Below are positions 1 through 37,082 of a DNA stretch of 37,082 nt, in pieces. The notes below the pieces were generated by a model. That model was not told where the DNA came from. It saw nothing but the letters and a program-made list of their open reading frames with translations, and searched no databases. Location of the stretch: IMG/VR virus record IMGVR_UViG_3300031952_004642; one strand, 5' to 3'. Position numbers and translations under genes: made by a program. Positions within the stretch are counted from its first letter, which is position 1. Each line of letters opens with the position of its first letter. The DNA is from a virus (lineage: Duplodnaviria; Heunggongvirae; Uroviricota; Caudoviricetes).

Positions 1-142
1 TTCCCTGCAAAGGCGACATCACCGAACCGCCCTCAGAAACAGGCTTCTCCCTCTGAATCACCTCAACGGCGGAAACCGCCGAGCTTGACAAAAGCATGGC
101 GATGAAAACAAAAAGCAAAACCTTCCGACAGCATAGCTTCAT
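1..142 (-). CDS. Secreted/membrane protein, runs off the window start
   Basis: ATG at 142 gives MKLCCRKVLLFVFIAMLLSSSAVSAVEVIQ..., a signal-peptide-like N-terminus; frame open to position 1. Confidence 0.7.
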   Translation of the reverse strand, partial: MKLCCRKVLLFVFIAMLLSSSAVSAVEVIQREKPVSEGGSVMSPLQG

Positions 143-207
143 CAGTATTATTCTAGCGCTAGTATATTTAAAGATTACAGAAAAAGCTAAGAAAAAGAAA
201 GTTCTTT

Positions 208-228
208 GGGGTGTCACATAGACACCCC
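208..228 (-). terminator. Hairpin plus T-tract downstream of coat gene 1
   Basis: Perfect 8-bp inverted repeat GGGGTGTC-acata-GACACCCC followed on the minus strand by T-rich sequence. Confidence 0.6.
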
Positions 229-310
229 TGTCCAAGTCATGCTCCTGTACGAAGTCAGTTAAGCACTCCCAGTCAACATCCTACGAACGATTGAAAGTAA
301 TCCCGAGGGA

Positions 311-499
311 TTACCTGCCAATCGATGAGGTTGCGCCGCCAACCGCTCTGCGGATGACTGCGGCAATCCCGTAGAATATTGCGAGAACGCCACCAACTAC
401 GCCCAGCGAAAGGACAATGGTTACGACTGGAGACTGTATGCTCGTGAGGAAAGACCCCAGACCAGCGCCCGCTTCGGACAGAGTTTCGTTAATGCCCAT
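311..499 (-). CDS. Putative major coat protein, copy 1 (62 aa, single TM helix, basic C-terminus)
   Basis: MGINETLSEAGAGLGSFLTSIQSPVVTIVLSLGVVGGVLAIFYGIAAVIRRAVGGATSSIGR. ATG 499 follows a GGTGA RBS. Acidic amphipathic N-term / hydrophobic helix / basic tail resembles helical coat proteins of filamentous viruses. Confidence 0.65.
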   Translation of the reverse strand: MGINETLSEAGAGLGSFLTSIQSPVVTIVLSLGVVGGVLAIFYGIAAVIRRAVGGATSSIGR

Positions 500-612
500 T
501 ATTCTCACCGAATTCCGACCCACTGCGGTTCAGCATTGAACTCATTTATAGTTACTGAACTTGTGGCACGCTTTCATCAAGACCCGCCTGCGTGAAGGCT
601 TTTTAAGGTCTT
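500..612 (-). ncRNA. Conserved structured 5' leader RNA, copy 1
   Basis: Conserved with 955-1067. Stem GUUCAG/CUGAAC here is GCCCAG/CUGGGC in copy 2 (double compensatory change). Additional stems CCAC/GUGG and GCC/GGC, and possible pseudoknot CACGC/GCGUG. Confidence 0.65.
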
Positions 613-636
613 CTCAAAGAATAGATTGATTCCACT

Positions 637-663
637 ATTTAAATCAGTATCGTTTCTGCCATT
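637..663 (-). promoter_or_regulatory. Archaeal promoter with AATGGCAG element upstream of TATA
   Basis: Minus strand AATGGCAG-N11-ATTTAAAT, conserved in the second copy at 1092-1118. Confidence 0.6.
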
Positions 664-765
664 AATTGCACCGAGAAACCGAGCTGACGCAAAGATGAAA
701 TTAAAGAAGGAGAAAAATATTGGTGACTAAGAAAGTCTATCCCTTAACCGACAAGAAAACCGTGT

Positions 766-954
766 TTACTTGCCAATCGATGAAGTTGCACCGCCTACGG
801 CCCTTCTGATGACTGCGGCTATACCGTAGAAGATGGCAAGCACTCCGCCGACTACTCCGAGAGACAGCACAATTGTCACGACGGGAGACTGTATGCTCGT
901 GAGAAAGTTCCCCAGTCCAGTTCCTGCATCCTCAAGTGTCGCTTGAATTCCCAT
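766..954 (-). CDS. Putative major coat protein, copy 2 (62 aa)
   Basis: MGIQATLEDAGTGLGNFLTSIQSPVVTIVLSLGVVGGVLAIFYGIAAVIRRAVGGATSSIGK. ATG 954 follows a GGTGA RBS. Confidence 0.65.
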   Translation of the reverse strand: MGIQATLEDAGTGLGNFLTSIQSPVVTIVLSLGVVGGVLAIFYGIAAVIRRAVGGATSSIGK

Positions 955-1067
955 GATGCTCACCTGTATCCGACCCACTGCGGCCCAGCATCGAACTCAT
1001 TTGCAGTTACTGGGCTTGTGGCACGCACTCATAACACACCTGCCTGCGTGACGGCTTTTTAAGGTTG
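955..1067 (-). ncRNA. Conserved structured 5' leader RNA, copy 2
   Basis: See copy 1; GCCCAG (983-988) / CTGGGC (1010-1015) stem. Confidence 0.65.
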
Positions 1068-1091
1068 CTCGATGTATAACTTGTTTCCGCT

Positions 1092-1150
1092 ATTTAAATC
1101 AGTTTCGTTTCTGCCATTAAACTGCATGGCAGAATCATAGCGATTTAAAA
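1092..1150. promoter_or_regulatory. Back-to-back divergent promoters with inverted CTGCCAT-N8-ATGGCAG
   Basis: TATA (1092-1099) - CTGCCAT (1111-1117) - N8 - ATGGCAG (1126-1132) - N10 - ATTTAAAA (1143-1150). Confidence 0.65.
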
Positions 1151-1170
1151 GGCCAAATTTCATGATTCTA

Positions 1171-1560
1171 ATGATGAAACGAACAAGGCTCACAAGAGGC
1201 CAGAAACACAAGAATCTCCCTACACGGCTCTATTTGGCACTCACAGGCAAGCTCCCGAGCGGATTGCGAAGCATGAAATCTGGAAAGAAACTCAAGCTCG
1301 AAGCAAGCCGAAAGACACCAATGAAAGAGCAATACATCGATTTTGCTTATTCCAGACCTCCCAAACAATATAGAAAAGAAGCAGTATCTAAAGTCATCGA
1401 AGAGATTAAAAGAGTCAGCCCTCATGCAAAGATAACGCTTCTTCCATTACCTGAAAAATTGGTATGGTTCCAAGACATCAGGGTTTCCAATATATCTGCT
1501 GGAGATGCACTGGAACTAGAAGGTTCACTCGGCGCAATAGGCGTGATTCAGAAAATCTAG
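1171..1560 (+). CDS. Basic protein with N-terminal MKRTRL tag
   Basis: ORF 1162..1560. ATG at 1171/1174 lies ~25 nt from the TATA and gives MMKRTRLTR. Confidence 0.7.
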   Translation: MMKRTRLTRGQKHKNLPTRLYLALTGKLPSGLRSMKSGKKLKLEASRKTPMKEQYIDFAYSRPPKQYRKEAVSKVIEEIKRVSPHAKITLLPLPEKLVWFQDIRVSNISAGDALELEGSLGAIGVIQKI

Positions 1561-1892
1561 ACATTCAGCAACTCATCCATCACTTTCTTGAAGCCTTCCC
1601 TGAACTGCGCAACGAATGTTATCGCCTTGTAGTAGGCATATACGAAGATTACCTGAATACCGAGGAAAGCACCAAAAAGCACGAAAATCGTCATCCACGA
1701 CGACACGTACACCATGGTATTATAGATTCCTGTAATGAATCCTTCAATGCCAGACAATAGAGGAGTATCAGACCACCCGAACAAGCCAGATGAACGTGCA
1801 CCTCCAGTAAACGCCGAAAACACCAACGCAATCAGCATGAAAATGACTGCAATTATGGCAACAGTAGTTATCGAAATGATGAATCCTCTCAT
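1557..1892 (-). CDS. Small two-TM membrane protein (minor virion protein candidate)
   Basis: 111 aa with two hydrophobic segments; last gene of the structural operon. Confidence 0.7.
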   Translation of the reverse strand: MRGFIISITTVAIIAVIFMLIALVFSAFTGGARSSGLFGWSDTPLLSGIEGFITGIYNTMVYVSSWMTIFVLFGAFLGIQVIFVYAYYKAITFVAQFREGFKKVMDELLNV

Positions 1893-2758
1893 TCAACCCG
1901 CCCCATTTTCATTTCCCTGTTAAAATCATCTTCCCAAATGAACCAGACCTTGAAACCGAATTCATTATATGGTTTAGATTCCATAAGTTCAACTTCTTTC
2001 TTCAAACTTGATGAAGGTTTATTGCATCCAGCATGCCAAAAAACACCATTAGCAAGTATAATCTTCTTTTGACCATTAGAATTTATAAAATCAGGACAAT
2101 GCCCATTTATTATAACCGACCCATCACCACAATATTTCCATTCATTTGGAAACTGTTCATCAAGATAATGTTTTACACGAATCTCAAATTTATTAGGTCG
2201 TCTATTTACAGTTTTTAGCATTTTACGTAATGACTCTTCACTATGCTTCTTACCGTAAAAAGGATTAGATTCACCAGCAAGTCCCTTTTTTTTATTTATT
2301 ATTGAAGAAAATCTCCTTCCAAAATTGGCCTTTCCAATTTTCATCTTCGTTTCGGCAGAATGACAACGACCATACCAATGATGATTCTTACCAGATGGAT
2401 AAACAATAATTCCTTCAGAAATACGAGAACGCTTCGTCTCAGAAATTTTATTGCGAATATCATCAGGCATCCTCTTACCTAGATGAGATTCAGACATTCG
2501 TCTTCTCGTTTTTAATGAATGAGTATGTCCAAAAAATGGATTTGCACTCCCACTACATTCTAAACCCCTCCCATACATAGGATTATTCACACCACTAAAA
2601 GCATCTGGATGATTTAAATACCATTCCTTCATACGAACACTCTGTTGCCACCCTAATTCTGGATGCTTCAAATGTAAAGCCTTATGAATATCACTAAGTT
2701 TTCGCCTTAATTCAACACTCCTGAAATATTTACCTTTTGTCATCTTATCAACCAACAC
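1889..2758 (-). mobile_element. Free-standing homing endonuclease: NUMOD3-like repeats plus C-terminal PD-(D/E)xK/Vsr-like domain
   Basis: Repeated NP(F/M)(Y/F)G(K/R)xHSxxT motifs, then PDFIN...IILANGVFWHA. Visibly AT-richer than its flanks and overlaps both neighbours. Confidence 0.8.
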
Positions 2759-3476
2759 TACGTTCCACGATTTTTATTCCTGCAACACGAAATAAAAACC
2801 ATCTAATTAAAATGAAGACAATCACTGGAATCATGAACACACCAAGCACAACGGAAGCTATCGAAAACACGAGCCACAGGATATCCCAGAAATTCGTCAT
2901 CATGTTGGTCGTCGATGACATCTGGTTCAGAAGATTTATCTCACTGGAACCGGACTGGTTGCAATCGATGAACTCGAGTGTCGCAAGAAACGGTATCGTC
3001 TCGACATTGAACTCGGTATAATTATAAGAGTTATTCGCATAACTCGAACCACCGTAGTCTTCAACATTGACAACGCACATCGAATATTTTCCAGCGAGAT
3101 TTATCGAATTATATACTACACCATAATCAGACTGCTGATACGGGAACTCAACGCTGAGTATGCCCTCATCCACCCACTGGCTGTAATCCGTGGTATCGAA
3201 TGTCACAGGGTCTTCACCATTACATTCGACAGTGACACTGAGATTATCATAAGGCAAGTCATCCACATTATTGTGACGCAAAAAGAGAACCCAGTTCTGG
3301 GAAGACTCATAAAACGTCAGGATGGACACGCTCTCTGATTCACCATTGATTTGAATGCGATGTGCGGCAGACATCTCAAAGGCGAAAATGGGAGCGAATG
3401 GACTCAGCTCGGCACGCACAGCAACAGGAGTAAGCATGATTGCCAGCAGCATCAACATCACGATTTTCCTAAACAC
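2748..3476 (-). CDS. Secreted, C-terminally anchored membrane protein (paralog of 3469..4251)
   Basis: Signal peptide; shares LPYD.....C.G....F.TTDY..W and the C-terminal TM (IRW..xR..G) with the neighbour. Confidence 0.8.
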   Translation of the reverse strand: MFRKIVMLMLLAIMLTPVAVRAELSPFAPIFAFEMSAAHRIQINGESESVSILTFYESSQNWVLFLRHNNVDDLPYDNLSVTVECNGEDPVTFDTTDYSQWVDEGILSVEFPYQQSDYGVVYNSINLAGKYSMCVVNVEDYGGSSYANNSYNYTEFNVETIPFLATLEFIDCNQSGSSEINLLNQMSSTTNMMTNFWDILWLVFSIASVVLGVFMIPVIVFILIRWFLFRVAGIKIVERSVG

Positions 3477-4251
3477 TATTCTCCCTCGAAAATATCTTAT
3501 GCCCCGAAATCCGATATATCGCCCATCTGATAAACAGTATCACAAGGGCTGGAATCCCGATGACGATGAACAACACGATGAGAGTCTCGAAAACGATGAA
3601 CGCAGTATTGAGTATGTTGAGATTGTTAGTAAACACCGATGAGATTCCGTTAATGAGCAGGCCAATCAAAGTCGTCCTATACTCATCACTGCAAAACGCA
3701 TCGAGAGTGATGACGGTATTCGTCAGCACTGGCACTACCTCGACATTGAAAGACGTATATCCAGCATTACCATCAACAACAAGGTCAGTCGCAGAAAGAA
3801 TCTGGCATGAAGACCATCTCGTTTCAATGGTCGCACTATTGTAAGTAAAGTTCTCGGTAAAATAGAAATTCCGCCCAACGCTTATGATTCCAGCAGTGTT
3901 CCAGCTCGCATAGTCAGTCGTATGGAATCCAGTAGGCAGAGCATCGCCAGAGCAGATGTAATTGACATAGAAGTCATCATAAGGCAGCGCATCCCCAATG
4001 CTGGCCCTGAAGACCAGATAGAAAGAAGACGATTCCCCATGGAAGGCACGGACATCAATAACCCTAGATGAGTTCGTATATGAATCGAATTTCATGACAG
4101 CACGCCCCGCCGCACGGAACTTGTTGATATCACTCTCTGGAATAGCAGACGCATACTTCATCATCAGAGCAGTGATTACAAGTGCAACTGCAACCGAGAA
4201 TGCGAGCACACGCCATCGGAAGTACATATTCATATCACCAAAGGAAAACAT
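3469..4251 (-). CDS. Secreted, C-terminally anchored membrane protein (paralog of 2748..3476)
   Basis: N-terminal hydrophobic segment, C-terminal TM, shared motifs with the neighbour. Confidence 0.8.
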   Translation of the reverse strand: MFSFGDMNMYFRWRVLAFSVAVALVITALMMKYASAIPESDINKFRAAGRAVMKFDSYTNSSRVIDVRAFHGESSSFYLVFRASIGDALPYDDFYVNYICSGDALPTGFHTTDYASWNTAGIISVGRNFYFTENFTYNSATIETRWSSCQILSATDLVVDGNAGYTSFNVEVVPVLTNTVITLDAFCSDEYRTTLIGLLINGISSVFTNNLNILNTAFIVFETLIVLFIVIGIPALVILFIRWAIYRISGHKIFSRENSV

Positions 4252-7200
4252 TCATCGCCAAATAGATTATAGTCGGAAGTATCACCATCGCAGCAATCGC
4301 AGCCTTGAGGCTTCCCGTAGCCATGAGCACGATGAAAAAGAATATCATCGCCAGAATCGCAAATGCCCCGAGAGACAGCCATGACGCAAAGATGCCGAAC
4401 GAGAAACCTGAAATAACCAGCTCTGTCGGATTTTCATAAAGGTCGAAATCCTCGGCCCCATTGAGATAATAGCTTCCAAGATTAAGCAGCAATCTCGACT
4501 GGGTTTTGACTGGAGGACAGAAAGCACATGTCACAGGCACACCAAGCGGATTTATCAGATACCAATCAATATTGTTTCCAACTATGAACATTGAATAGTT
4601 TCCAATCTCATAGAGAGTTATAGTCGCCGTACCGTTCCTGTAAGCTCCATGCCAATAACACTCATCCGACCCTTCAGGCGGGCAGGCAAATTTATCACGG
4701 CCAAAGAACACATGCAAAGTAGGGTCTACATCCCTGATGAAATAAATCCACGCAAACTCATTCCTGTATTCAGAACCTGCCGTCATGTTGATATTGTTCC
4801 AGATTCGGATGGTAATATTAAAAGGAGTCCGCACCTTGATGAGCCCATCCTCAACCAAGACAGGCGGGAAGTCGCCAGACACATTGAAAGAATAATCACC
4901 ATTAGCAAACGGTATCCACATCACCTCATAGGCCGAATCTGCTGGAACCCAGACCATATCTCCTTCCGAGCCATCGATGAAAATCGTCAGGTTTGGAATC
5001 ACGAAAACTGATGTCCCATTAAGAATGATATATGCTTTTATCATAGTCGGGCTCCCTGCCACAGCGTATGGACTATAGAATAAAGAAAGCTGGAAATCCA
5101 CAATCTCGACATCGAAATTGACAACATCAGACCCATTCCCAGCCACATTTCTAGCATAGCAATATAACATATGCGCCCCAGTATCATTCATCTGCAAGCT
5201 AAACGTACCAGTGGAATTAACAATGAACAATGCATCACCAGTCGAATTTCTCAGCAACGCAAAAGACTCCAGCAGCGGTGTCAATGTATCAACAGACCAT
5301 GTGAAAGTCTGATTACCCTCCAACAAAACTATCGCAGTATATGAATCAATCGAACATGTAGGAAGGCTTGCAGAAGTCAGATTAAAATGAAAATAATCCG
5401 TTCTATTTTCCATGAAAGAATTTGAGCAATTTCCCATACCAGTGTACTGCTTCGGCTCAGACCATTGACTAAAGATATATGGAACTTCATACCATCCAGA
5501 AGTAACATTATACACCAATGGAATCGAACCGACAGTTGCAAAAATCCATTGTGCATGTTCTGGCCCAAAAGCAGTCCAGTTACTGGTCTGTGAAAGATTG
5601 CCATGATACGTATAACCTGAATTATGCGCATTAACTCCTACATACCAGCTATCATTCCCACCAGAACAATCTGAACAACCACCATAAAACCCATAGTAAG
5701 CCATTGACGGATTTCCGAGACTAACCAGAGACTGCTGAAGCCAACTCTGGTTAGCATATAAATTTATAGGTTGCACAGTAGAATTCATGACCCCAAACAA
5801 AGCATCAAGGAAAGAACATGAAAACGAACCTATAAAATCAGTATAATTCACCGAAGTGATGTTAATAACTCCATCCATGCTAATGAACGGATTTGTGGCT
5901 GAAATGAAAGCCCATATAGAGAAATTACCCAAAGTCTGATTGGTGCATCTCAGATACGCACCACCACCAACATCAGAAATCTCAGTAGGAAGGTACACGG
6001 AAAAACCAGCAAAGCTATCATTTACAAACTGCTCCTCAGAATTCACTTCCAAAAATCTTTTGATTAGAACAGTATCATTTAGACTCACCAAACAAGATGC
6101 ATCAATGATTGCCGAATTGTTTCTGGCATACGAATAATTACATTCCAGCATAGTCGATAAGCCCACCGGAATCATATCAGGAAATGCCTGACAAACCAGA
6201 TTAGTGCCATAAGAAGACACAGTAAAACATGTCTGGTTCATGGACTGCCTACCAAAAGTATTGTTTAACCAGACATTTATGCAATTCCCGCCAAGCGGCA
6301 CATAAATGGTCGTGTTCGGCACAAAGGTCACATTGATGCCACCATTGAGCGAGTACCACCATTTATCAATTGAACCAGCACCACCATAAGGCGAAACAGC
6401 AAGGTTCATCACCTCAGTCGTAAAGGTCGCATTGGCTGGAGAATGGATGGTTATGTTCGGAGCCGCTGGCGAGCCATCAGTATAGTAAATCTCAATATAT
6501 GGCTCATATGAGGATTCATTGGAATTCACATCAATAAAACAATCAACCCCAGCATAATTCTCATAAGAACCCTGAATCCTGTAAAATGTACTTGCAGCTT
6601 TCGCTATCCAGTTGCTGACATTCACAGTTTGCCAGCCAGTCGAATTCTCATTGGCATAAAAATAAATGCTGATATTCTGGTAAGCAGCATCCCAATCTGA
6701 TTCACCAAGGTCTCCATAATTAGAGATATTCTGCAACCAGAAACGTGAGGAGCCAGAACTGCATGTCTTACTTGCAACACGTCCATAGAACGTCGCATTC
6801 ACGATGGAATCCCATGAGTCAATCATCGACGTGTTGAATTTCAAATATGCACGATAGACGTAATCAGAATCACCAGTGCCTACATTATTCCCAACTGACA
6901 AAGTTATGCTCGTTAGAAAGACATCAAAAACACCAGTTACACGCTTCTCAATGTAACCATCATGGAAAGGATACGACACAACATATGGGTCAATCAAAAC
7001 AGTTTCACCAACCTTTATTCCAGCCTTCACCCAGTCCTTAAAGAATGTGATTTGCGCCTCACGCTCATTCAGCACAACGATATCAAAGGTGAACCCATTC
7101 ACAATCACATCCTCGAAAGACATGAACTTATCCTCATCCAACACAATGAAATCCTTATTCAGAAGGCGAATCGACTTATCTGCAACAACATTGACAGTCG

Positions 7201-7558
7201 CCTTGAAATCCTCACGAGGCAGGACAAACGAGTAGCTCCATTTGAAGCCTCCCTCGACTTTCTCTGAAACAGTCCTGAATTCAGTCACTTCCCTGAAATC
7301 GATTTCACGGTCTTCAGAATCACGGGCCACGAAATTAATGGCAATGCTCTCCTTACCATCGGTAAAAGTGAGACGGGATTCATCAACAACCGGAACAAGC
7401 TTCTTTGACAAATCTGGAAGCGGCTCAGGCTTGACCCTGATACTATCACTGGCTGCATGAACATTAACAGGCTGGAAGAACAATGCAACAACTAAAAAAA
7501 CTGCCAAAATTCCAATTACAGGCCAATGCATTCTTGAACACATGCTTTTGCATCCCAT
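4235..7558 (-). CDS. Large surface/spike-like protein with DNRLRE-like and Ig-like segments and C-terminal TMs
   Basis: Probable start at ATG 7558 (MGCKSM...WPVIGILAVFLVVALFF). YRAYLKFNTSMI...IVNATF resembles a DNRLRE/CBM96 motif; many N-x-S/T sequons; two C-terminal TM helices. Confidence 0.75.
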   Translation of the reverse strand: MGCKSMCSRMHWPVIGILAVFLVVALFFQPVNVHAASDSIRVKPEPLPDLSKKLVPVVDESRLTFTDGKESIAINFVARDSEDREIDFREVTEFRTVSEKVEGGFKWSYSFVLPREDFKATVNVVADKSIRLLNKDFIVLDEDKFMSFEDVIVNGFTFDIVVLNEREAQITFFKDWVKAGIKVGETVLIDPYVVSYPFHDGYIEKRVTGVFDVFLTSITLSVGNNVGTGDSDYVYRAYLKFNTSMIDSWDSIVNATFYGRVASKTCSSGSSRFWLQNISNYGDLGESDWDAAYQNISIYFYANENSTGWQTVNVSNWIAKAASTFYRIQGSYENYAGVDCFIDVNSNESSYEPYIEIYYTDGSPAAPNITIHSPANATFTTEVMNLAVSPYGGAGSIDKWWYSLNGGINVTFVPNTTIYVPLGGNCINVWLNNTFGRQSMNQTCFTVSSYGTNLVCQAFPDMIPVGLSTMLECNYSYARNNSAIIDASCLVSLNDTVLIKRFLEVNSEEQFVNDSFAGFSVYLPTEISDVGGGAYLRCTNQTLGNFSIWAFISATNPFISMDGVINITSVNYTDFIGSFSCSFLDALFGVMNSTVQPINLYANQSWLQQSLVSLGNPSMAYYGFYGGCSDCSGGNDSWYVGVNAHNSGYTYHGNLSQTSNWTAFGPEHAQWIFATVGSIPLVYNVTSGWYEVPYIFSQWSEPKQYTGMGNCSNSFMENRTDYFHFNLTSASLPTCSIDSYTAIVLLEGNQTFTWSVDTLTPLLESFALLRNSTGDALFIVNSTGTFSLQMNDTGAHMLYCYARNVAGNGSDVVNFDVEIVDFQLSLFYSPYAVAGSPTMIKAYIILNGTSVFVIPNLTIFIDGSEGDMVWVPADSAYEVMWIPFANGDYSFNVSGDFPPVLVEDGLIKVRTPFNITIRIWNNINMTAGSEYRNEFAWIYFIRDVDPTLHVFFGRDKFACPPEGSDECYWHGAYRNGTATITLYEIGNYSMFIVGNNIDWYLINPLGVPVTCAFCPPVKTQSRLLLNLGSYYLNGAEDFDLYENPTELVISGFSFGIFASWLSLGAFAILAMIFFFIVLMATGSLKAAIAAMVILPTIIYLAMNVFLW

Positions 7559-7575
7559 CACATCACATCGAACAT

Positions 7576-10500
7576 TTACAGCGATTTCGACACCGCCTTG
7601 AATCCGAGACCAGCTATCGCTATCACGAGTATGACAAGAGCAAGAGCGATGCCTATCGACATCAGCGGGTCGAAAGTGGGCCCAATGAAATTCAGCATGC
7701 CCGAACGCATGCAAGTCAGCATGCCGACCGTCGTTGACTGGTCACATGCAATACCACCAGTCGGCGAAGGTATGCAAACCTTCTCAGCCGCATCACACAG
7801 ATAATCACATGTCATCCTCTGGGCAACACATGTACCAGCCCCACCACAAGTCCAGCTCTCAAGCGTATACGCATCAAGGCACTGATTGCCACCATAACAT
7901 TCGGAATCAAAACGACAGACATCTGTAGAGGTCTCATCAATGCAACCCACGTCATCATCACACAAATCAACCGCCAGACATGTCTCCTGAGAATATTCAC
8001 AAACACATTCATCCACATTACACCCAGTAAGGCTGTAGAACACACCACCCTGACAATAGGAAGGAGCACAGTCAACACTGGACTGGCACGGCAGCTCATC
8101 GATTGAATATGGAAGAGTAAATGTCGTTGATGTGCTTATGGTATCTTCATGAATCAGAACTTGTTGAGTCGCATTATACAGCCAAGCGCACCCAGTCAAT
8201 TGAAGGAAAAGTGAAAGATTCACTGGATATGTCCCATTTATAACGATAAAAGTGAACGGGAAAGTCGTAGCAACAGTAGTTGGCCTGATGGTATCCATTC
8301 CAGATGCAGTCACACTGACACGACCTCCAGTAATCGGAACATGACCCTTAGACTGGACATTCACGACAACATTCGCACCCTTCGTGAGAGTGTAAGATTT
8401 CTCAGTAAGGTAACTATATCCACCAGCGACAGCCTCAACAAACACATCTCCTGTATGGATAGCAGTCTTGTATCCTGTCTTCGATACTATGACGAGATAT
8501 TCTCTCGGATTACCAGTCGGCGTATACGTAATCTTACAGTTATCATTATCAACAGATGCCGAAAACGTGACACCAGACAAAGGCGAAACAACGAGCAGAA
8601 TCTTTCCATAACTATCAGTCGTGTAGACCATCCCATCAACGCTAACGGAAGCCCCAGATATCGGATTCTCGCTCTCATCAAAAACATAAATCGGCAATAT
8701 GTAAGACTGAGCAAGCAAGTTGACATAGAATTTCATATTATCACATGAAACAGGAACATCATAAGTAGTCTGGGTATTGATTGGCAGATAATCCATCGAA
8801 GTAAAGGTTATATCGTTCTGGAGACGCTTCGTCGTGTGCAGCAGAATAGATGACCCCTGAGACGATTCAGTGTATCCATCATTGGCGACATTCACCACTG
8901 TAACATTGGCCCCTATCGTAGTCCCTGTCAGCGGGTCTGTGTATGTCGAATAAACGATGAGCGGCAAAAACTCCTCAGTCGCAAAGTATATTCCAGTCGA
9001 GTAAAGCGGAGTTCCCCATAAGATGTAATTATAATTCGATGTCTTGCGCTCATAGGCATAAGCATATCTTCCAGTGATTGCAATCTTATCGGTGAGGCGG
9101 ATGTCCTCACTCAATGAAAAGTTCAGTAAATAGTATGGCTGCTGCGGAGTATACGTATCGAAATCGCTCGTCATCGTCCCATAGAATCCCTCCGGCTCAT
9201 CCATGCCATTATCGGGCCTTGCATACTTGAAATCATCTCCCTCACTACGGATGTAAGTAAAACCATAGTAATCCGAAACAAATCCCGAAGAAATCGTATC
9301 ATTGAAGTAATCTCCAAGACCAGCACCTACATCCAATTCCGCCATTATCCTGAAATGATTATCATCGTAAACGATTCCACGGGCCTTATAAAAACCAGTC
9401 CCACCACAACCAGTCCCCCAGAATTTAATCGCAGGTGTCGTATGATGAAGAGTGCCATTCAGATAATAGAAATCTATATGCAAAGTCCTGAGAGCCCACG
9501 TGAAAAATCCGCAACCGCCTGTACCATGACCAACACCATTAGCCCTAAGGATGGCTATCAATGGCTGGCTCGTATCCTTATGATAGAATCCAAGCGGATA
9601 ATACCGAGTGCAACTTGAAGAAGTCCCGCCACAGCCAATCGTAGTCTTAGTCCAGACAGGCGATAGAGCAGTTGGAGACGTATAAGACCAGAGCTTGGCA
9701 TTGGTGTCTCCATTCGTAGTGATTACATAATACTTGTTGTCTGGCGCATAGAACATTATATCATATGGCATCGGCTCATAAGTAGCGTTCAGGTAATTCC
9801 AGTTCGGAAGGTCATTTCCACCATAATCTGGGTCATTGAGCGGGAAATGCACAGTCTGCTGATAGGTCAACGGTGACCCAGTGAAACCATTATCAGACCA
9901 ATAGATATTAAGACCACCACCAACTACCCACAAATTCGTATTCCAAGCAAGGATGGCACAATGCTGCTCATTCTCCTGACAGGCGACCTTCGGGTCGTAC
10001 CAATGATAACCAAGAAGCGAACCAAGGTAATCTGTATAATAGACAGGAGTCCCAGCAGTATATTCCTCGGCTGGCGTATAAGCTGGAGGCTCAAAACAAT
10101 CCTCGAACTCAACCCTCGGGTCTAACCCGCCACCCAAGTCACTGCACGTCCTATATTTCAGGTAATCTGCACATACACTCCAGTCATTGCAAGACCAGTT
10201 CGGCTCATATCCCCAAATAGTCATGTTATAATCTGTATAATCATAATGGACAGAACCACCGAAAGCACCAGAAGCGCCAGTACAGACAAGATAAGTCATA
10301 AGCCAATATTCAGTGTCAGCAGTAAGAGTCAGCTCATCACTATAAGGTGTTGATGAAGAAAGCAAAGAAACCGAATCACTACCAGTATCCCAAAGATAAA
10401 CACTCCTCGAACACGAGGTCACAGCATAACCAGAATCATGGTCTTCCATATCTGTGACACTCACATTCACAAATCCAGAAGCCATGGAATTGAACGGCCT

Positions 10501-11211
10501 GAAAGACCAGTATCCCATGCCCATATTCCTGTTCTGTGCACATGCATAGCTGTCAGCAGCATCAACACGAAGATTACCACCGCAATACCCTGAACCACTC
10601 CATTTATGGGAATATCCAGCCTTTATCAAAGCAACGACCTCCTGAGCTTCGGCCAACGCAGTAGGCGCAGCACATGCAGGACTGATTTGACAACAAGCCC
10701 ATGACTGATAGGAATAACCATATGGGAAATTCCCATGCGCATCGGTATCAGTCGTATTCGTGTAATAAAGATAATCATTCCCGTCCATTTCACAGATATA
10801 ATTGGCTTCACCCCACGTGGCAGTAGTAGTAGCAGAAGAAACAGTCTTTGTCCGTGTCTCGAAAAAATCATTGGAAGAAGCATTCGCAAATCCAGTCCCA
10901 AGACTCAGGCAATTAATATTTACAGGAAATAACGGATTGCTCGCAGAGACCTGAACACTAGAAGGAGAATACCACGTATTCGTAAGCGTAAAAGTACCAG
11001 AATGCGCAGCAGTTGCCCTTAAAGTCAGATTCACCGAACATGAGCCATTCCAGAAAAAGCTTGGCATTTCAACATAATGATTTGAAGTCCCATCATCCTG
11101 AAGAACGTAATTGGCTGTATACGATGCAGAAACAGTCCAGATTGAAGATGCAACCACCAACAGGAAGGCGGTAAGCATACAACTAAATAACAGAATTTTA
11201 CTCGTGAACAT
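7576..11211 (-). CDS. Large Cys-rich secreted protein with C-terminal TM anchor (adhesin/spike candidate)
   Basis: Signal peptide; WSCNDWSVC..RTCSD TSP1-like motif; ENPISGASVSV carboxypeptidase-regulatory-like motif; Cys-rich C-terminal repeats; terminal TM. Confidence 0.8.
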   Translation of the reverse strand: MFTSKILLFSCMLTAFLLVVASSIWTVSASYTANYVLQDDGTSNHYVEMPSFFWNGSCSVNLTLRATAAHSGTFTLTNTWYSPSSVQVSASNPLFPVNINCLSLGTGFANASSNDFFETRTKTVSSATTTATWGEANYICEMDGNDYLYYTNTTDTDAHGNFPYGYSYQSWACCQISPACAAPTALAEAQEVVALIKAGYSHKWSGSGYCGGNLRVDAADSYACAQNRNMGMGYWSFRPFNSMASGFVNVSVTDMEDHDSGYAVTSCSRSVYLWDTGSDSVSLLSSSTPYSDELTLTADTEYWLMTYLVCTGASGAFGGSVHYDYTDYNMTIWGYEPNWSCNDWSVCADYLKYRTCSDLGGGLDPRVEFEDCFEPPAYTPAEEYTAGTPVYYTDYLGSLLGYHWYDPKVACQENEQHCAILAWNTNLWVVGGGLNIYWSDNGFTGSPLTYQQTVHFPLNDPDYGGNDLPNWNYLNATYEPMPYDIMFYAPDNKYYVITTNGDTNAKLWSYTSPTALSPVWTKTTIGCGGTSSSCTRYYPLGFYHKDTSQPLIAILRANGVGHGTGGCGFFTWALRTLHIDFYYLNGTLHHTTPAIKFWGTGCGGTGFYKARGIVYDDNHFRIMAELDVGAGLGDYFNDTISSGFVSDYYGFTYIRSEGDDFKYARPDNGMDEPEGFYGTMTSDFDTYTPQQPYYLLNFSLSEDIRLTDKIAITGRYAYAYERKTSNYNYILWGTPLYSTGIYFATEEFLPLIVYSTYTDPLTGTTIGANVTVVNVANDGYTESSQGSSILLHTTKRLQNDITFTSMDYLPINTQTTYDVPVSCDNMKFYVNLLAQSYILPIYVFDESENPISGASVSVDGMVYTTDSYGKILLVVSPLSGVTFSASVDNDNCKITYTPTGNPREYLVIVSKTGYKTAIHTGDVFVEAVAGGYSYLTEKSYTLTKGANVVVNVQSKGHVPITGGRVSVTASGMDTIRPTTVATTFPFTFIVINGTYPVNLSLFLQLTGCAWLYNATQQVLIHEDTISTSTTFTLPYSIDELPCQSSVDCAPSYCQGGVFYSLTGCNVDECVCEYSQETCLAVDLCDDDVGCIDETSTDVCRFDSECYGGNQCLDAYTLESWTCGGAGTCVAQRMTCDYLCDAAEKVCIPSPTGGIACDQSTTVGMLTCMRSGMLNFIGPTFDPLMSIGIALALVILVIAIAGLGFKAVSKSL

Positions 11212-11249
11212 GACCTGAAACCTCGTTGCTTTTTAATAAGGAAGCATGA

Positions 11250-11274
11250 TTAATAAACCTACCGATTCTGCCAT
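11250..11274 (-). promoter_or_regulatory. Structural-operon promoter, ATGGCAG-N10-TTTATTAA
   Basis: Same element and spacing as the coat-gene promoters. Confidence 0.6.
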
Positions 11275-11427
11275 ATAACGGTTTCGATGGAAAATTCATG
11301 AGCCCAAAGGCTTCCGACACGCCCATGATATATATTCTGGAGTCGGTATTTAAAAAGTTGCGATAGAAAGAAAGTAATTATGAATTCATTTTCTCGGCAT
11401 ACACGAGTTAAAATAAGGAGGTAAATC

Positions 11428-11983
11428 ATGAATGAAAATACCGAAATCCCAATACCCACACCAGCCGCACAAGAACCAATGCAAAAACGGATAATCGATA
11501 TGAGGAACGTCAACTTCGAAGTAGACCCAATGGTCGCACACAAGATTCAGACACAAATGAACGACAATCCCAGATTCGCCCAGACCATCAACACAAACAT
11601 CACGAAGCTGTTCTACGAATATCTCATGTACAAGGTCAAGATGCGTGAAAACCTGAATATCGCCATAAAAGGAGAAACTCGTTCAGGAAAGTCCACCGTC
11701 GCAATTTCGCTTGGCAATTTCATAGCATCCATGACCAGAGTCCCGTATGGCCCATTCAACATCTGCGCAAACGAGAGCGAGTACTACACAAAAGTAAGAA
11801 AAGCCAAGTTCAATGAACTATATCATATAGACGAACAAAAAGAATCGAAATTCGGAGCTGGGTCTTTCAGGGAAGAGATGGGAATTATGGATATGGACTT
11901 CATCATAAATCAAAAGAAGACCACCAGAAATCCAGAAATGAAACAGGCAATACCTGATTCACTGGAGCATTATAGCCAAGCAA
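11428..11983 (+). CDS. P-loop ATPase N-extein (exons 11428-11892, 11930-11937, 11968-11983); putative packaging/extrusion ATPase
   Basis: Walker A GETRSGKS, Walker B YHIDE. After removing two BHB introns it reads ...REEMGIMD-IQN-IIAKQ directly into the intein Cys1. Confidence 0.85.
11893..11929 (+). other. BHB-type intron 1 (37 nt, relaxed motif)
   Basis: 5' bulge ATA (11891-93), 3' bulge AAA (11928-30), central helix ATGG/CCAG with one mismatch, intron stem TGG-A-CTTC/GAAG-A-CCA. Removal gives GAT|ATC and the frame shift needed. Confidence 0.75.
11938..11967 (+). other. BHB intron 2 (30 nt, canonical)
   Basis: Exon stem AAT/ATT, central helix CCAG/CTGG, bulges AAA and AGC, intron stem TGAA-A-CAGG/CCTG-A-TTCA. 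Removes an in-frame TGA and gives CAG AA|C ATT (QNI). Confidence 0.9.
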
Positions 11984-12316
11984 TGCTTGACCTCGAACAC
12001 GAAAATATTCGTGCTGGACAAATCCTCATCTCATTTCACATCAAAGACCCTATCCGAGCTTGCTCAAATAGGTTCATTCAACGTGCTTGCGGCTGACCCG
12101 ATATGGCTGGCAAAAGGTTGGCTGAAAACTGAACCTAAAAAAGCAATTATAACATTCGCTGGGAAGAAGGCAATCAGGAAGCTGAAAACGGAAAATGGTA
12201 AACAAGTGAGCGGGAGCAACGAACATAAGCTTTACGTGAAAAGAGGAAAGAAGATTTTAAAGCTCACGATAGGCGAGATAAAATTAGGAGATGAATTGGT
12301 TTGCCTACCAAGATAG
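11984..12316 (+). mobile_element. Split intein N-half (110 aa, ends at its own stop codon)
   Basis: Starts CLTSNTKIFVLD (block A); block B-like KLKTENGKQVSGSNEHKLYV...IGEIKLGDELV; stop TAG at 12314-16. Confidence 0.85.
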
Positions 12317-13026
12317 ATATATCAAAAAAAAAGTTGGAACGACTTTACTGGAAAGAAGGTCTCTCCATCAATAAAATATCCAAAAGACTTTCGCTCAACA
12401 AGAATACTATTTATGACATGATGGTTCAAAAGCACATCCAACGAAGAAACTATTCGAATGCACTCCGTTTTTCCATCAAAGAACCAAACAAGCAAACATT
12501 AGCTTATCTCGCTGGTGTACTTGCTGGCGATGGTAATATAAATTCTAACGGAACCTTTGAATTGCAGACAATCGACCACGATTTCGCAGTTCACACATTT
12601 AATCGGCTTGATTCAATCGCCCCAGCCAAATTCATAAAACTAAAGAGAAAAACATCCGCTGGCAACCCAGTCTTCTCTATCAGATTGCATCGCAGAAAAT
12701 TCAATGACTTACTACAGAAAGTAAAGATTACGAATATAACGCACAAGAACTGGTTCATAAATGGTATTATCGATTCAGAAGCTTGTGTAAATAATTCTAA
12801 CCGAACTGTATCTATTTACATGGACAACAAGAACCTGCTGATACAAATTCAGAGTTATCTCAAATCCCAAAAAATTCATTCACGATTATATTGCAGAAAT
12901 GGATTACACTATTCACTTGTAATCATCAGGAAAGATTCAATTCTAAAATTCCATAAATATTTTCGCTTCTCAATCAAACGCAAAGAAGATAAACTTAAAC
13001 AAATCATATTAAATTATAGGAGGTAA
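12301..13026 (+). mobile_element. Free-standing LAGLIDADG homing endonuclease with N-terminal HTH
   Basis: LAYLAGVLAGDG and FINGIIDSEA motifs; separate frame from both intein halves; TTG start after GGAG. Confidence 0.9.
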
Positions 13027-13030
13027 TCAT

Positions 13031-13153
13031 ATGCATGAAATAGCAACGACCAAAATCACAGACATTCAGGAAGGCAAACCACAGGATACCTACGATATCG
13101 GCGTAAAGGATTGGCATAATTTCGTCCTTTCCAACGGTATACTGAGTTTAAAT
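13031..13153 (+). mobile_element. Split intein C-half (41 aa)
   Basis: GGAGGT RBS then ATG: MHEIATTKITDIQEGKPQDTYDIGVKDWHNFVLSNGILSLN|C. Blocks F/G present, terminal Asn, +1 Cys. Missed by the ORF track (too short). Confidence 0.9.
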
Positions 13154-13925
13154 TGTGTCCATACCATAGCCATCTGACGGCGGTAAAATGGATATACCCC
13201 TCGGACTTCATAGGATTTTTGCATAACGCACAAACCCGAAGAAAGCGAGGAACTCAGTATATGGCTTAAAGCAGAATGAGAAAATTCATCCCGCTGGCTA
13301 AGAAACCTACGGAAAAGACCTAAAGAACAAACTCATCAGATGCCTCGTTTACGATGTACGCCGCACAGTGATGGGCATGGCCACACCACTCGGCTACTTA
13401 ATCATCCCTAAGTTGGCTGAAGAAAAATATCAGCAGATGAATGAGAAAATCTGGTCGAATTACAGGCTCAACAACAAATATAAGCTCAACAGAACAGATT
13501 TTGACAGCATGTTAGAAGAAATGTATGAACAGAAAAAAGATACGTGGATTCAAAAAGAGCAGGACAGAGACTTCGGAACTCATCATGAAGAGAGATTCAA
13601 GCTCGGCGTATGGCTTGGTGAGCAGAAACAATTCATCGAGATAGACCACAAAGCTAAACAAAGGATTCTTGCGAGACAAATTTTCCGTGATTTGACCGAA
13701 GGTGAAATCGATGAGGTTGTCGAGACCGCACGAATGGGATTAAAGCTGGCAGACATCGAGAAGATGAAACAGAAACACACCAAAGATGCACGAAAAGAAG
13801 ACGAGACACTCGAAGAAGAAGAACGAGCCGAAATCGTAGCAAAAGCTGAACAAACTACCGAAAATACTGAAAAGGTTTCTGAAAACGATGAACAGGCTCC
13901 CGATGAAACCGAAAAACAGTCCTAA
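13154..13925 (+). CDS. ATPase C-extein (exons 13154-13167, 13188-13211, 13244-13268, 13302-13925)
   Basis: After removing three BHB introns: CVHTI-WIYPSDFI-ARNSVYGL-ETYGKDLKNKLIRCLVYDVRRTVMGMATPLGYLIIPK..., continuous with ORF 13368..13925. Confidence 0.85.
13168..13187 (+). other. BHB intron 3 (20 nt, canonical)
   Basis: Exon stem GTCCA/TGGAT, central helix TACC/GGTA, bulges ATA and AAA, intron stem GCC/GGC. Removal gives AT|A TGG and deletes a TGA. Confidence 0.92.
13212..13243 (+). other. BHB intron 4 (32 nt)
   Basis: Central helix CTTC/GAAG, bulges ATA and AAA, intron stem GG-A-TTT..TGC/GCA..AAA-C-CC. Removal gives AT|A GCG AGG AAC (IARN). Confidence 0.88.
13269..13301 (+). other. BHB intron 5 (33 nt)
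   Basis: Central helix GGCU/GGCU (G.U, G-C, C-G, U.G), bulges UAA and AAG, intron stem AGC..AUGAG/UUCAU..GCU. Removal gives TTA|GAA and deletes a TAA. Confidence 0.82.
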
Positions 13926-14044
13926 ATAGTCCTCGGTCTGCACCGATTACAGACCCGCAGCCTCCACGTCGGACTGCGCATAGCACAACCACATGTCTCA
14001 CACTTCGGAGACTGTGACAACGGAAGCCTATGACGCTGCATCAT
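13922..14044 (-). CDS. Tagged 40-aa Zn-finger microprotein (not in ORF track)
   Basis: MMQRHRLPLSQSPKCETCGCAMRSPTWRLRVCNRCRPRTI; CxxC...CxxC; start overlaps the upstream gene end. Confidence 0.55.
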   Translation of the reverse strand: MMQRHRLPLSQSPKCETCGCAMRSPTWRLRVCNRCRPRTI

Positions 14045-14045
14045 T

Positions 14046-14276
14046 TCAATCACCAATCTTTTCCTCAATAGTCTTCTCAACGATACGCATCAGCTTCTCA
14101 GCACCTTTCCGGCTGAGCAGTCTCTTGCCATGAACAAGTGTCTTAGTTACCTTGCCATCACACTCACGCCTGCGCAAGACAACGAACTCGCCAACAGGCA
14201 CACCTTCGAGAGTATCTATGAAATCTTTACGCCATTTACGTATTTCTGAAAGGCGGGTCTTGCGTCGCATCAGCAT
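14046..14276 (-). CDS. Tagged small protein (MLMRRKTRL)
   Basis: ATG at 14276 overlaps the upstream stop codon. Confidence 0.75.
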   Translation of the reverse strand: MLMRRKTRLSEIRKWRKDFIDTLEGVPVGEFVVLRRRECDGKVTKTLVHGKRLLSRKGAEKLMRIVEKTIEEKIGD

Positions 14277-14524
14277 CACCACTTCTTCTTCGAAGATTTT
14301 TGCAGGCCTTCACCGATTCCCTCAAGCATGCCGACACCAATGCCAGCTCCTGCCAAACCAAGCCCCGCTCCCATTATCTCATCACCTTTCGAATAGCCGA
14401 GACCCTTGGCAGCAGCACCACCGATTGCCAGACCTGCGCCTGTCTGCATCATCACATCAGACATGCGAGCCTTGCGAGACTTATGCTTCTTGGACTTAAC
14501 TAGCCTGCTTTTTCTTTTTGCCAT
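14276..14524 (-). CDS. Tagged glycine-zipper membrane protein (MAKRKSRL)
   Basis: GAGLAIGGAAAKG and GAGLGLAGAGIGVGML segments. Confidence 0.75.
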   Translation of the reverse strand: MAKRKSRLVKSKKHKSRKARMSDVMMQTGAGLAIGGAAAKGLGYSKGDEIMGAGLGLAGAGIGVGMLEGIGEGLQKSSKKKW

Positions 14525-14786
14525 GCTTCATCTCCTCCCTATATTCATAAGCACGCTTGCGCAACTCCTTCATAGTCGTCACGCCAGCGTATTTTTCGAC
14601 AGGCGGCTTGGCCCCATAAGCACCAATCGCAGCAAGTGCACCACCACCGCCAACAATCATCGAACCAAGGATTGGATTAATCGCAACATAAGGAATAGCA
14701 GCAATAGACGTAACGCCAGACGCATAAAAAAGCCGTCTGCGCCATTTCCCGTTCCCCTGCTTAGCGAGCCTTGATTTTCTTGGCAT
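14496..14786 (-). CDS. Tagged two-TM protein (MPRKSRL)
   Basis: Two hydrophobic helices with Gly motifs. Confidence 0.75.
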   Translation of the reverse strand: MPRKSRLAKQGNGKWRRRLFYASGVTSIAAIPYVAINPILGSMIVGGGGALAAIGAYGAKPPVEKYAGVTTMKELRKRAYEYREEMKHGKKKKQAS

Positions 14787-15102
14787 GAAGATACCTCTTT
14801 ATCTGTCTTTTGACCATTGCATCACGTTCAAGAGCCCGTTCACGCTGAGCCCTTATCTCAGCAAGACCGAATGCCCCGCCAATCGTCGGCGCAATACTCA
14901 AAAACCCGAGACATGCACCGAGCATAGGATTCACAGCAGCCGCTGGAGCAGCACCAGCGATAAACACCACACCAGTACCAGCCGATGCTTTTGCGATATT
15001 TTCAGGGCCGAATGCCCTTTCCAGCACAGCACGACACTTAGCTAAACGAACATGTTTTGGAACAGCAACCCGAGCCCTGCCTAAACGATGTCTCATAACC
15101 AT
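14761..15102 (-). CDS. Tagged two-TM protein (MVMRHRL)
   Basis: Hydrophobic hairpin; first gene after the promoter at 15123-15150. Confidence 0.75.
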   Translation of the reverse strand: MVMRHRLGRARVAVPKHVRLAKCRAVLERAFGPENIAKASAGTGVVFIAGAAPAAAVNPMLGACLGFLSIAPTIGGAFGLAEIRAQRERALERDAMVKRQIKRYLHAKKIKAR

Positions 15103-15122
15103 CTTGAGATTTCGAAAGATGG

Positions 15123-15150
15123 TTTAAAAATAGTATCTAAAATGGCAGGA
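15123..15150 (-). promoter_or_regulatory. Array promoter CTGCCATTTT-N-TATA
   Basis: Plus strand TTTAAAAATAGTATCTAAAATGGCAGGA; ATG ~21 nt downstream. Confidence 0.75.
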
Positions 15151-15186
15151 ACCCTTTTAAGAAAAGCGTTCACGGAAAAAACTCAT

Positions 15187-15603
15187 TCACTGATTCAGCT
15201 TCAGCACCTCAGCAAGAGTCTCATCAACAAGAGAAGGCGATTTGCGTACACTTTCCTCAACACGGTTCGCACGCCGATGAGCTTGTTCATAACTCATGCC
15301 TTGCTTCATCAGATGACGCTCCCATAGCTCATGAATGAGAATGACCTTCCTGTCATGTGGTGAAAGGCCTTCCTCAATCCAGACCTCGCCCTTTGGAATG
15401 TATTTATACACGTTATCATGTCCTGCAAGAGCAAAATCAACGGAGAACTTATCACGGACTGTCTGACCACTGACCAGCATGACCTTCAGGTTGTCAGAAC
15501 TGTATTTTTCAATAACACCACGATAGACAAGCCGTAACCTTAGCTTCCTTTGAGCACGATGAGCAACAAAAGCTGATTTCGGCAACCTTGAATGTCTTGT
15601 CAT
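15187..15603 (-). CDS. Tagged zincin-like metalloprotein (MTRHSRL; HELWERH...AH)
   Basis: VSGQTVRD..VDF..AGHD.VY.YIP..EVWI...LIHELWE..LM...YEQAH pattern with HExxE-type metal site. Confidence 0.7.
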   Translation of the reverse strand: MTRHSRLPKSAFVAHRAQRKLRLRLVYRGVIEKYSSDNLKVMLVSGQTVRDKFSVDFALAGHDNVYKYIPKGEVWIEEGLSPHDRKVILIHELWERHLMKQGMSYEQAHRRANRVEESVRKSPSLVDETLAEVLKLNQ

Positions 15604-15608
15604 ATTAA

Positions 15609-15725
15609 TTACCCGAACTGGAACTCCATCTCATCATAGTCATCCCGATGAACGACTTCATGATGGCGAAGCTTCCTCTTTCCAAGCCTCTTCAAAACCC
15701 GTTTAAGCCTAGAAAATCTTGCCAT
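15609..15725 (-). CDS. Tagged 38-aa microprotein (not in ORF track)
   Basis: MARFSRLKRVLKRLGKRKLRHHEVVHRDDYDEMEFQFG; fills the gap between neighbouring genes. Confidence 0.65.
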   Translation of the reverse strand: MARFSRLKRVLKRLGKRKLRHHEVVHRDDYDEMEFQFG

Positions 15726-15727
15726 GG

Positions 15728-16450
15728 TCAACCCTTCAGCTCATCATGAAAAGAAGGCTCTTCGGCATTCTCATCAACGCCAGAGAATTCATCAGTTCCA
15801 AGCGCACCAGAAGTTGTCGCAGTCTTCGGCAGATTGATATCAGCAGCATGTGGGGCAACACCAATGAATTCCTTTATGTTCCTTCTCGGCATAGTGTGAG
15901 TCGAACCATCAGGCATCGCAATCTCGATGTCTTCGAAGTTCAGATAGTCCTCTGCACGAACATAACCAACCAAACCAGCATCATCGGCAGGCTCATCGAA
16001 TAGCTGGGCCTTGAGCAGAACACTCTCTTCAGGATACTCAGCCATCAGCCGCCTAGCCACTTCAATGTTCTTGCCATGAAGCTGAGCCTCATCTTCATCT
16101 AGATAGATTAGCTCATGCATGAAACCGCCAAGCTCCTTTGCCGCCTTCCCACCCTTCTCCTGAAGTTCAGCATAACCTTTCGTTACATCTTCCTTTATGT
16201 CTTTGAACGTTTTCTTCAAGTCAAAATGAGGACTATCCTGAGCAAGCTCCTTCGTATCGGACTTAACAGACGAAGAAATCTCAGCATCGCCAAAATCATA
16301 TGAGACTTTCGGCTCAGCGGCATCAAGGGATTCCTGCTCATATGAGACTTTCGACTCAGGCTGACCACCAGAAGAATCTGGCTTATCATGCTTGAGTCTA
16401 TCCTTTCGCCTTGAACCATTTCCCTTCAACAAACGTGTTCTGCGAGCCAT
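15728..16450 (-). CDS. Tagged acidic protein (MARRTRL)
   Basis: Start ATG 16450, ~24 nt from the TATA. Confidence 0.8.
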   Translation of the reverse strand: MARRTRLLKGNGSRRKDRLKHDKPDSSGGQPESKVSYEQESLDAAEPKVSYDFGDAEISSSVKSDTKELAQDSPHFDLKKTFKDIKEDVTKGYAELQEKGGKAAKELGGFMHELIYLDEDEAQLHGKNIEVARRLMAEYPEESVLLKAQLFDEPADDAGLVGYVRAEDYLNFEDIEIAMPDGSTHTMPRRNIKEFIGVAPHAADINLPKTATTSGALGTDEFSGVDENAEEPSFHDELKG

Positions 16451-16473
16451 ATTTAATTCCTTTCCAAGACGGC

Positions 16474-16500
16474 TTTTAAATAGCACCTAAAATGGCAGGA
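16474..16500 (-). promoter_or_regulatory. Array promoter
   Basis: TTTTAAATAGCACCTAAAATGGCAGGA. Confidence 0.75.
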
Positions 16501-16505
16501 ACCCA

Positions 16506-16754
16506 TCATGCCTTTCGCTCCTTCGAGCTTACAAAACGCTCGACCTTCCCCAGACGAAGCTTATGCTTGACGAACTCTTTCCATTCCTGAGGAGTCCATT
16601 CATATTCCTTCTTCATCAAGGATTTGAACAATCTGCGAGCATGACGCTTGGTTCGTGCTATGACACGCACTGAGAATGGATAGTCTTCAGGTGTCATGTC
16701 AAAATATTTTGTCACATAATGCGGATGCTTTCGAGCAAGACGAGAACGTTTCAT
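16506..16754 (-). CDS. Tagged small protein (MKRSRL)
   Basis: 82 aa; ATGA overlap with the upstream microgene. Confidence 0.8.
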   Translation of the reverse strand: MKRSRLARKHPHYVTKYFDMTPEDYPFSVRVIARTKRHARRLFKSLMKKEYEWTPQEWKEFVKHKLRLGKVERFVSSKERKA

Positions 16755-16849
16755 ACATACCCCAACCTAAGCTCCTCACGCATAACATCGAACTTCGATT
16801 TTTCAGCATGCCTCTTCTTGCGGCTTTTAGAAAGACGTGAACGCTTCAT
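16751..16849 (-). CDS. Tagged 32-aa microprotein (not in ORF track)
   Basis: MKRSRLSKSRKKRHAEKSKFDVMREELRLGYV; coupled by ATGA overlaps on both sides. Confidence 0.7.
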   Translation of the reverse strand: MKRSRLSKSRKKRHAEKSKFDVMREELRLGYV

Positions 16850-17058
16850 CTCAACCATCCCAACTTCTTCATGGCTTTCTTTCCTTGTTTCTCCAGCCGC
16901 TTCTTCTCAGCGGCGAAACGAGGGTCTCGAATATAAACAGCACCATGCTTAGCCACAGCAGCGGTAACCTCATCAGAGCTAATCTCATTAAGCTCCTTCT
17001 CGATGAGCGGGATTTTCCTGTCACCGAATTTTACGAGACGGGATTTGCGCTTAACCAT
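16846..17058 (-). CDS. Tagged small protein (MVKRKSRL)
   Basis: 70-aa ORF. Confidence 0.8.
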   Translation of the reverse strand: MVKRKSRLVKFGDRKIPLIEKELNEISSDEVTAAVAKHGAVYIRDPRFAAEKKRLEKQGKKAMKKLGWLR

Positions 17059-17446
17059 ATATTACCTCGCCGAAAATAGCCTCCTGCACAACACCATCAA
17101 CTGCATCCGCATCCCAGTTACCAGTGTCCATGATATCGACAGAATCCAGCCCTCTGAAAAGATTATATTTACCAGACAGATTCTTCTCGACAAATGAAGG
17201 AATCGCCTTTGCAATTTGGTCTGCTGTAACCGTATGCTCTTTGCCTGTTTCAGTATCCAAGAACTTAAAGATTCCAGCATCATATTTCCAGCTTATGCAT
17301 CTCAACGAAGAAGATGAATACTCTGGATAGTTCTCCATCAATTCATTCGCCATTTCCTTGGCCTTAGAAGGTGAAAGCTTGACAGTGACAAGCCTGCTCG
17401 GACGTGGCCTTCCCGCAGATGTCATAAGACGAGAACGTTTAACCAT
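17051..17446 (-). CDS. Tagged protein with conserved phage-type C-terminus DADAVD.VVQ.A.FGEVIYG (MVKRSRL)
   Basis: C-terminal motif recalled from uncharacterised phage proteins; start ATG 17446. Confidence 0.75.
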   Translation of the reverse strand: MVKRSRLMTSAGRPRPSRLVTVKLSPSKAKEMANELMENYPEYSSSSLRCISWKYDAGIFKFLDTETGKEHTVTADQIAKAIPSFVEKNLSGKYNLFRGLDSVDIMDTGNWDADAVDGVVQEAIFGEVIYG

Positions 17447-17642
17447 TGATAGCACCTGCACTCTTCAGGAATCTCGAAAGCTTCATTTTCACGGCACTCT
17501 CATTATCGAGCTCTTTTACACCAGCATCAGACATAATAGAATCATAATCCTCTCCCTGAGCAACGAAGTCTCCAAGCGAGAAAATCCTTAGCCGCCTGTC
17601 ATGAACGAATGACAACTTGCGGGAAAGACGTGAACGCTTCAT
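17439..17642 (-). CDS. Tagged small protein (MKRSRL)
   Basis: 67-aa ORF. Confidence 0.8.
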   Translation of the reverse strand: MKRSRLSRKLSFVHDRRLRIFSLGDFVAQGEDYDSIMSDAGVKELDNESAVKMKLSRFLKSAGAING

Positions 17643-17884
17643 TCTTTCACCCCGAGCTCATTTGCTGTGAAAGCACCCCACCAGTTTTTCTCACGTGGAA
17701 ACCTTACCTCAAAGACATAAAGACTGCCGCTTTTAATCCTCGCAAATACGGTCTTCCCAGCGATTTTAGAGAACATAGCTGCCTCAGAATGCGGAACATT
17801 TGTTATTCTATATTGCCTAAGCTTCCGCAAACGCAGCTTTTCATGAGGACTCATTTCCCGACGTGCAAGACGTATGCGCTTCAT
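17639..17884 (-). CDS. Tagged small protein (MKRIRL)
   Basis: 81 aa, ATGA overlaps. Confidence 0.8.
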   Translation of the reverse strand: MKRIRLARREMSPHEKLRLRKLRQYRITNVPHSEAAMFSKIAGKTVFARIKSGSLYVFEVRFPREKNWWGAFTANELGVKE

Positions 17885-18078
17885 GGCCCCACCTCGATAG
17901 CTCTGACAGATTTGCCGCCTTTTTTCAAATGAGCAACAAGCCCTTTGGCTTCAGCACGTGTAAGAAGAACACGAGACGACTCAGGGTCTTCGATTTTACT
18001 CAGCCCTACCGCTTTTTCAACCCTCTCATCAACAACGACATAACGCCTTTTCGGAAGCCTCATTCTCCTATGAATCAT
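17881..18078 (-). CDS. Tagged small protein (MIHRRMRL)
   Basis: 65 aa, ATGA overlaps. Confidence 0.75.
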   Translation of the reverse strand: MIHRRMRLPKRRYVVVDERVEKAVGLSKIEDPESSRVLLTRAEAKGLVAHLKKGGKSVRAIEVGP

Positions 18079-18365
18079 AAATCCTCCACCACCTTTATCG
18101 GCAGATTTCCCGTCACGCAGCGTGCATGGATTCTCCTTAGATGAGGAAGACTCAAAGAAGGCAGGACATCAGCAATCGATTCACCGAATGCGCACATCTC
18201 ATCCTCGAGAACACTTAGCTCTGGCACACCACCAAGCTTTACGATATCAGTTACCAGCTCTTTCTTCTCAGTCGCCAAATCAAGCCTGCGCTTAAAGAAT
18301 TCACCCTTCACCGTTCTCGGAAGCCTTCCATTGCGATTCATTTTTATTACTCTCCAATTAATCAT
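18075..18365 (-). CDS. Small protein with tag variant (MNRNGRL from ATG 18341)
   Basis: ORF track; internal ATG gives the tag-like start. Confidence 0.7.
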   Translation of the reverse strand: MINWRVIKMNRNGRLPRTVKGEFFKRRLDLATEKKELVTDIVKLGGVPELSVLEDEMCAFGESIADVLPSLSLPHLRRIHARCVTGNLPIKVVEDL

Positions 18366-18380
18366 GACAAAGCAAAGCAG

Positions 18381-18659
18381 CTACTTCACCCTTGTCTGAC
18401 CTTTAGGCGGATGGAAAACTGGACATGTCCCCTTGGCGGTCTTTTTCTTCAGCATGCTCTGCGGCCTCGTACCTACCTTGCAAACACCACCTTTGAACTT
18501 CCCCTTTGGACATCCGACCACAAGCTTCACGCCTTTCTTGATTTTCTTCGTTCTGAAGCTCTTCGGGTCAAATTCCGCAGGGTCAGCAAGGCGCATACGA
18601 CAGTACTTCGCCTTCTTTCCACCCTTTTCCACCTTAAGCCTCTGTCCTCTTTTTGGCAT
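18381..18659 (-). CDS. Basic Cys-containing protein (MPKRGQRL)
   Basis: 92 aa, RLADPAEFDPKSFRT..GVKLVVGCPKG. Confidence 0.75.
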   Translation of the reverse strand: MPKRGQRLKVEKGGKKAKYCRMRLADPAEFDPKSFRTKKIKKGVKLVVGCPKGKFKGGVCKVGTRPQSMLKKKTAKGTCPVFHPPKGQTRVK

Positions 18660-18673
18660 AATGAATCACGATT

Positions 18674-19009
18674 TTACTTGTCAACTTCAAAGTCAACGAC
18701 CAGTGCCTTAACACGGTCTCCGAACTTACCAGCCTTCCCCGTGACGGCATAAACAGGATAAACACCATCTCCGAGACCAGATGAACTTACAACAGCCAGC
18801 TTGATTCCCGTCTTGTTTTTCAACTGGTTCTTACCAGCAAGGCTCACCTTGGATATATTATCATAAGATGGAATCCCATTCTTTGCACCGATGTATGATG
18901 GGTCTGTCACAACTACCTGACCAGAGTCAACGCCAATGACACCTATCCGCTTGAACCTGTCTCCTGCACGCATTTTCAGCCCTGAAAGCCTACCTCTTCG
19001 CTTTACCAT
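18674..19009 (-). CDS. Tagged DUF4241-like protein (MVKRRGRL)
   Basis: IGVDSGQVVVTDP and SSGLGDGVYPVY motifs resemble DUF4241 (from memory). Confidence 0.65.
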   Translation of the reverse strand: MVKRRGRLSGLKMRAGDRFKRIGVIGVDSGQVVVTDPSYIGAKNGIPSYDNISKVSLAGKNQLKNKTGIKLAVVSSSGLGDGVYPVYAVTGKAGKFGDRVKALVVDFEVDK

Positions 19010-19010
19010 A

Positions 19011-19400
19011 TCATTTCCCCCTCTTATCAGCATCACGAGCACGGTCAGCAGCCCTCAATGCATTAACAGCCTGCTCAGCCGTAAATCCACGCTGAAAATA
19101 ATCCCTGAGCTTGCTCTCATTTACGATTCCACCATATCCGAAACCGACATTCTGCTCGTACTGCTCAAAGGGAGAGAGCTTCACCTTCGGCTCAGCCACA
19201 GTTATACGCTCAGCGAGCAAATCCTTGAAGCTTCTGCCAGTGCGATGAGAAAGCGCCCATGCTTCCATGAAATCCTGTTTGGTGATTGGATATTCCTTGC
19301 CCTCAACGAGAACGGTCTTCCTGTACTTCGGGAGCTTGCCTTTAATGGCGAGCCTACCCACGCCCCGAACAGTCACCCTATGCAGATTCGACCTTTTCAT
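19011..19400 (-). CDS. Tagged protein (MKRSNL...GRL)
   Basis: 129-aa ORF. Confidence 0.75.
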   Translation of the reverse strand: MKRSNLHRVTVRGVGRLAIKGKLPKYRKTVLVEGKEYPITKQDFMEAWALSHRTGRSFKDLLAERITVAEPKVKLSPFEQYEQNVGFGYGGIVNESKLRDYFQRGFTAEQAVNALRAADRARDADKRGK

Positions 19401-19957
19401 GTGAATGCCTCCTTCTTCGCATCTTTCATTTCTTTCTGAATCAGCTTAGCAGAATTCGTGACAGAGAAATCCTCATAAGGCATTTCAGCCGAAAAGAATG
19501 GCTCAGGTTCCATGGATTTGGCCCACTCCTTATGCATTTTCGAAACAACAGCCTTCTTTTCCTTCGGCTTCATCCCAGCAGTCGCTATGGTTTCCTGAAG
19601 CTCTTCCTGCCATTCACCACTCATCGCCTTGCCATAAACCTTTGCGGCCTTGCCAGCAAACTGTAAGAATTTCTTCATGCCTTCACGGAACTTGATAGGC
19701 GGCTTCGGAGTTAACGCCGCACGGCCTTTCTGCCATACGGCAAGCTGGCCAGCACGGCTCTGGATTTCCTGCTCAGCGACCTGTTTTGTCTCAGCAAGAA
19801 CTGGATTCCCAGCAGTCACTTTCGCCGAAAGAGTAGCATATTTCTTGACCCGTTCAGTGGGCATACCTTTGAGCTCAGAGGCAATCTGCCGCCTGAGACG
19901 ACCATTGCCCTTCATTGAAGAGCCAGACCTCGATAAACGTGTTCTTCCCATAGCCAT
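19397..19957 (-). CDS. Tagged helical protein (MAMGRTRL)
   Basis: 186 aa; first gene after the promoter at 19978-20003. Confidence 0.8.
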   Translation of the reverse strand: MAMGRTRLSRSGSSMKGNGRLRRQIASELKGMPTERVKKYATLSAKVTAGNPVLAETKQVAEQEIQSRAGQLAVWQKGRAALTPKPPIKFREGMKKFLQFAGKAAKVYGKAMSGEWQEELQETIATAGMKPKEKKAVVSKMHKEWAKSMEPEPFFSAEMPYEDFSVTNSAKLIQKEMKDAKKEAFT

Positions 19958-19977
19958 ATTGATAGTTCTAATTTTGG

Positions 19978-20003
19978 TTTATAAATGACACCTAAAATGG
20001 CAG
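19978..20003 (-). promoter_or_regulatory. Array promoter
   Basis: TTTATAAATGACACCTAAAATGGCAG. Confidence 0.75.
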
Positions 20004-20004
20004 A

Positions 20005-21705
20005 CTACCTGCCAATGTTTGACACTGCGCCACCGACAGCACGACGAACAGCCATAGCCACACCCATGAACATCGCCAAGATGCCACCAACAACACCCAG
20101 ACCAAGGATTATATTAGAAAGAGGGTTCGTTATCGCAGTGAAGAAACCACCAAGACCAGACCCTGAATCACTGAGCACCTGATAAATCGGAGATTCCATC
20201 AGCTCATAATCTGAAAGCTGTGTAACAGTAAGGTCAACACTGCCATCAATTCCAAGATGAAAATATGTACAAATATCTATCGGACATTGTGCGCCATTCC
20301 TCATGATAATGAACTGAGTATCACCAGTAAATCCAGTCGATGTGAATGTCAGGATGGCTGGCTGGTCAAGCTCAGGCATAGCACCAGCATCAACACTTAT
20401 CCTTCTGTGAGATATCGCAATCGAATCACCAAATCCAAGGCTGCTTCCAGACAAGTCCACAGGAACAGTCCAGTTTATCATGCCATAACCAGATTCAAGA
20501 ATCAGGTCAACCGAAGACCAGTTCGAAATGGATGAAAAGTCAGTAGTTTCACCACCACTAAATTCTGAGATATCAATACTGTACGAACACTCCTCATCAA
20601 GACAAAAAGGAACATAAATTACATTCCCACTGAATTTGCTCGCATTAGGTGTTGCAGAACCCCACCAGTTGTCAGTCGCATCAACATCAGAAATGGCATT
20701 AACCAGAGCATTGATAAACACAAACTCGGTATTATTCACCACCTTATTTAAATTTATGGAATTATTTGCTGGCCCAGTATTATTTCCCTCACAACTGACA
20801 AGGACACCTATCTTATTATCAACGAATTCATTGAATCGTATGACATTTCCTTCACTGACTTCATGGATATAGATGGCAGAACCCTTGCCAGCAGTGATGA
20901 TAGTTCCCCAGAATGTAGTGACTACCGCCGTGCTCACATGATTTGAAACATTATTATTCTCAATAACAGAATTCGTGACCTGATGCACATTGATACCCAT
21001 GGCAGTGTTATTAATGATGACATTACCAGCCACATAATCACCATCATCATACTTTATGCTGATACCATTCCCGTTATTTCCAGAAACGATATTATTGATT
21101 ATGGTGTTATGACCAGTGCCATAAGTGGAAATTCCAGAACCGCTATTGTTGGCTATCACATTGCCACTGACAGTTATATTGGAAACGTGCTGTGCCAAAT
21201 AATCCCCAGCATCATAGAACAAGATTCCTTTATTTGTGTTTGCGACAATCTGATTTCCGATGATAGAAATGCCATCCACACCATTGCCAGCAGCATAACC
21301 AACCCTGATTCCATATGAACTCCCAGTCATGGTGTTGTTGAATATCAGGCCACCGCTTATCGGATTTACAGAATCATCTATTATAAGAGTCCCAACGACA
21401 GTGCAACCTTCAAAAGTAACATTGCCTGCACGTATCTTTTCCTGTCCAGTAATCATCACAGACTCAGAGCCTGCGCCATGCAAAACAATGCTCGTATTTA
21501 TTATCAGGTTCTCCGTATAACTTCCAGCTTCAACGCTGACTGTATCACCAGAAACAGCCAAATCTATCGCACCCTGCACGGTAGTCGAATTGCAACCAGA
21601 GCCACAAACCGTGAGAGTGGCTGACTGGACGCTTGGAACTAACAGGAAACAAAGTGCAAGTATGAGTAAAGAAAGCTTATATGCACAGCCATTCCAGATG
21701 CCCAT
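20005..21705 (-). CDS. Secreted right-handed beta-helix (NosD/pectin-lyase-like) protein fused to a C-terminal coat-protein module
   Basis: Signal peptide; TVCGSGCNSTTVQGAID start; I.GN.I.NN repeats. The last ~55 aa align with the 62-aa coat proteins (GLGGFFTAITNP...LGLGVVGGILAMF.GVAMAVRRAVGGAVSNIGR). Confidence 0.85.
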   Translation of the reverse strand: MGIWNGCAYKLSLLILALCFLLVPSVQSATLTVCGSGCNSTTVQGAIDLAVSGDTVSVEAGSYTENLIINTSIVLHGAGSESVMITGQEKIRAGNVTFEGCTVVGTLIIDDSVNPISGGLIFNNTMTGSSYGIRVGYAAGNGVDGISIIGNQIVANTNKGILFYDAGDYLAQHVSNITVSGNVIANNSGSGISTYGTGHNTIINNIVSGNNGNGISIKYDDGDYVAGNVIINNTAMGINVHQVTNSVIENNNVSNHVSTAVVTTFWGTIITAGKGSAIYIHEVSEGNVIRFNEFVDNKIGVLVSCEGNNTGPANNSINLNKVVNNTEFVFINALVNAISDVDATDNWWGSATPNASKFSGNVIYVPFCLDEECSYSIDISEFSGGETTDFSSISNWSSVDLILESGYGMINWTVPVDLSGSSLGFGDSIAISHRRISVDAGAMPELDQPAILTFTSTGFTGDTQFIIMRNGAQCPIDICTYFHLGIDGSVDLTVTQLSDYELMESPIYQVLSDSGSGLGGFFTAITNPLSNIILGLGVVGGILAMFMGVAMAVRRAVGGAVSNIGR

Positions 21706-21727
21706 AAGCAATCCTTCGAAAGGGCAC

Positions 21728-21752
21728 TTATAAATGACACCTAAAATGGCAG
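21728..21752 (-). promoter_or_regulatory. Array promoter
   Basis: TTATAAATGACACCTAAAATGGCAG. Confidence 0.75.
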
Positions 21753-21754
21753 AT

Positions 21755-22063
21755 TCAATAAATTTTCAAAGACCATGGAAGGTTCGGTGTCATCCGCTGT
21801 TTGATGTTACGCTTCACGAAATTCGTCTTCATCTGCTTTTCGAGCTTCGTTAGGTATTTGTAATAACTGGGGTGCTCAAAAATATGGGCCTTCGCTATCT
21901 GTTTTGCCAGAGACGCATCATCAGTATGCTCTTTCTCGACCTCGATTCCAATAGCAAGTTGCTTCGGGTCAAAAAGCTCATCAGGGTCATCACCATGCTT
22001 CAGCCTGAAAACGCATTTCTTATGCACAGACTTTCTGGCCAAACGTGAACCATAGACAGACAT
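21755..22063 (-). CDS. DUF5661-like protein with tag variant (MSVYGSRL)
   Basis: QLAIGIEVEKEHTDD...AKQIAKAHIFEHPSYYKYL matches the DUF5661 pattern (from memory); start ATG 22063. Confidence 0.7.
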   Translation of the reverse strand: MSVYGSRLARKSVHKKCVFRLKHGDDPDELFDPKQLAIGIEVEKEHTDDASLAKQIAKAHIFEHPSYYKYLTKLEKQMKTNFVKRNIKQRMTPNLPWSLKIY

Positions 22064-22064
22064 A

Positions 22065-22184
22065 TCAGCACCTAAACATCTCATCAGGCATAGCTCCCAG
22101 CGCAGCAGAAGCACTGTATTCCTCATCTGATTTCTTGCGCTTCTTACGATGAATGAACCTTGATAAACGGGATTTATGTTTCAT
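22065..22184 (-). CDS. Tagged 39-aa microprotein (not in ORF track)
   Basis: MKHKSRLSRFIHRKKRKKSDEEYSASAALGAMPDEMFRC, with GAGGT RBS. Confidence 0.65.
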   Translation of the reverse strand: MKHKSRLSRFIHRKKRKKSDEEYSASAALGAMPDEMFRC

Positions 22185-22191
22185 AATTACC

Positions 22192-22632
22192 TCAATAAAC
22201 CTTCCCGAGCTTCGCATTAACTTCTTCTTTAAATGCAACAACTTTATCAGAATCCAACTTTAGACCTCCCTTAAAATCACCAAGCTCAACAAGCCTGCCA
22301 TCCTTTTCAGCAGACCATCGATGCTTATAGATATCATAGAAAACCTTGTTCTGATAGCCACGTCTTATTGCAATAGGGAACTTAACACCAAGATGTTTCA
22401 TGGCAATCTCATTAAAAATACGCTTAAAAAGATGAGCATCCTCACGGTTACTCACAGAGAATAATGACTCATATGGCTCATCATTCACATGAATCTTATC
22501 TGAAGGAACATCATACCTTCCATAATCGGAAGGCTTTGGTTCTTCCTGCCTGTCAGAAAGCATATACTGAGAAACAAGCCTCTTGCGCCGAGGTTTTACT
22601 TTCATACCAGAAAGTCTGGATTTACGCTTCAT
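22192..22632 (-). CDS. Tagged protein (MKRKSRL)
   Basis: 146-aa ORF. Confidence 0.8.
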   Translation of the reverse strand: MKRKSRLSGMKVKPRRKRLVSQYMLSDRQEEPKPSDYGRYDVPSDKIHVNDEPYESLFSVSNREDAHLFKRIFNEIAMKHLGVKFPIAIRRGYQNKVFYDIYKHRWSAEKDGRLVELGDFKGGLKLDSDKVVAFKEEVNAKLGKVY

Positions 22633-22793
22633 CTTTTTTCACCCCACAACTCAACAGGCATCGGTCTCCTGACATGAGGATTATTCACAGCACGCAATTC
22701 ACCAAGCCTGTAATCAACAAAATATTCACGGCCACCTATCACCGTCACAGGCAACCTTCTCGGACTCCTCGAGAGACGTGATTTACGCTTCAT
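22629..22793 (-). CDS. Tagged 54-aa microprotein (not in ORF track)
   Basis: MKRKSRLSRSPRRLPVTVIGGREYFVDYRLGELRAVNNPH...; first gene after the promoter at 22818-22841. Confidence 0.75.
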   Translation of the reverse strand: MKRKSRLSRSPRRLPVTVIGGREYFVDYRLGELRAVNNPHVRRPMPVELWGEKR

Positions 22794-22817
22794 AGAATTA
22801 ATATTTGGAAAGCTGAC

Positions 22818-22841
22818 TTATAATACTATCGAAAATGGCAG
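22818..22841 (-). promoter_or_regulatory. Array promoter
   Basis: TTATAATACTATCGAAAATGGCAG. Confidence 0.7.
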
Positions 22842-22874
22842 AAACCTTTTTATAAAAAGCGTTTACGGAAAAAC

Positions 22875-23393
22875 TCAGTCAACGTATGTATGCATCCCAG
22901 CCCTGATTCCCATCCTTGCAAGAACCTGCTGGGCTATCTGGTACATCGGAGTATGATAATTCAAAGACTGCTGCTCATTCGCAGTACGCCTCGGATAATC
23001 AAAATGAACAGAATAACCACCAGCATAATGGTCACGACTGATGTAACCGATACCAGCGATACGATAATCCCCATCACGCTCTTTCACACCTTCCTTCTTA
23101 AAGAGCCTGACCAACGGAGAGTTACCTTCAACAGTGAGCCATGCACCACCAACCGGATACCAGTTCTGGCCAACAGCACCTGAGACCTCATCAGCCTTTT
23201 CCCGTAAGATTCTTGTCAGACCCTGTAGGCTATCCTTAGAAAGAGGAAGGCGGTCTGGAATAACAATTGACACCATGGAACCAGCTACCGAGACAACGAC
23301 AGGCGGCTGGCCCAGAGCAGTTGTGACTTTCTGCAAACGCTCACGCTGAATCGAAGAGCCGATGTTATTCTTGAGTCGGGATTTGCGTTTCAT
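22875..23393 (-). CDS. Tagged protein of a recurrent phage family (G.AW......SPLVRLFK...Q.L...GI.A....D) (MKRKSRL)
   Basis: Start ATG 23393; motif recalled from uncharacterised phage proteins. Confidence 0.75.
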   Translation of the reverse strand: MKRKSRLKNNIGSSIQRERLQKVTTALGQPPVVVSVAGSMVSIVIPDRLPLSKDSLQGLTRILREKADEVSGAVGQNWYPVGGAWLTVEGNSPLVRLFKKEGVKERDGDYRIAGIGYISRDHYAGGYSVHFDYPRRTANEQQSLNYHTPMYQIAQQVLARMGIRAGMHTYVD

Positions 23394-23398
23394 ATCAA

Positions 23399-23806
23399 TC
23401 AATTCAGATTCTTCTTGGCCCACTTCGGGCTCACTGCTAAAATGACAGTACCATCAGCAGGGTCACCGACAACGAGCCAACCTGTCCTTTTATTTACGAT
23501 TCTTTCTATGGTTTCACCATACTCATCATAAAGCCACTGAAAATCCTCTTGCTTCAAACGCTTATCCTGATAAAGCTTCTCTATCTCAGGCAAAGCCCGA
23601 TACTGCGGAACATAGCCATAAGTGAGCTGAGCCACACCATCAGGATATTCCTTGTTCTTGATATCCGTGACAAGACCATTTGCGAAATCAGTAGCTTCCT
23701 TCTGAAGACCAACAGAAATCTTGTCAAGCTCTGACTTCAAATAAGTCTTTAGCCTACTTTTGCGAGGCTTACCACCTGAACGAGAAAGTCGTGAACGCTT
23801 AACCAT
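23399..23806 (-). CDS. Tagged protein with double tag (MVKRSRL...RKSRL)
   Basis: Start ATG 23806. Confidence 0.8.
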   Translation of the reverse strand: MVKRSRLSRSGGKPRKSRLKTYLKSELDKISVGLQKEATDFANGLVTDIKNKEYPDGVAQLTYGYVPQYRALPEIEKLYQDKRLKQEDFQWLYDEYGETIERIVNKRTGWLVVGDPADGTVILAVSPKWAKKNLN

Positions 23807-23807
23807 A

Positions 23808-23999
23808 TTATTTCCTCTTCGGCGATATGCCAAGAGCATATCTATCCATATCTTCAGCCTTGAATTGCTTCAGCTTCATCCCATAATGCTCTTCCCAGTT
23901 GGCCTTTTCCTCGGAAGTAAATGGAGACTCTTTAAGATAAAGAATGATACCTTTCCAGCTTGCAACTTTTATCCTCGGCATGCGTGAACGCTTCACCAT
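23808..23999 (-). CDS. Tagged small protein (MVKRSRM)
   Basis: Start ATG 23999. Confidence 0.75.
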   Translation of the reverse strand: MVKRSRMPRIKVASWKGIILYLKESPFTSEEKANWEEHYGMKLKQFKAEDMDRYALGISPKRK

Positions 24000-24004
24000 G
24001 AAAA

Positions 24005-24838
24005 TCACCCAGCCGAGAATGTAATCTCCTTTTTGTTAAGCTTTGAAAAGACCTTCTGCTTGGCCTTGTCGAGAATCCACTGCTTTCCTATATCTCTATC
24101 AAGGTCTTCAGCCTTTCCACCCTGACCATACCAATGGTAACCAGCATCATCAGAGTTCCAGTTGTTCTCTCCATCAGAAGCATAGAAGTCCCGCATGCCC
24201 ATCACCCAGTTCTCCGGGTCGCTCATCTCGAAAACCTGCGGAATCGTGTACCCACCACGGACATCCGCACCACCGTGAACCGCAAGAAGGACAAAAGTCT
24301 TGCCACCCTTCCTGAACATCACATACTGTAGGGTCTGGTCAAGCGTGTTGTCATAATTGTATGTGTTGTCAACCTTGCCCATCTGGCCATCATCTTCACC
24401 ATAGAATTCAACAGACAACTCACCCTGCTCAGGAAAGACTTTCTTCATGAACCCTTCCATGGTTCCAGTTCCCCAGTCAGGATGGTCGCTCTCAGCCTGC
24501 TCTGGTTGTTTTATGAAAGCCTTGAACTGCGAATTCAATTTCTCACTTGCGGGAGAGACCTCTAGATTGCTGGTCAGGAAATCAAAGGTGCTGCGAGACA
24601 AAGTTACCTCATCATCATAGACTTCAATCTTCACCTGAGGCTCCTTGGTGAAATCCTTACCCTGATTCCTCTGGAACGCACGGCCATAGGCTCCACCAGA
24701 ATCCAAGAAATGAGCACCAGTATCCTCCTGCAACATACCAGCGATACGCTGCTGAGTTGGAGACATAGAAACTTTAGTCATGCGTGTAGAACGTGACTTG
24801 TTCGATTTCCTTGAAAGGCGAGTTCTCCTGACCATCAT
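24005..24838 (-). CDS. Tagged 277-aa protein (MVRRTRL; ML.E.TG.HFLDSGGAYGR..QRN motif)
   Basis: Conserved-looking N-terminal domain motif recalled from viral hypothetical proteins. Confidence 0.8.
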   Translation of the reverse strand: MMVRRTRLSRKSNKSRSTRMTKVSMSPTQQRIAGMLQEDTGAHFLDSGGAYGRAFQRNQGKDFTKEPQVKIEVYDDEVTLSRSTFDFLTSNLEVSPASEKLNSQFKAFIKQPEQAESDHPDWGTGTMEGFMKKVFPEQGELSVEFYGEDDGQMGKVDNTYNYDNTLDQTLQYVMFRKGGKTFVLLAVHGGADVRGGYTIPQVFEMSDPENWVMGMRDFYASDGENNWNSDDAGYHWYGQGGKAEDLDRDIGKQWILDKAKQKVFSKLNKKEITFSAG

Positions 24839-24999
24839 TTACCACCATACAAAAGCTTTTCATATTTCTTTTTCTCGGCAGGAGTCATGTACTCTTCAAT
24901 GACCTCACCAGACATCCGCCCAAGAGCAGAAACCTCTATATCATGGGCTTTATCGATATCAGTCTTAGCAGACCTTGAAAGGCGAGTTCTCCTGACCAT
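24835..24999 (-). CDS. Tagged 54-aa microprotein (not in ORF track)
   Basis: MVRRTRLSRSAKTDIDKAHDIEVSALGRMSGEVIEEYMTPAEKKKYEKLLYGGK. Confidence 0.7.
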   Translation of the reverse strand: MVRRTRLSRSAKTDIDKAHDIEVSALGRMSGEVIEEYMTPAEKKKYEKLLYGGK

Positions 25000-25004
25000 A
25001 AGAT

Positions 25005-25154
25005 TTACTCCCTGAAGACCTTCTTGGATTTATCGAAAATCTTCTTCGCTTCGCTGAAAACACCCTCACGCATCTTGGTCACAATTTTCTGTTCCTTCTT
25101 CACGATAGGCGTAACTTTCATCCGCTTTCGCATAAGACGAGATTGATTTAGCAT
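25005..25154 (-). CDS. Tagged 49-aa microprotein (not in ORF track)
   Basis: MLNQSRLMRKRMKVTPIVKKEQKIVTKMREGVFSEAKKIFDKSKKVFRE. Confidence 0.65.
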   Translation of the reverse strand: MLNQSRLMRKRMKVTPIVKKEQKIVTKMREGVFSEAKKIFDKSKKVFRE

Positions 25155-25381
25155 CACAAATCACGCTTCCTCGGCTCGGTTTTGACAATGACCCGCTTGA
25201 ATCCACCTACAACACCTTTACCCCGAACTGGTTTGTCTTCCACAAGAACCAAATTTGCGAAAGTATCTTCATCACGCATTATAAAATAGTCTCTTGGATT
25301 CGCAGAAAACTCTTCGCCAGTTTTCAGATTCAACAGCAAACGCCTCCACGGCTTTCGACTAAGACGACTTCTTCGTGCCAT
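25154..25381 (-). CDS. Tagged small protein (MARRSRL)
   Basis: 75-aa ORF. Confidence 0.8.
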   Translation of the reverse strand: MARRSRLSRKPWRRLLLNLKTGEEFSANPRDYFIMRDEDTFANLVLVEDKPVRGKGVVGGFKRVIVKTEPRKRDL

Positions 25382-25415
25382 AAACTTACCTGATAATCAA
25401 GTCTTCGCAAGACCA

Positions 25416-25441
25416 TTTATAAATAACACCTAAAATGGCAG
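25416..25441 (-). promoter_or_regulatory. Array promoter
   Basis: TTTATAAATAACACCTAAAATGGCAG. Confidence 0.75.
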
Positions 25442-25444
25442 GAT

Positions 25445-26098
25445 TCAAGTCCGAACATCCTTCGTCATCAGCGAATAGAACATGCTGCCATCCACCTTGG
25501 TCGGAACAAGGATAACGCTCTTATAGCCTTTCCTGTAATCCGAGACAGCACGCTTCATGTCCAAAGGATGAAGGTCATGCTTCAGCCTATCCTTCAGGTC
25601 ATATCCATCCTTCAGATAATCATTCTCTGTCTTCTTGGTAAGGCCATGAACTTTAGAGAAATGCGACCATCGCTCTTCGGCCTTGACCCCACGCTTATGG
25701 AAATCGGAAAGCCTGTCAAGAAGGAAATTCGTTGCGAACACCATATCGGTAGCGAATTTGCCACGAGCAAGGTCATCATAGAACTTCACGACACGATATC
25801 CCCATCGAGCTGGCCTCTGCATGGCTTCACCAACGGAAACAGCCAAAGGAGACGGCATCTTAGGAGCTTCCTTGCCCCATTTCTTCTGCAAACCTTTTCG
25901 GCGCTCGAGCTCCTTCACTGCAAAATCATGATAAGTAGAAAGAATCGGGTCAGCCACGATGGCTGATTTCTTGGCTTCCACAAAATCCTTGAGCCGAGGA
26001 TAAGACATCTGCTCAACTTCCTGTTTCATGGCAGTCTTCAGCCTGCCGCTGCGAACACCCAACGCCGACGATGCAAGCCTACTTTTTCTTCGTGCCAT
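25445..26098 (-). CDS. Tagged protein (MARRKSRL)
   Basis: 217-aa ORF. Confidence 0.8.
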   Translation of the reverse strand: MARRKSRLASSALGVRSGRLKTAMKQEVEQMSYPRLKDFVEAKKSAIVADPILSTYHDFAVKELERRKGLQKKWGKEAPKMPSPLAVSVGEAMQRPARWGYRVVKFYDDLARGKFATDMVFATNFLLDRLSDFHKRGVKAEERWSHFSKVHGLTKKTENDYLKDGYDLKDRLKHDLHPLDMKRAVSDYRKGYKSVILVPTKVDGSMFYSLMTKDVRT

Positions 26099-26243
26099 TC
26101 TTCACCCTCTTATATTTAGCATAGTCCAGAGGCCTCAATTCTAGCTGAGCAAGAAGCTCACTCGATGGCATGTCACCTGTTTTTTTTATACGCCAGAACC
26201 CCAACCTCGGAGCACGAGATAAACGTTTTCGCCTGACAGCCAT
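26079..26243 (-). CDS. Tagged 54-aa microprotein (not in ORF track)
   Basis: MAVRRKRLSRAPRLGFWRIKKTGDMPSSELLAQLELRPLDYAKYKRVKNGTKKK; directly after a promoter. Confidence 0.65.
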   Translation of the reverse strand: MAVRRKRLSRAPRLGFWRIKKTGDMPSSELLAQLELRPLDYAKYKRVKNGTKKK

Positions 26244-26263
26244 GATGAGATTTCGATTTTCAG

Positions 26264-26289
26264 TTTAAAAATAACACCTAAAATGGCAG
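26264..26289 (-). promoter_or_regulatory. Array promoter
   Basis: TTTAAAAATAACACCTAAAATGGCAG. Confidence 0.75.
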
Positions 26290-26296
26290 GAACCGA

Positions 26297-26524
26297 TTAA
26301 CCGAAATCAATGGTGTCATCATCAGAAGACTGAGACTGAGACGATGATTTCCTGCCCTCTTTGATTTTATTTGCAGCGCCTTTCATGATATTGCCATAAA
26401 AATTAGCCATCCCATGGATGAACTGACCCGAGCGCTTACCGATAGACGAGCCCTCCGGCTTAGGCTCTTCCAACAGAGGCGGCTGTACCGTTTTCTGCAA
26501 TCTTGTCTTATTTCCTAAAGGCAT
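26297..26524 (-). CDS. Small protein with tag variant (MPLGNKTRL)
   Basis: Start ATG 26524. Confidence 0.7.
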   Translation of the reverse strand: MPLGNKTRLQKTVQPPLLEEPKPEGSSIGKRSGQFIHGMANFYGNIMKGAANKIKEGRKSSSQSQSSDDDTIDFG

Positions 26525-26569
26525 ATTCAAACTTCCTGAAGAATATTTCACCTGAAGATTTAAAAGTCT

Positions 26570-26995
26570 TTACCTCGGATGCGCACTGTAATCAAGATAG
26601 CTCGCACCAAAAATTTCAGACTTCAATGGAAGCCTTGCATCCTGAGCAGGAGTCTCAGCAAGTGATTTCTTCGCATCCTCAAGCGCACGCCAAACAGTCT
26701 TGGGAAGTATGCGACCCATCTCATCGATATCGGTATCATTCAAATCAGTGACCTCGACCTTCGATACAGTGTACATCAAACGCTTCCCGTCATAAAGGTC
26801 AATCATCGCTTGGTCAGGAGAGACCAGCGAGACAACAAGATGAAAAGGACTGCTCCTTCTCTTAGGAACAACATCCGAGACTGGCGGGACATCGACTGCC
26901 CCTGCGGGGGCATAGACTGGAACCACATCAAGCCTGTTCTCTGGCCTGAGCTTAGAACCATTCAGACCTGAAAGACGGGATGACCTTCTGACCAT
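26570..26995 (-). CDS. Tagged protein (MVRRSSRL)
   Basis: 141-aa ORF. Confidence 0.8.
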   Translation of the reverse strand: MVRRSSRLSGLNGSKLRPENRLDVVPVYAPAGAVDVPPVSDVVPKRRSSPFHLVVSLVSPDQAMIDLYDGKRLMYTVSKVEVTDLNDTDIDEMGRILPKTVWRALEDAKKSLAETPAQDARLPLKSEIFGASYLDYSAHPR

Positions 26996-27144
26996 TACTT
27001 CAGCCTCACACGATGTTTCTTCCTGTCAATGCCATTGAGAAAATCATCATATTCCTCTGGGCACTTGACTTTCTTGACCAGCTTATCATCTACAAAAACA
27101 TCAAACGGCTTCCTCGATACCCTGCGCATCCTTGAGCGTCGCAT
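26995..27144 (-). CDS. Tagged 49-aa microprotein (not in ORF track)
   Basis: MRRSRMRRVSRKPFDVFVDDKLVKKVKCPEEYDDFLNGIDRKKHRVRLK, with AGGTG RBS. Confidence 0.7.
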   Translation of the reverse strand: MRRSRMRRVSRKPFDVFVDDKLVKKVKCPEEYDDFLNGIDRKKHRVRLK

Positions 27145-27177
27145 ATTCAAACACCTGAATAATTCTTGAAAAGACCA

Positions 27178-27202
27178 TTTATAAATAACAACTAAAATGG
27201 CA
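27178..27202 (-). promoter_or_regulatory. Array promoter
   Basis: TTTATAAATAACAACTAAAATGGCA. Confidence 0.7.
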
Positions 27203-27213
27203 TAGAATCAGCT

Positions 27214-27585
27214 TCAATCATTTTCGGCAATGAACTTCCTTTGCTTAGCCATCTCACGCTTGGCACGGACATCGCTCACCACAACATAACCTAAAGCGGG
27301 AAGGCCTAGAGAAAGTCCCAGAGATGGAGCACCTAATGCCACACCAGCAACGAGCATCGAAGAAAACATACCACCTGTCAGGACTCCAGTCGTGACGGCA
27401 TTCTGCTTGTCCAAAGGCATCTTGTGAAAATTGTTCATGAACTTTTCCTCAAGCACATGAATGGGATGACCAGTTGTCGCAGATATATGTGCAAGAGCAT
27501 GACGCAACTTGGTCTTGAAGTGAACAGAGTGATGCCTATGTGCAACACCACGTAAACCAGACCTCGATAATCTTGACCTGCGCAT
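27214..27585 (-). CDS. Tagged two-TM protein (MRRSRL)
   Basis: Start ATG 27585; C-terminal hydrophobic hairpin. Confidence 0.75.
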   Translation of the reverse strand: MRRSRLSRSGLRGVAHRHHSVHFKTKLRHALAHISATTGHPIHVLEEKFMNNFHKMPLDKQNAVTTGVLTGGMFSSMLVAGVALGAPSLGLSLGLPALGYVVVSDVRAKREMAKQRKFIAEND

Positions 27586-27608
27586 TATTTTATTCTTACA
27601 CAAATCCA

Positions 27609-27634
27609 TTTAAAAATAAGACTGAAAATGGCAG
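27609..27634 (-). promoter_or_regulatory. Array promoter
   Basis: TTTAAAAATAAGACTGAAAATGGCAG. Confidence 0.75.
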
Positions 27635-27638
27635 GACA

Positions 27639-28217
27639 TCAGCCACCGATTACAGGAACATATCTTGTCTCGAAGAATTCTCGCAGCTCACGGACTTCGC
27701 TACGAACATGCCAGAAAGGCTTCTCATTTGGATTCTCTATGATTTCATCAGCGATTCTGCGCATTATCCCAAGCGAACGCCTCGCCATCTCAAGGTTCAC
27801 AACATCCTTCTCATCCTCAGGCTTCACATTCTTCAGCTCGAGCTCCAGCATATCAACCTCATCCCTGACACGCTTGGCGTTCTTGACCATCCCAGAATCA
27901 TTCAAAGCCTCATAAGGCCCGATGTCACGTTCATATTCATTGACATCCTTTTCAAGCAGGCCAATCTCTTCTTCAATATGAGGAATCTCTGAATGCCCCT
28001 TCCATTGCATCGATTTCATCACAGAACCAAAAATGCAATGAGCCTCCTCATTAATACGTCCAACACCAACCTGATATTCTGTCTTTTTAGAATAGTTAGC
28101 ACAACCACCAATCTTATCAAACATATGATGATAGAGAGCAGTAAGCAAACGACCACGTTCTGAAACACGCTTCAACGAAGACCCACCAGAACTCAAAAGG
28201 CGTGATTTCCGCTTCAT
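27639..28217 (-). CDS. Tagged coiled-coil protein (MKRKSRL)
   Basis: 192-aa ORF. Confidence 0.8.
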   Translation of the reverse strand: MKRKSRLLSSGGSSLKRVSERGRLLTALYHHMFDKIGGCANYSKKTEYQVGVGRINEEAHCIFGSVMKSMQWKGHSEIPHIEEEIGLLEKDVNEYERDIGPYEALNDSGMVKNAKRVRDEVDMLELELKNVKPEDEKDVVNLEMARRSLGIMRRIADEIIENPNEKPFWHVRSEVRELREFFETRYVPVIGG

Positions 28218-28237
28218 AAAAATAATTAATCAGCGGC

Positions 28238-28262
28238 TTTTAAATGGTATCGAAAATGGCAG
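28238..28262 (-). promoter_or_regulatory. Array promoter
   Basis: TTTTAAATGGTATCGAAAATGGCAG. Confidence 0.75.
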
Positions 28263-28391
28263 ATAAAACCAGAAAAAAGTTGAAAATCAAGCCGATATAT
28301 GTCGATTTTGGTCAAAACATTTATAAAGCCTCATGTTAATTATATACTGGGTAGTAGTAATTTACTATCCTAAACTTGAAGAGGTGAAAAT

Positions 28392-29804
28392 ATGAAAGTT
28401 GCAAAGGAGTGGTTCAGCGTCGACACAAAAGGATTGCGAGCATTGCAAGAAGGCAAATCAAAGACCTTCGTGTTGCGGGAACTGGTACAGAATTGCTTCG
28501 ATGAGAACATCAGCGAGTGTTCCGTGAACATCATCAAGGACGGAAAGAAAATAAGAATGACAATCCATGATGACTCACCCGAAGGATTCAAAGACATCAG
28601 CCACGCATACACGCTCTTCGCAGACACGGACAAACGCAAAGACCCAGAAAAACGTGGGAGATTCAACCTCGGAAACAAAGAAGCCTTCTCGGTATGCAAC
28701 AAAATCGAGCTCACAACTACCAAAGGAACGCTCGTGTTCGACAACGATGGACGGCACAGCTCACGAACGAAAACCAGCAAAGGAACTGACATAACGGTCG
28801 AGTTCATCGGCTCGCAGGATGACATAGCAGAAATAATCAGCTATGCGAAAATCCTGCTCGTGCCAAAGGACATCCGATTCACAGTGAACGGCAATCGCAT
28901 AGAAAGCGAATCGCCGCTCAAAGTGACCGAGACAGAACTCAGCACCGAATTCGAGCAGAACGGAACTTTCAGGAAGACGGTCAGGAAGACGAAGCTGGAA
29001 GTCTATGAAAAGATTGGCAAAGCTTATCTGTACGAGATGGGCCTGCCAGTCTGCGAGATTGACTGCCAATTCTCCGTGAACGTCCAGCAGAAAGTTCCAT
29101 TGAGCTTCGACCGAGAAACCGTCCCAACGGCATATCTGCAAGACGTGTTCGCCGAGGTGCTGAACATGACGCACGAGCTGATAGAACCAGAGCACGCATC
29201 GGACTTGTGGGTCAGAGAAGCAACCAGAGACGAGCGAGCACAACCCGAGGCGATAAACGACGTTATACACAAACGCTTCGGCGAGAAGGTCTGCATAGCG
29301 AACCCATTCGACCCCATCAGCATAGATGATGCACTAAGCCGTGGCTACAAGGTAGTCAGCGGCTCGGAGCTCAGCAAAGAAGAGTGGTCGAACATCAAAA
29401 ATGCAGAGCTGATGAAAAGCTCATCGGAGCTGTTCGGCAGGAACGGAGTCGCAGCACCAGAGGTCGCACCAACCCAAGATATGAAACGTGTCGCAGAGCT
29501 TGCAAAGAAAATCGCAAAGAGAATACTGAACATAGACCTGAAAGTCAGGTTCATCAAACATCAACAGGTATTCCCAGCGATGTACGAAAGAGAACACCAA
29601 GTCCTGACATTCAACACAGCAAAGCTTGGCAACAGGTTCTTTGCAGAACCAGTGAGCACACCAGTAATCGACATAATCATTCACGAACTCGGGCACTCAA
29701 AAGGAATGCACACAGAACAAGCGTATCACGACTGCCTGACCAAGCTCGGCGCTGAACTCACAATAATCGCTTTGAGAGACCCTTCGTTCTTTGGTCTCTC
29801 TTGA
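28392..29804 (+). CDS. GHKL ATPase fused to a C-terminal HExxH zincin-like domain
   Basis: LRELVQNCFD (N-box), DDSPEGF (G1), RGRFNLGNK (G2), KGT (G3) and IIIHELGH. Untagged, opposite strand, GAGGTGA RBS. Confidence 0.85.
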   Translation: MKVAKEWFSVDTKGLRALQEGKSKTFVLRELVQNCFDENISECSVNIIKDGKKIRMTIHDDSPEGFKDISHAYTLFADTDKRKDPEKRGRFNLGNKEAFSVCNKIELTTTKGTLVFDNDGRHSSRTKTSKGTDITVEFIGSQDDIAEIISYAKILLVPKDIRFTVNGNRIESESPLKVTETELSTEFEQNGTFRKTVRKTKLEVYEKIGKAYLYEMGLPVCEIDCQFSVNVQQKVPLSFDRETVPTAYLQDVFAEVLNMTHELIEPEHASDLWVREATRDERAQPEAINDVIHKRFGEKVCIANPFDPISIDDALSRGYKVVSGSELSKEEWSNIKNAELMKSSSELFGRNGVAAPEVAPTQDMKRVAELAKKIAKRILNIDLKVRFIKHQQVFPAMYEREHQVLTFNTAKLGNRFFAEPVSTPVIDIIIHELGHSKGMHTEQAYHDCLTKLGAELTIIALRDPSFFGLS

Positions 29805-29816
29805 ATTCTTAATTAA

Positions 29817-29915
29817 TCATGTATCTCGATGTGCTTCAATATCAATTTCTTCCATCCGTTTCCACATACACATATGCTTCTTTTTATGTTTCTTCGGAAG
29901 TCTAGAACGCTTCAT
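29817..29915 (-). CDS. Tagged 32-aa microprotein (not in ORF track)
   Basis: MKRSRLPKKHKKKHMCMWKRMEEIDIEAHRDT; ATGA overlap. Confidence 0.65.
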   Translation of the reverse strand: MKRSRLPKKHKKKHMCMWKRMEEIDIEAHRDT

Positions 29916-30304
29916 GACTTCACCTTCTTCAAAATACGAGCAGCAGACATCTTCATGAACTCTTTCTGAACCTCAACCATATGCTGCTCGAGAGTAGGCG
30001 AATCAGCATAACCCTGAAAATTAGCTTTGTTCAAATCGTATCGGCCTTTGTAAACATCACCATTTCCGAAAGCAACTTCAAATCCAATCTTATGATAACC
30101 TCCTTTGACATCAGGAGCAGTCGCTCTCCAAGCATCAAGAATCTTGTTCGCTTCAGCGAAGCTTTTGACTGTCACAGGCTTCATACATTCTTCGGTGCGG
30201 CCTTCCCAGCGAGTCAGAACTATCTGCTTCACGGAAGGGAAGGTCTCCAGCCTCATCAGCTTCCTCGAAAACAATTTCTTCTTGAGACGTGAACGCTTGA
30301 CCAT
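29912..30304 (-). CDS. Tagged LPD25-like protein (MVKRSRL)
   Basis: GYHKIGFEV.F..G..YKGRYDL resembles large-polyvalent-protein domain LPD25 (from memory). Confidence 0.6.
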   Translation of the reverse strand: MVKRSRLKKKLFSRKLMRLETFPSVKQIVLTRWEGRTEECMKPVTVKSFAEANKILDAWRATAPDVKGGYHKIGFEVAFGNGDVYKGRYDLNKANFQGYADSPTLEQHMVEVQKEFMKMSAARILKKVKS

Positions 30305-30305
30305 A

Positions 30306-30455
30306 TCAAGACCTCTGACCTGCCAACCACATCATCCGAGCGGTCTTCTTTTTAACCTTGGCATTTTTCATTAACATTTTGACTTCCAACTCTTCATTCT
30401 TATCTGCAAAAGTCAATGATTTCAATGATACCCTAGAAAGACGTGAACGCTTCAT
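30306..30455 (-). CDS. Tagged 49-aa microprotein (not in ORF track)
   Basis: MKRSRLSRVSLKSLTFADKNEELEVKMLMKNAKVKKKTARMMWLAGQRS. Confidence 0.7.
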   Translation of the reverse strand: MKRSRLSRVSLKSLTFADKNEELEVKMLMKNAKVKKKTARMMWLAGQRS

Positions 30456-30649
30456 TTCAACACCTTTTTGAGTTTAACAACCATGTAATCTCTACCACGT
30501 GAATCAGGCAATGCTATCGCAGATTCTAACTTCCAACCAGAAGGAATATCAAAAAGAGCAACCTTCGTTAGATGTTCCTTCCCAGCATAGCGCAGCCTTT
30601 TGATTTTCTGCAAAGAGCCACCATGAGAAAGTCGTGAACGTTTTACCAT
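30452..30649 (-). CDS. Tagged small protein (MVKRSRL)
   Basis: 65-aa ORF. Confidence 0.8.
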   Translation of the reverse strand: MVKRSRLSHGGSLQKIKRLRYAGKEHLTKVALFDIPSGWKLESAIALPDSRGRDYMVVKLKKVLK

Positions 30650-30653
30650 AATA

Positions 30654-30938
30654 TCACTTAGACACTTTGACTATCTCAGCCACATCCCCAAGCCTTACTT
30701 TCTTCCAAGGCGCAGGCCTCGTGTAACCTTTCGGCATTTTCTCAAGACACTTCCAGACAGGATTAGAGTCTAATGGATTTTTCCAGCTACAACCCTTGCA
30801 ACTCGGATATATATCTCCCCAATGATTAGTCCCCTGCATCTCTACACGACCACATCTGGTGCACCGATAACGCTTCATCGAATACGGGCCAGTAGTCATC
30901 AGACGAGTGGATTTTGGGAGACGTGAACGCTTGACCAT
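30654..30938 (-). CDS. Tagged Zn-finger protein (MVKRSRL)
   Basis: CTRC...TNH...CKGC...VWKC. Confidence 0.8.
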   Translation of the reverse strand: MVKRSRLPKSTRLMTTGPYSMKRYRCTRCGRVEMQGTNHWGDIYPSCKGCSWKNPLDSNPVWKCLEKMPKGYTRPAPWKKVRLGDVAEIVKVSK

Positions 30939-30939
30939 A

Positions 30940-31257
30940 TCAACCAGACCTCTTCTTCACAGCTTCCCTGAGCATGTAAGTCAATACATAACTCGGACGC
31001 TGAGACAGCATATCAGGCTTTTTCAGTGATTCATTCCACCACATGAGAACACGGTCTTGCATTTCCTTTCTACCATGACTCAAACCAGCATCTTTTGAAG
31101 AACGAGTTTCCAATGTAACAATATCATCTAGCTTATAAGCAGCACCAATATTACGCAAATAAGATTTAAGCGCATCAAAAGATTCAAATTTCAAACGACC
31201 CTTAGGCTTTCGGACTATCACAGAGCCACCACGAGAAAGTCGTGAACGCTTGACCAT
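30940..31257 (-). CDS. Tagged protein (MVKRSRL)
   Basis: Start ATG 31257. Confidence 0.8.
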   Translation of the reverse strand: MVKRSRLSRGGSVIVRKPKGRLKFESFDALKSYLRNIGAAYKLDDIVTLETRSSKDAGLSHGRKEMQDRVLMWWNESLKKPDMLSQRPSYVLTYMLREAVKKRSG

Positions 31258-31258
31258 A

Positions 31259-31498
31259 TCAAACACCCAACCGCTGAGCCCGCTTCAAAGAATCTCCTTT
31301 GCGGATTCCCCTATGCCTAGCTTCAGCTTCGACCACCTTAGACATCATCCTGCCAGCCTTTGTCTTCTTGTCGATTCCCTCAGACTTCGGGTCATCTAGG
31401 ATATTCTCAATGACATAATCAGGCTCTCTACAAAACTGGGATTCCAAACCCTGCTTCACCAGCCTGCAAGATTTTGGAAGACGTGACCTGCGAACCAT
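31259..31498 (-). CDS. Tagged protein (MVRRSRL)
   Basis: Start ATG 31498. Confidence 0.8.
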   Translation of the reverse strand: MVRRSRLPKSCRLVKQGLESQFCREPDYVIENILDDPKSEGIDKKTKAGRMMSKVVEAEARHRGIRKGDSLKRAQRLGV

Positions 31499-31499
31499 A

Positions 31500-31580
31500 T
31501 CAACCTCTTCCTTTAGCCAGAGACTTGAAAAAAGCACCAAGCTTGCCGCCAACACGCTTCATCCTTCTGCGCCTTGCCAT
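31500..31580 (-). CDS. 26-aa basic microprotein (not in ORF track)
   Basis: MARRRRMKRVGGKLGAFFKSLAKGRG; first ORF after the promoter; ends with an RBS for the next gene. Confidence 0.55.
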   Translation of the reverse strand: MARRRRMKRVGGKLGAFFKSLAKGRG

Positions 31581-31601
31581 TATTGATATGCCCCAAGATG
31601 G

Positions 31602-31627
31602 TTTAAAAATACCACCTAAAATGGCAG
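31602..31627 (-). promoter_or_regulatory. Array promoter
   Basis: TTTAAAAATACCACCTAAAATGGCAG. Confidence 0.75.
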
Positions 31628-31629
31628 GA

Positions 31630-32220
31630 CTACTGGTCATCAGCATTCTCGCCGTATCCTACCCATGTATCACCATCAGGCGAATCTGAAACATCTTCAA
31701 CGGCATCACCATGAAGAATCCGATATGAGCCCTTAAGCCAGACACACTTCAGGAAAAGATAATAGCTTTCAACATCCTCATTCGGAAACGGGAAACGGAA
31801 ACTCCGCTGGAGCACCAGCTCTGGCAAGAAGAAATGCAAATTGCATTTACCACAAGAAACAAAAGCTAGGCGCTCCTTCTCATTCGGATTCGACCAGACA
31901 AGCTTTTCATCTAGATTCACAACAGGCTTGACGACCTTCGGCCTCACCCATTCAACATCAGACTTACAATGAGGGCAAACGATGACACGGAACCCATGAA
32001 CATTGAAAACGATATCCTTGGCACGGTTGAGCATGTCATTGTAGGCATACTCACCATCATCAAGATTCTCAGAAGGCCTTCTAGGATAAACATTATCAGG
32101 CTGCTCCATCAGCTCAACAACAGTCTTCGGAATCTCTGAAGCTTTCTTTGGCATACCATCCACGAACACACCAAGAAGATTCTGCGAAGGCGGGTTCACT
32201 TTACGCTTTCGCAAAGACAT
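31630..32220 (-). CDS. Zn-ribbon protein
   Basis: CPHC...CGKC. Confidence 0.75.
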   Translation of the reverse strand: MSLRKRKVNPPSQNLLGVFVDGMPKKASEIPKTVVELMEQPDNVYPRRPSENLDDGEYAYNDMLNRAKDIVFNVHGFRVIVCPHCKSDVEWVRPKVVKPVVNLDEKLVWSNPNEKERLAFVSCGKCNLHFFLPELVLQRSFRFPFPNEDVESYYLFLKCVWLKGSYRILHGDAVEDVSDSPDGDTWVGYGENADDQ

Positions 32221-32447
32221 CAGTTCACCTCACAAAAGTCATTAGAAAAGCTTGTTTCCCATGGAGAAAACTGGTCGATTTCACGAAAAAACTCAAAGAT
32301 TTCCACTTTATCGAGCACGAAATACCAGCCAAGCTCAAACAGGCAATCAGCGCAGATATCATAAACGATATCTTCACCATCTTCATCAAGGTCATCGGAA
32401 TCCCTGTAATCAACAAAATCACACCACGGACACGCATATAAAGTCAT
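32220..32447 (-). CDS. Small acidic Zn-finger protein
   Basis: CPWC...CADC, Asp-rich. Confidence 0.65.
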   Translation of the reverse strand: MTLYACPWCDFVDYRDSDDLDEDGEDIVYDICADCLFELGWYFVLDKVEIFEFFREIDQFSPWETSFSNDFCEVN

Positions 32448-32599
32448 AAGAATTCGCTTCCCTTCTCATCAGTTATAAAGATACCCACAAGACGTAATTT
32501 CCTTTTTACGAGCTCATAACTATCCTTATTTTTACACTCTATTCGAATCTTGAAAACACCATTTTGATACACGGCATACGCTGCAATCACTCCACGCAT
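32444..32599 (-). CDS. 51-aa hypothetical protein (not in ORF track)
   Basis: MRGVIAAYAVYQNGVFKIRIECKNKDSYELVKRKLRLVGIFITDEKGSEFL; fills the gap with an ATGA overlap. Confidence 0.55.
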   Translation of the reverse strand: MRGVIAAYAVYQNGVFKIRIECKNKDSYELVKRKLRLVGIFITDEKGSEFL

Positions 32600-32610
32600 A
32601 ATAAAGTCCT

Positions 32611-33168
32611 TCAGCCCAAAGTTCTACGCCTGCTTCTGGGCCTAGCAGCACCTTTCTCCCAACCCCTGAAAGGAATACCAAAAGATGTAGCCAAATATTT
32701 CTTGTACCTGTAGTAACCCGCTCCACGGCTAAGACGCTTAGCATTGAGCAGCTTCGAATATTCCCCATGCTGAAGAATTCCTTTGAATTTCATATCGAAT
32801 ACAGCCTGTTCTGTGCCTGTCCATTTCTTGTATTGATATTCTGCCTGCCCAGAAGTCAGACCCTGCGTCTCGGCAAGGCGGTAATACTCACTCACGGAAA
32901 GCAATCCACGCTCACGCATGGCGAGCAGCGTAACCATATGGGTCTCTGGCGGCAGCATACCCCATTCCTGAAATGCTTGGTCTATGAGCTGACCACGGCC
33001 TTCATGTCCGAGATTCGCAAGGTACTTATCACGACGAAAGATTCCACGAAGGTAGTCCTCGAGAGAAGCACGTGTACTGAACCGTGATACATCTACATTG
33101 TGAAGAATTCTGGCCCTGCTCCAGATACGGTCTGGTTCATAATCCCGTCCACGTATTCTCAGAGGCAT
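32611..33168 (-). CDS. Hypothetical protein with an internal helical repeat
   Basis: EYYRLAETQGLTSGQAEYQYKKW ~ EYSKLLNAKRLSRGAGYYRYKKY. Confidence 0.7.
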   Translation of the reverse strand: MPLRIRGRDYEPDRIWSRARILHNVDVSRFSTRASLEDYLRGIFRRDKYLANLGHEGRGQLIDQAFQEWGMLPPETHMVTLLAMRERGLLSVSEYYRLAETQGLTSGQAEYQYKKWTGTEQAVFDMKFKGILQHGEYSKLLNAKRLSRGAGYYRYKKYLATSFGIPFRGWEKGAARPRSRRRTLG

Positions 33169-33902
33169 AACAACACACCATTCAATTGCATCTTAATATT
33201 GGTGAACATGCTTTTTAACTTTAACATGAAAGTACGATTCCATCCCATAGTCGTATTATAATGGATTACTCCCAGTTCTGGTAATGTATCAAGATTAGGA
33301 ATATACATACCTTTCCATTCAGGAACACCATAATATTTCCTCAGAAAATCATACATAGCGAGATTAGTCTCCCTACCAGTCTCAGCAAAGACCACTTCAC
33401 GAAGTTTTGGAATATCCTTGAGCATCTGACCATCCTCAGAGTACTTCGGAAAGATACGAAGAACGTAAGTTCTATAATTAAAGCGAATCGGAACCAGCCG
33501 AAAATTTTCATCCGCATGTGTATTCCCCACAATTTCACAAACCTCAGAAAAAGTTCCCTTCTGGCAAAATATCACATGGTAGTTCGAATATTCATCTCCA
33601 ACGATATTATAATCAGCATCACCAGACCGCAAAATAACAGCAGTGCCCATATCATAGTTTTTCTGGCAAAGCTTCACATCTCTCTTAACAACACTGTACA
33701 TACAATCATCATAATCTAAAAACAAGCAATGAGAATTCAAGTCATCACCAACACAACGAGACGTTATGCCCATTGTTGAAATCTGTGGCGAAAGGGCCAG
33801 CAACGAATAATAGTGCAACCATGAAAACAGTTTAACCTGCAATTTTATCGTGCTATTATTAACAGAAAGACGAAACACATCACGGACAACTATCTTTGGC
33901 AT
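33159..33902 (-). CDS. AEP-superfamily primase/polymerase-like protein
   Basis: Motif I hFLDYD, motif II S...NYHV, motif III-like HAD; adjacent to the helicase module. Confidence 0.55.
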   Translation of the reverse strand: MPKIVVRDVFRLSVNNSTIKLQVKLFSWLHYYSLLALSPQISTMGITSRCVGDDLNSHCLFLDYDDCMYSVVKRDVKLCQKNYDMGTAVILRSGDADYNIVGDEYSNYHVIFCQKGTFSEVCEIVGNTHADENFRLVPIRFNYRTYVLRIFPKYSEDGQMLKDIPKLREVVFAETGRETNLAMYDFLRKYYGVPEWKGMYIPNLDTLPELGVIHYNTTMGWNRTFMLKLKSMFTNIKMQLNGVLLCL

Positions 33903-34780
33903 GGTTCATTCTCCAGTTTTTTGACTTGTGAATTCCGTCCATCTACATTATGAGGAAAGCCATTTCGTAGTCGACAAAAAAACCGATTTAAAGCATGCCT
34001 TGGAACAGGGAAATCGATTCGTGATTTATAGAATTGTTTCTGCAAAAACTTCAACTGAATCATCCAAACAGTTCTACTCGAAAATGAAGTCTTTGTATGA
34101 CAAGAAAAACAAAGAGAAACAAGATTACTAAAAGCATGGTTTTTTTTATTGTAATCAATATGATGGACAGGAAGCCTCAACTCATTTTCAACACTACCAC
34201 ATATCAAACATCGCCTACCATAAAAATCACGAACACTCTCTTTCAAATGTTCAGTAAAACCAACCGAATAAGGCTCAAAAGAAGAACCACCATTCCATTT
34301 CGGACTTCGTGAACCACGAACAGAATAACCTTTATTTAAACAACAAATTCCAAGTTCATTAGCCTTGCATTGTACAGCCACATTCGAACGACAAGGAAAG
34401 CGCAATAGAAAAAATTCAACACCTCTTATCGGATATACTTTTTTCAAATAATTTCCCTCTTCATAAGACCACAACTTCTGCCGCTTTAAACCAAGTTTCC
34501 AAACTTTTTTATGGACGATATGCATTGGCACTTGTGGAAACTTTAAACGAAACGCCTTAGACCCACCCACAAAATAAACCTTTTTCAGATAGAGAATTTT
34601 TTCTTTCGACCAATATGACATATATTTTACACCAAGTAAATGTGCACGAGTAATAACAGCCAACTTGCTTCTCATAGGAAACATTTTCTGGAAAGCCATC
34701 GTACCACCTTCTGGATAAACACATCTAAGAAAATCCTCTTCTTCCATACTCCACATTTTACCCATCCAATCCACCTGCAA
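33890..34780 (-). mobile_element. HNH endonuclease with N-terminal WSxEE helical repeats
   Basis: CLIC...VHHIDYNKKN....NLVSLC..CH; three WSxE(E/K)...YL...YP repeats; visibly AT-rich. Confidence 0.85.
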
Positions 34781-34817
34781 ATCCTATCTACCTACATCCC
34801 GAAAGGAGTGAAAATCC

Positions 34818-35004
34818 CCGACTGTCCAATCACTGTCCAAATCGGCCTTTTCGGGCATCCATATTACATGATTTCCAGCCTTTTAAAAACTATCGCTACT
34901 TTATAACACTGTTATCCTTATATAGTTAACCAAGTAAAATCTGGACATCTGGACAGGGGGTCAGCGACCCCCTAACATCGATTACCCCCTGTCCAACTGT
35001 CCAA
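34818..35004. repeat. Iteron-like CTGTCCAA repeats and cruciform: candidate replication origin
   Basis: CTGTCCAA at 34822, 34833, 34989 and 34997; inverted copies at 34941 and 34949; TGGACAGGGGG/CCCCCTGTCCA inverted repeat enclosing a GGGGGTC/GACCCCC hairpin; AT-rich tract 34880-34940. Confidence 0.6.
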
Positions 35005-35005
35005 T

Positions 35006-36652
35006 TCACTTTTTGGAACTCTTGCTATCGGTTTTACTTACTTTCTTTGGAACTACTTTTTCATCATTTTCATCTTTTAGCCATACCGCAACCGTGGATT
35101 TCGAAATATCACCTATCATCAAAGCGATAGGCCGAGCCCCTAAACTTGGAAATTTTTCATGAAGCATCAAGACACATTCTTTCGTCGGTTCCATCTTATC
35201 GAGAGCAGTCGTCACTAAGCTGAAACTCTTCAAATTGATGTCAACCAATATGCGGAGACGCTCTTCTCGTTCTTTTTCAATGATGCTCCGCTGAAAATCC
35301 TTCAAATTGAACGTGCCGGAAAACTCATCCATATGCTCGAACATCAACGAACGGATGACCCCCATCTTGATTTTGGCTGGCGACAACGACATCCCGTTGA
35401 TAAAAGATTTCACAAAATCATTGGCGCTTGCTTCCGAAAATGCCAAATATGTGCTTTCTATCTCCTTGGTCTCATTGGCCCACTGCTTATTGGTTTTCAT
35501 AACAGGATAAATTCTCGTGAAATAATATTTCTGCACAATCTGCATAATTGTCCTGAAAACAACGTCCCTGTATTCCGATATTGCCCCATGCGGAGTAACA
35601 GTCCGAAAATCGCTTCCAACAAGGCATAACCCGAGTCGGGAGCCTATCTTTTGAGGAAAATCAAGACCTGCAACAACTTTCAAGAAGTCAATCACCGAGG
35701 CTAACATATTACTGCCATCCGTCGGATTCGAAGCCAAATATAATGCCTTCGTTCCACGACATTCTATCCTCGATTTAAGAGACCTCGCCGCCGTGCCCTG
35801 CTGCATATAAGTCAGCAGTTGCGGAAGAAGCGTTTCATCATTGACATTCTTCACATACAGCACCTCATCGAAGAAATGTATTCCATATCCTTCCAACACT
35901 CCAGAAATACGCTCAGTACCCTTCGAGCCCCCGAAAAGCCCAGCAACAGTCCATTCTGAACTCGGTATCTCGCCCACCAGCCTCGGGTATTCCGACTTCC
36001 CTGCCTTGGAATTCGTAATCCAGAACTGATGATTCTGATACCACATCAAGTCCGACAACTGGCTATCGACCTGCCAGTCCTTCGGAATCAAAGGAATGAG
36101 ATTCGTCTTGAAAGCCTCAATGAGCCTTGGGTCTTTGTTCAGATTCTCAGTCAACCAGAGATGCGACAACTTCTGCCAGTCATTCTGAGCAAAGAACCTA
36201 CTCAATGAGATACTCGGCTCAACACGATGTACCACCGACTGATATTTATCTCCTTTTTTCCACGATATCGAATTTGGCAATTTCCTCAGCGTCGAACTCG
36301 GCATCTTGACAAGACAAAGCCTTTGCTTTCCACAACCATTCACAAACCTAATGTCATTCTGGTCGATAATCGTCAATCGTGTCTCATAATTGTCTGGAAG
36401 ATAAGCTTCAGCTCTCAAATAAAGCGGCTTCGCATGAAATATATTCGCATGAGGATTCGTACTTTCCTGCCATTCAGTAACAATCTTTTCAACAATCACA
36501 TTTTGCATCGGTCTTTCTTCAATCAAGACCTCAAGCATCGTACCATCACGCAACACCAGCTTCCTTGGAACCTTCTCACCTTTCGGCCTACCACGAACCG
36601 TTATGCCTTTTCCAGCACCCTCACTATCATGTACGACCTTTCTGCCAACCAT
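35006..36652 (-). CDS. MCM-like AAA+ ATPase (putative replicative helicase) with C-terminal HTH
   Basis: Degenerate Walker A TNSKAGKS, Walker B HFFDE, MQQGT...LYLASNP (MCM-like MEQ...AANP). Likely start ATG 36652 after an AGGAGG RBS. Confidence 0.65.
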   Translation of the reverse strand: MVGRKVVHDSEGAGKGITVRGRPKGEKVPRKLVLRDGTMLEVLIEERPMQNVIVEKIVTEWQESTNPHANIFHAKPLYLRAEAYLPDNYETRLTIIDQNDIRFVNGCGKQRLCLVKMPSSTLRKLPNSISWKKGDKYQSVVHRVEPSISLSRFFAQNDWQKLSHLWLTENLNKDPRLIEAFKTNLIPLIPKDWQVDSQLSDLMWYQNHQFWITNSKAGKSEYPRLVGEIPSSEWTVAGLFGGSKGTERISGVLEGYGIHFFDEVLYVKNVNDETLLPQLLTYMQQGTAARSLKSRIECRGTKALYLASNPTDGSNMLASVIDFLKVVAGLDFPQKIGSRLGLCLVGSDFRTVTPHGAISEYRDVVFRTIMQIVQKYYFTRIYPVMKTNKQWANETKEIESTYLAFSEASANDFVKSFINGMSLSPAKIKMGVIRSLMFEHMDEFSGTFNLKDFQRSIIEKEREERLRILVDINLKSFSLVTTALDKMEPTKECVLMLHEKFPSLGARPIALMIGDISKSTVAVWLKDENDEKVVPKKVSKTDSKSSKK

Positions 36653-36722
36653 AATCCCGACCCTCCTGCTAAACATCATCAAGAGAAGGCAGCCACTCAC
36701 AAACAAAAGAAAAAGAGAAATC

Positions 36723-36746
36723 GGGAGACGGGTTTCCCCGTCTCCC
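36723..36746 (-). terminator. 10-bp GC hairpin with GAAA loop and T-tract
   Basis: GGGAGACGGG-GAAA-CCCGTCTCCC on the minus strand just after the stop at 36773, followed by T-rich sequence. Confidence 0.6.
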
Positions 36747-36772
36747 ACAAATGAACAAACCCTCAAAACGGT

Positions 36773-37082
36773 TTAAGCGGGCTTCATGCTCACTATTTCA
36801 CTGAATACGCCCTTCTCCGTTTCGACTTCCTTCGTGACGATTTTCACAGCCTTGCCAACAGCAAGAATCTTCTCAAGGTTCAGACTCTCACCACTGGTTA
36901 TCTGCTCTTCCGTCACTCCGAACAGCTTCAGGAGCTTACCCATCTTCGTATTCACCGACAGGTCAAAAGGCATACCGACCTTGATATTCGGATGCTTGCC
37001 CTCTTTGGTTGTGACATCCATCACATCAACGTGGCAATCCAGATATTCAAACTGCTCTTTGCCCCTCTTCTCAACCTTCAGA
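36773..37082 (-). CDS. Partial beta-strand-rich protein, possible OB-fold ssDNA-binding protein
   Basis: Frame open to the window end; ...GKAVKIVTKEVETEKGVFSEIVSM C-terminus; located next to the helicase. Confidence 0.45.
   Translation of the reverse strand, partial: LKVEKRGKEQFEYLDCHVDVMDVTTKEGKHPNIKVGMPFDLSVNTKMGKLLKLFGVTEEQITSGESLNLEKILAVGKAVKIVTKEVETEKGVFSEIVSMKPA

Follow-up and report, generated by a model that had tools for sequence, protein, structure and literature searches.

Gene Architecture

The window (the whole 37,082-nt stretch of DNA analysed here) carries on its plus strand an ATPase gene (11428-13925) which, as judged from open reading frames and homolog alignment, is interrupted by five mini-inserts and a split intein (Table 1). 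With the five inserts and the intein taken out, the gene encodes a product of 391 aa with no stops, which shares 73% identity with the uninterrupted 393-aa open reading frame of a related locus (L006), with 1 gap column in 360, and aligns to four uninterrupted homologs without gaps across any of the junctions; the single clean frame proposed by the first-pass annotation is thus recovered. The 8-nt micro-exon between introns 1 and 2 is required for the IMD-IQN-IIAKQ reading found in intron-less homologs. These homologs also contain the contiguous motif which that annotation had anticipated, in the form D[IV]QNI[IL]AK.C[IV]HTIW[IV]YP.DFI.RNS.YG.E.YG[KR]D.

Table 1. Coordinates and main characteristics of the exons, introns, intein halves and endonuclease gene of the interrupted ATPase gene (H, central helix).
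Feature	Position	Strand	Characteristics
Exon 1, ATPase N-extein	11428..11892	+	155 codons; Walker A GETRSGKS, Walker B-like YHIDEQ; open reading frame
Intron 1	11893..11929	+	37 nt; relaxed BHB; central helix 3 bp + A.G; inner 3 bp; bulges AT|A, AA|A
Micro-exon	11930..11937	+	8 nt, ATCCAGAA; gives I-Q-N codons
Intron 2	11938..11967	+	30 nt; canonical hBHBh'; H 4/4, outer 3, inner 4
Exon 3	11968..11983	+	final 16 nt of N-extein, ..IIAKQ
Split-intein N half (IntN)	11984..12316	+	Cys1 ... LVCLPR, stop; Pfam Intein_splicing E 1.3e-3 (below Pfam's curated cut-off)
Free-standing LAGLIDADG homing-endonuclease gene	12301..13026	+	different frame; between intein halves; LAGLIDADG_3 E 1.1e-12
Split-intein C half (IntC)	13031..13153	+	own ATG, AGGAGG upstream; ends ...LSLN; Intein_splicing E 3.2e-4 (below Pfam's curated cut-off)
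C-extein exon CVHT-I	13154..13167	+	L003 DNA alignment, spliced translation vs homologs
Intron 3	13168..13187	+	20 nt; textbook hBHBh'; H 4/4, outer 8 bp, inner 3 bp; bulges AT|A, AA|A
C-extein exon WIYPSDFI	13188..13211	+	homolog alignment
Intron 4	13212..13243	+	32 nt; relaxed BHB; H 4/4, inner 2; outer helix displaced
C-extein exon ARNSVYGL	13244..13268	+	homolog alignment
Intron 5	13269..13301	+	33 nt; BHB core, H 4/4 incl. two G.U, inner 3, outer 1; in-frame TAA at end
Last C-extein exon	13302..13925	+	207 codons + stop; aligned to homologs

The ATPase is a conserved hallmark gene of its virus-like group, exon 1 retrieving 121 homologs with phmmer, the top match being 76% identical. Its fold is that of a generic ASCE P-loop ATPase with a weak likeness to Zot, STIV2 B204 and ATV ORF286; sequence searches of Pfam, PHROGs and the PDB returned no family assignment. 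The morphogenesis function suggested by the first-pass annotation is putative. The homologs are metagenomic proteins.

Split Intein and Free-Standing Endonuclease

The intein is recognised as split by Cys1 directly after the N-extein, a terminal Asn followed by Cys+1 (TGT), separate open reading frames for its two halves and an endonuclease open reading frame between them; the IntC match covers positions 117-153 of the 155 positions of the Intein_splicing profile. The C-extein starts at 13154, where the first-pass annotation had placed its intein mark. The same arrangement, with an endonuclease gene between the intein halves, is found in L003, a syntenic close relative, whose IntN counterpart is 68% identical to that of the window (pN 0.18, pS 0.58). 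P0001 terminates at the same place as the IntN of the window.

Dassa and colleagues reportedly described in 2009 metagenomic “fractured genes”, in which split inteins have a free-standing homing-endonuclease gene between their halves. The window shares with these an N-extein-IntN open reading frame, a free-standing endonuclease open reading frame and an IntC-C-extein open reading frame with its own start; unlike them, the exteins of its ATPase are additionally interrupted by putative RNA introns, which come to within 17 nt of the intein insertion point on its upstream side and 14 nt on its downstream side. A search for bulge-helix-bulge (BHB) introns whose removal would turn IntN, the endonuclease and IntC into one contiguous intein gave no credible candidate.

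Inserts Compared with Related Loci

Aligned pairwise at the DNA level with L003, the window has precisely three insertions of its own, which measure 20, 32 and 33 nt and are introns 3-5, while introns 1 and 2 are absent from L001 and L006, both of which read IMDIQNIIAK without interruption; L006 lacks all five inserts. Comparison with these three loci thereby confirms the inserts of 37, 30, 20, 32 and 33 nt at the very coordinates first assigned to them. At the intron 1 site, L002 and L003 have divergent inserts of 32 and 30 nt with the same core, and the intron 2 site of L003 holds a homologous 30-nt intron, so that two intron sites are common to the window and L003. Subtraction of five BHB-defined inserts from L003 leaves a clean N-extein. 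A check proposed by the first-pass annotation shows further BHB motifs in related genomes, at their own frame breaks. The cut pair of intron 5 was recovered by a homology-only junction finder. No close relatives were found in IMG/VR by single-protein search or alignment, nor in GTDB genome contigs with a tightened alignment search.

The contig is derived from a metagenome and its depth is modest (14x), and breaks in such a sequence could in principle be assembly or sequencing artefacts, whether indels or chimeric joins. This can hardly be credited here, as the first-pass annotation had already argued: the probable source DNA run, assembled independently in Logan, gives an identical sequence over 11700-13500, homologous inserts lie at the same sites in other samples, and inserts as such are present in many independent assemblies and samples. 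Moreover, inserts of 20-37 nt are not homopolymer indels, and artefacts are not expected to create BHB motifs that fit the reading frame.

Selection on the Exons

The exons are under strong purifying selection, with pN of 0.10-0.24 and pS of 0.70-0.87 overall, synonymous sites being near saturation; exon 1 compared with spliced L003 gives a pN of 0.098 and a pS of 0.70, and the last exon compared with L006 gives a pN of 0.21 with saturated pS. The low-pN signal includes the micro-exons and the exons located 3' of frameshifting inserts. These values bear on whether the ATPase gene might be a pseudogene, defunct or in decay, that has accumulated small mobile hairpin-forming insertions and yields no full-length protein, a reading invited at first sight by six interruptions in a single gene that is known here from DNA alone. 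It appears very improbable, as pN stays at about 0.1-0.24 against saturated pS even downstream of frameshifts, and not one stop or frameshift is left in 391 codons once the BHB-bounded inserts and the intein are removed. The two shared intron sites have persisted across the divergence of the window and L003, the same pattern recurs in about 20 loci from independent samples, and the gene concerned is a conserved hallmark with its 121 homologs.

Bulge-Helix-Bulge Geometry

The BHB geometry of the inserts was scored with a custom script at cut sites set by homology alone. The central 4-bp helix between the two 3-nt bulges has all four pairs in introns 2-5 and three pairs plus an A.G mismatch in intron 1, and an inner helix of 2-4 bp is present in all five inserts. 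The outer helix measures 8 bp in intron 3 and 3 bp in intron 2; in introns 1, 4 and 5 only 0-1 bp are directly adjacent (none in introns 1 and 4, 1 bp in intron 5), and minimum free energy (MFE) folds show a displaced outer helix. Introns 2 and 3 are thus strict hBHBh' motifs (flanking helices of at least 2 bp) and introns 1, 4 and 5 relaxed, HBh'-like ones, so that most motifs of the window, with their weak outer helices, are relaxed. Read as a claim of a canonical BHB at every break, the first-pass statement is slightly overstated for introns 1, 4 and 5.

For each of the five inserts, unconstrained MFE folding with RNAfold arrives at a structure with the central helix, a 3-nt bulge on the 5' side and the inner helix, with fold stability z-scores of -3.2, -2.6 and -2.8 for introns 2, 3 and 4, respectively; the fold of intron 5 is no more stable than shuffles (z -0.1). 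Cutting after the second bulge nucleotide at all five inserts yields the 391-aa product collinear with uninterrupted homologs. A complete central helix together with an inner helix of at least 2 bp occurs in four of the five window inserts, compared with a control rate of 0.66% at homology-tied cut pairs, which excludes chance. The central helix is limited to 3 bp plus A.G in intron 1 and in the introns at the LYH|IDE site, and the efficiency of their cleavage is therefore uncertain.

A Family-Wide Pattern

Inserts are present in about 20 of 48 related metagenomic loci, at about 30 sites, all within the ATPase gene, and range from 16 to 59 nt in length. Among 32 non-redundant inserts, 25 have a complete central helix (4.2% of controls), 23 have the BHB core, that is, this helix plus an inner helix of at least 2 bp (0.66% of 9,856 shifted controls), and nine have in addition an outer helix of at least 2 bp (0.01% of shifted controls). 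In the unbiased run, nine of the 32 homology-defined inserts failed the BHB test, several of them representing misplaced boundaries or compound inserts that were resolved with better references. Many family members, like introns 1 and 4, have no outer helix or a displaced one. Across the inserts there are 29 distinct exon 4-mers (Ha), and an insert's own intron 4-mer (Hb) pairs with Ha at all four positions in 34 of 42 cases, versus 2.9% for cross-pairings; introns sharing the NESE|YY site likewise keep their inner helix with different base pairs. Both the Ha/Hb pairing and the inner helices at NESE|YY behave like covariation.

An all-against-all junction search, covering short flanking DNA per locus, found BHB-positive inserts in the ATPase gene only. 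For the other genes of the window, a window-wide scan for BHB motifs coupled to the merging of open reading frames, which is noisy and returns mainly gene boundaries and antisense open reading frames, gave no convincing candidate; a tRNA scan of the window returned nothing. Group I and group II self-splicing introns were rejected, the inserts being 16-59 nt long and an Rfam scan of the window at gathering thresholds returning no family; the ribozyme core of such introns spans hundreds of nucleotides and is recognisable by covariance models. Differences in presence and absence between close relatives suggest active gain and loss of the inserts.

Proposed Mechanism of Expression

Because 23 of the 42 inserts are not multiples of three and many contain stops, they are not tolerable as protein insertions and need to be removed before translation. 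They are probably BHB mRNA introns of an archaeal virus-like element, cut by the tRNA-splicing endonuclease (EndA) of the host and ligated by RtcB. In the window, the mini-introns of 20-37 nt and their flanking exon bases would fold in the transcript into BHB motifs, host EndA would cut after the second nucleotide of each 3-nt bulge, and a host ligase of the RtcB type would join the exons, restoring the frame and eliminating in-frame stops. The naturally split intein would then join two polypeptides, the N-extein with IntN and IntC with the C-extein. Since the outer helix is weak or displaced in most motifs, we infer a host EndA of broad specificity, either (alpha-beta)2 or epsilon2. The splicing model does not account for how ribosomes would be kept off the unspliced mRNA, given that archaea couple translation to transcription.

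The predicted splicing is read from DNA sequence, which does not tell it apart from other routes by which the same hairpins could be removed or skipped, namely translational bypassing, as in T4 gene 60 and the mitochondrial byps, or RNA processing by a virus-encoded enzyme; such routes seem unlikely. All inserts have a stable hairpin right after the 5' junction, which is a trait of bypassing elements too, and microhomology at the junctions is slightly above control (mean 1.4 vs 0.68 nt). However, bypassing requires matching take-off and landing triplets, and these were not found: junction identity is below 3 nt in 32 of 42 inserts and nil in 15. The geometry itself, with its 4-bp helix between the exon and the 3' end of the intron, its A-rich 3-nt bulges and its cut after the second nucleotide, is the recognition target of EndA, and we know of no bypassing feature that requires it; five hops per mRNA would also be very inefficient. 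As for a viral enzyme, no EndA-like, RtcB-like or other RNA-processing domain was seen in the large open reading frames of the window.

If the inserts are spliced as BHB introns, they might further constitute a mobile population of mini-introns that specifically colonises the most conserved motifs of a viral hallmark ATPase (Walker A, Walker B and the intein insertion point). Tentatively, and with rather more doubt than the splicing itself, such a population could be propagated through co-conversion alongside free-standing homing endonucleases nearby (“collaborative homing”), or retained because it disrupts conserved DNA sequences targeted by rival endonucleases or by host CRISPR spacers, its cost being dependence on the tRNA-splicing enzymes of the host.

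Comparison with Known Archaeal Introns

A literature search found no published report of BHB introns together with a split intein in a viral gene. In the papers searched, BHB introns of mRNA are reported only for cbf5 and one Haloferax 5' UTR (PMC2738675, PMC7714728); the view of the first-pass annotation that they are essentially confined to cbf5 agrees with PMC7714728 and, as far as its reference list goes, with PMC12397907. The cbf5 pre-mRNA intron of Crenarchaeota (Watanabe 2002; Yoshinari 2006; Yokobori 2009, PMC2738675) mostly forms an “unconventional” BHB with cuts predicted between the second and third bulge residues, the very rule applied here from the outset; some of these introns are in-frame and some not, and their splicing, which has cDNA support, is ascribed to hetero-oligomeric EndA (PMC2738675). 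Like those of the window, cbf5 introns are short (tens of nucleotides) and lie within coding sequence at a catalytic or conserved motif. Unlike cbf5, where one intron interrupts one cellular gene and splicing is supported by cDNA, the window has five in a viral gene, with about 30 sites across the family; its introns, known from DNA, occur alongside a split intein on a virus-like element, and close relatives differ in which of them they have.

The tRNA-splicing endonuclease acts both in vivo and in vitro on the BHB intron in the 5' UTR of the Haloferax volcanii HVO_1309 mRNA (PMC7714728), so that an mRNA is its substrate, as would be the case here; that intron, unlike those of the window, lies in the UTR of a cellular transcript and restores no reading frame. 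The tRNA and rRNA of Thermoproteota, Nanoarchaeota and ARMAN-type archaea contain non-canonical BHB introns that are processed by EndA of the (alpha-beta)2 or epsilon2 type (PMC5829648, PMC3488258, PMC12397907). These introns resemble the inserts in their relaxed BHB or BHL motifs, many positions, small size and predicted enzymology. They reside in stable RNAs, whereas splicing of the viral mRNA would have to precede translation. Short insertions in protein-coding genes of archaeal viruses have a precedent in the 12-bp indels in open reading frames of rudiviruses and lipothrixviruses (SIRV1 among them), once termed “putative introns” (Peng 2004 as cited in PMC2738675 and PMC4390879) and discussed with regard to escape from host interference. 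These indels are always 12 bp and in-frame, with no BHB reported and splicing never shown, whereas the inserts described here span 16-59 nt, mostly break the frame and are BHB-bounded.

The papers searched treat BHB introns of coding mRNA as a near-unique curiosity, and here a single viral gene would need five tRNA-type splicing events plus protein trans-splicing, with about 30 insertion sites in relatives apparently gained and lost between close genomes. If the proposed splicing is correct, some archaeal viruses would rely on tRNA-type splicing as a regular part of their gene expression, amounting to a new host dependency and a possible control point, and the family would offer a tractable system in which to study how BHB introns move. 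Gene callers fragment ATPase genes of this kind (P0002, P0003 and P0007, for example), so that the archaeal virus proteomes in databases would be systematically misannotated wherever such introns occur.

Organization of the ATPase Gene

The fragments of a single P-loop ATPase are spread over three frames of the plus strand. The order of the open reading frames and of the intein domains within them shows that the gene is divided by a natural split intein, with halves IntN and IntC and a free-standing endonuclease gene; 3' of IntC, the C-terminal ATPase sequence (C-extein) consists of four short frame-hopping segments followed by a 207-codon exon. Outside the split intein, the gene is interrupted five more times, by the mini-introns i1 to i5. 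The 8-nt micro-exon between i1 and i2 (11930-11937) provides the central helix of the i2 motif, whose outer helix also takes in base 11929, the final base of i1; as the two motifs share bases, the order of splicing may matter.

Features of the ATPase gene and other elements of the window, with helix scores of the mini-introns
Feature	Position	Strand	Details
ATPase gene	11428-13925	+	P-loop ATPase fragments
Frame-1 ORF	11428-12096	+	Walker A GETRSGKS; Walker B-like YHIDEQ
Frame-2 stretch	stop at 12316	+	..IIAKQ, then Cys and intein N-terminal splicing domain
Endonuclease, own ORF	12301-13026	+	LAGLIDADG; Pfam LAGLIDADG_3, E 1e-12
Intein C-terminal domain ORF	own ATG at 13031	+	AGGAGG upstream; ends ..LSLN, then Cys at 13154
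i1 (37 nt)	11893-11929	+	central helix 3/4 (A.G mismatch); outer 0; inner 3
i2 (30 nt)	11938-11967	+	central helix 4/4; outer 3; inner 4
i3 (20 nt)	13168-13187	+	central helix 4/4; outer 8; inner 3
i4 (32 nt)	13212-13243	+	central helix 4/4; outer 0; inner 2
i5 (33 nt)	13269-13301	+	central helix 4/4 (two G.U); outer 1; inner 3
Endonuclease-like gene	1889-2758	-	
Endonuclease-like gene	33890-34780	-	
Overlap of giant Cys-rich ORFs	7576-7714	-	139 nt; ORFs of 1211 and 1159 aa

The ATPase matched no Pfam or PHROG family. The AlphaFold model of an intact homolog (P0004) is confident (pLDDT 91) and shows an ASCE P-loop fold whose C-terminal domain is helical; its weak Foldseek matches include the Zot N-domain, the STIV2 B204 packaging NTPase, RecA-like proteins, ATV ORF286, A32-like ATPases and a Nitrosopumilus spindle-shaped virus protein. 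A putative role as a morphogenesis or packaging ATPase is plausible.

Precision of the Inserts

An exhaustive phmmer search returned 121 homologs of the N-terminal ORF, and uninterrupted ones such as P0004 run in a single frame through ...SIMDVQNILAKKCIHTIWIYPQDFISRNSDYGFESYGRDL.... In pairwise DNA alignment with L003, a syntenic 55.8-kb relative whose C-extein is contiguous, the window is longer by exactly 20, 32 and 33 bases at the positions of i3, i4 and i5, while two other relatives, L001 (76% identical) and L006, read IMDIQNIIAK uninterrupted and without the 37- and 30-nt inserts. The exon joins proposed in the first-pass annotation, together with extein joining, do yield a product of 391 aa with 0 stops; against the 393-aa ORF of L006, which has no interruptions, identity is 73% with 1 gap column in 360, and alignment with four homologs places no gap at any junction. 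Intron-less homologs carry the continuous motif that had been expected. In addition, the region 11700-13500 is identical in a Logan assembly made independently from the run that is probably the source. Sequencing error as the origin of the breaks is thus excluded, since the inserts are precise relative to homologs, the product is clean and the independent assembly is identical.

Bulge-Helix-Bulge Geometry

The introns were scored at homology-defined boundaries for an outer helix h, a 4-nt exon segment (Ha), a 3-nt bulge and an inner helix h' on the 5' side, and for h', a 4-nt intron segment (Hb), a 3-nt bulge and h on the 3' side, with the cut after the second bulge nucleotide; this cut, also adopted in the first-pass annotation, is the rule given for cbf5 (PMC2738675). 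Some junctions could be shifted by 1-2 nt and still give the same product; at these, the motif is present in one register only. With each intron and its 15-nt flanks folded by RNAfold without constraints, all five gave the central helix, the inner helix and the 3-nt bulge on the 5' side; i3 gave the full hBHBh', and outer helices were displaced in i1 and i4 (z-scores for i1 to i5: -1.2, -3.2, -2.6, -2.8 and -0.1). Based on helix scores and folds, the bulge-helix-bulge motif (BHB) proposed at every break is therefore strict in two introns and relaxed in the other three. Across the whole window, BHB-like motifs (outer and inner helices each at least 2) number 3004 on the minus strand versus 727 on the plus strand, an approximately 4-fold excess that is probably a G+T composition effect acting through G.U pairs; given this bias, motif scans by themselves are uninformative here.

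Replication across the Family

Gene calls of relatives (P0002, P0003, P0005-P0012, P0019, P0047 and P0058) stop short at conserved motifs or contain unusual peptides there. The DNA of L001-L005 and of 42 metagenome loci was compared with a junction finder using protein homology only, in which tblastn blocks are joined at the gap-free cut pair with the highest BLOSUM score, ties being kept. It returned 32 non-redundant single inserts of 14-45 nt. A 4/4 central helix with an inner helix of at least 2 occurs at a tied cut pair in 23 of the 32, as against 65 of 9,856 controls (0.66%), which are the same tie sets displaced by 4-25 nt; adding an outer helix of at least 2 leaves 9/32 inserts versus 1/9,856 controls. 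Related genomes thus carry BHB motifs at their frame breaks too, as the first-pass annotation had proposed to check. Several failures were misplaced boundaries or two neighboring introns, resolved with closer references (for example, L003 6244-6279 and L002 420-452).

The curated table holds 42 inserts of 16-59 nt at about 31 sites, 23 of them not multiples of three, with A-rich bulges (AA|A, AT|A, AA|T, AA|G). Among the exon segments Ha, 29 different sequences occur, and in 34 of the 42 inserts Ha pairs 4/4 with its own Hb (cross-pairings, 2.9%). At the site NESE|YY, common to L002, L003, L013, L014 and L017, the inner helix is kept by different base pairs, and removal of five BHB-defined inserts from L003 leaves a clean N-extein. 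One or more inserts are present in about 20 of the 48 loci, at sites that include Walker A (KGE|TRS, STR|SGK, EIK|GYT), Walker B (LYH|IDE, QKE|AKF) and positions around the intein insertion point.

Public gene predictions for P0002, P0003, P0007 and P0009 run through introns into wrong frames, creating chimeric 'hypothetical proteins'; in this virus group such misannotation is systematic. Three loci (L027:3639-3737, L029:3608-3697 and L032:510-581) carry an in-frame Cys-rich segment of 24-33 aa (C..C...CP.Y..C) that lacks a BHB motif; rather than an intron, it is probably a true protein insertion resembling a zinc ribbon.

Selection, Proposed Splicing and Putative Host

Between the window and L006 or L003, pS is 0.70-0.87, near saturation, and pN is 0.10-0.24; low pN extends to the micro-exons between introns, the last exon and IntN, the latter two lying 3' of frame-breaking inserts. 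Across that divergence the window and L003 share the intron sites IMD|IQN and IQN|IIA, where intron sequences have diverged and cores are conserved. These comparisons argue that intron-bearing alleles have long been functional, in which case the inserts would be removed before translation.

Judged from sequence, the signature of the inserts is the one that the archaeal tRNA-splicing endonuclease (EndA) recognizes. Ribozyme introns are ruled out by insert size and Rfam, and translational bypassing, whereby ribosomes would skip the inserts, is unlikely, as junction identity is below 3 nt at 32 of 42 junctions. Since no gene resembling EndA or the ligase RtcB was seen among the large ORFs of the window, host enzymes would be the likely agents of removal. 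Cleavage of non-canonical motifs is reported only for EndAs of the (alpha-beta)2 and epsilon2 types (PMC5829648, PMC12397907), which would point to a host with one of these types, from TACK, Nanoarchaeota or an ARMAN/DPANN-like lineage.

The claim that mRNA BHB introns are essentially confined to cbf5 holds with one addition: full-text searches found cbf5 (Watanabe 2002; Yoshinari 2006; Yokobori 2009) and the Haloferax HVO_1309 5'UTR, and none in viral mRNAs. Among viruses, the closest precedent comes from rudiviruses: their 12-bp in-frame indels were formerly described as putative introns, and splicing of them was never demonstrated (PMC2738675, PMC4390879).

Endonucleases, Inteins and Other Features

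Free-standing endonuclease genes lie beside or within several intron-rich alleles: those of the window, L003, L011 and L018 (LAGLIDADG) and L047 (DUF559/Vsr-like); none adjoins the other intron-rich loci checked. This suggests co-mobility or target-site protection, as a lead only. Immediately 5' of the intron-bearing ATPase gene are L018:521-1348 (+; LAGLIDADG_3, E 8e-8) and L047:847-1593 (+; E 3e-5), an arrangement that may link mini-introns to homing endonucleases. Three NUMOD3 motifs (E 7e-24) mark one of the window's two additional endonuclease-like proteins, and an HNH domain (E 5e-6) marks the other; selfish nuclease genes appear to be abundant on the element.

The two overlapping giant Cys-rich ORFs probably represent two distinct genes, the second of which would use a later start, because the product of the upstream ORF has a hydrophobic anchor at its C-terminus; a weak BHB-like match at the overlap (7615-7637) looks like chance.

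The ATPase family is also an intein hot spot (homologs P0018, P0013, P0014, P0021 and P0022), with apparently three inteins in P0018 (841 aa). Sites in other homologs are G|C (after QMG/GVG), IAK[KR]|C and HTIW|C, and at least four intein insertion points adjoin mini-intron sites.

Follow-up and report, generated by a model that had tools for sequence, protein, structure and literature searches.

The P-loop ATPase gene of an uncultivated, probably archaeal, virus-like element very probably carries a naturally split class-1 intein that would act by trans-splicing, placed between Gln and Cys of NIIAKQ/CVHT. The element is represented by the window, the whole 37,082-nt stretch of DNA that was analysed (IMG/VR record IMGVR_UViG_3300031952_004642, Caudoviricetes); all coordinates below refer to it, and all features lie on its + strand. 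An archaeal host is suggested by bulge-helix-bulge (BHB) introns in the ATPase gene. Several independent metagenomes show a conserved arrangement that is under selection, and the ATPase is therefore most likely stitched together after translation.

The N-terminal half of the intein, IntN, opens in frame 2 with Cys1 at 11984 (CLTSNTKIF...); the codon of its 110th and last residue ends at 12313 and a TAG follows (12314–12316), so that the gene segment spans 11984–12316. Its C-terminal end reads GDELVCLPR, directly before the stop, and its net charge is +12. The C-terminal half, IntC (41 aa, 13031–13153), has a net charge of −3, contains block F YDIGVKDWHNFVL and block G LSLN, and ends ...GILSLN. 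A Shine–Dalgarno sequence for IntC, AGGAGGT (13018–13024), is embedded in the last two Arg codons and the stop codon of the endonuclease gene that lies between the halves. The combination GGAGGT-N3-9-ATG occurs at only two sites in the 37 kb, the ATPase start and the IntC start, and for most other genes of the window a GGAGGT-type motif is weak or absent.

That intervening gene encodes a homing endonuclease of 241 aa in frame 1 (12301–13026; last sense codon ending at 13023, TAA at 13024–13026), and it overlaps the end of IntN by 16 nt. Its product combines an HTH at the N-terminus with two LAGLIDADG motifs (GVLAGDG and NGIIDSEA), scores 48.4 bits (E 1e-12) with LAGLIDADG_3, whose cut-off is 22.5, and has putative catalytic acids, D77 of GDG and E160 of DSE, that are invariant in six sequences. 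An AGGAG motif at 12286–12290, within the Leu-Gly-Asp codons of IntN (TTA GGA GAT), lies 10 nt upstream of the endonuclease start and recurs in L001, L008, and L002. The start codon itself is TTG in the window and ATG in L001, L021, L008, and L033; we count the TTG against the split reading. A word-index search with the endonuclease matched only the window's own protein and an L001-type protein. In L012 and L018, where the ATPase gene has no intein, a member of the same endonuclease family stands as a separate gene immediately upstream of it.

A preliminary description of the window had proposed an IntN of 110 aa closing at its own TAG, a LAGLIDADG reading frame overlapping it in another frame, and an IntC with its own ribosome-binding site and ATG four bases past the endonuclease stop, and the coordinates read directly from the DNA bear out all three. 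It had also remarked on Leu in place of His as the penultimate residue of IntC. The Leu is real (relatives have Ala), but a residue other than His is not unusual there, as the best-matching solved DnaE IntC chains also end ...ASN.

Homology to inteins was found for both halves. IntN matches positions 39–93 of the Pfam Intein_splicing profile (E 1e-3) and IntC positions 117–153 (E 3e-4); the scores, 19.3 and 21.0 bits, fall under the whole-domain cut-off of 35.8, as expected for halves that each span a fraction of the model, although we still count these low scores against the split-intein reading. A profile of IntC additionally matches solved chains of DnaE split-intein IntC in the PDB (E 1e-4 to 3e-4). 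The catalytic residues are intact. The block A Cys stands at the exact start of the insert, within CL(T/K/I) in all loci; block B S78-x-x-H81 is invariant in five sequences, its His being retained in L033 and L034 as well; and in IntC, D19, H29, N41, and the +1 Cys (C42) are invariant. The block B Thr is replaced by Ser or Asp across the loci. Among 38 library proteins that match an IntN profile, about 25 end at their own C-terminus at about profile position 106–108; one example is L034, where the IntN lies in a Zot-like ATPase. These C-terminal ends point to a putative wider family of split IntN sequences.

The insertion site could be placed precisely. Exon 1 of the N-extein (11428–11892) begins AAGGAGGTAAATC-ATG and carries Walker A KGETRSGKST and Walker B YHIDEQ. 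It is followed by putative short intron 1 (37 nt, 11893–11929), a relaxed BHB (its central helix contains an A.G mismatch) whose geometry was read by hand; an 8-nt micro-exon, ATCCAGAA (11930–11937); short intron 2 (30 nt, 11938–11967), a canonical BHB with central helix CCAG/CTGG; and the last N-extein codons, ...(N)IIAKQ (11968–11983). Beyond IntC, the first C-extein exon (13154–13167) supplies the +1 Cys (codon 13154–13156) and VHTI. Then come short intron 3 (20 nt, 13168–13187), a canonical BHB with TACC/GGTA and an outer helix of 8 bp, for which the homologue in L008 has CACG/CGTG; the exon WIYPSDFI (13188–13211); short intron 4 (32 nt, 13212–13243) with BHB CTTC/GAAG; the exon ARNSVYGL (13244–13268); short intron 5 (33 nt, 13269–13301), whose BHB has a central helix that includes two G.U pairs; and the rest of the C-extein to the stop (13302–13925). 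Four of the five short segments fold as BHB motifs with the expected cut positions. A strict BHB scan recovered introns 2 and 3; a relaxed scan is unspecific.

Removing the intein and the five short introns in silico yields a 392-aa protein that aligns without gaps to four uninterrupted homologues. These (P0002, P0004, P0005, and P0019) read ...NIIAKQCVHT... across the insertion point, exactly the sequence in the junction peptide that the preliminary description had predicted (IIAKQ/CVHTIW), and about 20 relatives lack an insert at precisely this point. The earlier proposal that RNA splicing would also be required fits these data, in that the homologues are matched only after the five short segments, four of them folding as BHB, have been taken out. 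The split falls in the most conserved core motif of the ATPase, where N158, A161, and K162 are invariant, and the extein halves are also well conserved. Searches of the ATPase against Pfam and PHROGs gave no match; a PDB fold search returned only weak matches, RecA-like folds among them besides the packaging NTPase B204 of STIV2 (E 0.014), and matches to AlphaFold clusters include Zot-N-like and AAA ATPases at TM 0.3–0.4. We therefore leave the ATPase family unnamed.

Besides the window, loci with the intein are L001/L021 (JGI), L008/L009 (ERR38043xx), L002–L007 (six SRR runs), and L033; a scan of viral contigs for related loci found no relative. The intein is thereby present in four more independent lineages, of which three keep the three-ORF layout and the fourth (L002–L007) lacks the endonuclease. 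The succession of IntN stop, overlapping endonuclease start, and SD-ATG-IntC is seen in L001, L021, and L008/L009. L033 has the intein at the same ATPase site, IIAKQ/C, and its contig ends inside the endonuclease gene, hence no IntC is visible. IntN identity to the window is 66–70% in L001/L021 and L008/L009, and 30% in L033 (E 7e-17). The IntN frame meets 14 stops before IntC in the window and 11–21 in relatives. A canonical contiguous, endonuclease-containing intein is rejected on account of these 14 stops and of the endonuclease lying in another frame. Compared with L008, the endonuclease gene of L002–L007 has lost 716 nt internally; IntN is still followed by a stop there, and IntC still has its SD-ATG. 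The split thus persists after endonuclease loss.

Purifying selection acts on each of the three reading frames: the dN/dS ratio is 0.09–0.25 for IntN, 0–0.28 for IntC, and 0.13 for the endonuclease, at dS of 0.2–1.8. For IntN of L008 against that of the endonuclease-deleted L002, it is 0.086. A modelled complex of IntN and IntC reached an ipSAE of 0.88 (runs 0.87–0.88) as compared to 0.00 for the best of three controls, a score that may owe something to likeness to, or memory of, solved split inteins; in calibration, 58 of 80 solved complexes attain the ipSAE mark, as do 2 of 110 mismatched pairs. At least 98% of contacts are shared between runs, and the partner pLDDT is 85.

Taken as a split intein, the locus would work as follows. 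It would be transcribed whole, as a single unit, and the short BHB introns, two before IntN and three after IntC, would be excised from the mRNA. Three proteins would be translated separately: N-extein–IntN; the HTH-LAGLIDADG endonuclease, in the −1 frame from a start codon inside the last IntN codons; and IntC–C-extein, from the strong AGGAGGT-ATG in and just after the last endonuclease codons. The basic IntN and acidic IntC would associate into a Hint fold, and trans-splicing would join the exteins into the 392-aa ATPase. The endonuclease, cutting at a presumptive target, would keep the cassette mobile.

One alternative is that the halves no longer splice, the ATPase fragments forming a non-covalent two-subunit enzyme, kept together by the intein halves or by other contacts, or the gene being dead in this element; we consider this unlikely. 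There is a precedent in NrdA of phage Aeh1, which is split by the endonuclease gene mobE and is reported to be a fragmented enzyme assembled without ligation (PMC3045599). Trans-splicing of the present intein is deduced from sequence, and two positions depart from the usual residues, the block B Thr (to Ser) and the penultimate His (to Leu or Ala). Yet Cys1, the block B His, the block F Asp and His, the terminal Asn, and the +1 Cys have all stayed invariant at dS up to about 1, and a permanent insert of 150 residues in the most conserved core motif of the ATPase is unlikely to be tolerated. The good conservation of both extein halves likewise speaks against a loss of splicing.

It is quite improbable that RNA splicing instead makes the intein continuous, with the endonuclease gene inside a long BHB intron whose removal by the host splicing endonuclease would leave a cis-splicing mini-intein. 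LAGLIDADG-bearing introns of archaeal rRNA provide a model for such an arrangement, and the five short BHB introns in the same gene would mean that the needed machinery acts on this transcript. A BHB-like pairing can indeed be drawn, in the window only, GATG (12290–12293) with TATT (13007–13010), having flanking helices with 5/6 and 6/6 positions paired and AAA as the second bulge; excision of 12296–13012 (717 nt) would give ...KLGDE-IIGGNHMHEIATT..., in frame and free of stops. However, two pairs of its central helix are G.U, and three such pairings were observed where shuffles predict 4.1. In L001 the central and inner helices each lose a pair without compensation, and cutting at the corresponding positions there would lead to a stop codon; in L008 and L002, no candidate falls in the fitting length class; and the IntN and IntC frames differ in L001, L021, and L002. 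The strict BHB scan gave no motif joining 12280–12320 to 12990–13045, and an anchored scan across four loci (window, L001, L008, and L002) gave nothing conserved at the endonuclease borders. What is conserved in all loci is the stop after IntN and the strong SD-ATG before IntC, the latter an independent start in L001, L021, L008, and L002.

Rfam models run over the whole window returned no family at gathering score, and therefore no group I or II intron surrounds the endonuclease. Programmed frameshifting at the borders was also rejected, as no slippery heptamer, by eye only, is conserved between the window (GAATTGGTTTGCC) and relatives (GAGCTGGTATGCC).

The preliminary description had named errors at the frame breaks as the finding that would overturn it, but a single intein–endonuclease ORF broken by indel errors at about 12300 and about 13025 is exceedingly improbable: the two frame changes do compensate (−1, then +1) and coincide exactly with the edges of the endonuclease domain, where canonical inteins carry it, yet assemblies made independently from other samples share this frame structure at 30–34% amino-acid divergence, the halves do not share a frame in L001, L021, and L002, the endonuclease has its own ATG in relatives, and L002–L007 recur in six runs.

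Protein-ligation tools are built from natural split inteins, of which there are few. For the cyanobacterial DnaE split intein (Npu/Ssp), the split likewise lies at the canonical endonuclease-insertion loop, with an IntN of about 100 aa, an IntC of about 36–41 aa, and a +1 Cys. Its IntC resembles that of the window in sequence (YDIGV..HNF.L.NG....N), and the penultimate residue is not His in either. The DnaE halves are encoded at distant genomic positions that no endonuclease gene separates, whereas those described here share one locus, and the DnaE charge pattern probably differs from the strongly basic IntN and acidic IntC of the window.

Another comparison is offered by the dnaX intein of cyanobacteria, for which the paper describing it cites Gorbalenya 1998. 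This intein, too, has a LAGLIDADG endonuclease inside it in another frame, and its proposed origin is a mini-intein that a free-standing endonuclease invaded secondarily (bioRxiv 10.64898/2026.09.14.751524). The dnaX intein frame is open across the endonuclease, and the intein is contiguous and cis-splicing; here there are the 14 stops and a separate IntC start.

Among known systems, the "fractured genes" that Dassa et al. 2009 described (PMC2677866) come closest, and the preliminary description was apt in drawing that comparison. As here, N-extein–IntN, a separate endonuclease gene, and IntC–C-extein follow one another in one locus and one orientation, the ends of the endonuclease gene providing the upstream stop and the downstream start (PMC2677866). 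Both sets of loci are probably viral, and gp41-7, which stays split though its endonuclease is lost, has its counterpart in L002–L007 (PMC2677866). The differences are that the fractured genes have GIY-YIG or Vsr-like endonucleases, with LAGLIDADG never mentioned, and encode DNA-metabolism enzymes (PMC2677866), whereas here there is an HTH-LAGLIDADG endonuclease in an unclassified ATPase, probably of an archaeal host, and five BHB mRNA introns in the same gene. Our literature searches, of incomplete coverage, found no paper on a LAGLIDADG gene between split-intein halves.

We advance a broader joint reading tentatively, as one whose chances fall a little short of even. The ATPase gene could be the first known to need both archaeal BHB mRNA splicing and protein trans-splicing for one polypeptide; the cassette could be a preserved record of a free-standing HTH-LAGLIDADG gene splitting a mini-intein; and IntN/IntC could represent a new, possibly orthogonal, natural split intein family. 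Three observations point this way: the conserved IntN end, Val/Ile-Cys-x-stop, which is forced by the endonuclease ATG; the placement of the IntC Shine–Dalgarno sequence; and an IntC initiation region that nearly copies the ATPase gene's own start. In intein-less relatives, that ATPase start adjoins the same endonuclease family.

The halves have an unusual charge pattern, and there are several natural variants, with and without the endonuclease, which would allow a direct comparison of activity. Within one virus family, a single site is found in three states, namely empty, with a split intein and endonuclease, and with a split intein lacking the endonuclease. Together with the free-standing members of the endonuclease family, these states bear on whether split inteins originate by invasion of mini-inteins by free-standing endonucleases. 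If the short introns are truly spliced, RNA-level and protein-level splicing would be stacked around one conserved motif of a viral ATPase.

In the window, three plus-strand reading frames interrupt a P-loop ATPase gene. The N-terminal intein half (IntN) begins at Cys 11984 (CLTSNTKIF...) in frame 2 and runs for 110 codons to its own TAG (12314-12316). A LAGLIDADG homing-endonuclease ORF of 241 codons in frame 1 extends from a TTG at 12301, inside the last IntN codons, to a TAA at 13024-13026, and the C-terminal half (IntC) opens at an ATG at 13031, four bases past that stop and preceded by AGGAGGT (13018-13024, from reading the sequence), continuing for 41 codons to 13153 (...GILSLN), with Cys 13154 next. 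These coordinates agree with the preliminary description of an IntN with its own stop, an overlapping out-of-frame endonuclease, and an IntC with its own ribosome-binding site and start codon. In the Hint-profile check, IntN matches positions 39-93 of the Pfam Intein_splicing model (E 1e-3) and IntC positions 117-153 (E 3e-4), both under the whole-domain cut-off because each is half a domain. For the middle ORF, the LAGLIDADG_3 match scores 48.4 bits (cut-off 22.5). An Rfam search of the window retrieved no RNA family.

The ATPase gene starts at 11428 on the plus strand and encodes Walker A (KGETRSGKST) and Walker B (YHIDEQ) motifs. Four of its 18 relatives from a protein search (P0002, P0004, P0005, and P0019) are uninterrupted and read ...GIMDIQNIIAKQCVHT(I/V)WIYPSDFIARNSVYGLETYGKD..., which puts the intein precisely at the Q-C junction of a conserved motif; the N, A, and K of this motif are invariant across the wider ATPase family. 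Regaining the homologue sequence requires removal of the intein and of five short plus-strand segments delimited by comparison with the homologues (11893-11929, 11938-11967, 13168-13187, 13212-13243, and 13269-13301), taken as introns 1-5; the 392-aa in-silico product aligns without gaps to the four homologues. Four of the five segments fit archaeal bulge-helix-bulge (BHB) geometry (a 4-bp central helix pairing the end of exon 1 with the intron 3' end, and 3-nt bulges cut after the second base), with central helices CCAG/CTGG, TACC/GGTA, CTTC/GAAG, and GGCT/GGCT. The intron 3 homologue in the related locus L008, read from its sequence, has CACG/CGTG, both helix sides being changed. The predicted ATPase fold weakly resembles P-loop assembly or packaging NTPases; in the PDB, the STIV2 B204 packaging NTPase matches best (E 0.014), and AlphaFold-cluster matches are to Zot-N-like and AAA clusters.

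Relatives (L002 5001-5552, L008 191-850, P0008, P0012, P0015, and P0018) carry short in-frame or frame-shifting inserts elsewhere in the ATPase gene, one of 13-14 codons within Walker A (GE[FESTTAESRAVEHQ]TRSGKST) and another after ELYH, immediately ahead of IDEQ; these look like further mini-introns at sites where the window has none. Immediately upstream of the ATPase gene, on the minus strand (7576-11211), lies a divergent gene for a 1211-aa Cys-rich protein, and a similar large gene occupies the matching place in loci L001 and L002.

The endonuclease might instead be carried in a long BHB intron (12296-13012), with the halves joined in frame, and the window does contain a BHB-like long-range pairing of 12290-12302 with 13001-13019 that would excise 717 nt, the endonuclease included, in frame. 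Its central helix, however, includes two G.U pairs, BHB hits are as numerous as shuffling predicts, and the pairing is confined to the window: L001 breaks it without compensating changes, and L008 and L002 lack it; it is probably a chance feature of AT-rich sequence. Protein trans-splicing is the most likely mechanism, an assignment that we make with considerable confidence. Three runs of a complex model of IntN with IntC gave ipSAE values of 0.88, 0.88, and 0.87, and the highest-scoring of three controls gave 0.00; in the calibration, 58 of 80 complexes with solved structures reached this mark, as did 2 of 110 mismatched pairs, counts that apply only approximately because the model was run on alignments of our own. 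The runs share at least 98% of contacts, with a partner pLDDT of 85. Given the split inteins with solved structures, and a match of the IntC profile to DnaE IntC chains in the PDB, the pass of this predicted complex shows likeness to solved split inteins, not binding of this pair. IntN is strongly basic (net charge +9 to +12) and IntC acidic (-2 to -3).

Pairwise Nei-Gojobori dN/dS is 0.09-0.25 for IntN, 0-0.28 for IntC, and 0.13 for the endonuclease (window versus L001), over dS values of 0.2 to 1.8, and these low ratios indicate that each frame is read as protein. The splicing residues (Cys1, block B S-x-x-H, block F Asp and His, terminal Asn, and +1 Cys) are all invariant, which argues against non-covalent assembly of ATPase fragments and against a dead gene. 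The Asp of GDG and Glu of DSE in the endonuclease are likewise invariant among six sequences.

We assigned states by tblastn to 29 further loci, drawn from contigs of relatives with a called protein that enters IntN-like sequence out of frame and from a metagenome-collection scan. The three-gene layout recurs in L001 and L021 (JGI samples) and L008/L009 (ERR3804373/77), both halves occur without the endonuclease in L002-L007 (six SRR322340xx runs), and the intein is absent from about 20 loci (L010, L012-L020, and L022-L032). In the three-gene loci, IntN ends ...GDELVC(L/Q)PR before its stop, the endonuclease ATG lies within GTATGC of the Val-Cys codons, and IntC begins MHEIATT..., preceded by AGGAGGTAA. 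Identity to the window is 66-70% for IntN and 72-85% for IntC; for the endonuclease it is 68% in L001 and 33% in L008. Sequencing or assembly error, which would turn the frame breaks into artefacts of one contiguous ORF, is excluded, since these diverged loci share the layout, 11-21 stops occur in the IntN frame ahead of IntC, and the halves lie in different frames in L001 and L021.

The L002 allele is of the L008 type and has cleanly lost 716 nt inside the endonuclease, a deletion that joins GCCAGCCA to GATGATATCG. Its IntN reads on into the last endonuclease codons (…ELVCQP-DDIVRYYK) to a new TAA, and the kept AGGAGGTAAATC-ATG opens IntC thirteen bases further on; thus, endonuclease loss gave no contiguous intein. 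In the L008-L002 comparison, IntN dN/dS is 0.086, and the IntC proteins are identical at dS 0.09. In the fractured-gene model (Dassa et al. 2009, PMC2677866), the L002 state matches the stage at which the endonuclease has been lost. A hairpin, ATATC-GT(G/A)A-GATAT, within the final codons of the endonuclease and shortly before the IntC Shine-Dalgarno (L008 1783-1800, L002 5771-5788; absent in the window and L001) recalls hairpins near the endonuclease genes of fractured genes.

Searching the IntN profile against 1.84 billion representative proteins gave 38 matches, in about 25 of which the protein itself ends at about profile position 106-108, the signature of a split IntN. L033 has the same ATPase and site as the window (NIIAKQ|C), an IntN 30% identical (E 7e-17) that ends ...IVCRK before its stop, and an endonuclease (LAGLIDADG_3, E 5e-14) whose ATG again lies within GTATGC. 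In L034 (2302-3769), a Zot-like ATPase, a split IntN ends ...LICQ before its stop and is followed by a 43-aa HTH remnant from an ATG inside ATATGT, then IntC. With start codons so placed in both loci, the endonuclease start codon seems to have given IntN its Val/Ile-Cys end as a by-product. The P-loop of the L034 ATPase, which comes from a low-GC element, holds two inteins separated by three residues (GKRG-intein-SGK-intein-ST), the first a contiguous mini-intein and the second split, with the HTH remnant between its halves. L035 (1563-4088, NCBI assembly GCA_964490155.1) encodes an 841-aa protein in which a contiguous intein that contains LAGLIDADG is accompanied by another IntN-like stretch at the C-terminal end, suggesting one cis and one split intein in a single gene.

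The endonuclease N-terminal HTH matches N-terminal domains of phage endonuclease families, and the match of the L008 endonuclease to a phage endonuclease family spans its whole length. In L012 (1-651) and L018 (551-1351), whose ATPase genes lack the intein, a homologue of 30-36% identity sits as a gene of its own immediately ahead of the ATPase gene, and in L012 its stop overlaps the ATPase ATG; by sequence, the intein-nested endonuclease belongs to this free-standing kind. Within the 37 kb, the ATPase start (from 11417) and the IntC start (from 13019) are the only two places with GGAGGT-N3-9-ATG, and their initiation regions (11417-11434 and 13019-13033) have almost the same sequence; most other window ORFs have a weaker motif of this sort or none. 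The IntC start region of L008 and L002 (AAGGAGGTAAATCATGCATGAAA) differs by one base from the window ATPase start (AAGGAGGTAAATCATGAATGAAA). This similarity may reflect matched expression of both precursors or, alternatively, the ATPase initiation region may have been copied along with the endonuclease.

The 26 fractured loci of Dassa et al. (PMC2677866) have GIY-YIG or Vsr-like endonucleases, with no mention of LAGLIDADG, whereas the window has a LAGLIDADG endonuclease. A cyanobacterial dnaX intein (bioRxiv 10.64898/2026.09.14.751524) also has an out-of-frame LAGLIDADG endonuclease, but remains contiguous. Our literature search, of incomplete coverage, turned up no account of split-intein halves with a LAGLIDADG gene between them. 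Judged from its sequence, the window locus is a viral ATPase gene with a split intein, a LAGLIDADG gene, and BHB introns, and the IntN-endonuclease-IntC cassette is old and present in more than one host gene.

Follow-up and report, generated by a model that had tools for sequence, protein, structure and literature searches.

A basic N-terminal leader common to some 46 unrelated proteins in an uncultivated virus-like element of probable archaeal origin

Why should some 46 proteins that are otherwise unrelated open with one short, positively charged peptide? The question is posed by an uncultivated, probably archaeal, virus-like element, analysed here as a stretch of DNA of 37,082 nucleotides (the window; coordinates are counted from its first letter). 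An initial annotation had described about 45 unrelated genes between 13922 and 31580 that share an N-terminal tag of six to seven residues, and had drawn an analogy to the capsid-targeting sequence (CTS) of phage T4.

The tagged array and its untagged neighbors

When degenerate versions are counted, 46 genes with the leader are tiled along the minus strand within 13922-31580. One more tagged gene lies outside this range, as the last line below shows.

29817..31580, minus strand: tagged block A, eight genes (starts 31580, 31498, 31257, 30938, 30649, 30455, 30304 and 29915), with MVKRSRL or MKRSRL at most N-termini, a TATA-like box 22-30 nt upstream of the first ATG and an exact TTTTTAAACCATCTT motif at 31595-31609
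27639..28217, minus strand: single tagged gene (192 aa); the leader is long and bipartite, and the gene has a TATA-like box to itself
26297..27585, minus strand: tagged block C, four genes (starts 27585, 27144, 26995 and 26524); 27144 has the short leader form, with the first motif alone
22875..26243, minus strand: tagged block D, nine genes (26243, 26098, 25381, 25154, 24999, 24838, 23999, 23806 and 23393)
24005..24835, minus strand: the exemplar (276 aa), in block D, with leader residues 1-19, then a linker, and a body from residue 26
21755..22793, minus strand: tagged block E, starts 22793, 22632 and 22184 plus a DUF5661 gene with the degenerate tag MSVYGSRL at about 22063 (the orthologue in the relative L016 has the full tag)
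16506..19957, minus strand: tagged block F, twelve genes (19957, 19400, 19009, 18659, 18341, 18078, 17884, 17642, 17446, 17058, 16849 and 16754); 19400 has a rare N-L variant and 19009 is a DUF4241 family member
15187..16450, minus strand: tagged block G, three genes (starts 16450, 15725 and 15603)
13922..15102, minus strand: tagged block H, five genes (starts 15102, 14786, 14524, 14270 and 14044), with an exact TTTTTAAACCATCTT motif at 15116-15130 and transmembrane helices past the leader in 15102 and 14786
1171..1560, plus strand: tagged gene within the virion/membrane block, opening MMKRTRL, with a second R-L 12 residues on

Tagged genes share the consensus start M-x0-3-[KR]-R-[ST]-R-[LM]. 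When the window was scanned in six frames with the strict pattern M-x0-3-[KR]-[KRH]?-x?-[ST]-R-[LM], 34 matches were found on the minus strand, every one within 14276-31498, and 2 on the plus strand; the minus-strand match at 26892 is a spurious overlapping ORF. If an open frame of 30 aa or more is demanded, 33 strict matches are left in the region, whereas 200 mononucleotide shuffles yield 0.2 on average and never more than 2, and this enrichment bears out the claim of a single tag on about 45 genes. Leaders such as MPLGNKTRL, MLNQSRL, MKRSNL and MNRNGRL are among the degenerate ones included in the 46. Tag density in the arrays is 1.25-1.76 per kb versus 0.028 per kb in unrelated control loci totaling 808 kb, and about six in ten ORFs of the window, where roughly 75 were called, begin with the leader. 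The leader is often lost to gene callers that choose a later start, as for P0005-P0007.

The bodies behind the leaders are, as had been stated, unrelated. An all-against-all BLASTP comparison from which the first 12 residues had been removed returned a single weak pair (19397-19957 with 25445-26098), and the tagged proteins matched different Pfam and PHROG families, so that a paralogous multigene family does not describe them. The genes without the tag fall into the following groups.

28392..29804, plus strand: GHKL-type ATPase within the array (Pfam HATPase_c_3, E 1.2e-4, below the curated cut-off)
20005..21711, minus strand: secreted beta-helix protein with a signal peptide (Pfam NosD and Beta_helix)
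31630..36766, minus strand: replication-type block, including an HNH nuclease and a 586-aa MCM/BrxL-like ATPase
11428..13925, plus strand: P-loop ATPase (Walker A GETRSGKS), interrupted by a LAGLIDADG gene
1557..11211, minus strand: secreted or membrane proteins of 1211, 1159, 260, 242 and 111 aa, with a NUMOD3 homing nuclease
311..978, minus strand: two copies of a 62-aa hydrophobic coat-like protein

The tag is thus absent from the secreted, replication, nuclease and GHKL proteins, and the untagged classes that had been listed (GHKL, beta-helix, ATPase, homing nucleases, secreted giants and the block at 31630-36766) all proved to be so. The truly secreted proteins have ordinary signal peptides; signal or transmembrane segments of the proteins at 1557-11211 were called by hydropathy. 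The C-terminal transmembrane tail of the beta-helix protein resembles the 62-aa coat proteins. Further proteins of the replication-type block include a 196-aa zinc-ribbon protein, a strongly acidic 75-aa zinc-ribbon protein (32220-32447) and others of 51, 185 and 247 aa. The P-loop ATPase adjoins the array in relatives whose flank was recovered, and the LAGLIDADG gene inside it is intein-associated in relatives. It has only a generic RecA-like fold, with weak PDB matches, and no membrane anchor; because of these properties its role in assembly is itself one that we infer. As for the GHKL ATPase, an orthologue was found only in L016, and it is therefore not a universal reader of the tag.

A bipartite leader, added in one lineage and selected as peptide

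The shared N-terminal motif proved to be only the first part of a bipartite, basic and predictedly disordered leader of about 19 residues, with a charge of +5 to +11 over 20 residues; the length of six to seven residues given initially was too short. A core, M-x0-2-[KR]-R-[ST]-R-L, is followed by a spacer rich in Ser, Gly and Lys, and in about half of 222 leaders by a second motif, [KR]-x-x-R-[L/M/I], the Arg of which lies 12-14 residues past the first Arg (12 residues in 74 of the 222, 13 in 30 and 14 in 13). Short-leader families have the first motif alone, 5-8 residues from the start. The Arg that precedes Leu/Met is rarely substituted (about 5 cases among some 235 array genes). At the basic positions beside this anchor K and R exchange freely, and the Ser/Thr position is dispensable in relatives, with A, G, R or K found there in L017. 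No residue preference was detected past the second Leu.

In the AlphaFold2 model of the exemplar (mean pLDDT 88.8) residues 1-25 are without secondary structure, the first two blocks of 10 residues having pLDDT values of 62 and 69, and the folded body begins at residue 26. RiPP precursors are short, and their leader is bound by a maturase encoded nearby; the tagged bodies are, judging from this predicted structure, folded proteins of up to 276 aa, which makes RiPP precursors a less likely reading. Only about four tagged proteins possess a transmembrane helix, which starts at residue 27 or later in a hydropathy scan; their leader stays in the cytoplasm. A few mini-proteins (32-40 aa) consist of hardly more than a leader and an acidic tail.

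Is it the peptide that is conserved, or the DNA that encodes it? A priori, what is conserved might be a feature of the DNA or mRNA, either the context of translation starts or a recombination site for the shuffling of cassettes, with the peptide as a by-product. Some codon usage points in this direction, since the Ser of the tag is TCA in 57% of cases versus 11% in bodies and its Leu is CTT in 60% versus 35%, and the neighboring genes 24999 and 24838 have 27 identical nucleotides in common. However, Arg in the tag uses all six codons, roughly as in bodies, identity over at least 18 nt is common to only 4 of 903 leader pairs, and the element also encodes, and presumably expresses, genes that have no tag. 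Moreover, Ser-Arg-Leu is written AGC-AGG-CTA in gene 14524, TCA-AGG-CTC in 14786, TCT-CGT-CTT in 16754 and TCC-CGT-TTA in 22184, exactly as the initial annotation had reported in claiming conservation at the protein level. Relatives that span 35-53% G+C retain the peptide with different codons; AAG-CGT-TCA-CGT-CTT in the window corresponds to AAA-AGA-TCA-AGA-TTA in L015, with 35% G+C. Among conserved residues the proportion with differing codons is 0.47-0.73 in leaders and 0.44-0.58 in bodies, so that the synonymous divergence of leaders at least equals that of bodies. Because of this divergence and of the recoding in L015, the DNA or mRNA explanation is largely refuted and we consider it highly improbable. 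As judged from these sequence comparisons, selection maintains the peptide itself and not the nucleotide sequence, and each leader is mostly inherited along with its own gene. The four genes of block C all have orthologues in three to six elements (the window included), with 27144 and 26524 in five or six.

Comparison with remote homologues indicates that the leader is a lineage-specific N-terminal addition to many unrelated proteins. Three families carry it in this lineage only: the 276-aa family matching phrog_11344, DUF4241/phrog_5209 and Kyano_Gp96. It had been suggested that homologous domains elsewhere might lack the tag, and indeed the leader is missing from over 150 remote homologues in the first two families; those of the exemplar, over 100 in number, begin no further than about 20 residues from the conserved ENTG motif. 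The PHROG profile aligns to the exemplar from residue 24 on, and in all three families the leader lies before the point at which homologues or profiles begin.

A further suggestion, that the tag should accompany the same type of ATPase and coat, was likewise upheld, since the leader was found in each of the 8 further elements that were examined and that have an assembly-type ATPase with 38% or more identity to the reference copy, in every case between an untagged replication block and the block of the ATPase and coat. The gene order is conserved: the replication block, the tagged array, the ATPase and the giant secreted proteins. In L118 and L119, two distant relatives with an ATPase 38-40% identical, the leader is on small soluble proteins that are interspersed with signal-peptide proteins in the structural block. 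Several soluble proteins of that block are untagged, and the tag is therefore not a universal rule for non-secreted proteins. In L120, with an ATPase only 26% identical, small proteins have a different common leader, which is also present on a body 39% identical to a KRSRL-tagged protein; this replacement supports the lineage specificity of the leader. The same N-terminus might also have been common in replication or host genes, as the initial annotation recognized. It is absent from the element's own replication genes; host genes were approximated only, by four archaeal genomes, none of them the host's, from which one narrow form of the tag is absent.

Comparison with known targeting signals

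We found no description in the literature of an address-label-like peptide of this kind. The T4 CTS, present on IPI-III, Alt, gp67 and gp68, resembles the leader in being a short N-terminal peptide on unrelated proteins of one virus, and the tagged T4 proteins are partly fast-evolving and are read by one common partner. The CTS is non-basic, however, and marks fewer than ten proteins, whereas the element's tag is bipartite, strongly basic and present on about 46. In addition, the partner of the CTS is the scaffolding core of an HK97-type head, and the prohead protease removes the peptide at L/I-x-E. No such motif was found downstream of the tag, and Pfam and PHROG searches of the scanned window and relative proteins detected no protease, major capsid, portal, terminase or T4-type scaffold family. 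With no HK97-type head, scaffold, protease or cleavage motif detected among the proteins scanned, and with a 62-aa hydrophobic protein as the putative coat, a T4-type CTS was rejected; the analogy holds for its address-label logic and fails for the protease, capsid and scaffold.

Other signals share single features with the leader. Plasmodium PEXEL (RxLxE/Q/D) and oomycete RxLR also place an Arg/Leu motif near the N-termini of many unrelated proteins, dozens to hundreds using one transport route, but they follow a Sec signal peptide and serve eukaryotic secretory pathways, plasmepsin V cutting PEXEL after Leu. In the element the consensus [KR]-R-x-R-L lies at residues 2-8, on the cytoplasmic side, with no signal peptide ahead. 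Type IV secretion substrates such as Agrobacterium VirE2 and VirF are unrelated proteins that travel with DNA and have positively charged terminal signals read by a coupling P-loop ATPase; these signals are Arg-rich, loosely defined and C-terminal, unlike the N-terminal tag, and no type IV secretion components were seen in the element. Tat and Sec signal peptides are N-terminal with a positive start, and Ser/Thr, Arg and Leu occur in the motif. At least 40 of the 46 leaders nevertheless lack a hydrophobic core, and neither the S/T-R-R-x-F-L-K consensus nor an A-x-A cleavage site is present, which argues against Tat, and the late position of the few transmembrane helices argues against a Sec or class III (prepilin) signal. 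A bipartite nuclear localization pattern ([KR][KR]-x10-12, then at least 3 basic residues in 5) occurs in only 39 of 222 leaders, compared with one untagged protein out of 96 and one remote homologue out of 153; the invariant Arg-Leu falls outside this pattern and the gene organization is prokaryote-like, so that a classical signal of this type was also rejected.

What the leader may do

The reading that we prefer, to which we assign a probability of roughly 0.4, is that the leader serves as a common docking signal: proteins would gather at the DNA of the element or at its assembly machinery, and might be exported with the particle. It is suggested by the enrichment of the tag, the peptide-level selection, the add-on nature of the leader, its invariant anchors and the fixed spacing of the second motif, as well as by the disorder of the exemplar leader and the transmembrane helix directly after the leader in several tagged proteins. 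The conserved gene order, the placement of tagged genes in L118 and L119, and the one tagged gene in the window's structural block link it to the assembly module. One shared, negatively charged partner would recognize the Arg-Leu anchors, and candidates are the element's DNA, the adjacent assembly ATPase, the coat protein with its cytoplasmic tail, and the conserved zinc-ribbon protein that is strongly acidic. Proteins that are soluble, or that sit in the membrane with a cytoplasmic N-terminus, may thus be collected where DNA is handled and the particle is built, and some or all may leave with it; Sec-route proteins would have a signal peptide in place of the leader, and replication proteins would not need one. 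Against this, about 46 tagged proteins far exceed any virion cargo set known to us. Many tagged genes are conserved core genes and not variable effectors, and a peptide so basic and disordered could attach to nucleic acid of any kind with no dedicated receptor.

This last point leads to a second possibility, which we regard as doubtful though deserving of attention, namely that the leader is a general nucleic-acid-binding arm, which would tether proteins to DNA or RNA of the virus or the host, or draw them into a nucleic-acid-rich condensate, with neither a dedicated protein receptor nor packaging. Its charge, its predicted disorder and Ser/Gly content, the preference of the anchors for Arg over Lys and the mini-proteins that pair a leader with an acidic tail are consistent with such an arm, and anchors 12 residues apart would, if extended, span about one turn of DNA. 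However, plain electrostatic binding needs neither a near-invariant Leu/Met nor a fixed N-terminal position, the replication proteins act on DNA yet lack the leader, and tagged integral membrane proteins fit poorly unless they tether DNA to the membrane.

It is unlikely that the leader is instead a removable pro-peptide or degradation signal, on which a host or viral protease or degradation machine would act at Arg-Leu to time activity or lifetime. The Arg-[Leu/Met] pair, repeated right before the folded body, does resemble a processing site, and the T4 CTS and PEXEL are cleaved tags. But no protease domain was found in about 40 window proteins and 10 from relatives (Pfam) or in about 30 (PHROGs), a set that covers the 46-gene array in part, the residues past the second Leu show no preference and the short-leader families have only the first motif. 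Still less probable is an export signal for a non-Sec route, for instance to vesicles or a partner cell, independent of virions; one terminal signal on many unrelated proteins recalls secretion-system effectors, but no secretion machinery was identified in the element and the tagged membrane proteins keep their leader in the cytoplasm.

To return to docking, a stronger form of this reading, which we hold to be rather unlikely, is that the element has its own protein-sorting pathway, in which a receptor, perhaps the ATPase or the acidic zinc-ribbon protein, would load dozens of proteins beside the DNA into the particle. A large, ready-made protein arsenal would then accompany the genome into the next cell. 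Leader type and reader might change jointly between lineages, as the different leader of L120 hints.

To our knowledge, almost nothing is known of protein sorting by archaeal viruses. The anatomy of the leader is sharply defined (an invariant Arg-Leu, a 12-residue spacing, a strictly N-terminal and cytoplasmic location) despite widely differing DNA composition, and this offers an experimental handle. If the leader does load particles, it would exceed every known viral cargo system by a wide margin and might serve as a tool for protein delivery. As a DNA tether or timing signal, it would still provide a new rule for the recognition and annotation of genes in these elements.

The tagged array and the form of its leader

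On the minus strand of the window, from 31580 down to 13922, small genes are tiled almost without gaps when the sequence is read from stop to stop, and nearly all of their products start with M-x0-3-[KR]-[KR]-x0-1-[ST]-R-[LM]. A strict form of this pattern has 34 matches on the minus strand, every one within 14276-31498, and two on the plus strand, one of which is a genuine tagged gene at 1171. If the match must open a frame of 30 aa or more, 33 remain in the region; 200 shuffles yielded 0.2 on average and never more than 2. With degenerate versions included, the tagged genes number 46, in good agreement with the initial annotation, which had put at about 45 the genes sharing one N-terminal tag; roughly 75 ORFs were called in the window, and the tag marks about 60% of them. 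The smallest ORFs called (26-40 aa) are putative, and several have orthologues. The tagged genes form eight promoter-delimited blocks, in which the first genes carry a TTTAAA/TTTATA-type box 22-30 nt 5' of the ATG and the internal genes are preceded by GGTG-type ribosome-binding sites or overlap their neighbors by 1-4 nt. We infer that predicted promoters delimit the transcription units of the array, and the promoter and ribosome-binding signals, together with homing endonucleases and inteins, would fit an archaeal virus-like element. A sediment metagenome is the source of the 106-kb contig of which the window is the final 37 kb; among sequencing runs carrying the sequence, only this source metagenome was matched, and none was an RNA run.

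The anatomy of the leader was taken from 222 examples in the window and six related elements (L015, L016, L017, L018, L019 and L116). In 160 of the 222, the first Arg-Leu has its Arg at residue 5 or 6, and the spacing to a second Arg-[Leu/Met/Ile] is 12 residues in 74, 13 in 30 and 14 in 13. The 12-spaced leaders have the consensus M-[V]-[KR]-R-[ST]-R-L-S-[RK]-[SG]-x4-[RK]-[K]-x-R-L; in some conserved families the first motif stands alone. Among some 235 array genes, about 5 have another residue in place of the Arg preceding Leu, and at the flanking basic positions Lys and Arg are swapped freely. Most leaders carry a net charge of +5 to +11 in their first 20 residues, and the bodies behind them may be anything from strongly acidic to strongly basic. 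A transmembrane helix follows the leader in about four tagged proteins, and from the positive-inside rule the leaders of these would lie on the cytoplasmic side.

Gene calling can conceal the leader (P0005-P0007 and L016:9947-10780). P0006 is a homologue of a 276-aa tagged protein of the window (24005-24835, minus strand), and its public gene call starts at an internal Met, that of the second motif, as do P0005 and P0007; in P0006 the leader is encoded in the upstream DNA and was dropped by this late start. The tag will be under-reported by automatic annotation.

Leaders, bodies and selection

When the tagged bodies were compared all against all by BLASTP without their first 12 residues, one weak pair alone was found, which bears out the earlier proposal that they are unrelated. 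The same comparison rules out a family of paralogues. Few bodies are recognized by Pfam or PHROGs (DUF5661, DUF4241/phrog_5209, phrog_11344 and phrog_2355), and such matches leave out the leader, with phrog_11344 aligning from residue 24 and phrog_5209 from residue 19. Of 357 homologues of the 276-aa protein, only the closest (P0001-P0004, P0008, P0010 and P0013) bear the leader; more than 100 remote, phage-like homologues start a few residues ahead of a conserved ENTGxHFLDSGGAYGR motif. The DUF4241 family follows the same pattern, and homologous domains without the tag, which the initial annotation had marked as a point to check, are therefore found elsewhere in both families. In an AlphaFold2 model of the 276-aa protein the body is confident (pLDDT 88.8) and residues 1-25 are of low confidence, with no secondary structure. 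On the basis of these comparisons, the leader is an addition to unrelated bodies.

DSGGAYGR and GGxDVRGGY are invariant in the 276-aa family (phrog_11344), which has hundreds of phage and prophage homologues. Foldseek matched the model to no PDB entry, and the family is a widespread phage protein with a confidently predicted fold.

The four codon examples cited in the initial annotation are all exact, and its claim of conservation at the protein level stands: codons differ freely within leaders, and L015 recodes the same peptide, using AAA/AGA/TTA at 35% G+C where the window uses AAG/CGT/CTT at about 45% G+C. DNA patterns with several matches in the window and L016 have none in L015. All six Arg codons serve for the tag Arg, in proportions similar to those of the bodies, and between orthologues, conserved residues are encoded by differing codons at a frequency of 0.47-0.73 in the leader versus 0.44-0.58 in the body. 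These data indicate that selection is on the peptide. The tag Ser is TCA in 57% of cases versus 11% in bodies (window 13922-31580), TCA is dominant in L015 and L016 too, and CTG is never used for the tag Leu; selection at the peptide level gives no explanation for this bias and avoidance.

Leader identity is 39% between orthologues, 28% between non-orthologous genes of the same genome and 24% between those of different genomes, values that rule out strong concerted evolution within a genome; leaders are for the most part inherited with their own genes. Runs of at least 18 identical nt are shared by just 4 of the window's 903 leader pairs. The longest identical run, 27 nt, joins the adjacent genes 24999 and 24838 (24812-24838 versus 24973-24999), which suggests that leader DNA was copied locally between them, an event that would be rare overall.

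Related elements and untagged neighbors

Tag arrays in related elements
L015, 62-kb contig: tag array
L016, L017 and L018: tag arrays
L019, SMTZ1 sediment: tag array
L116, 91-kb contig: tag array, with 36 of 43 genes tagged

Strict tags occur at 1.25-1.76 per kb in the arrays versus 0.028 per kb in control loci, 808 kb of other loci in which the 276-aa family also has homologues. Most arrays contain 2-4 matches to a narrow DNA form of the tag; this form is absent from L017 and L018, and also from four archaeal genomes (6.9 Mb in total) that are not the host's. For this narrow form, the check on host genes set out in the initial annotation is thereby approximated. A pattern scan of IMG/VR with the tag DNA returned isolated chance matches and no arrays, and a leader-only Atlas search gave no usable match. 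Scanning species genomes with the 276-aa family revealed neither a tagged relative nor a hint of the host, the best match (36% identity) lying on a contig of an ANME-2 genome that has no tags.

Gene order is conserved, from an untagged replication-type block through the tagged array and a P-loop ATPase (window 11428-13925, plus strand) to giant secreted proteins. At least 10 tagged families are common to three to six elements, the window included, so that much of the array is conserved core and not variable cargo. The tag co-occurs with this ATPase type, which the initial annotation had marked as a point to check. In L118 and L119, more distant loci with ATPases of 38-40% identity, the same leader is found on small soluble proteins among the signal-peptide proteins of the structural block. 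In L120 (ATPase identity 26%), five or six consecutive small genes (4465-6273) share a basic leader of another type, M-[S/T/A]-[F/Y]-K-x-[K/P/N]. The product of one such gene has a Kyano_Gp96-domain body 39% identical to that of a protein with a KRSRL-type leader in L116, so that the leader on this body differs between lineages. No shared leader is evident in L121 (ATPase identity 22%).

None of the roughly 35 members of the ATPase family is annotated, and Foldseek against the PDB gave generic RecA-like matches only. Its genes (window 11428-13925; L017:13022-14515; L116:14191-16542) contain inteins at differing places, within the Walker A loop in L017 and L116; in the window the break lies further downstream, around a LAGLIDADG gene. 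The L019 version has no intein. A complex prediction pairing this L019 ATPase with the N-terminal 36 residues of a tagged protein from the same element scored 0.02, which carries no weight either way.

Untagged, conserved acidic zinc-ribbon mini-protein
Window 32220-32447
L015:4911-5129
L016:253-471
L017:3160-3381

This protein has about 72 residues and a net charge of -14 to -23 in the three relatives. In the window, L015, L016 and L017 its gene lies just upstream of the tagged array, ahead of a zinc-ribbon protein that has 196 aa in the window. The mini-protein might act as a partner or escort for the basic leaders, or mimic DNA.

The C-terminal segment of a secreted beta-helix protein (20005-21711) clearly resembles two hydrophobic 62-aa coat-like proteins (311-978, minus strand). 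A GHKL-type protein (28392-29804) has a 33%-identical full-length relative in the 485-kb uncultured-phage record LR745208.1; PDB sequence searches with it and with a 586-aa protein gave no match. It is ruled out as a universal reader of the tag, because it is confined to the window and L016.

Possible roles of the leader

The T4 capsid-targeting sequence, PEXEL/RxLR motifs and type IV secretion signals are alike in logic to the tag, which nevertheless fails the defining features of each; the T4 analogy drawn in the initial annotation consequently holds for the logic and not for the defining features. A Tat, Sec or prepilin signal is ruled out because the leader has no hydrophobic core, and a test of the leaders excluded a nuclear-import-like or classical nuclear localization signal. 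Literature searches found no mention of the peptide strings or of a comparable tag in archaeal viruses, and those on capsid-targeting sequences in these viruses and on Arg-rich packaging signals likewise yielded no description.

An address or docking peptide is consistent with these data. The leader is strictly terminal, disordered and exposed, with invariant anchors and a fixed repeat distance; it is added to unrelated bodies, is lineage-specific and is absent from Sec-route proteins. The strength of its positive charge suggests that the partner is acidic, and the candidates are the element's DNA, the acidic zinc-ribbon mini-protein, the coat tail and the neighboring ATPase. Our preferred reading, to which we assign a probability of roughly 40%, is that the leader would gather proteins at the assembly site, possibly for export with the particle. 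The position of the genes, the tagged proteins of L118 and L119 and the tagged gene at 1171 link the tag to the assembly module. A pure cargo role is disfavored because the tagged proteins are many and many are conserved.

The leader might instead be a plain nucleic-acid-binding arm, a rather unlikely alternative that comes next. That it is a cleavable pro-peptide or a degradation signal seems improbable, and an export signal unconnected with the virion more improbable again. A feature of the DNA or mRNA is hardly credible, being largely refuted by the recoding in L015 and the codon divergence of the leaders. The tag may best be regarded as a shared terminal address peptide, unusual in its scale of 46 genes and in its bipartite basic form.

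Follow-up and report, generated by a model that had tools for sequence, protein, structure and literature searches.

A beta-helix protein ending in a presumed coat-protein module, and a family of similar fusions in large sediment elements

A 37,082-nucleotide stretch of DNA (the window), part of a 106,106 bp contig from a sediment metagenome, carries on its minus strand a gene for a beta-helix protein whose C-terminus resembles a 62-aa protein encoded twice elsewhere in the window, and the locus raises the question of what a large folded domain is doing on a copy of a small, presumed coat protein. A preliminary description read the gene as natural phage display, the passenger being a swappable glycan-binding or glycan-degrading domain. 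The ATG of the gene is at 21705; the ORF list extends the frame to an upstream TTG at 21711, and the 566-aa form is the version present in the protein collection. Its parts are as follows.

20005..21705, minus strand: fusion gene, 566 aa (P0008), signal peptide, beta-helix, stalk and coat-like module
21622..21705, minus strand: Sec-type signal peptide, aa 1-28, with a signal-peptide-like hydrophobic stretch at aa 13-31 and a putative cleavage site
21460..21621, minus strand: beta-helix N-cap, aa 29-82, conserved part of the chassis (Pectinesterase-like N-terminus, E 2e-4)
20701..21459, minus strand: right-handed beta-helix core, aa 83-335, the variable, swapped passenger (from Pfam, the model and the chassis comparison)
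20197..20700, minus strand: conserved stalk, aa 336-503, with a beta-domain at aa 384-503
20008..20196, minus strand: coat-like module, aa 504-566, with an amphipathic helix, Pro, one transmembrane helix and a basic tail

In a six-frame search of the window, the C-terminal 58 residues of the fusion matched the reading frames at 311..499 (E 1.7e-19) and 766..954 (E 7.2e-19), with the next match at E 0.8, and the homology, previously put at some 55 residues, is ungapped over all 62, with 56% identity to the 311..499 copy. The signal peptide and the NosD/pectin-lyase-like beta-helix of the preliminary description were both recovered, the latter by Pfam NosD (E 8e-14) and Beta_helix (E 8.5e-13), and an AlphaFold model of the fusion matches right-handed beta-helices with Z up to 30; Pfam and the structural matches together identify a parallel beta-helix with an N-cap. 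The AlgE4 A-module aligns over 295 residues with an rmsd of 2.5 Å (Z 30.0), and the non-enzymes NosD (Z 27.8) and PfbA (Z 27.6) tie with enzymes such as lyases and tailspikes, so that the fold does not discriminate between binding and cutting. The core is unconserved among relatives, and we estimate that binding is the likelier activity, with cutting a substantial second possibility.

For the Ig-like linker of the earlier anatomy we found no support in the stalk, whose sole matches, all weak, point to an autopeptidase fold of the Nup98 type: its beta-domain, aa 384-503, resembles predicted Nup98/ZU5 autopeptidase domains with TM 0.58-0.62 in the four best rows of a predicted-to-predicted comparison in the ESM Atlas. 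The stalk may therefore be closer to a Nup98-type autopeptidase than to an Ig domain, and the ZU5, Nup98 and GPS autopeptidase domains belong to one superfamily (PMC3482391). Pfam PF04096 gives a weak E of 0.09-0.16 for the stalk, and a sequence search of the PDB found no match for the domain. Autopeptidase domains of this kind carry a His-x-Ser cleavage motif at the last strand; in our alignment of ten proteins, H-M-S precedes the module in P0041 and P0042 only, and since the window protein has Q-L-S at this point, self-cleavage is a lead for that subfamily and is not claimed for the window protein. Perhaps some displayed adhesins or depolymerases of the family are shed by autoproteolysis.

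That the passenger is swappable was borne out at the level of sequence by a set of ten proteins that share the architecture of the window protein, here called the chassis set, in which cores have been exchanged between near-identical chassis. Between P0041 and P0042, identity is 78% over leader and cap, 26% over the core, 90% over the stalk and 100% over the module, and the window protein compared with either displays the same pattern of conserved flanks and divergent core. Among the chassis relatives generally, the signal peptide and cap are 65-76% identical and the beta-helix core, the close strain P0035 excepted, 15-31% identical. Passengers would change in two ways, by exchange of the core between conserved flanks and by movement of whole genes as cassettes between promoter repeats, and the second way concerns the two elements that border the fusion gene.

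21728..21753, minus strand: upstream promoter repeat, CTGCCATTTT motif and TATA box, 26 bp identical to the downstream copy
19979..20004, minus strand: downstream promoter repeat, abutting the stop codon, which closes the cassette and serves the next operon

The fusion gene had been described as sitting in its own promoter unit, and indeed a TATA-containing repeat ends 22 nt before its ATG and the next copy starts one base past its stop codon, making the gene a promoter-flanked cassette. These flanks give the longest identical run, 26 bp, among the 45 pairs of the ten promoter copies. In L040, a related strain that is about 82% identical at the fusion locus, both flanks are identical to each other over 28 bp, and they differ from the window flanks at the same three bases on both sides; since the flanks are alike within each strain and differ between strains, recombination between them is implied. 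Identical flanks were found only in the window and L040, and not around 21 other fusion genes. In one DNA run, probably that from which the window came, no junction bypassing the cassette appeared among the contigs, from which rare forms tend to be lost. The ten promoter copies (CTGCCATTTT, then a TATA box) split the accessory array at 15148-31627 of the window (minus strand) into cassettes, and the same TGCCA/TGACA motif, sometimes inverted, precedes coat and fusion genes of relatives. As a separate observation on this array, some 30 unrelated accessory ORFs at 14000-31600 (minus strand) start with a basic motif of the approximate form M-x(0-3)-[KR]-[RK]-S-R-L, which could serve in targeting or packaging, enhance translation or act as a handle for recombination.

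The preliminary description had proposed looking in related genomes for the same C-terminal module on different passengers, and such proteins are common. A profile of the 62-aa proteins gathered 172 clusters at 50% identity; among 156 classified rows, comprising the best 150 of the 172 clusters and close relatives, the module stands at the C-terminus of a longer protein in 109 and alone in 37. Grouped by BLAST, the 99 passengers give 32 sets that show no link to one another, so that, as judged by sequence, at least 32 apparently unrelated passenger groups are carried on about 100 long module-ended proteins. Passenger types include beta-helix, PKD/Ig-like, DUF2341 and LamG domains, sizes range from 50 to 1600 aa, and N-glycosylation sequons occur at a mean of 3.6 per 100 aa. 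A hydrophobic leader is present in 70 of the 98 fusions of at least 130 aa, and several of the others look N-terminally cut. Six proteins (P0069, P0125, P0135, P0149, P0183 and P0187) have the arrangement reversed, with the module N-terminal and, C-terminal to it, a charged extension of 40-70 aa on the inward side. On the contig of the fusion gene, about 5 kb past the left edge of the window, a Laminin G protein of 3096 aa is called.

Fusion modules have a median identity of 34% between genomes, against 82% for the stand-alone protein. The window's module is nearer to the coats of other genomes (61%) than to its own (53%), and fusions match the stand-alone copy of their own genome best, or tied for best, in 9 of 14 cases, the window not among them, matches that kinship explains equally well. 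In L041, three fusions at 10001-16161 have modules that are 66-82% identical mutually, against 34% between genomes, which suggests homogenisation within that genome. A module tree of 155 rows and 52 columns has 14 changes between stand-alone and fusion forms, against 44 for shuffles, and its starred branches force only one. Neither the 62-aa protein nor the fusion, its stalk or the ATPase described below had a relative in the viral contig collection or in named phage genomes, and the sole species-genome match, in a Saprospiraceae bin (L015; 27 aa, 48%), was set aside as chance, the bin having none of the operon genes. A literature search of limited scope found no earlier description of the family or of such capsid-protein fusions; the family is undescribed, and it is widespread.

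Whether these fusions could be incorporated into a particle depends on what the stand-alone protein is and on the genes around it, which in the window are the following.

311..499, minus strand: stand-alone 62-aa presumed major coat protein, adjoining a conserved gene for a membrane protein of about 335 aa
766..954, minus strand: another stand-alone 62-aa copy (89% identical), at the slot where relatives have fusions
1557..11211, minus strand: conserved structural operon, membrane-anchored proteins of 1211, 1107, 260, 236 and 111 aa (from synteny in about 17 genomes and a transmembrane scan)
11428..13925, plus strand: conserved P-loop ATPase gene, split, divergent from the operon, presumed extrusion or packaging motor

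The stand-alone protein is the most conserved of its block, its 82% median comparing with 30-54% for the eight neighbouring genes. The 135 modules compared read as a single helix whose first half is acidic and amphipathic (moment peak at 100 degrees); a proline and one hydrophobic segment follow, and the tail is basic and amphipathic, net positive in 91% and 87%; G11 is invariant, with Pro 13 residues later in 141 of 155. The one transmembrane segment of the 62-aa protein, at 25-43, fits the 30-90 aa, one-segment structural proteins of inoviruses. Fusions retain the whole amphipathic half, for which a plain anchor would have no use. Archaeosortase-type C-terminal sorting tags (PGF-CTERM and kin) consist of a short motif, a transmembrane helix and a basic cluster and go with a cognate sortase gene; Pfam found no such tag on the module, and there was no sortase gene among the genes scanned. 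A sequon precedes G11 in 21 of 32 stand-alone clusters (shuffles: mean 6.7, maximum 14) and in 1 of 103 fusions. Its position ahead of the helix indicates that the N-terminus lies outside an archaeal-type membrane, and the counts point to the glycan and the passenger sharing one position. Both 62-aa genes have a long conserved 5' leader from TATA box to ATG, at 500-665 and 955-1120 of the window (minus strand), for which Rfam gave no match; the fusion gene, unlike both, is leaderless.

Searches of Pfam, PHROG, the PDB and phage genomes returned no match for the 62-aa proteins, to known capsid proteins or otherwise, and the leads from the ESM Atlas include an inovirus major-coat cluster with PF19199 on 17% of its members (score 0.87, below the trust mark). 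The term coat protein in the preliminary description is thus upheld in part, by conservation, by operon position near a pI/Zot-like ATPase and by an inovirus-like helix anatomy; since no database names the protein, we retain coat as a presumption.

Relatives are partial, at 43-67 kb, and share a common gene order, in which the divergent ATPase is followed by five membrane-anchored proteins (two large, three smaller), a variable slot, the stand-alone 62-aa gene, the membrane protein of about 335 aa and four small genes. In all 17 genomes that cover the slot a stand-alone copy precedes the ~335-aa gene; the slot itself holds one or two fusions in eight, a second stand-alone copy, as here, in five, and nothing in four. 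There are also fusions upstream of the ATPase and others downstream of the operon. The statement that the fusion gene lies far from the structural operon is accordingly correct for the window genome and fails for the eight relatives with fusions inside the operon, directly before the 62-aa gene; because positions vary in this way, the remote site is one of several and not a rule. Distant lineages keep the gene set, L041 with three fusions and the ATPase, L042 with a stand-alone gene, a fusion and operon genes, and L006 likewise among them. In the window a NUMOD3 gene is inserted in the operon. The 1211-aa protein has an amphipathic-Pro-transmembrane-basic end like the module, at 7576-7750 (minus strand) and kept in relatives; a profile comparison with the module gave a probability of 9.5%, and we do not count the protein as a family member, though its end is possibly an old fusion.

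The ATPase is encoded in two parts, aa 4-144 at 11494-11916 and aa 158-325 at 13245-13781, separated by an insertion that holds a LAGLIDADG/HNH-like homing-endonuclease ORF (12301-13026) and is probably an intron or a degenerate intein; relatives have inteins or splits in this gene. Its predicted model has a RecA-type P-loop fold, and the PDB matches are generic P-loops of this type. The best named viral match in Foldseek is inovirus Zot/pI, at rank 3 (E 5e-5, TM 0.27/0.42), with Zot in the PDB one among many P-loops (Z 7.0); ATV ORF286 (E 3.4e-4), Acholeplasma phage L2 (E 1.5e-3) and an NSV protein (E 2.7e-3) also match, the first and last of these not above other P-loops, and VirB4, TcpA and TrwB fit at Z 7-8. 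Neither Pfam nor PHROG gave a Zot match. There is no transmembrane helix, the maximum 19-residue hydropathy in four homologues being 0.85-1.13, and the ATPases of wyrdviruses and fuselloviruses, also pI-like, lack one as well (10.1101/2021.07.29.453957).

The host is probably archaeal, since TATA boxes lie about 22 nt before start codons, sequons are present and the ATPase gene carries a homing-endonuclease insertion. MCM-like helicase and primase-like genes, recognised by motif and without a Pfam match, are listed with a GHKL-type ATPase (Pfam HATPase_c_3, E 1e-4) at 35006-36679 (minus), 33159-33902 (minus) and 28392-29804 (plus), and by these motifs the MCM-like and primase-like genes suggest dsDNA replication. 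A 26-bp inverted repeat with a 10-nt loop at 34942-35003, between an HNH gene and the helicase-like gene, is a possible origin or terminator.

The reading that we prefer, at a probability of about one half, is that the 62-aa protein is a coat subunit and that the assembly machine takes the fusions into the protein shell, so that display is natural to these elements. The element would be a non-tailed virus, large at 106 kb, infecting an uncultivated archaeon and assembling at the membrane, with the 62-aa protein as its major coat subunit, a leaderless single helix oriented N-out/C-in in the membrane with an N-glycosylated outer tip, which the ATPase might strip onto the DNA through the basic tail. 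A fusion would then be a coat subunit with a folded protein in place of the glycan site; its signal peptide would export the passenger, and the module would hold it in the membrane in the topology of the coat, from where the machine could build a small number of copies into the shell, either along its side or at its ends, because a passenger of 300-1500 aa cannot fill every site. The likeliest ligand of the beta-helix, bound and possibly also trimmed, would be a surface glycan or an extracellular polymer, from the host or from the sediment biofilm. Several points weigh against this reading: the fusion modules drift more than the stand-alone protein, as would suit a place in a membrane or at a tip better than one in a tight lattice; the module of the window is nearer to foreign coats than to its own; and the ATPase, unlike pI, has no transmembrane helix. 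One important consideration is that to our knowledge 106 kb is far beyond any inovirus genome, so that a filament like that of Ff, at its normal size, is excluded as the shell. The genes read cover 37 of the 106 kb, so a conventional capsid gene could lie elsewhere on the contig, and the sequence data contain no direct sign of a particle. Extended to the whole family, the proposal is more tentative, falling somewhat short of an even chance: archaeal viruses with genomes of up to 100 kb or more would have an inovirus-like shell of single-helix glycoproteins and a mobile library of co-assembled coat fusions, displaying exchangeable adhesins or depolymerases for host recognition in a natural pVIII-type display.

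The alternative that survives best, though we consider it rather unlikely, is an enveloped particle, in which the 62-aa protein would serve as the principal membrane (matrix) protein in a lipid-containing virion released by budding, display would occur on the envelope, and the module would anchor and sort the spikes, collecting them in the budding patch through contacts between helices. The faster drift of the fusion modules, the membrane anchoring of all operon proteins, the large genome and the matches of the ATPase to phage L2 and a spindle-virus protein would all fit such a particle, whereas the stand-alone protein is extremely conserved, of fixed length and with invariant glycines, features that suggest tight regular packing, and no fusion protein or spike resembling those of pleolipoviruses was recognised among the genes searched.

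Coat display in a protein shell has also to be weighed against a plasmid-like element with a cell-attached filament or surface coat, an improbable reading in which the 62-aa protein would be a new pilin, the fusions modular minor pilins acting as adhesins, and the ATPase a transfer motor, as its fit to VirB4, TcpA and TrwB would allow; the lack of relatives in the viral contig collection would be in keeping with this. Conjugative pilins have two hydrophobic segments, however, and the 62-aa protein has one; it has no prepilin leader or N-terminal hydrophobic helix, and the gene-dense array of short ORFs is virus-like. Modular pilins are a known strategy (10.1101/2021.01.27.428410), but the passengers here are N-terminal, opposite to those of type IV modular pilins. 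Least probable is a remodelling of the infected cell, in which the module, taken from the coat gene, would do no more than anchor the fusions in the membrane or tag them for sorting, and the fusions would stay on the host surface for superinfection exclusion, biofilm adhesion or polymer degradation: the fusion gene of the window genome does share its promoter class with the accessory cassettes, and a heavy sequon load suits any archaeal surface protein, but every fusion keeps the amphipathic half, 8 of 17 genomes have fusions beside the coat gene within the structural operon and under the same promoter motif, and none of 20 distant members checked was on a contig longer than 43 kb, with no chromosomal use seen.

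If display in the shell is correct, the pVIII phage-display trick would be an evolved and diversified natural strategy whose passengers reach 1,600 residues, and the linkers and module substitutions that an assembly machine tolerates could be read from about 100 natural cases. By three markers, the 62-aa protein, the ATPase and the ~335-aa membrane protein, these large elements from sediment are defined as a family, and searching with the module offers a practical way to its receptor-binding proteins and hence to its hosts. With a presumed coat that is inovirus-like and a motor and life style that are spindle-virus-like, the family also offers a testable link between two groups of extruded viruses, whose ATPases are known to be related.

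Compared with known systems, the closest subunit is the inovirus major coat protein (pVIII or Pf3), which is likewise a short helix with an acidic amphipathic N-half, one transmembrane segment and a basic C-tail; the 62-aa protein is leaderless as in Pf3, and its passengers sit at the outer N-terminus beside a wild-type copy as in hybrid pVIII display. Natural inoviruses have divergent minor coats (pIII, pVI), and we know of no library of full coat fusions in them. Inoviruses encode a pI (Zot-like, FtsK-HerA) ATPase (Roux 2019 PMC6813254), and an ATPase that may be pI/Zot-like lies near the 62-aa gene here. The differences are the absence of a sequence match, N-glycan sequons on the 62-aa protein, a 106 kb genome with MCM-like and primase-like genes in place of a small circular one, and an ATPase without the transmembrane helix that anchors pI.

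The spindle-shaped archaeal viruses compared (Fuselloviridae, Halspiviridae, Wyrdviridae, Bicaudaviridae and nanohaloarchaeal DNSVs) combine a pI-like ATPase that is soluble with small hydrophobic capsid genes (a single one or two paralogues) and large adhesin genes, a conserved block of unknown genes lying between them (10.1101/2021.07.29.453957, 10.1101/2025.02.15.638363). A soluble ATPase is syntenic here as well, with ATV ORF286 and an NSV protein among its fold matches. In spindle viruses the capsid protein forms a hairpin, about 80 aa long, from two hydrophobic helices (10.1101/2025.02.15.638363, 10.1101/2021.07.29.453957), whereas the 62-aa protein has only one hydrophobic segment (mean hydropathy 2.25 vs 0.46) after an amphipathic first half, and its lack of loop insertions and fixed G11-Pro spacing are unlike a two-helix hairpin; nor are spindle-virus adhesins reported as capsid-protein fusions (10.1101/2021.07.29.453957, 10.1101/2025.02.15.638363).

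Modular type IV pilins such as S. sanguinis PilB graft an adhesive module on a filament subunit in many architectures (10.1101/2021.01.27.428410) and so resemble the present fusions in presenting an adhesive module on an assembling subunit, but the pilin module is N-terminal and prepilin-processed, while here the module is C-terminal behind a Sec signal and is encoded on a mobile element; Pfam gave no pilin match for the family. The Ig/FN3-extended major tail proteins (SPP1 gp17.1*, lambda gpV, T5 pb6) carry a domain outward and co-assemble with the plain subunit, at 3:1 in SPP1 (PMC8718954), and differ in adding one small domain, by frameshift or fixed fusion from one gene, where the present passengers are on separate mobile genes. 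The IME1 elements of Dehalococcoidia, compared by description only, are larger dsDNA elements, proposed to be extruded or budded, that encode small hydrophobic proteins and a pI-like ATPase (10.64898/2026.09.15.751708), and they differ in being bacterial, little over 20 kb, and equipped with SSV1-like capsid candidates. Because genome size and pI anchor, capsid shape and polarity differ, respectively, the family stands outside the inoviruses, the spindle viruses and the pilins; in operation it is comparable to pVIII display, to modular pilins and to the SPP1 tail subunit in its extended form, and is a member of none of them.
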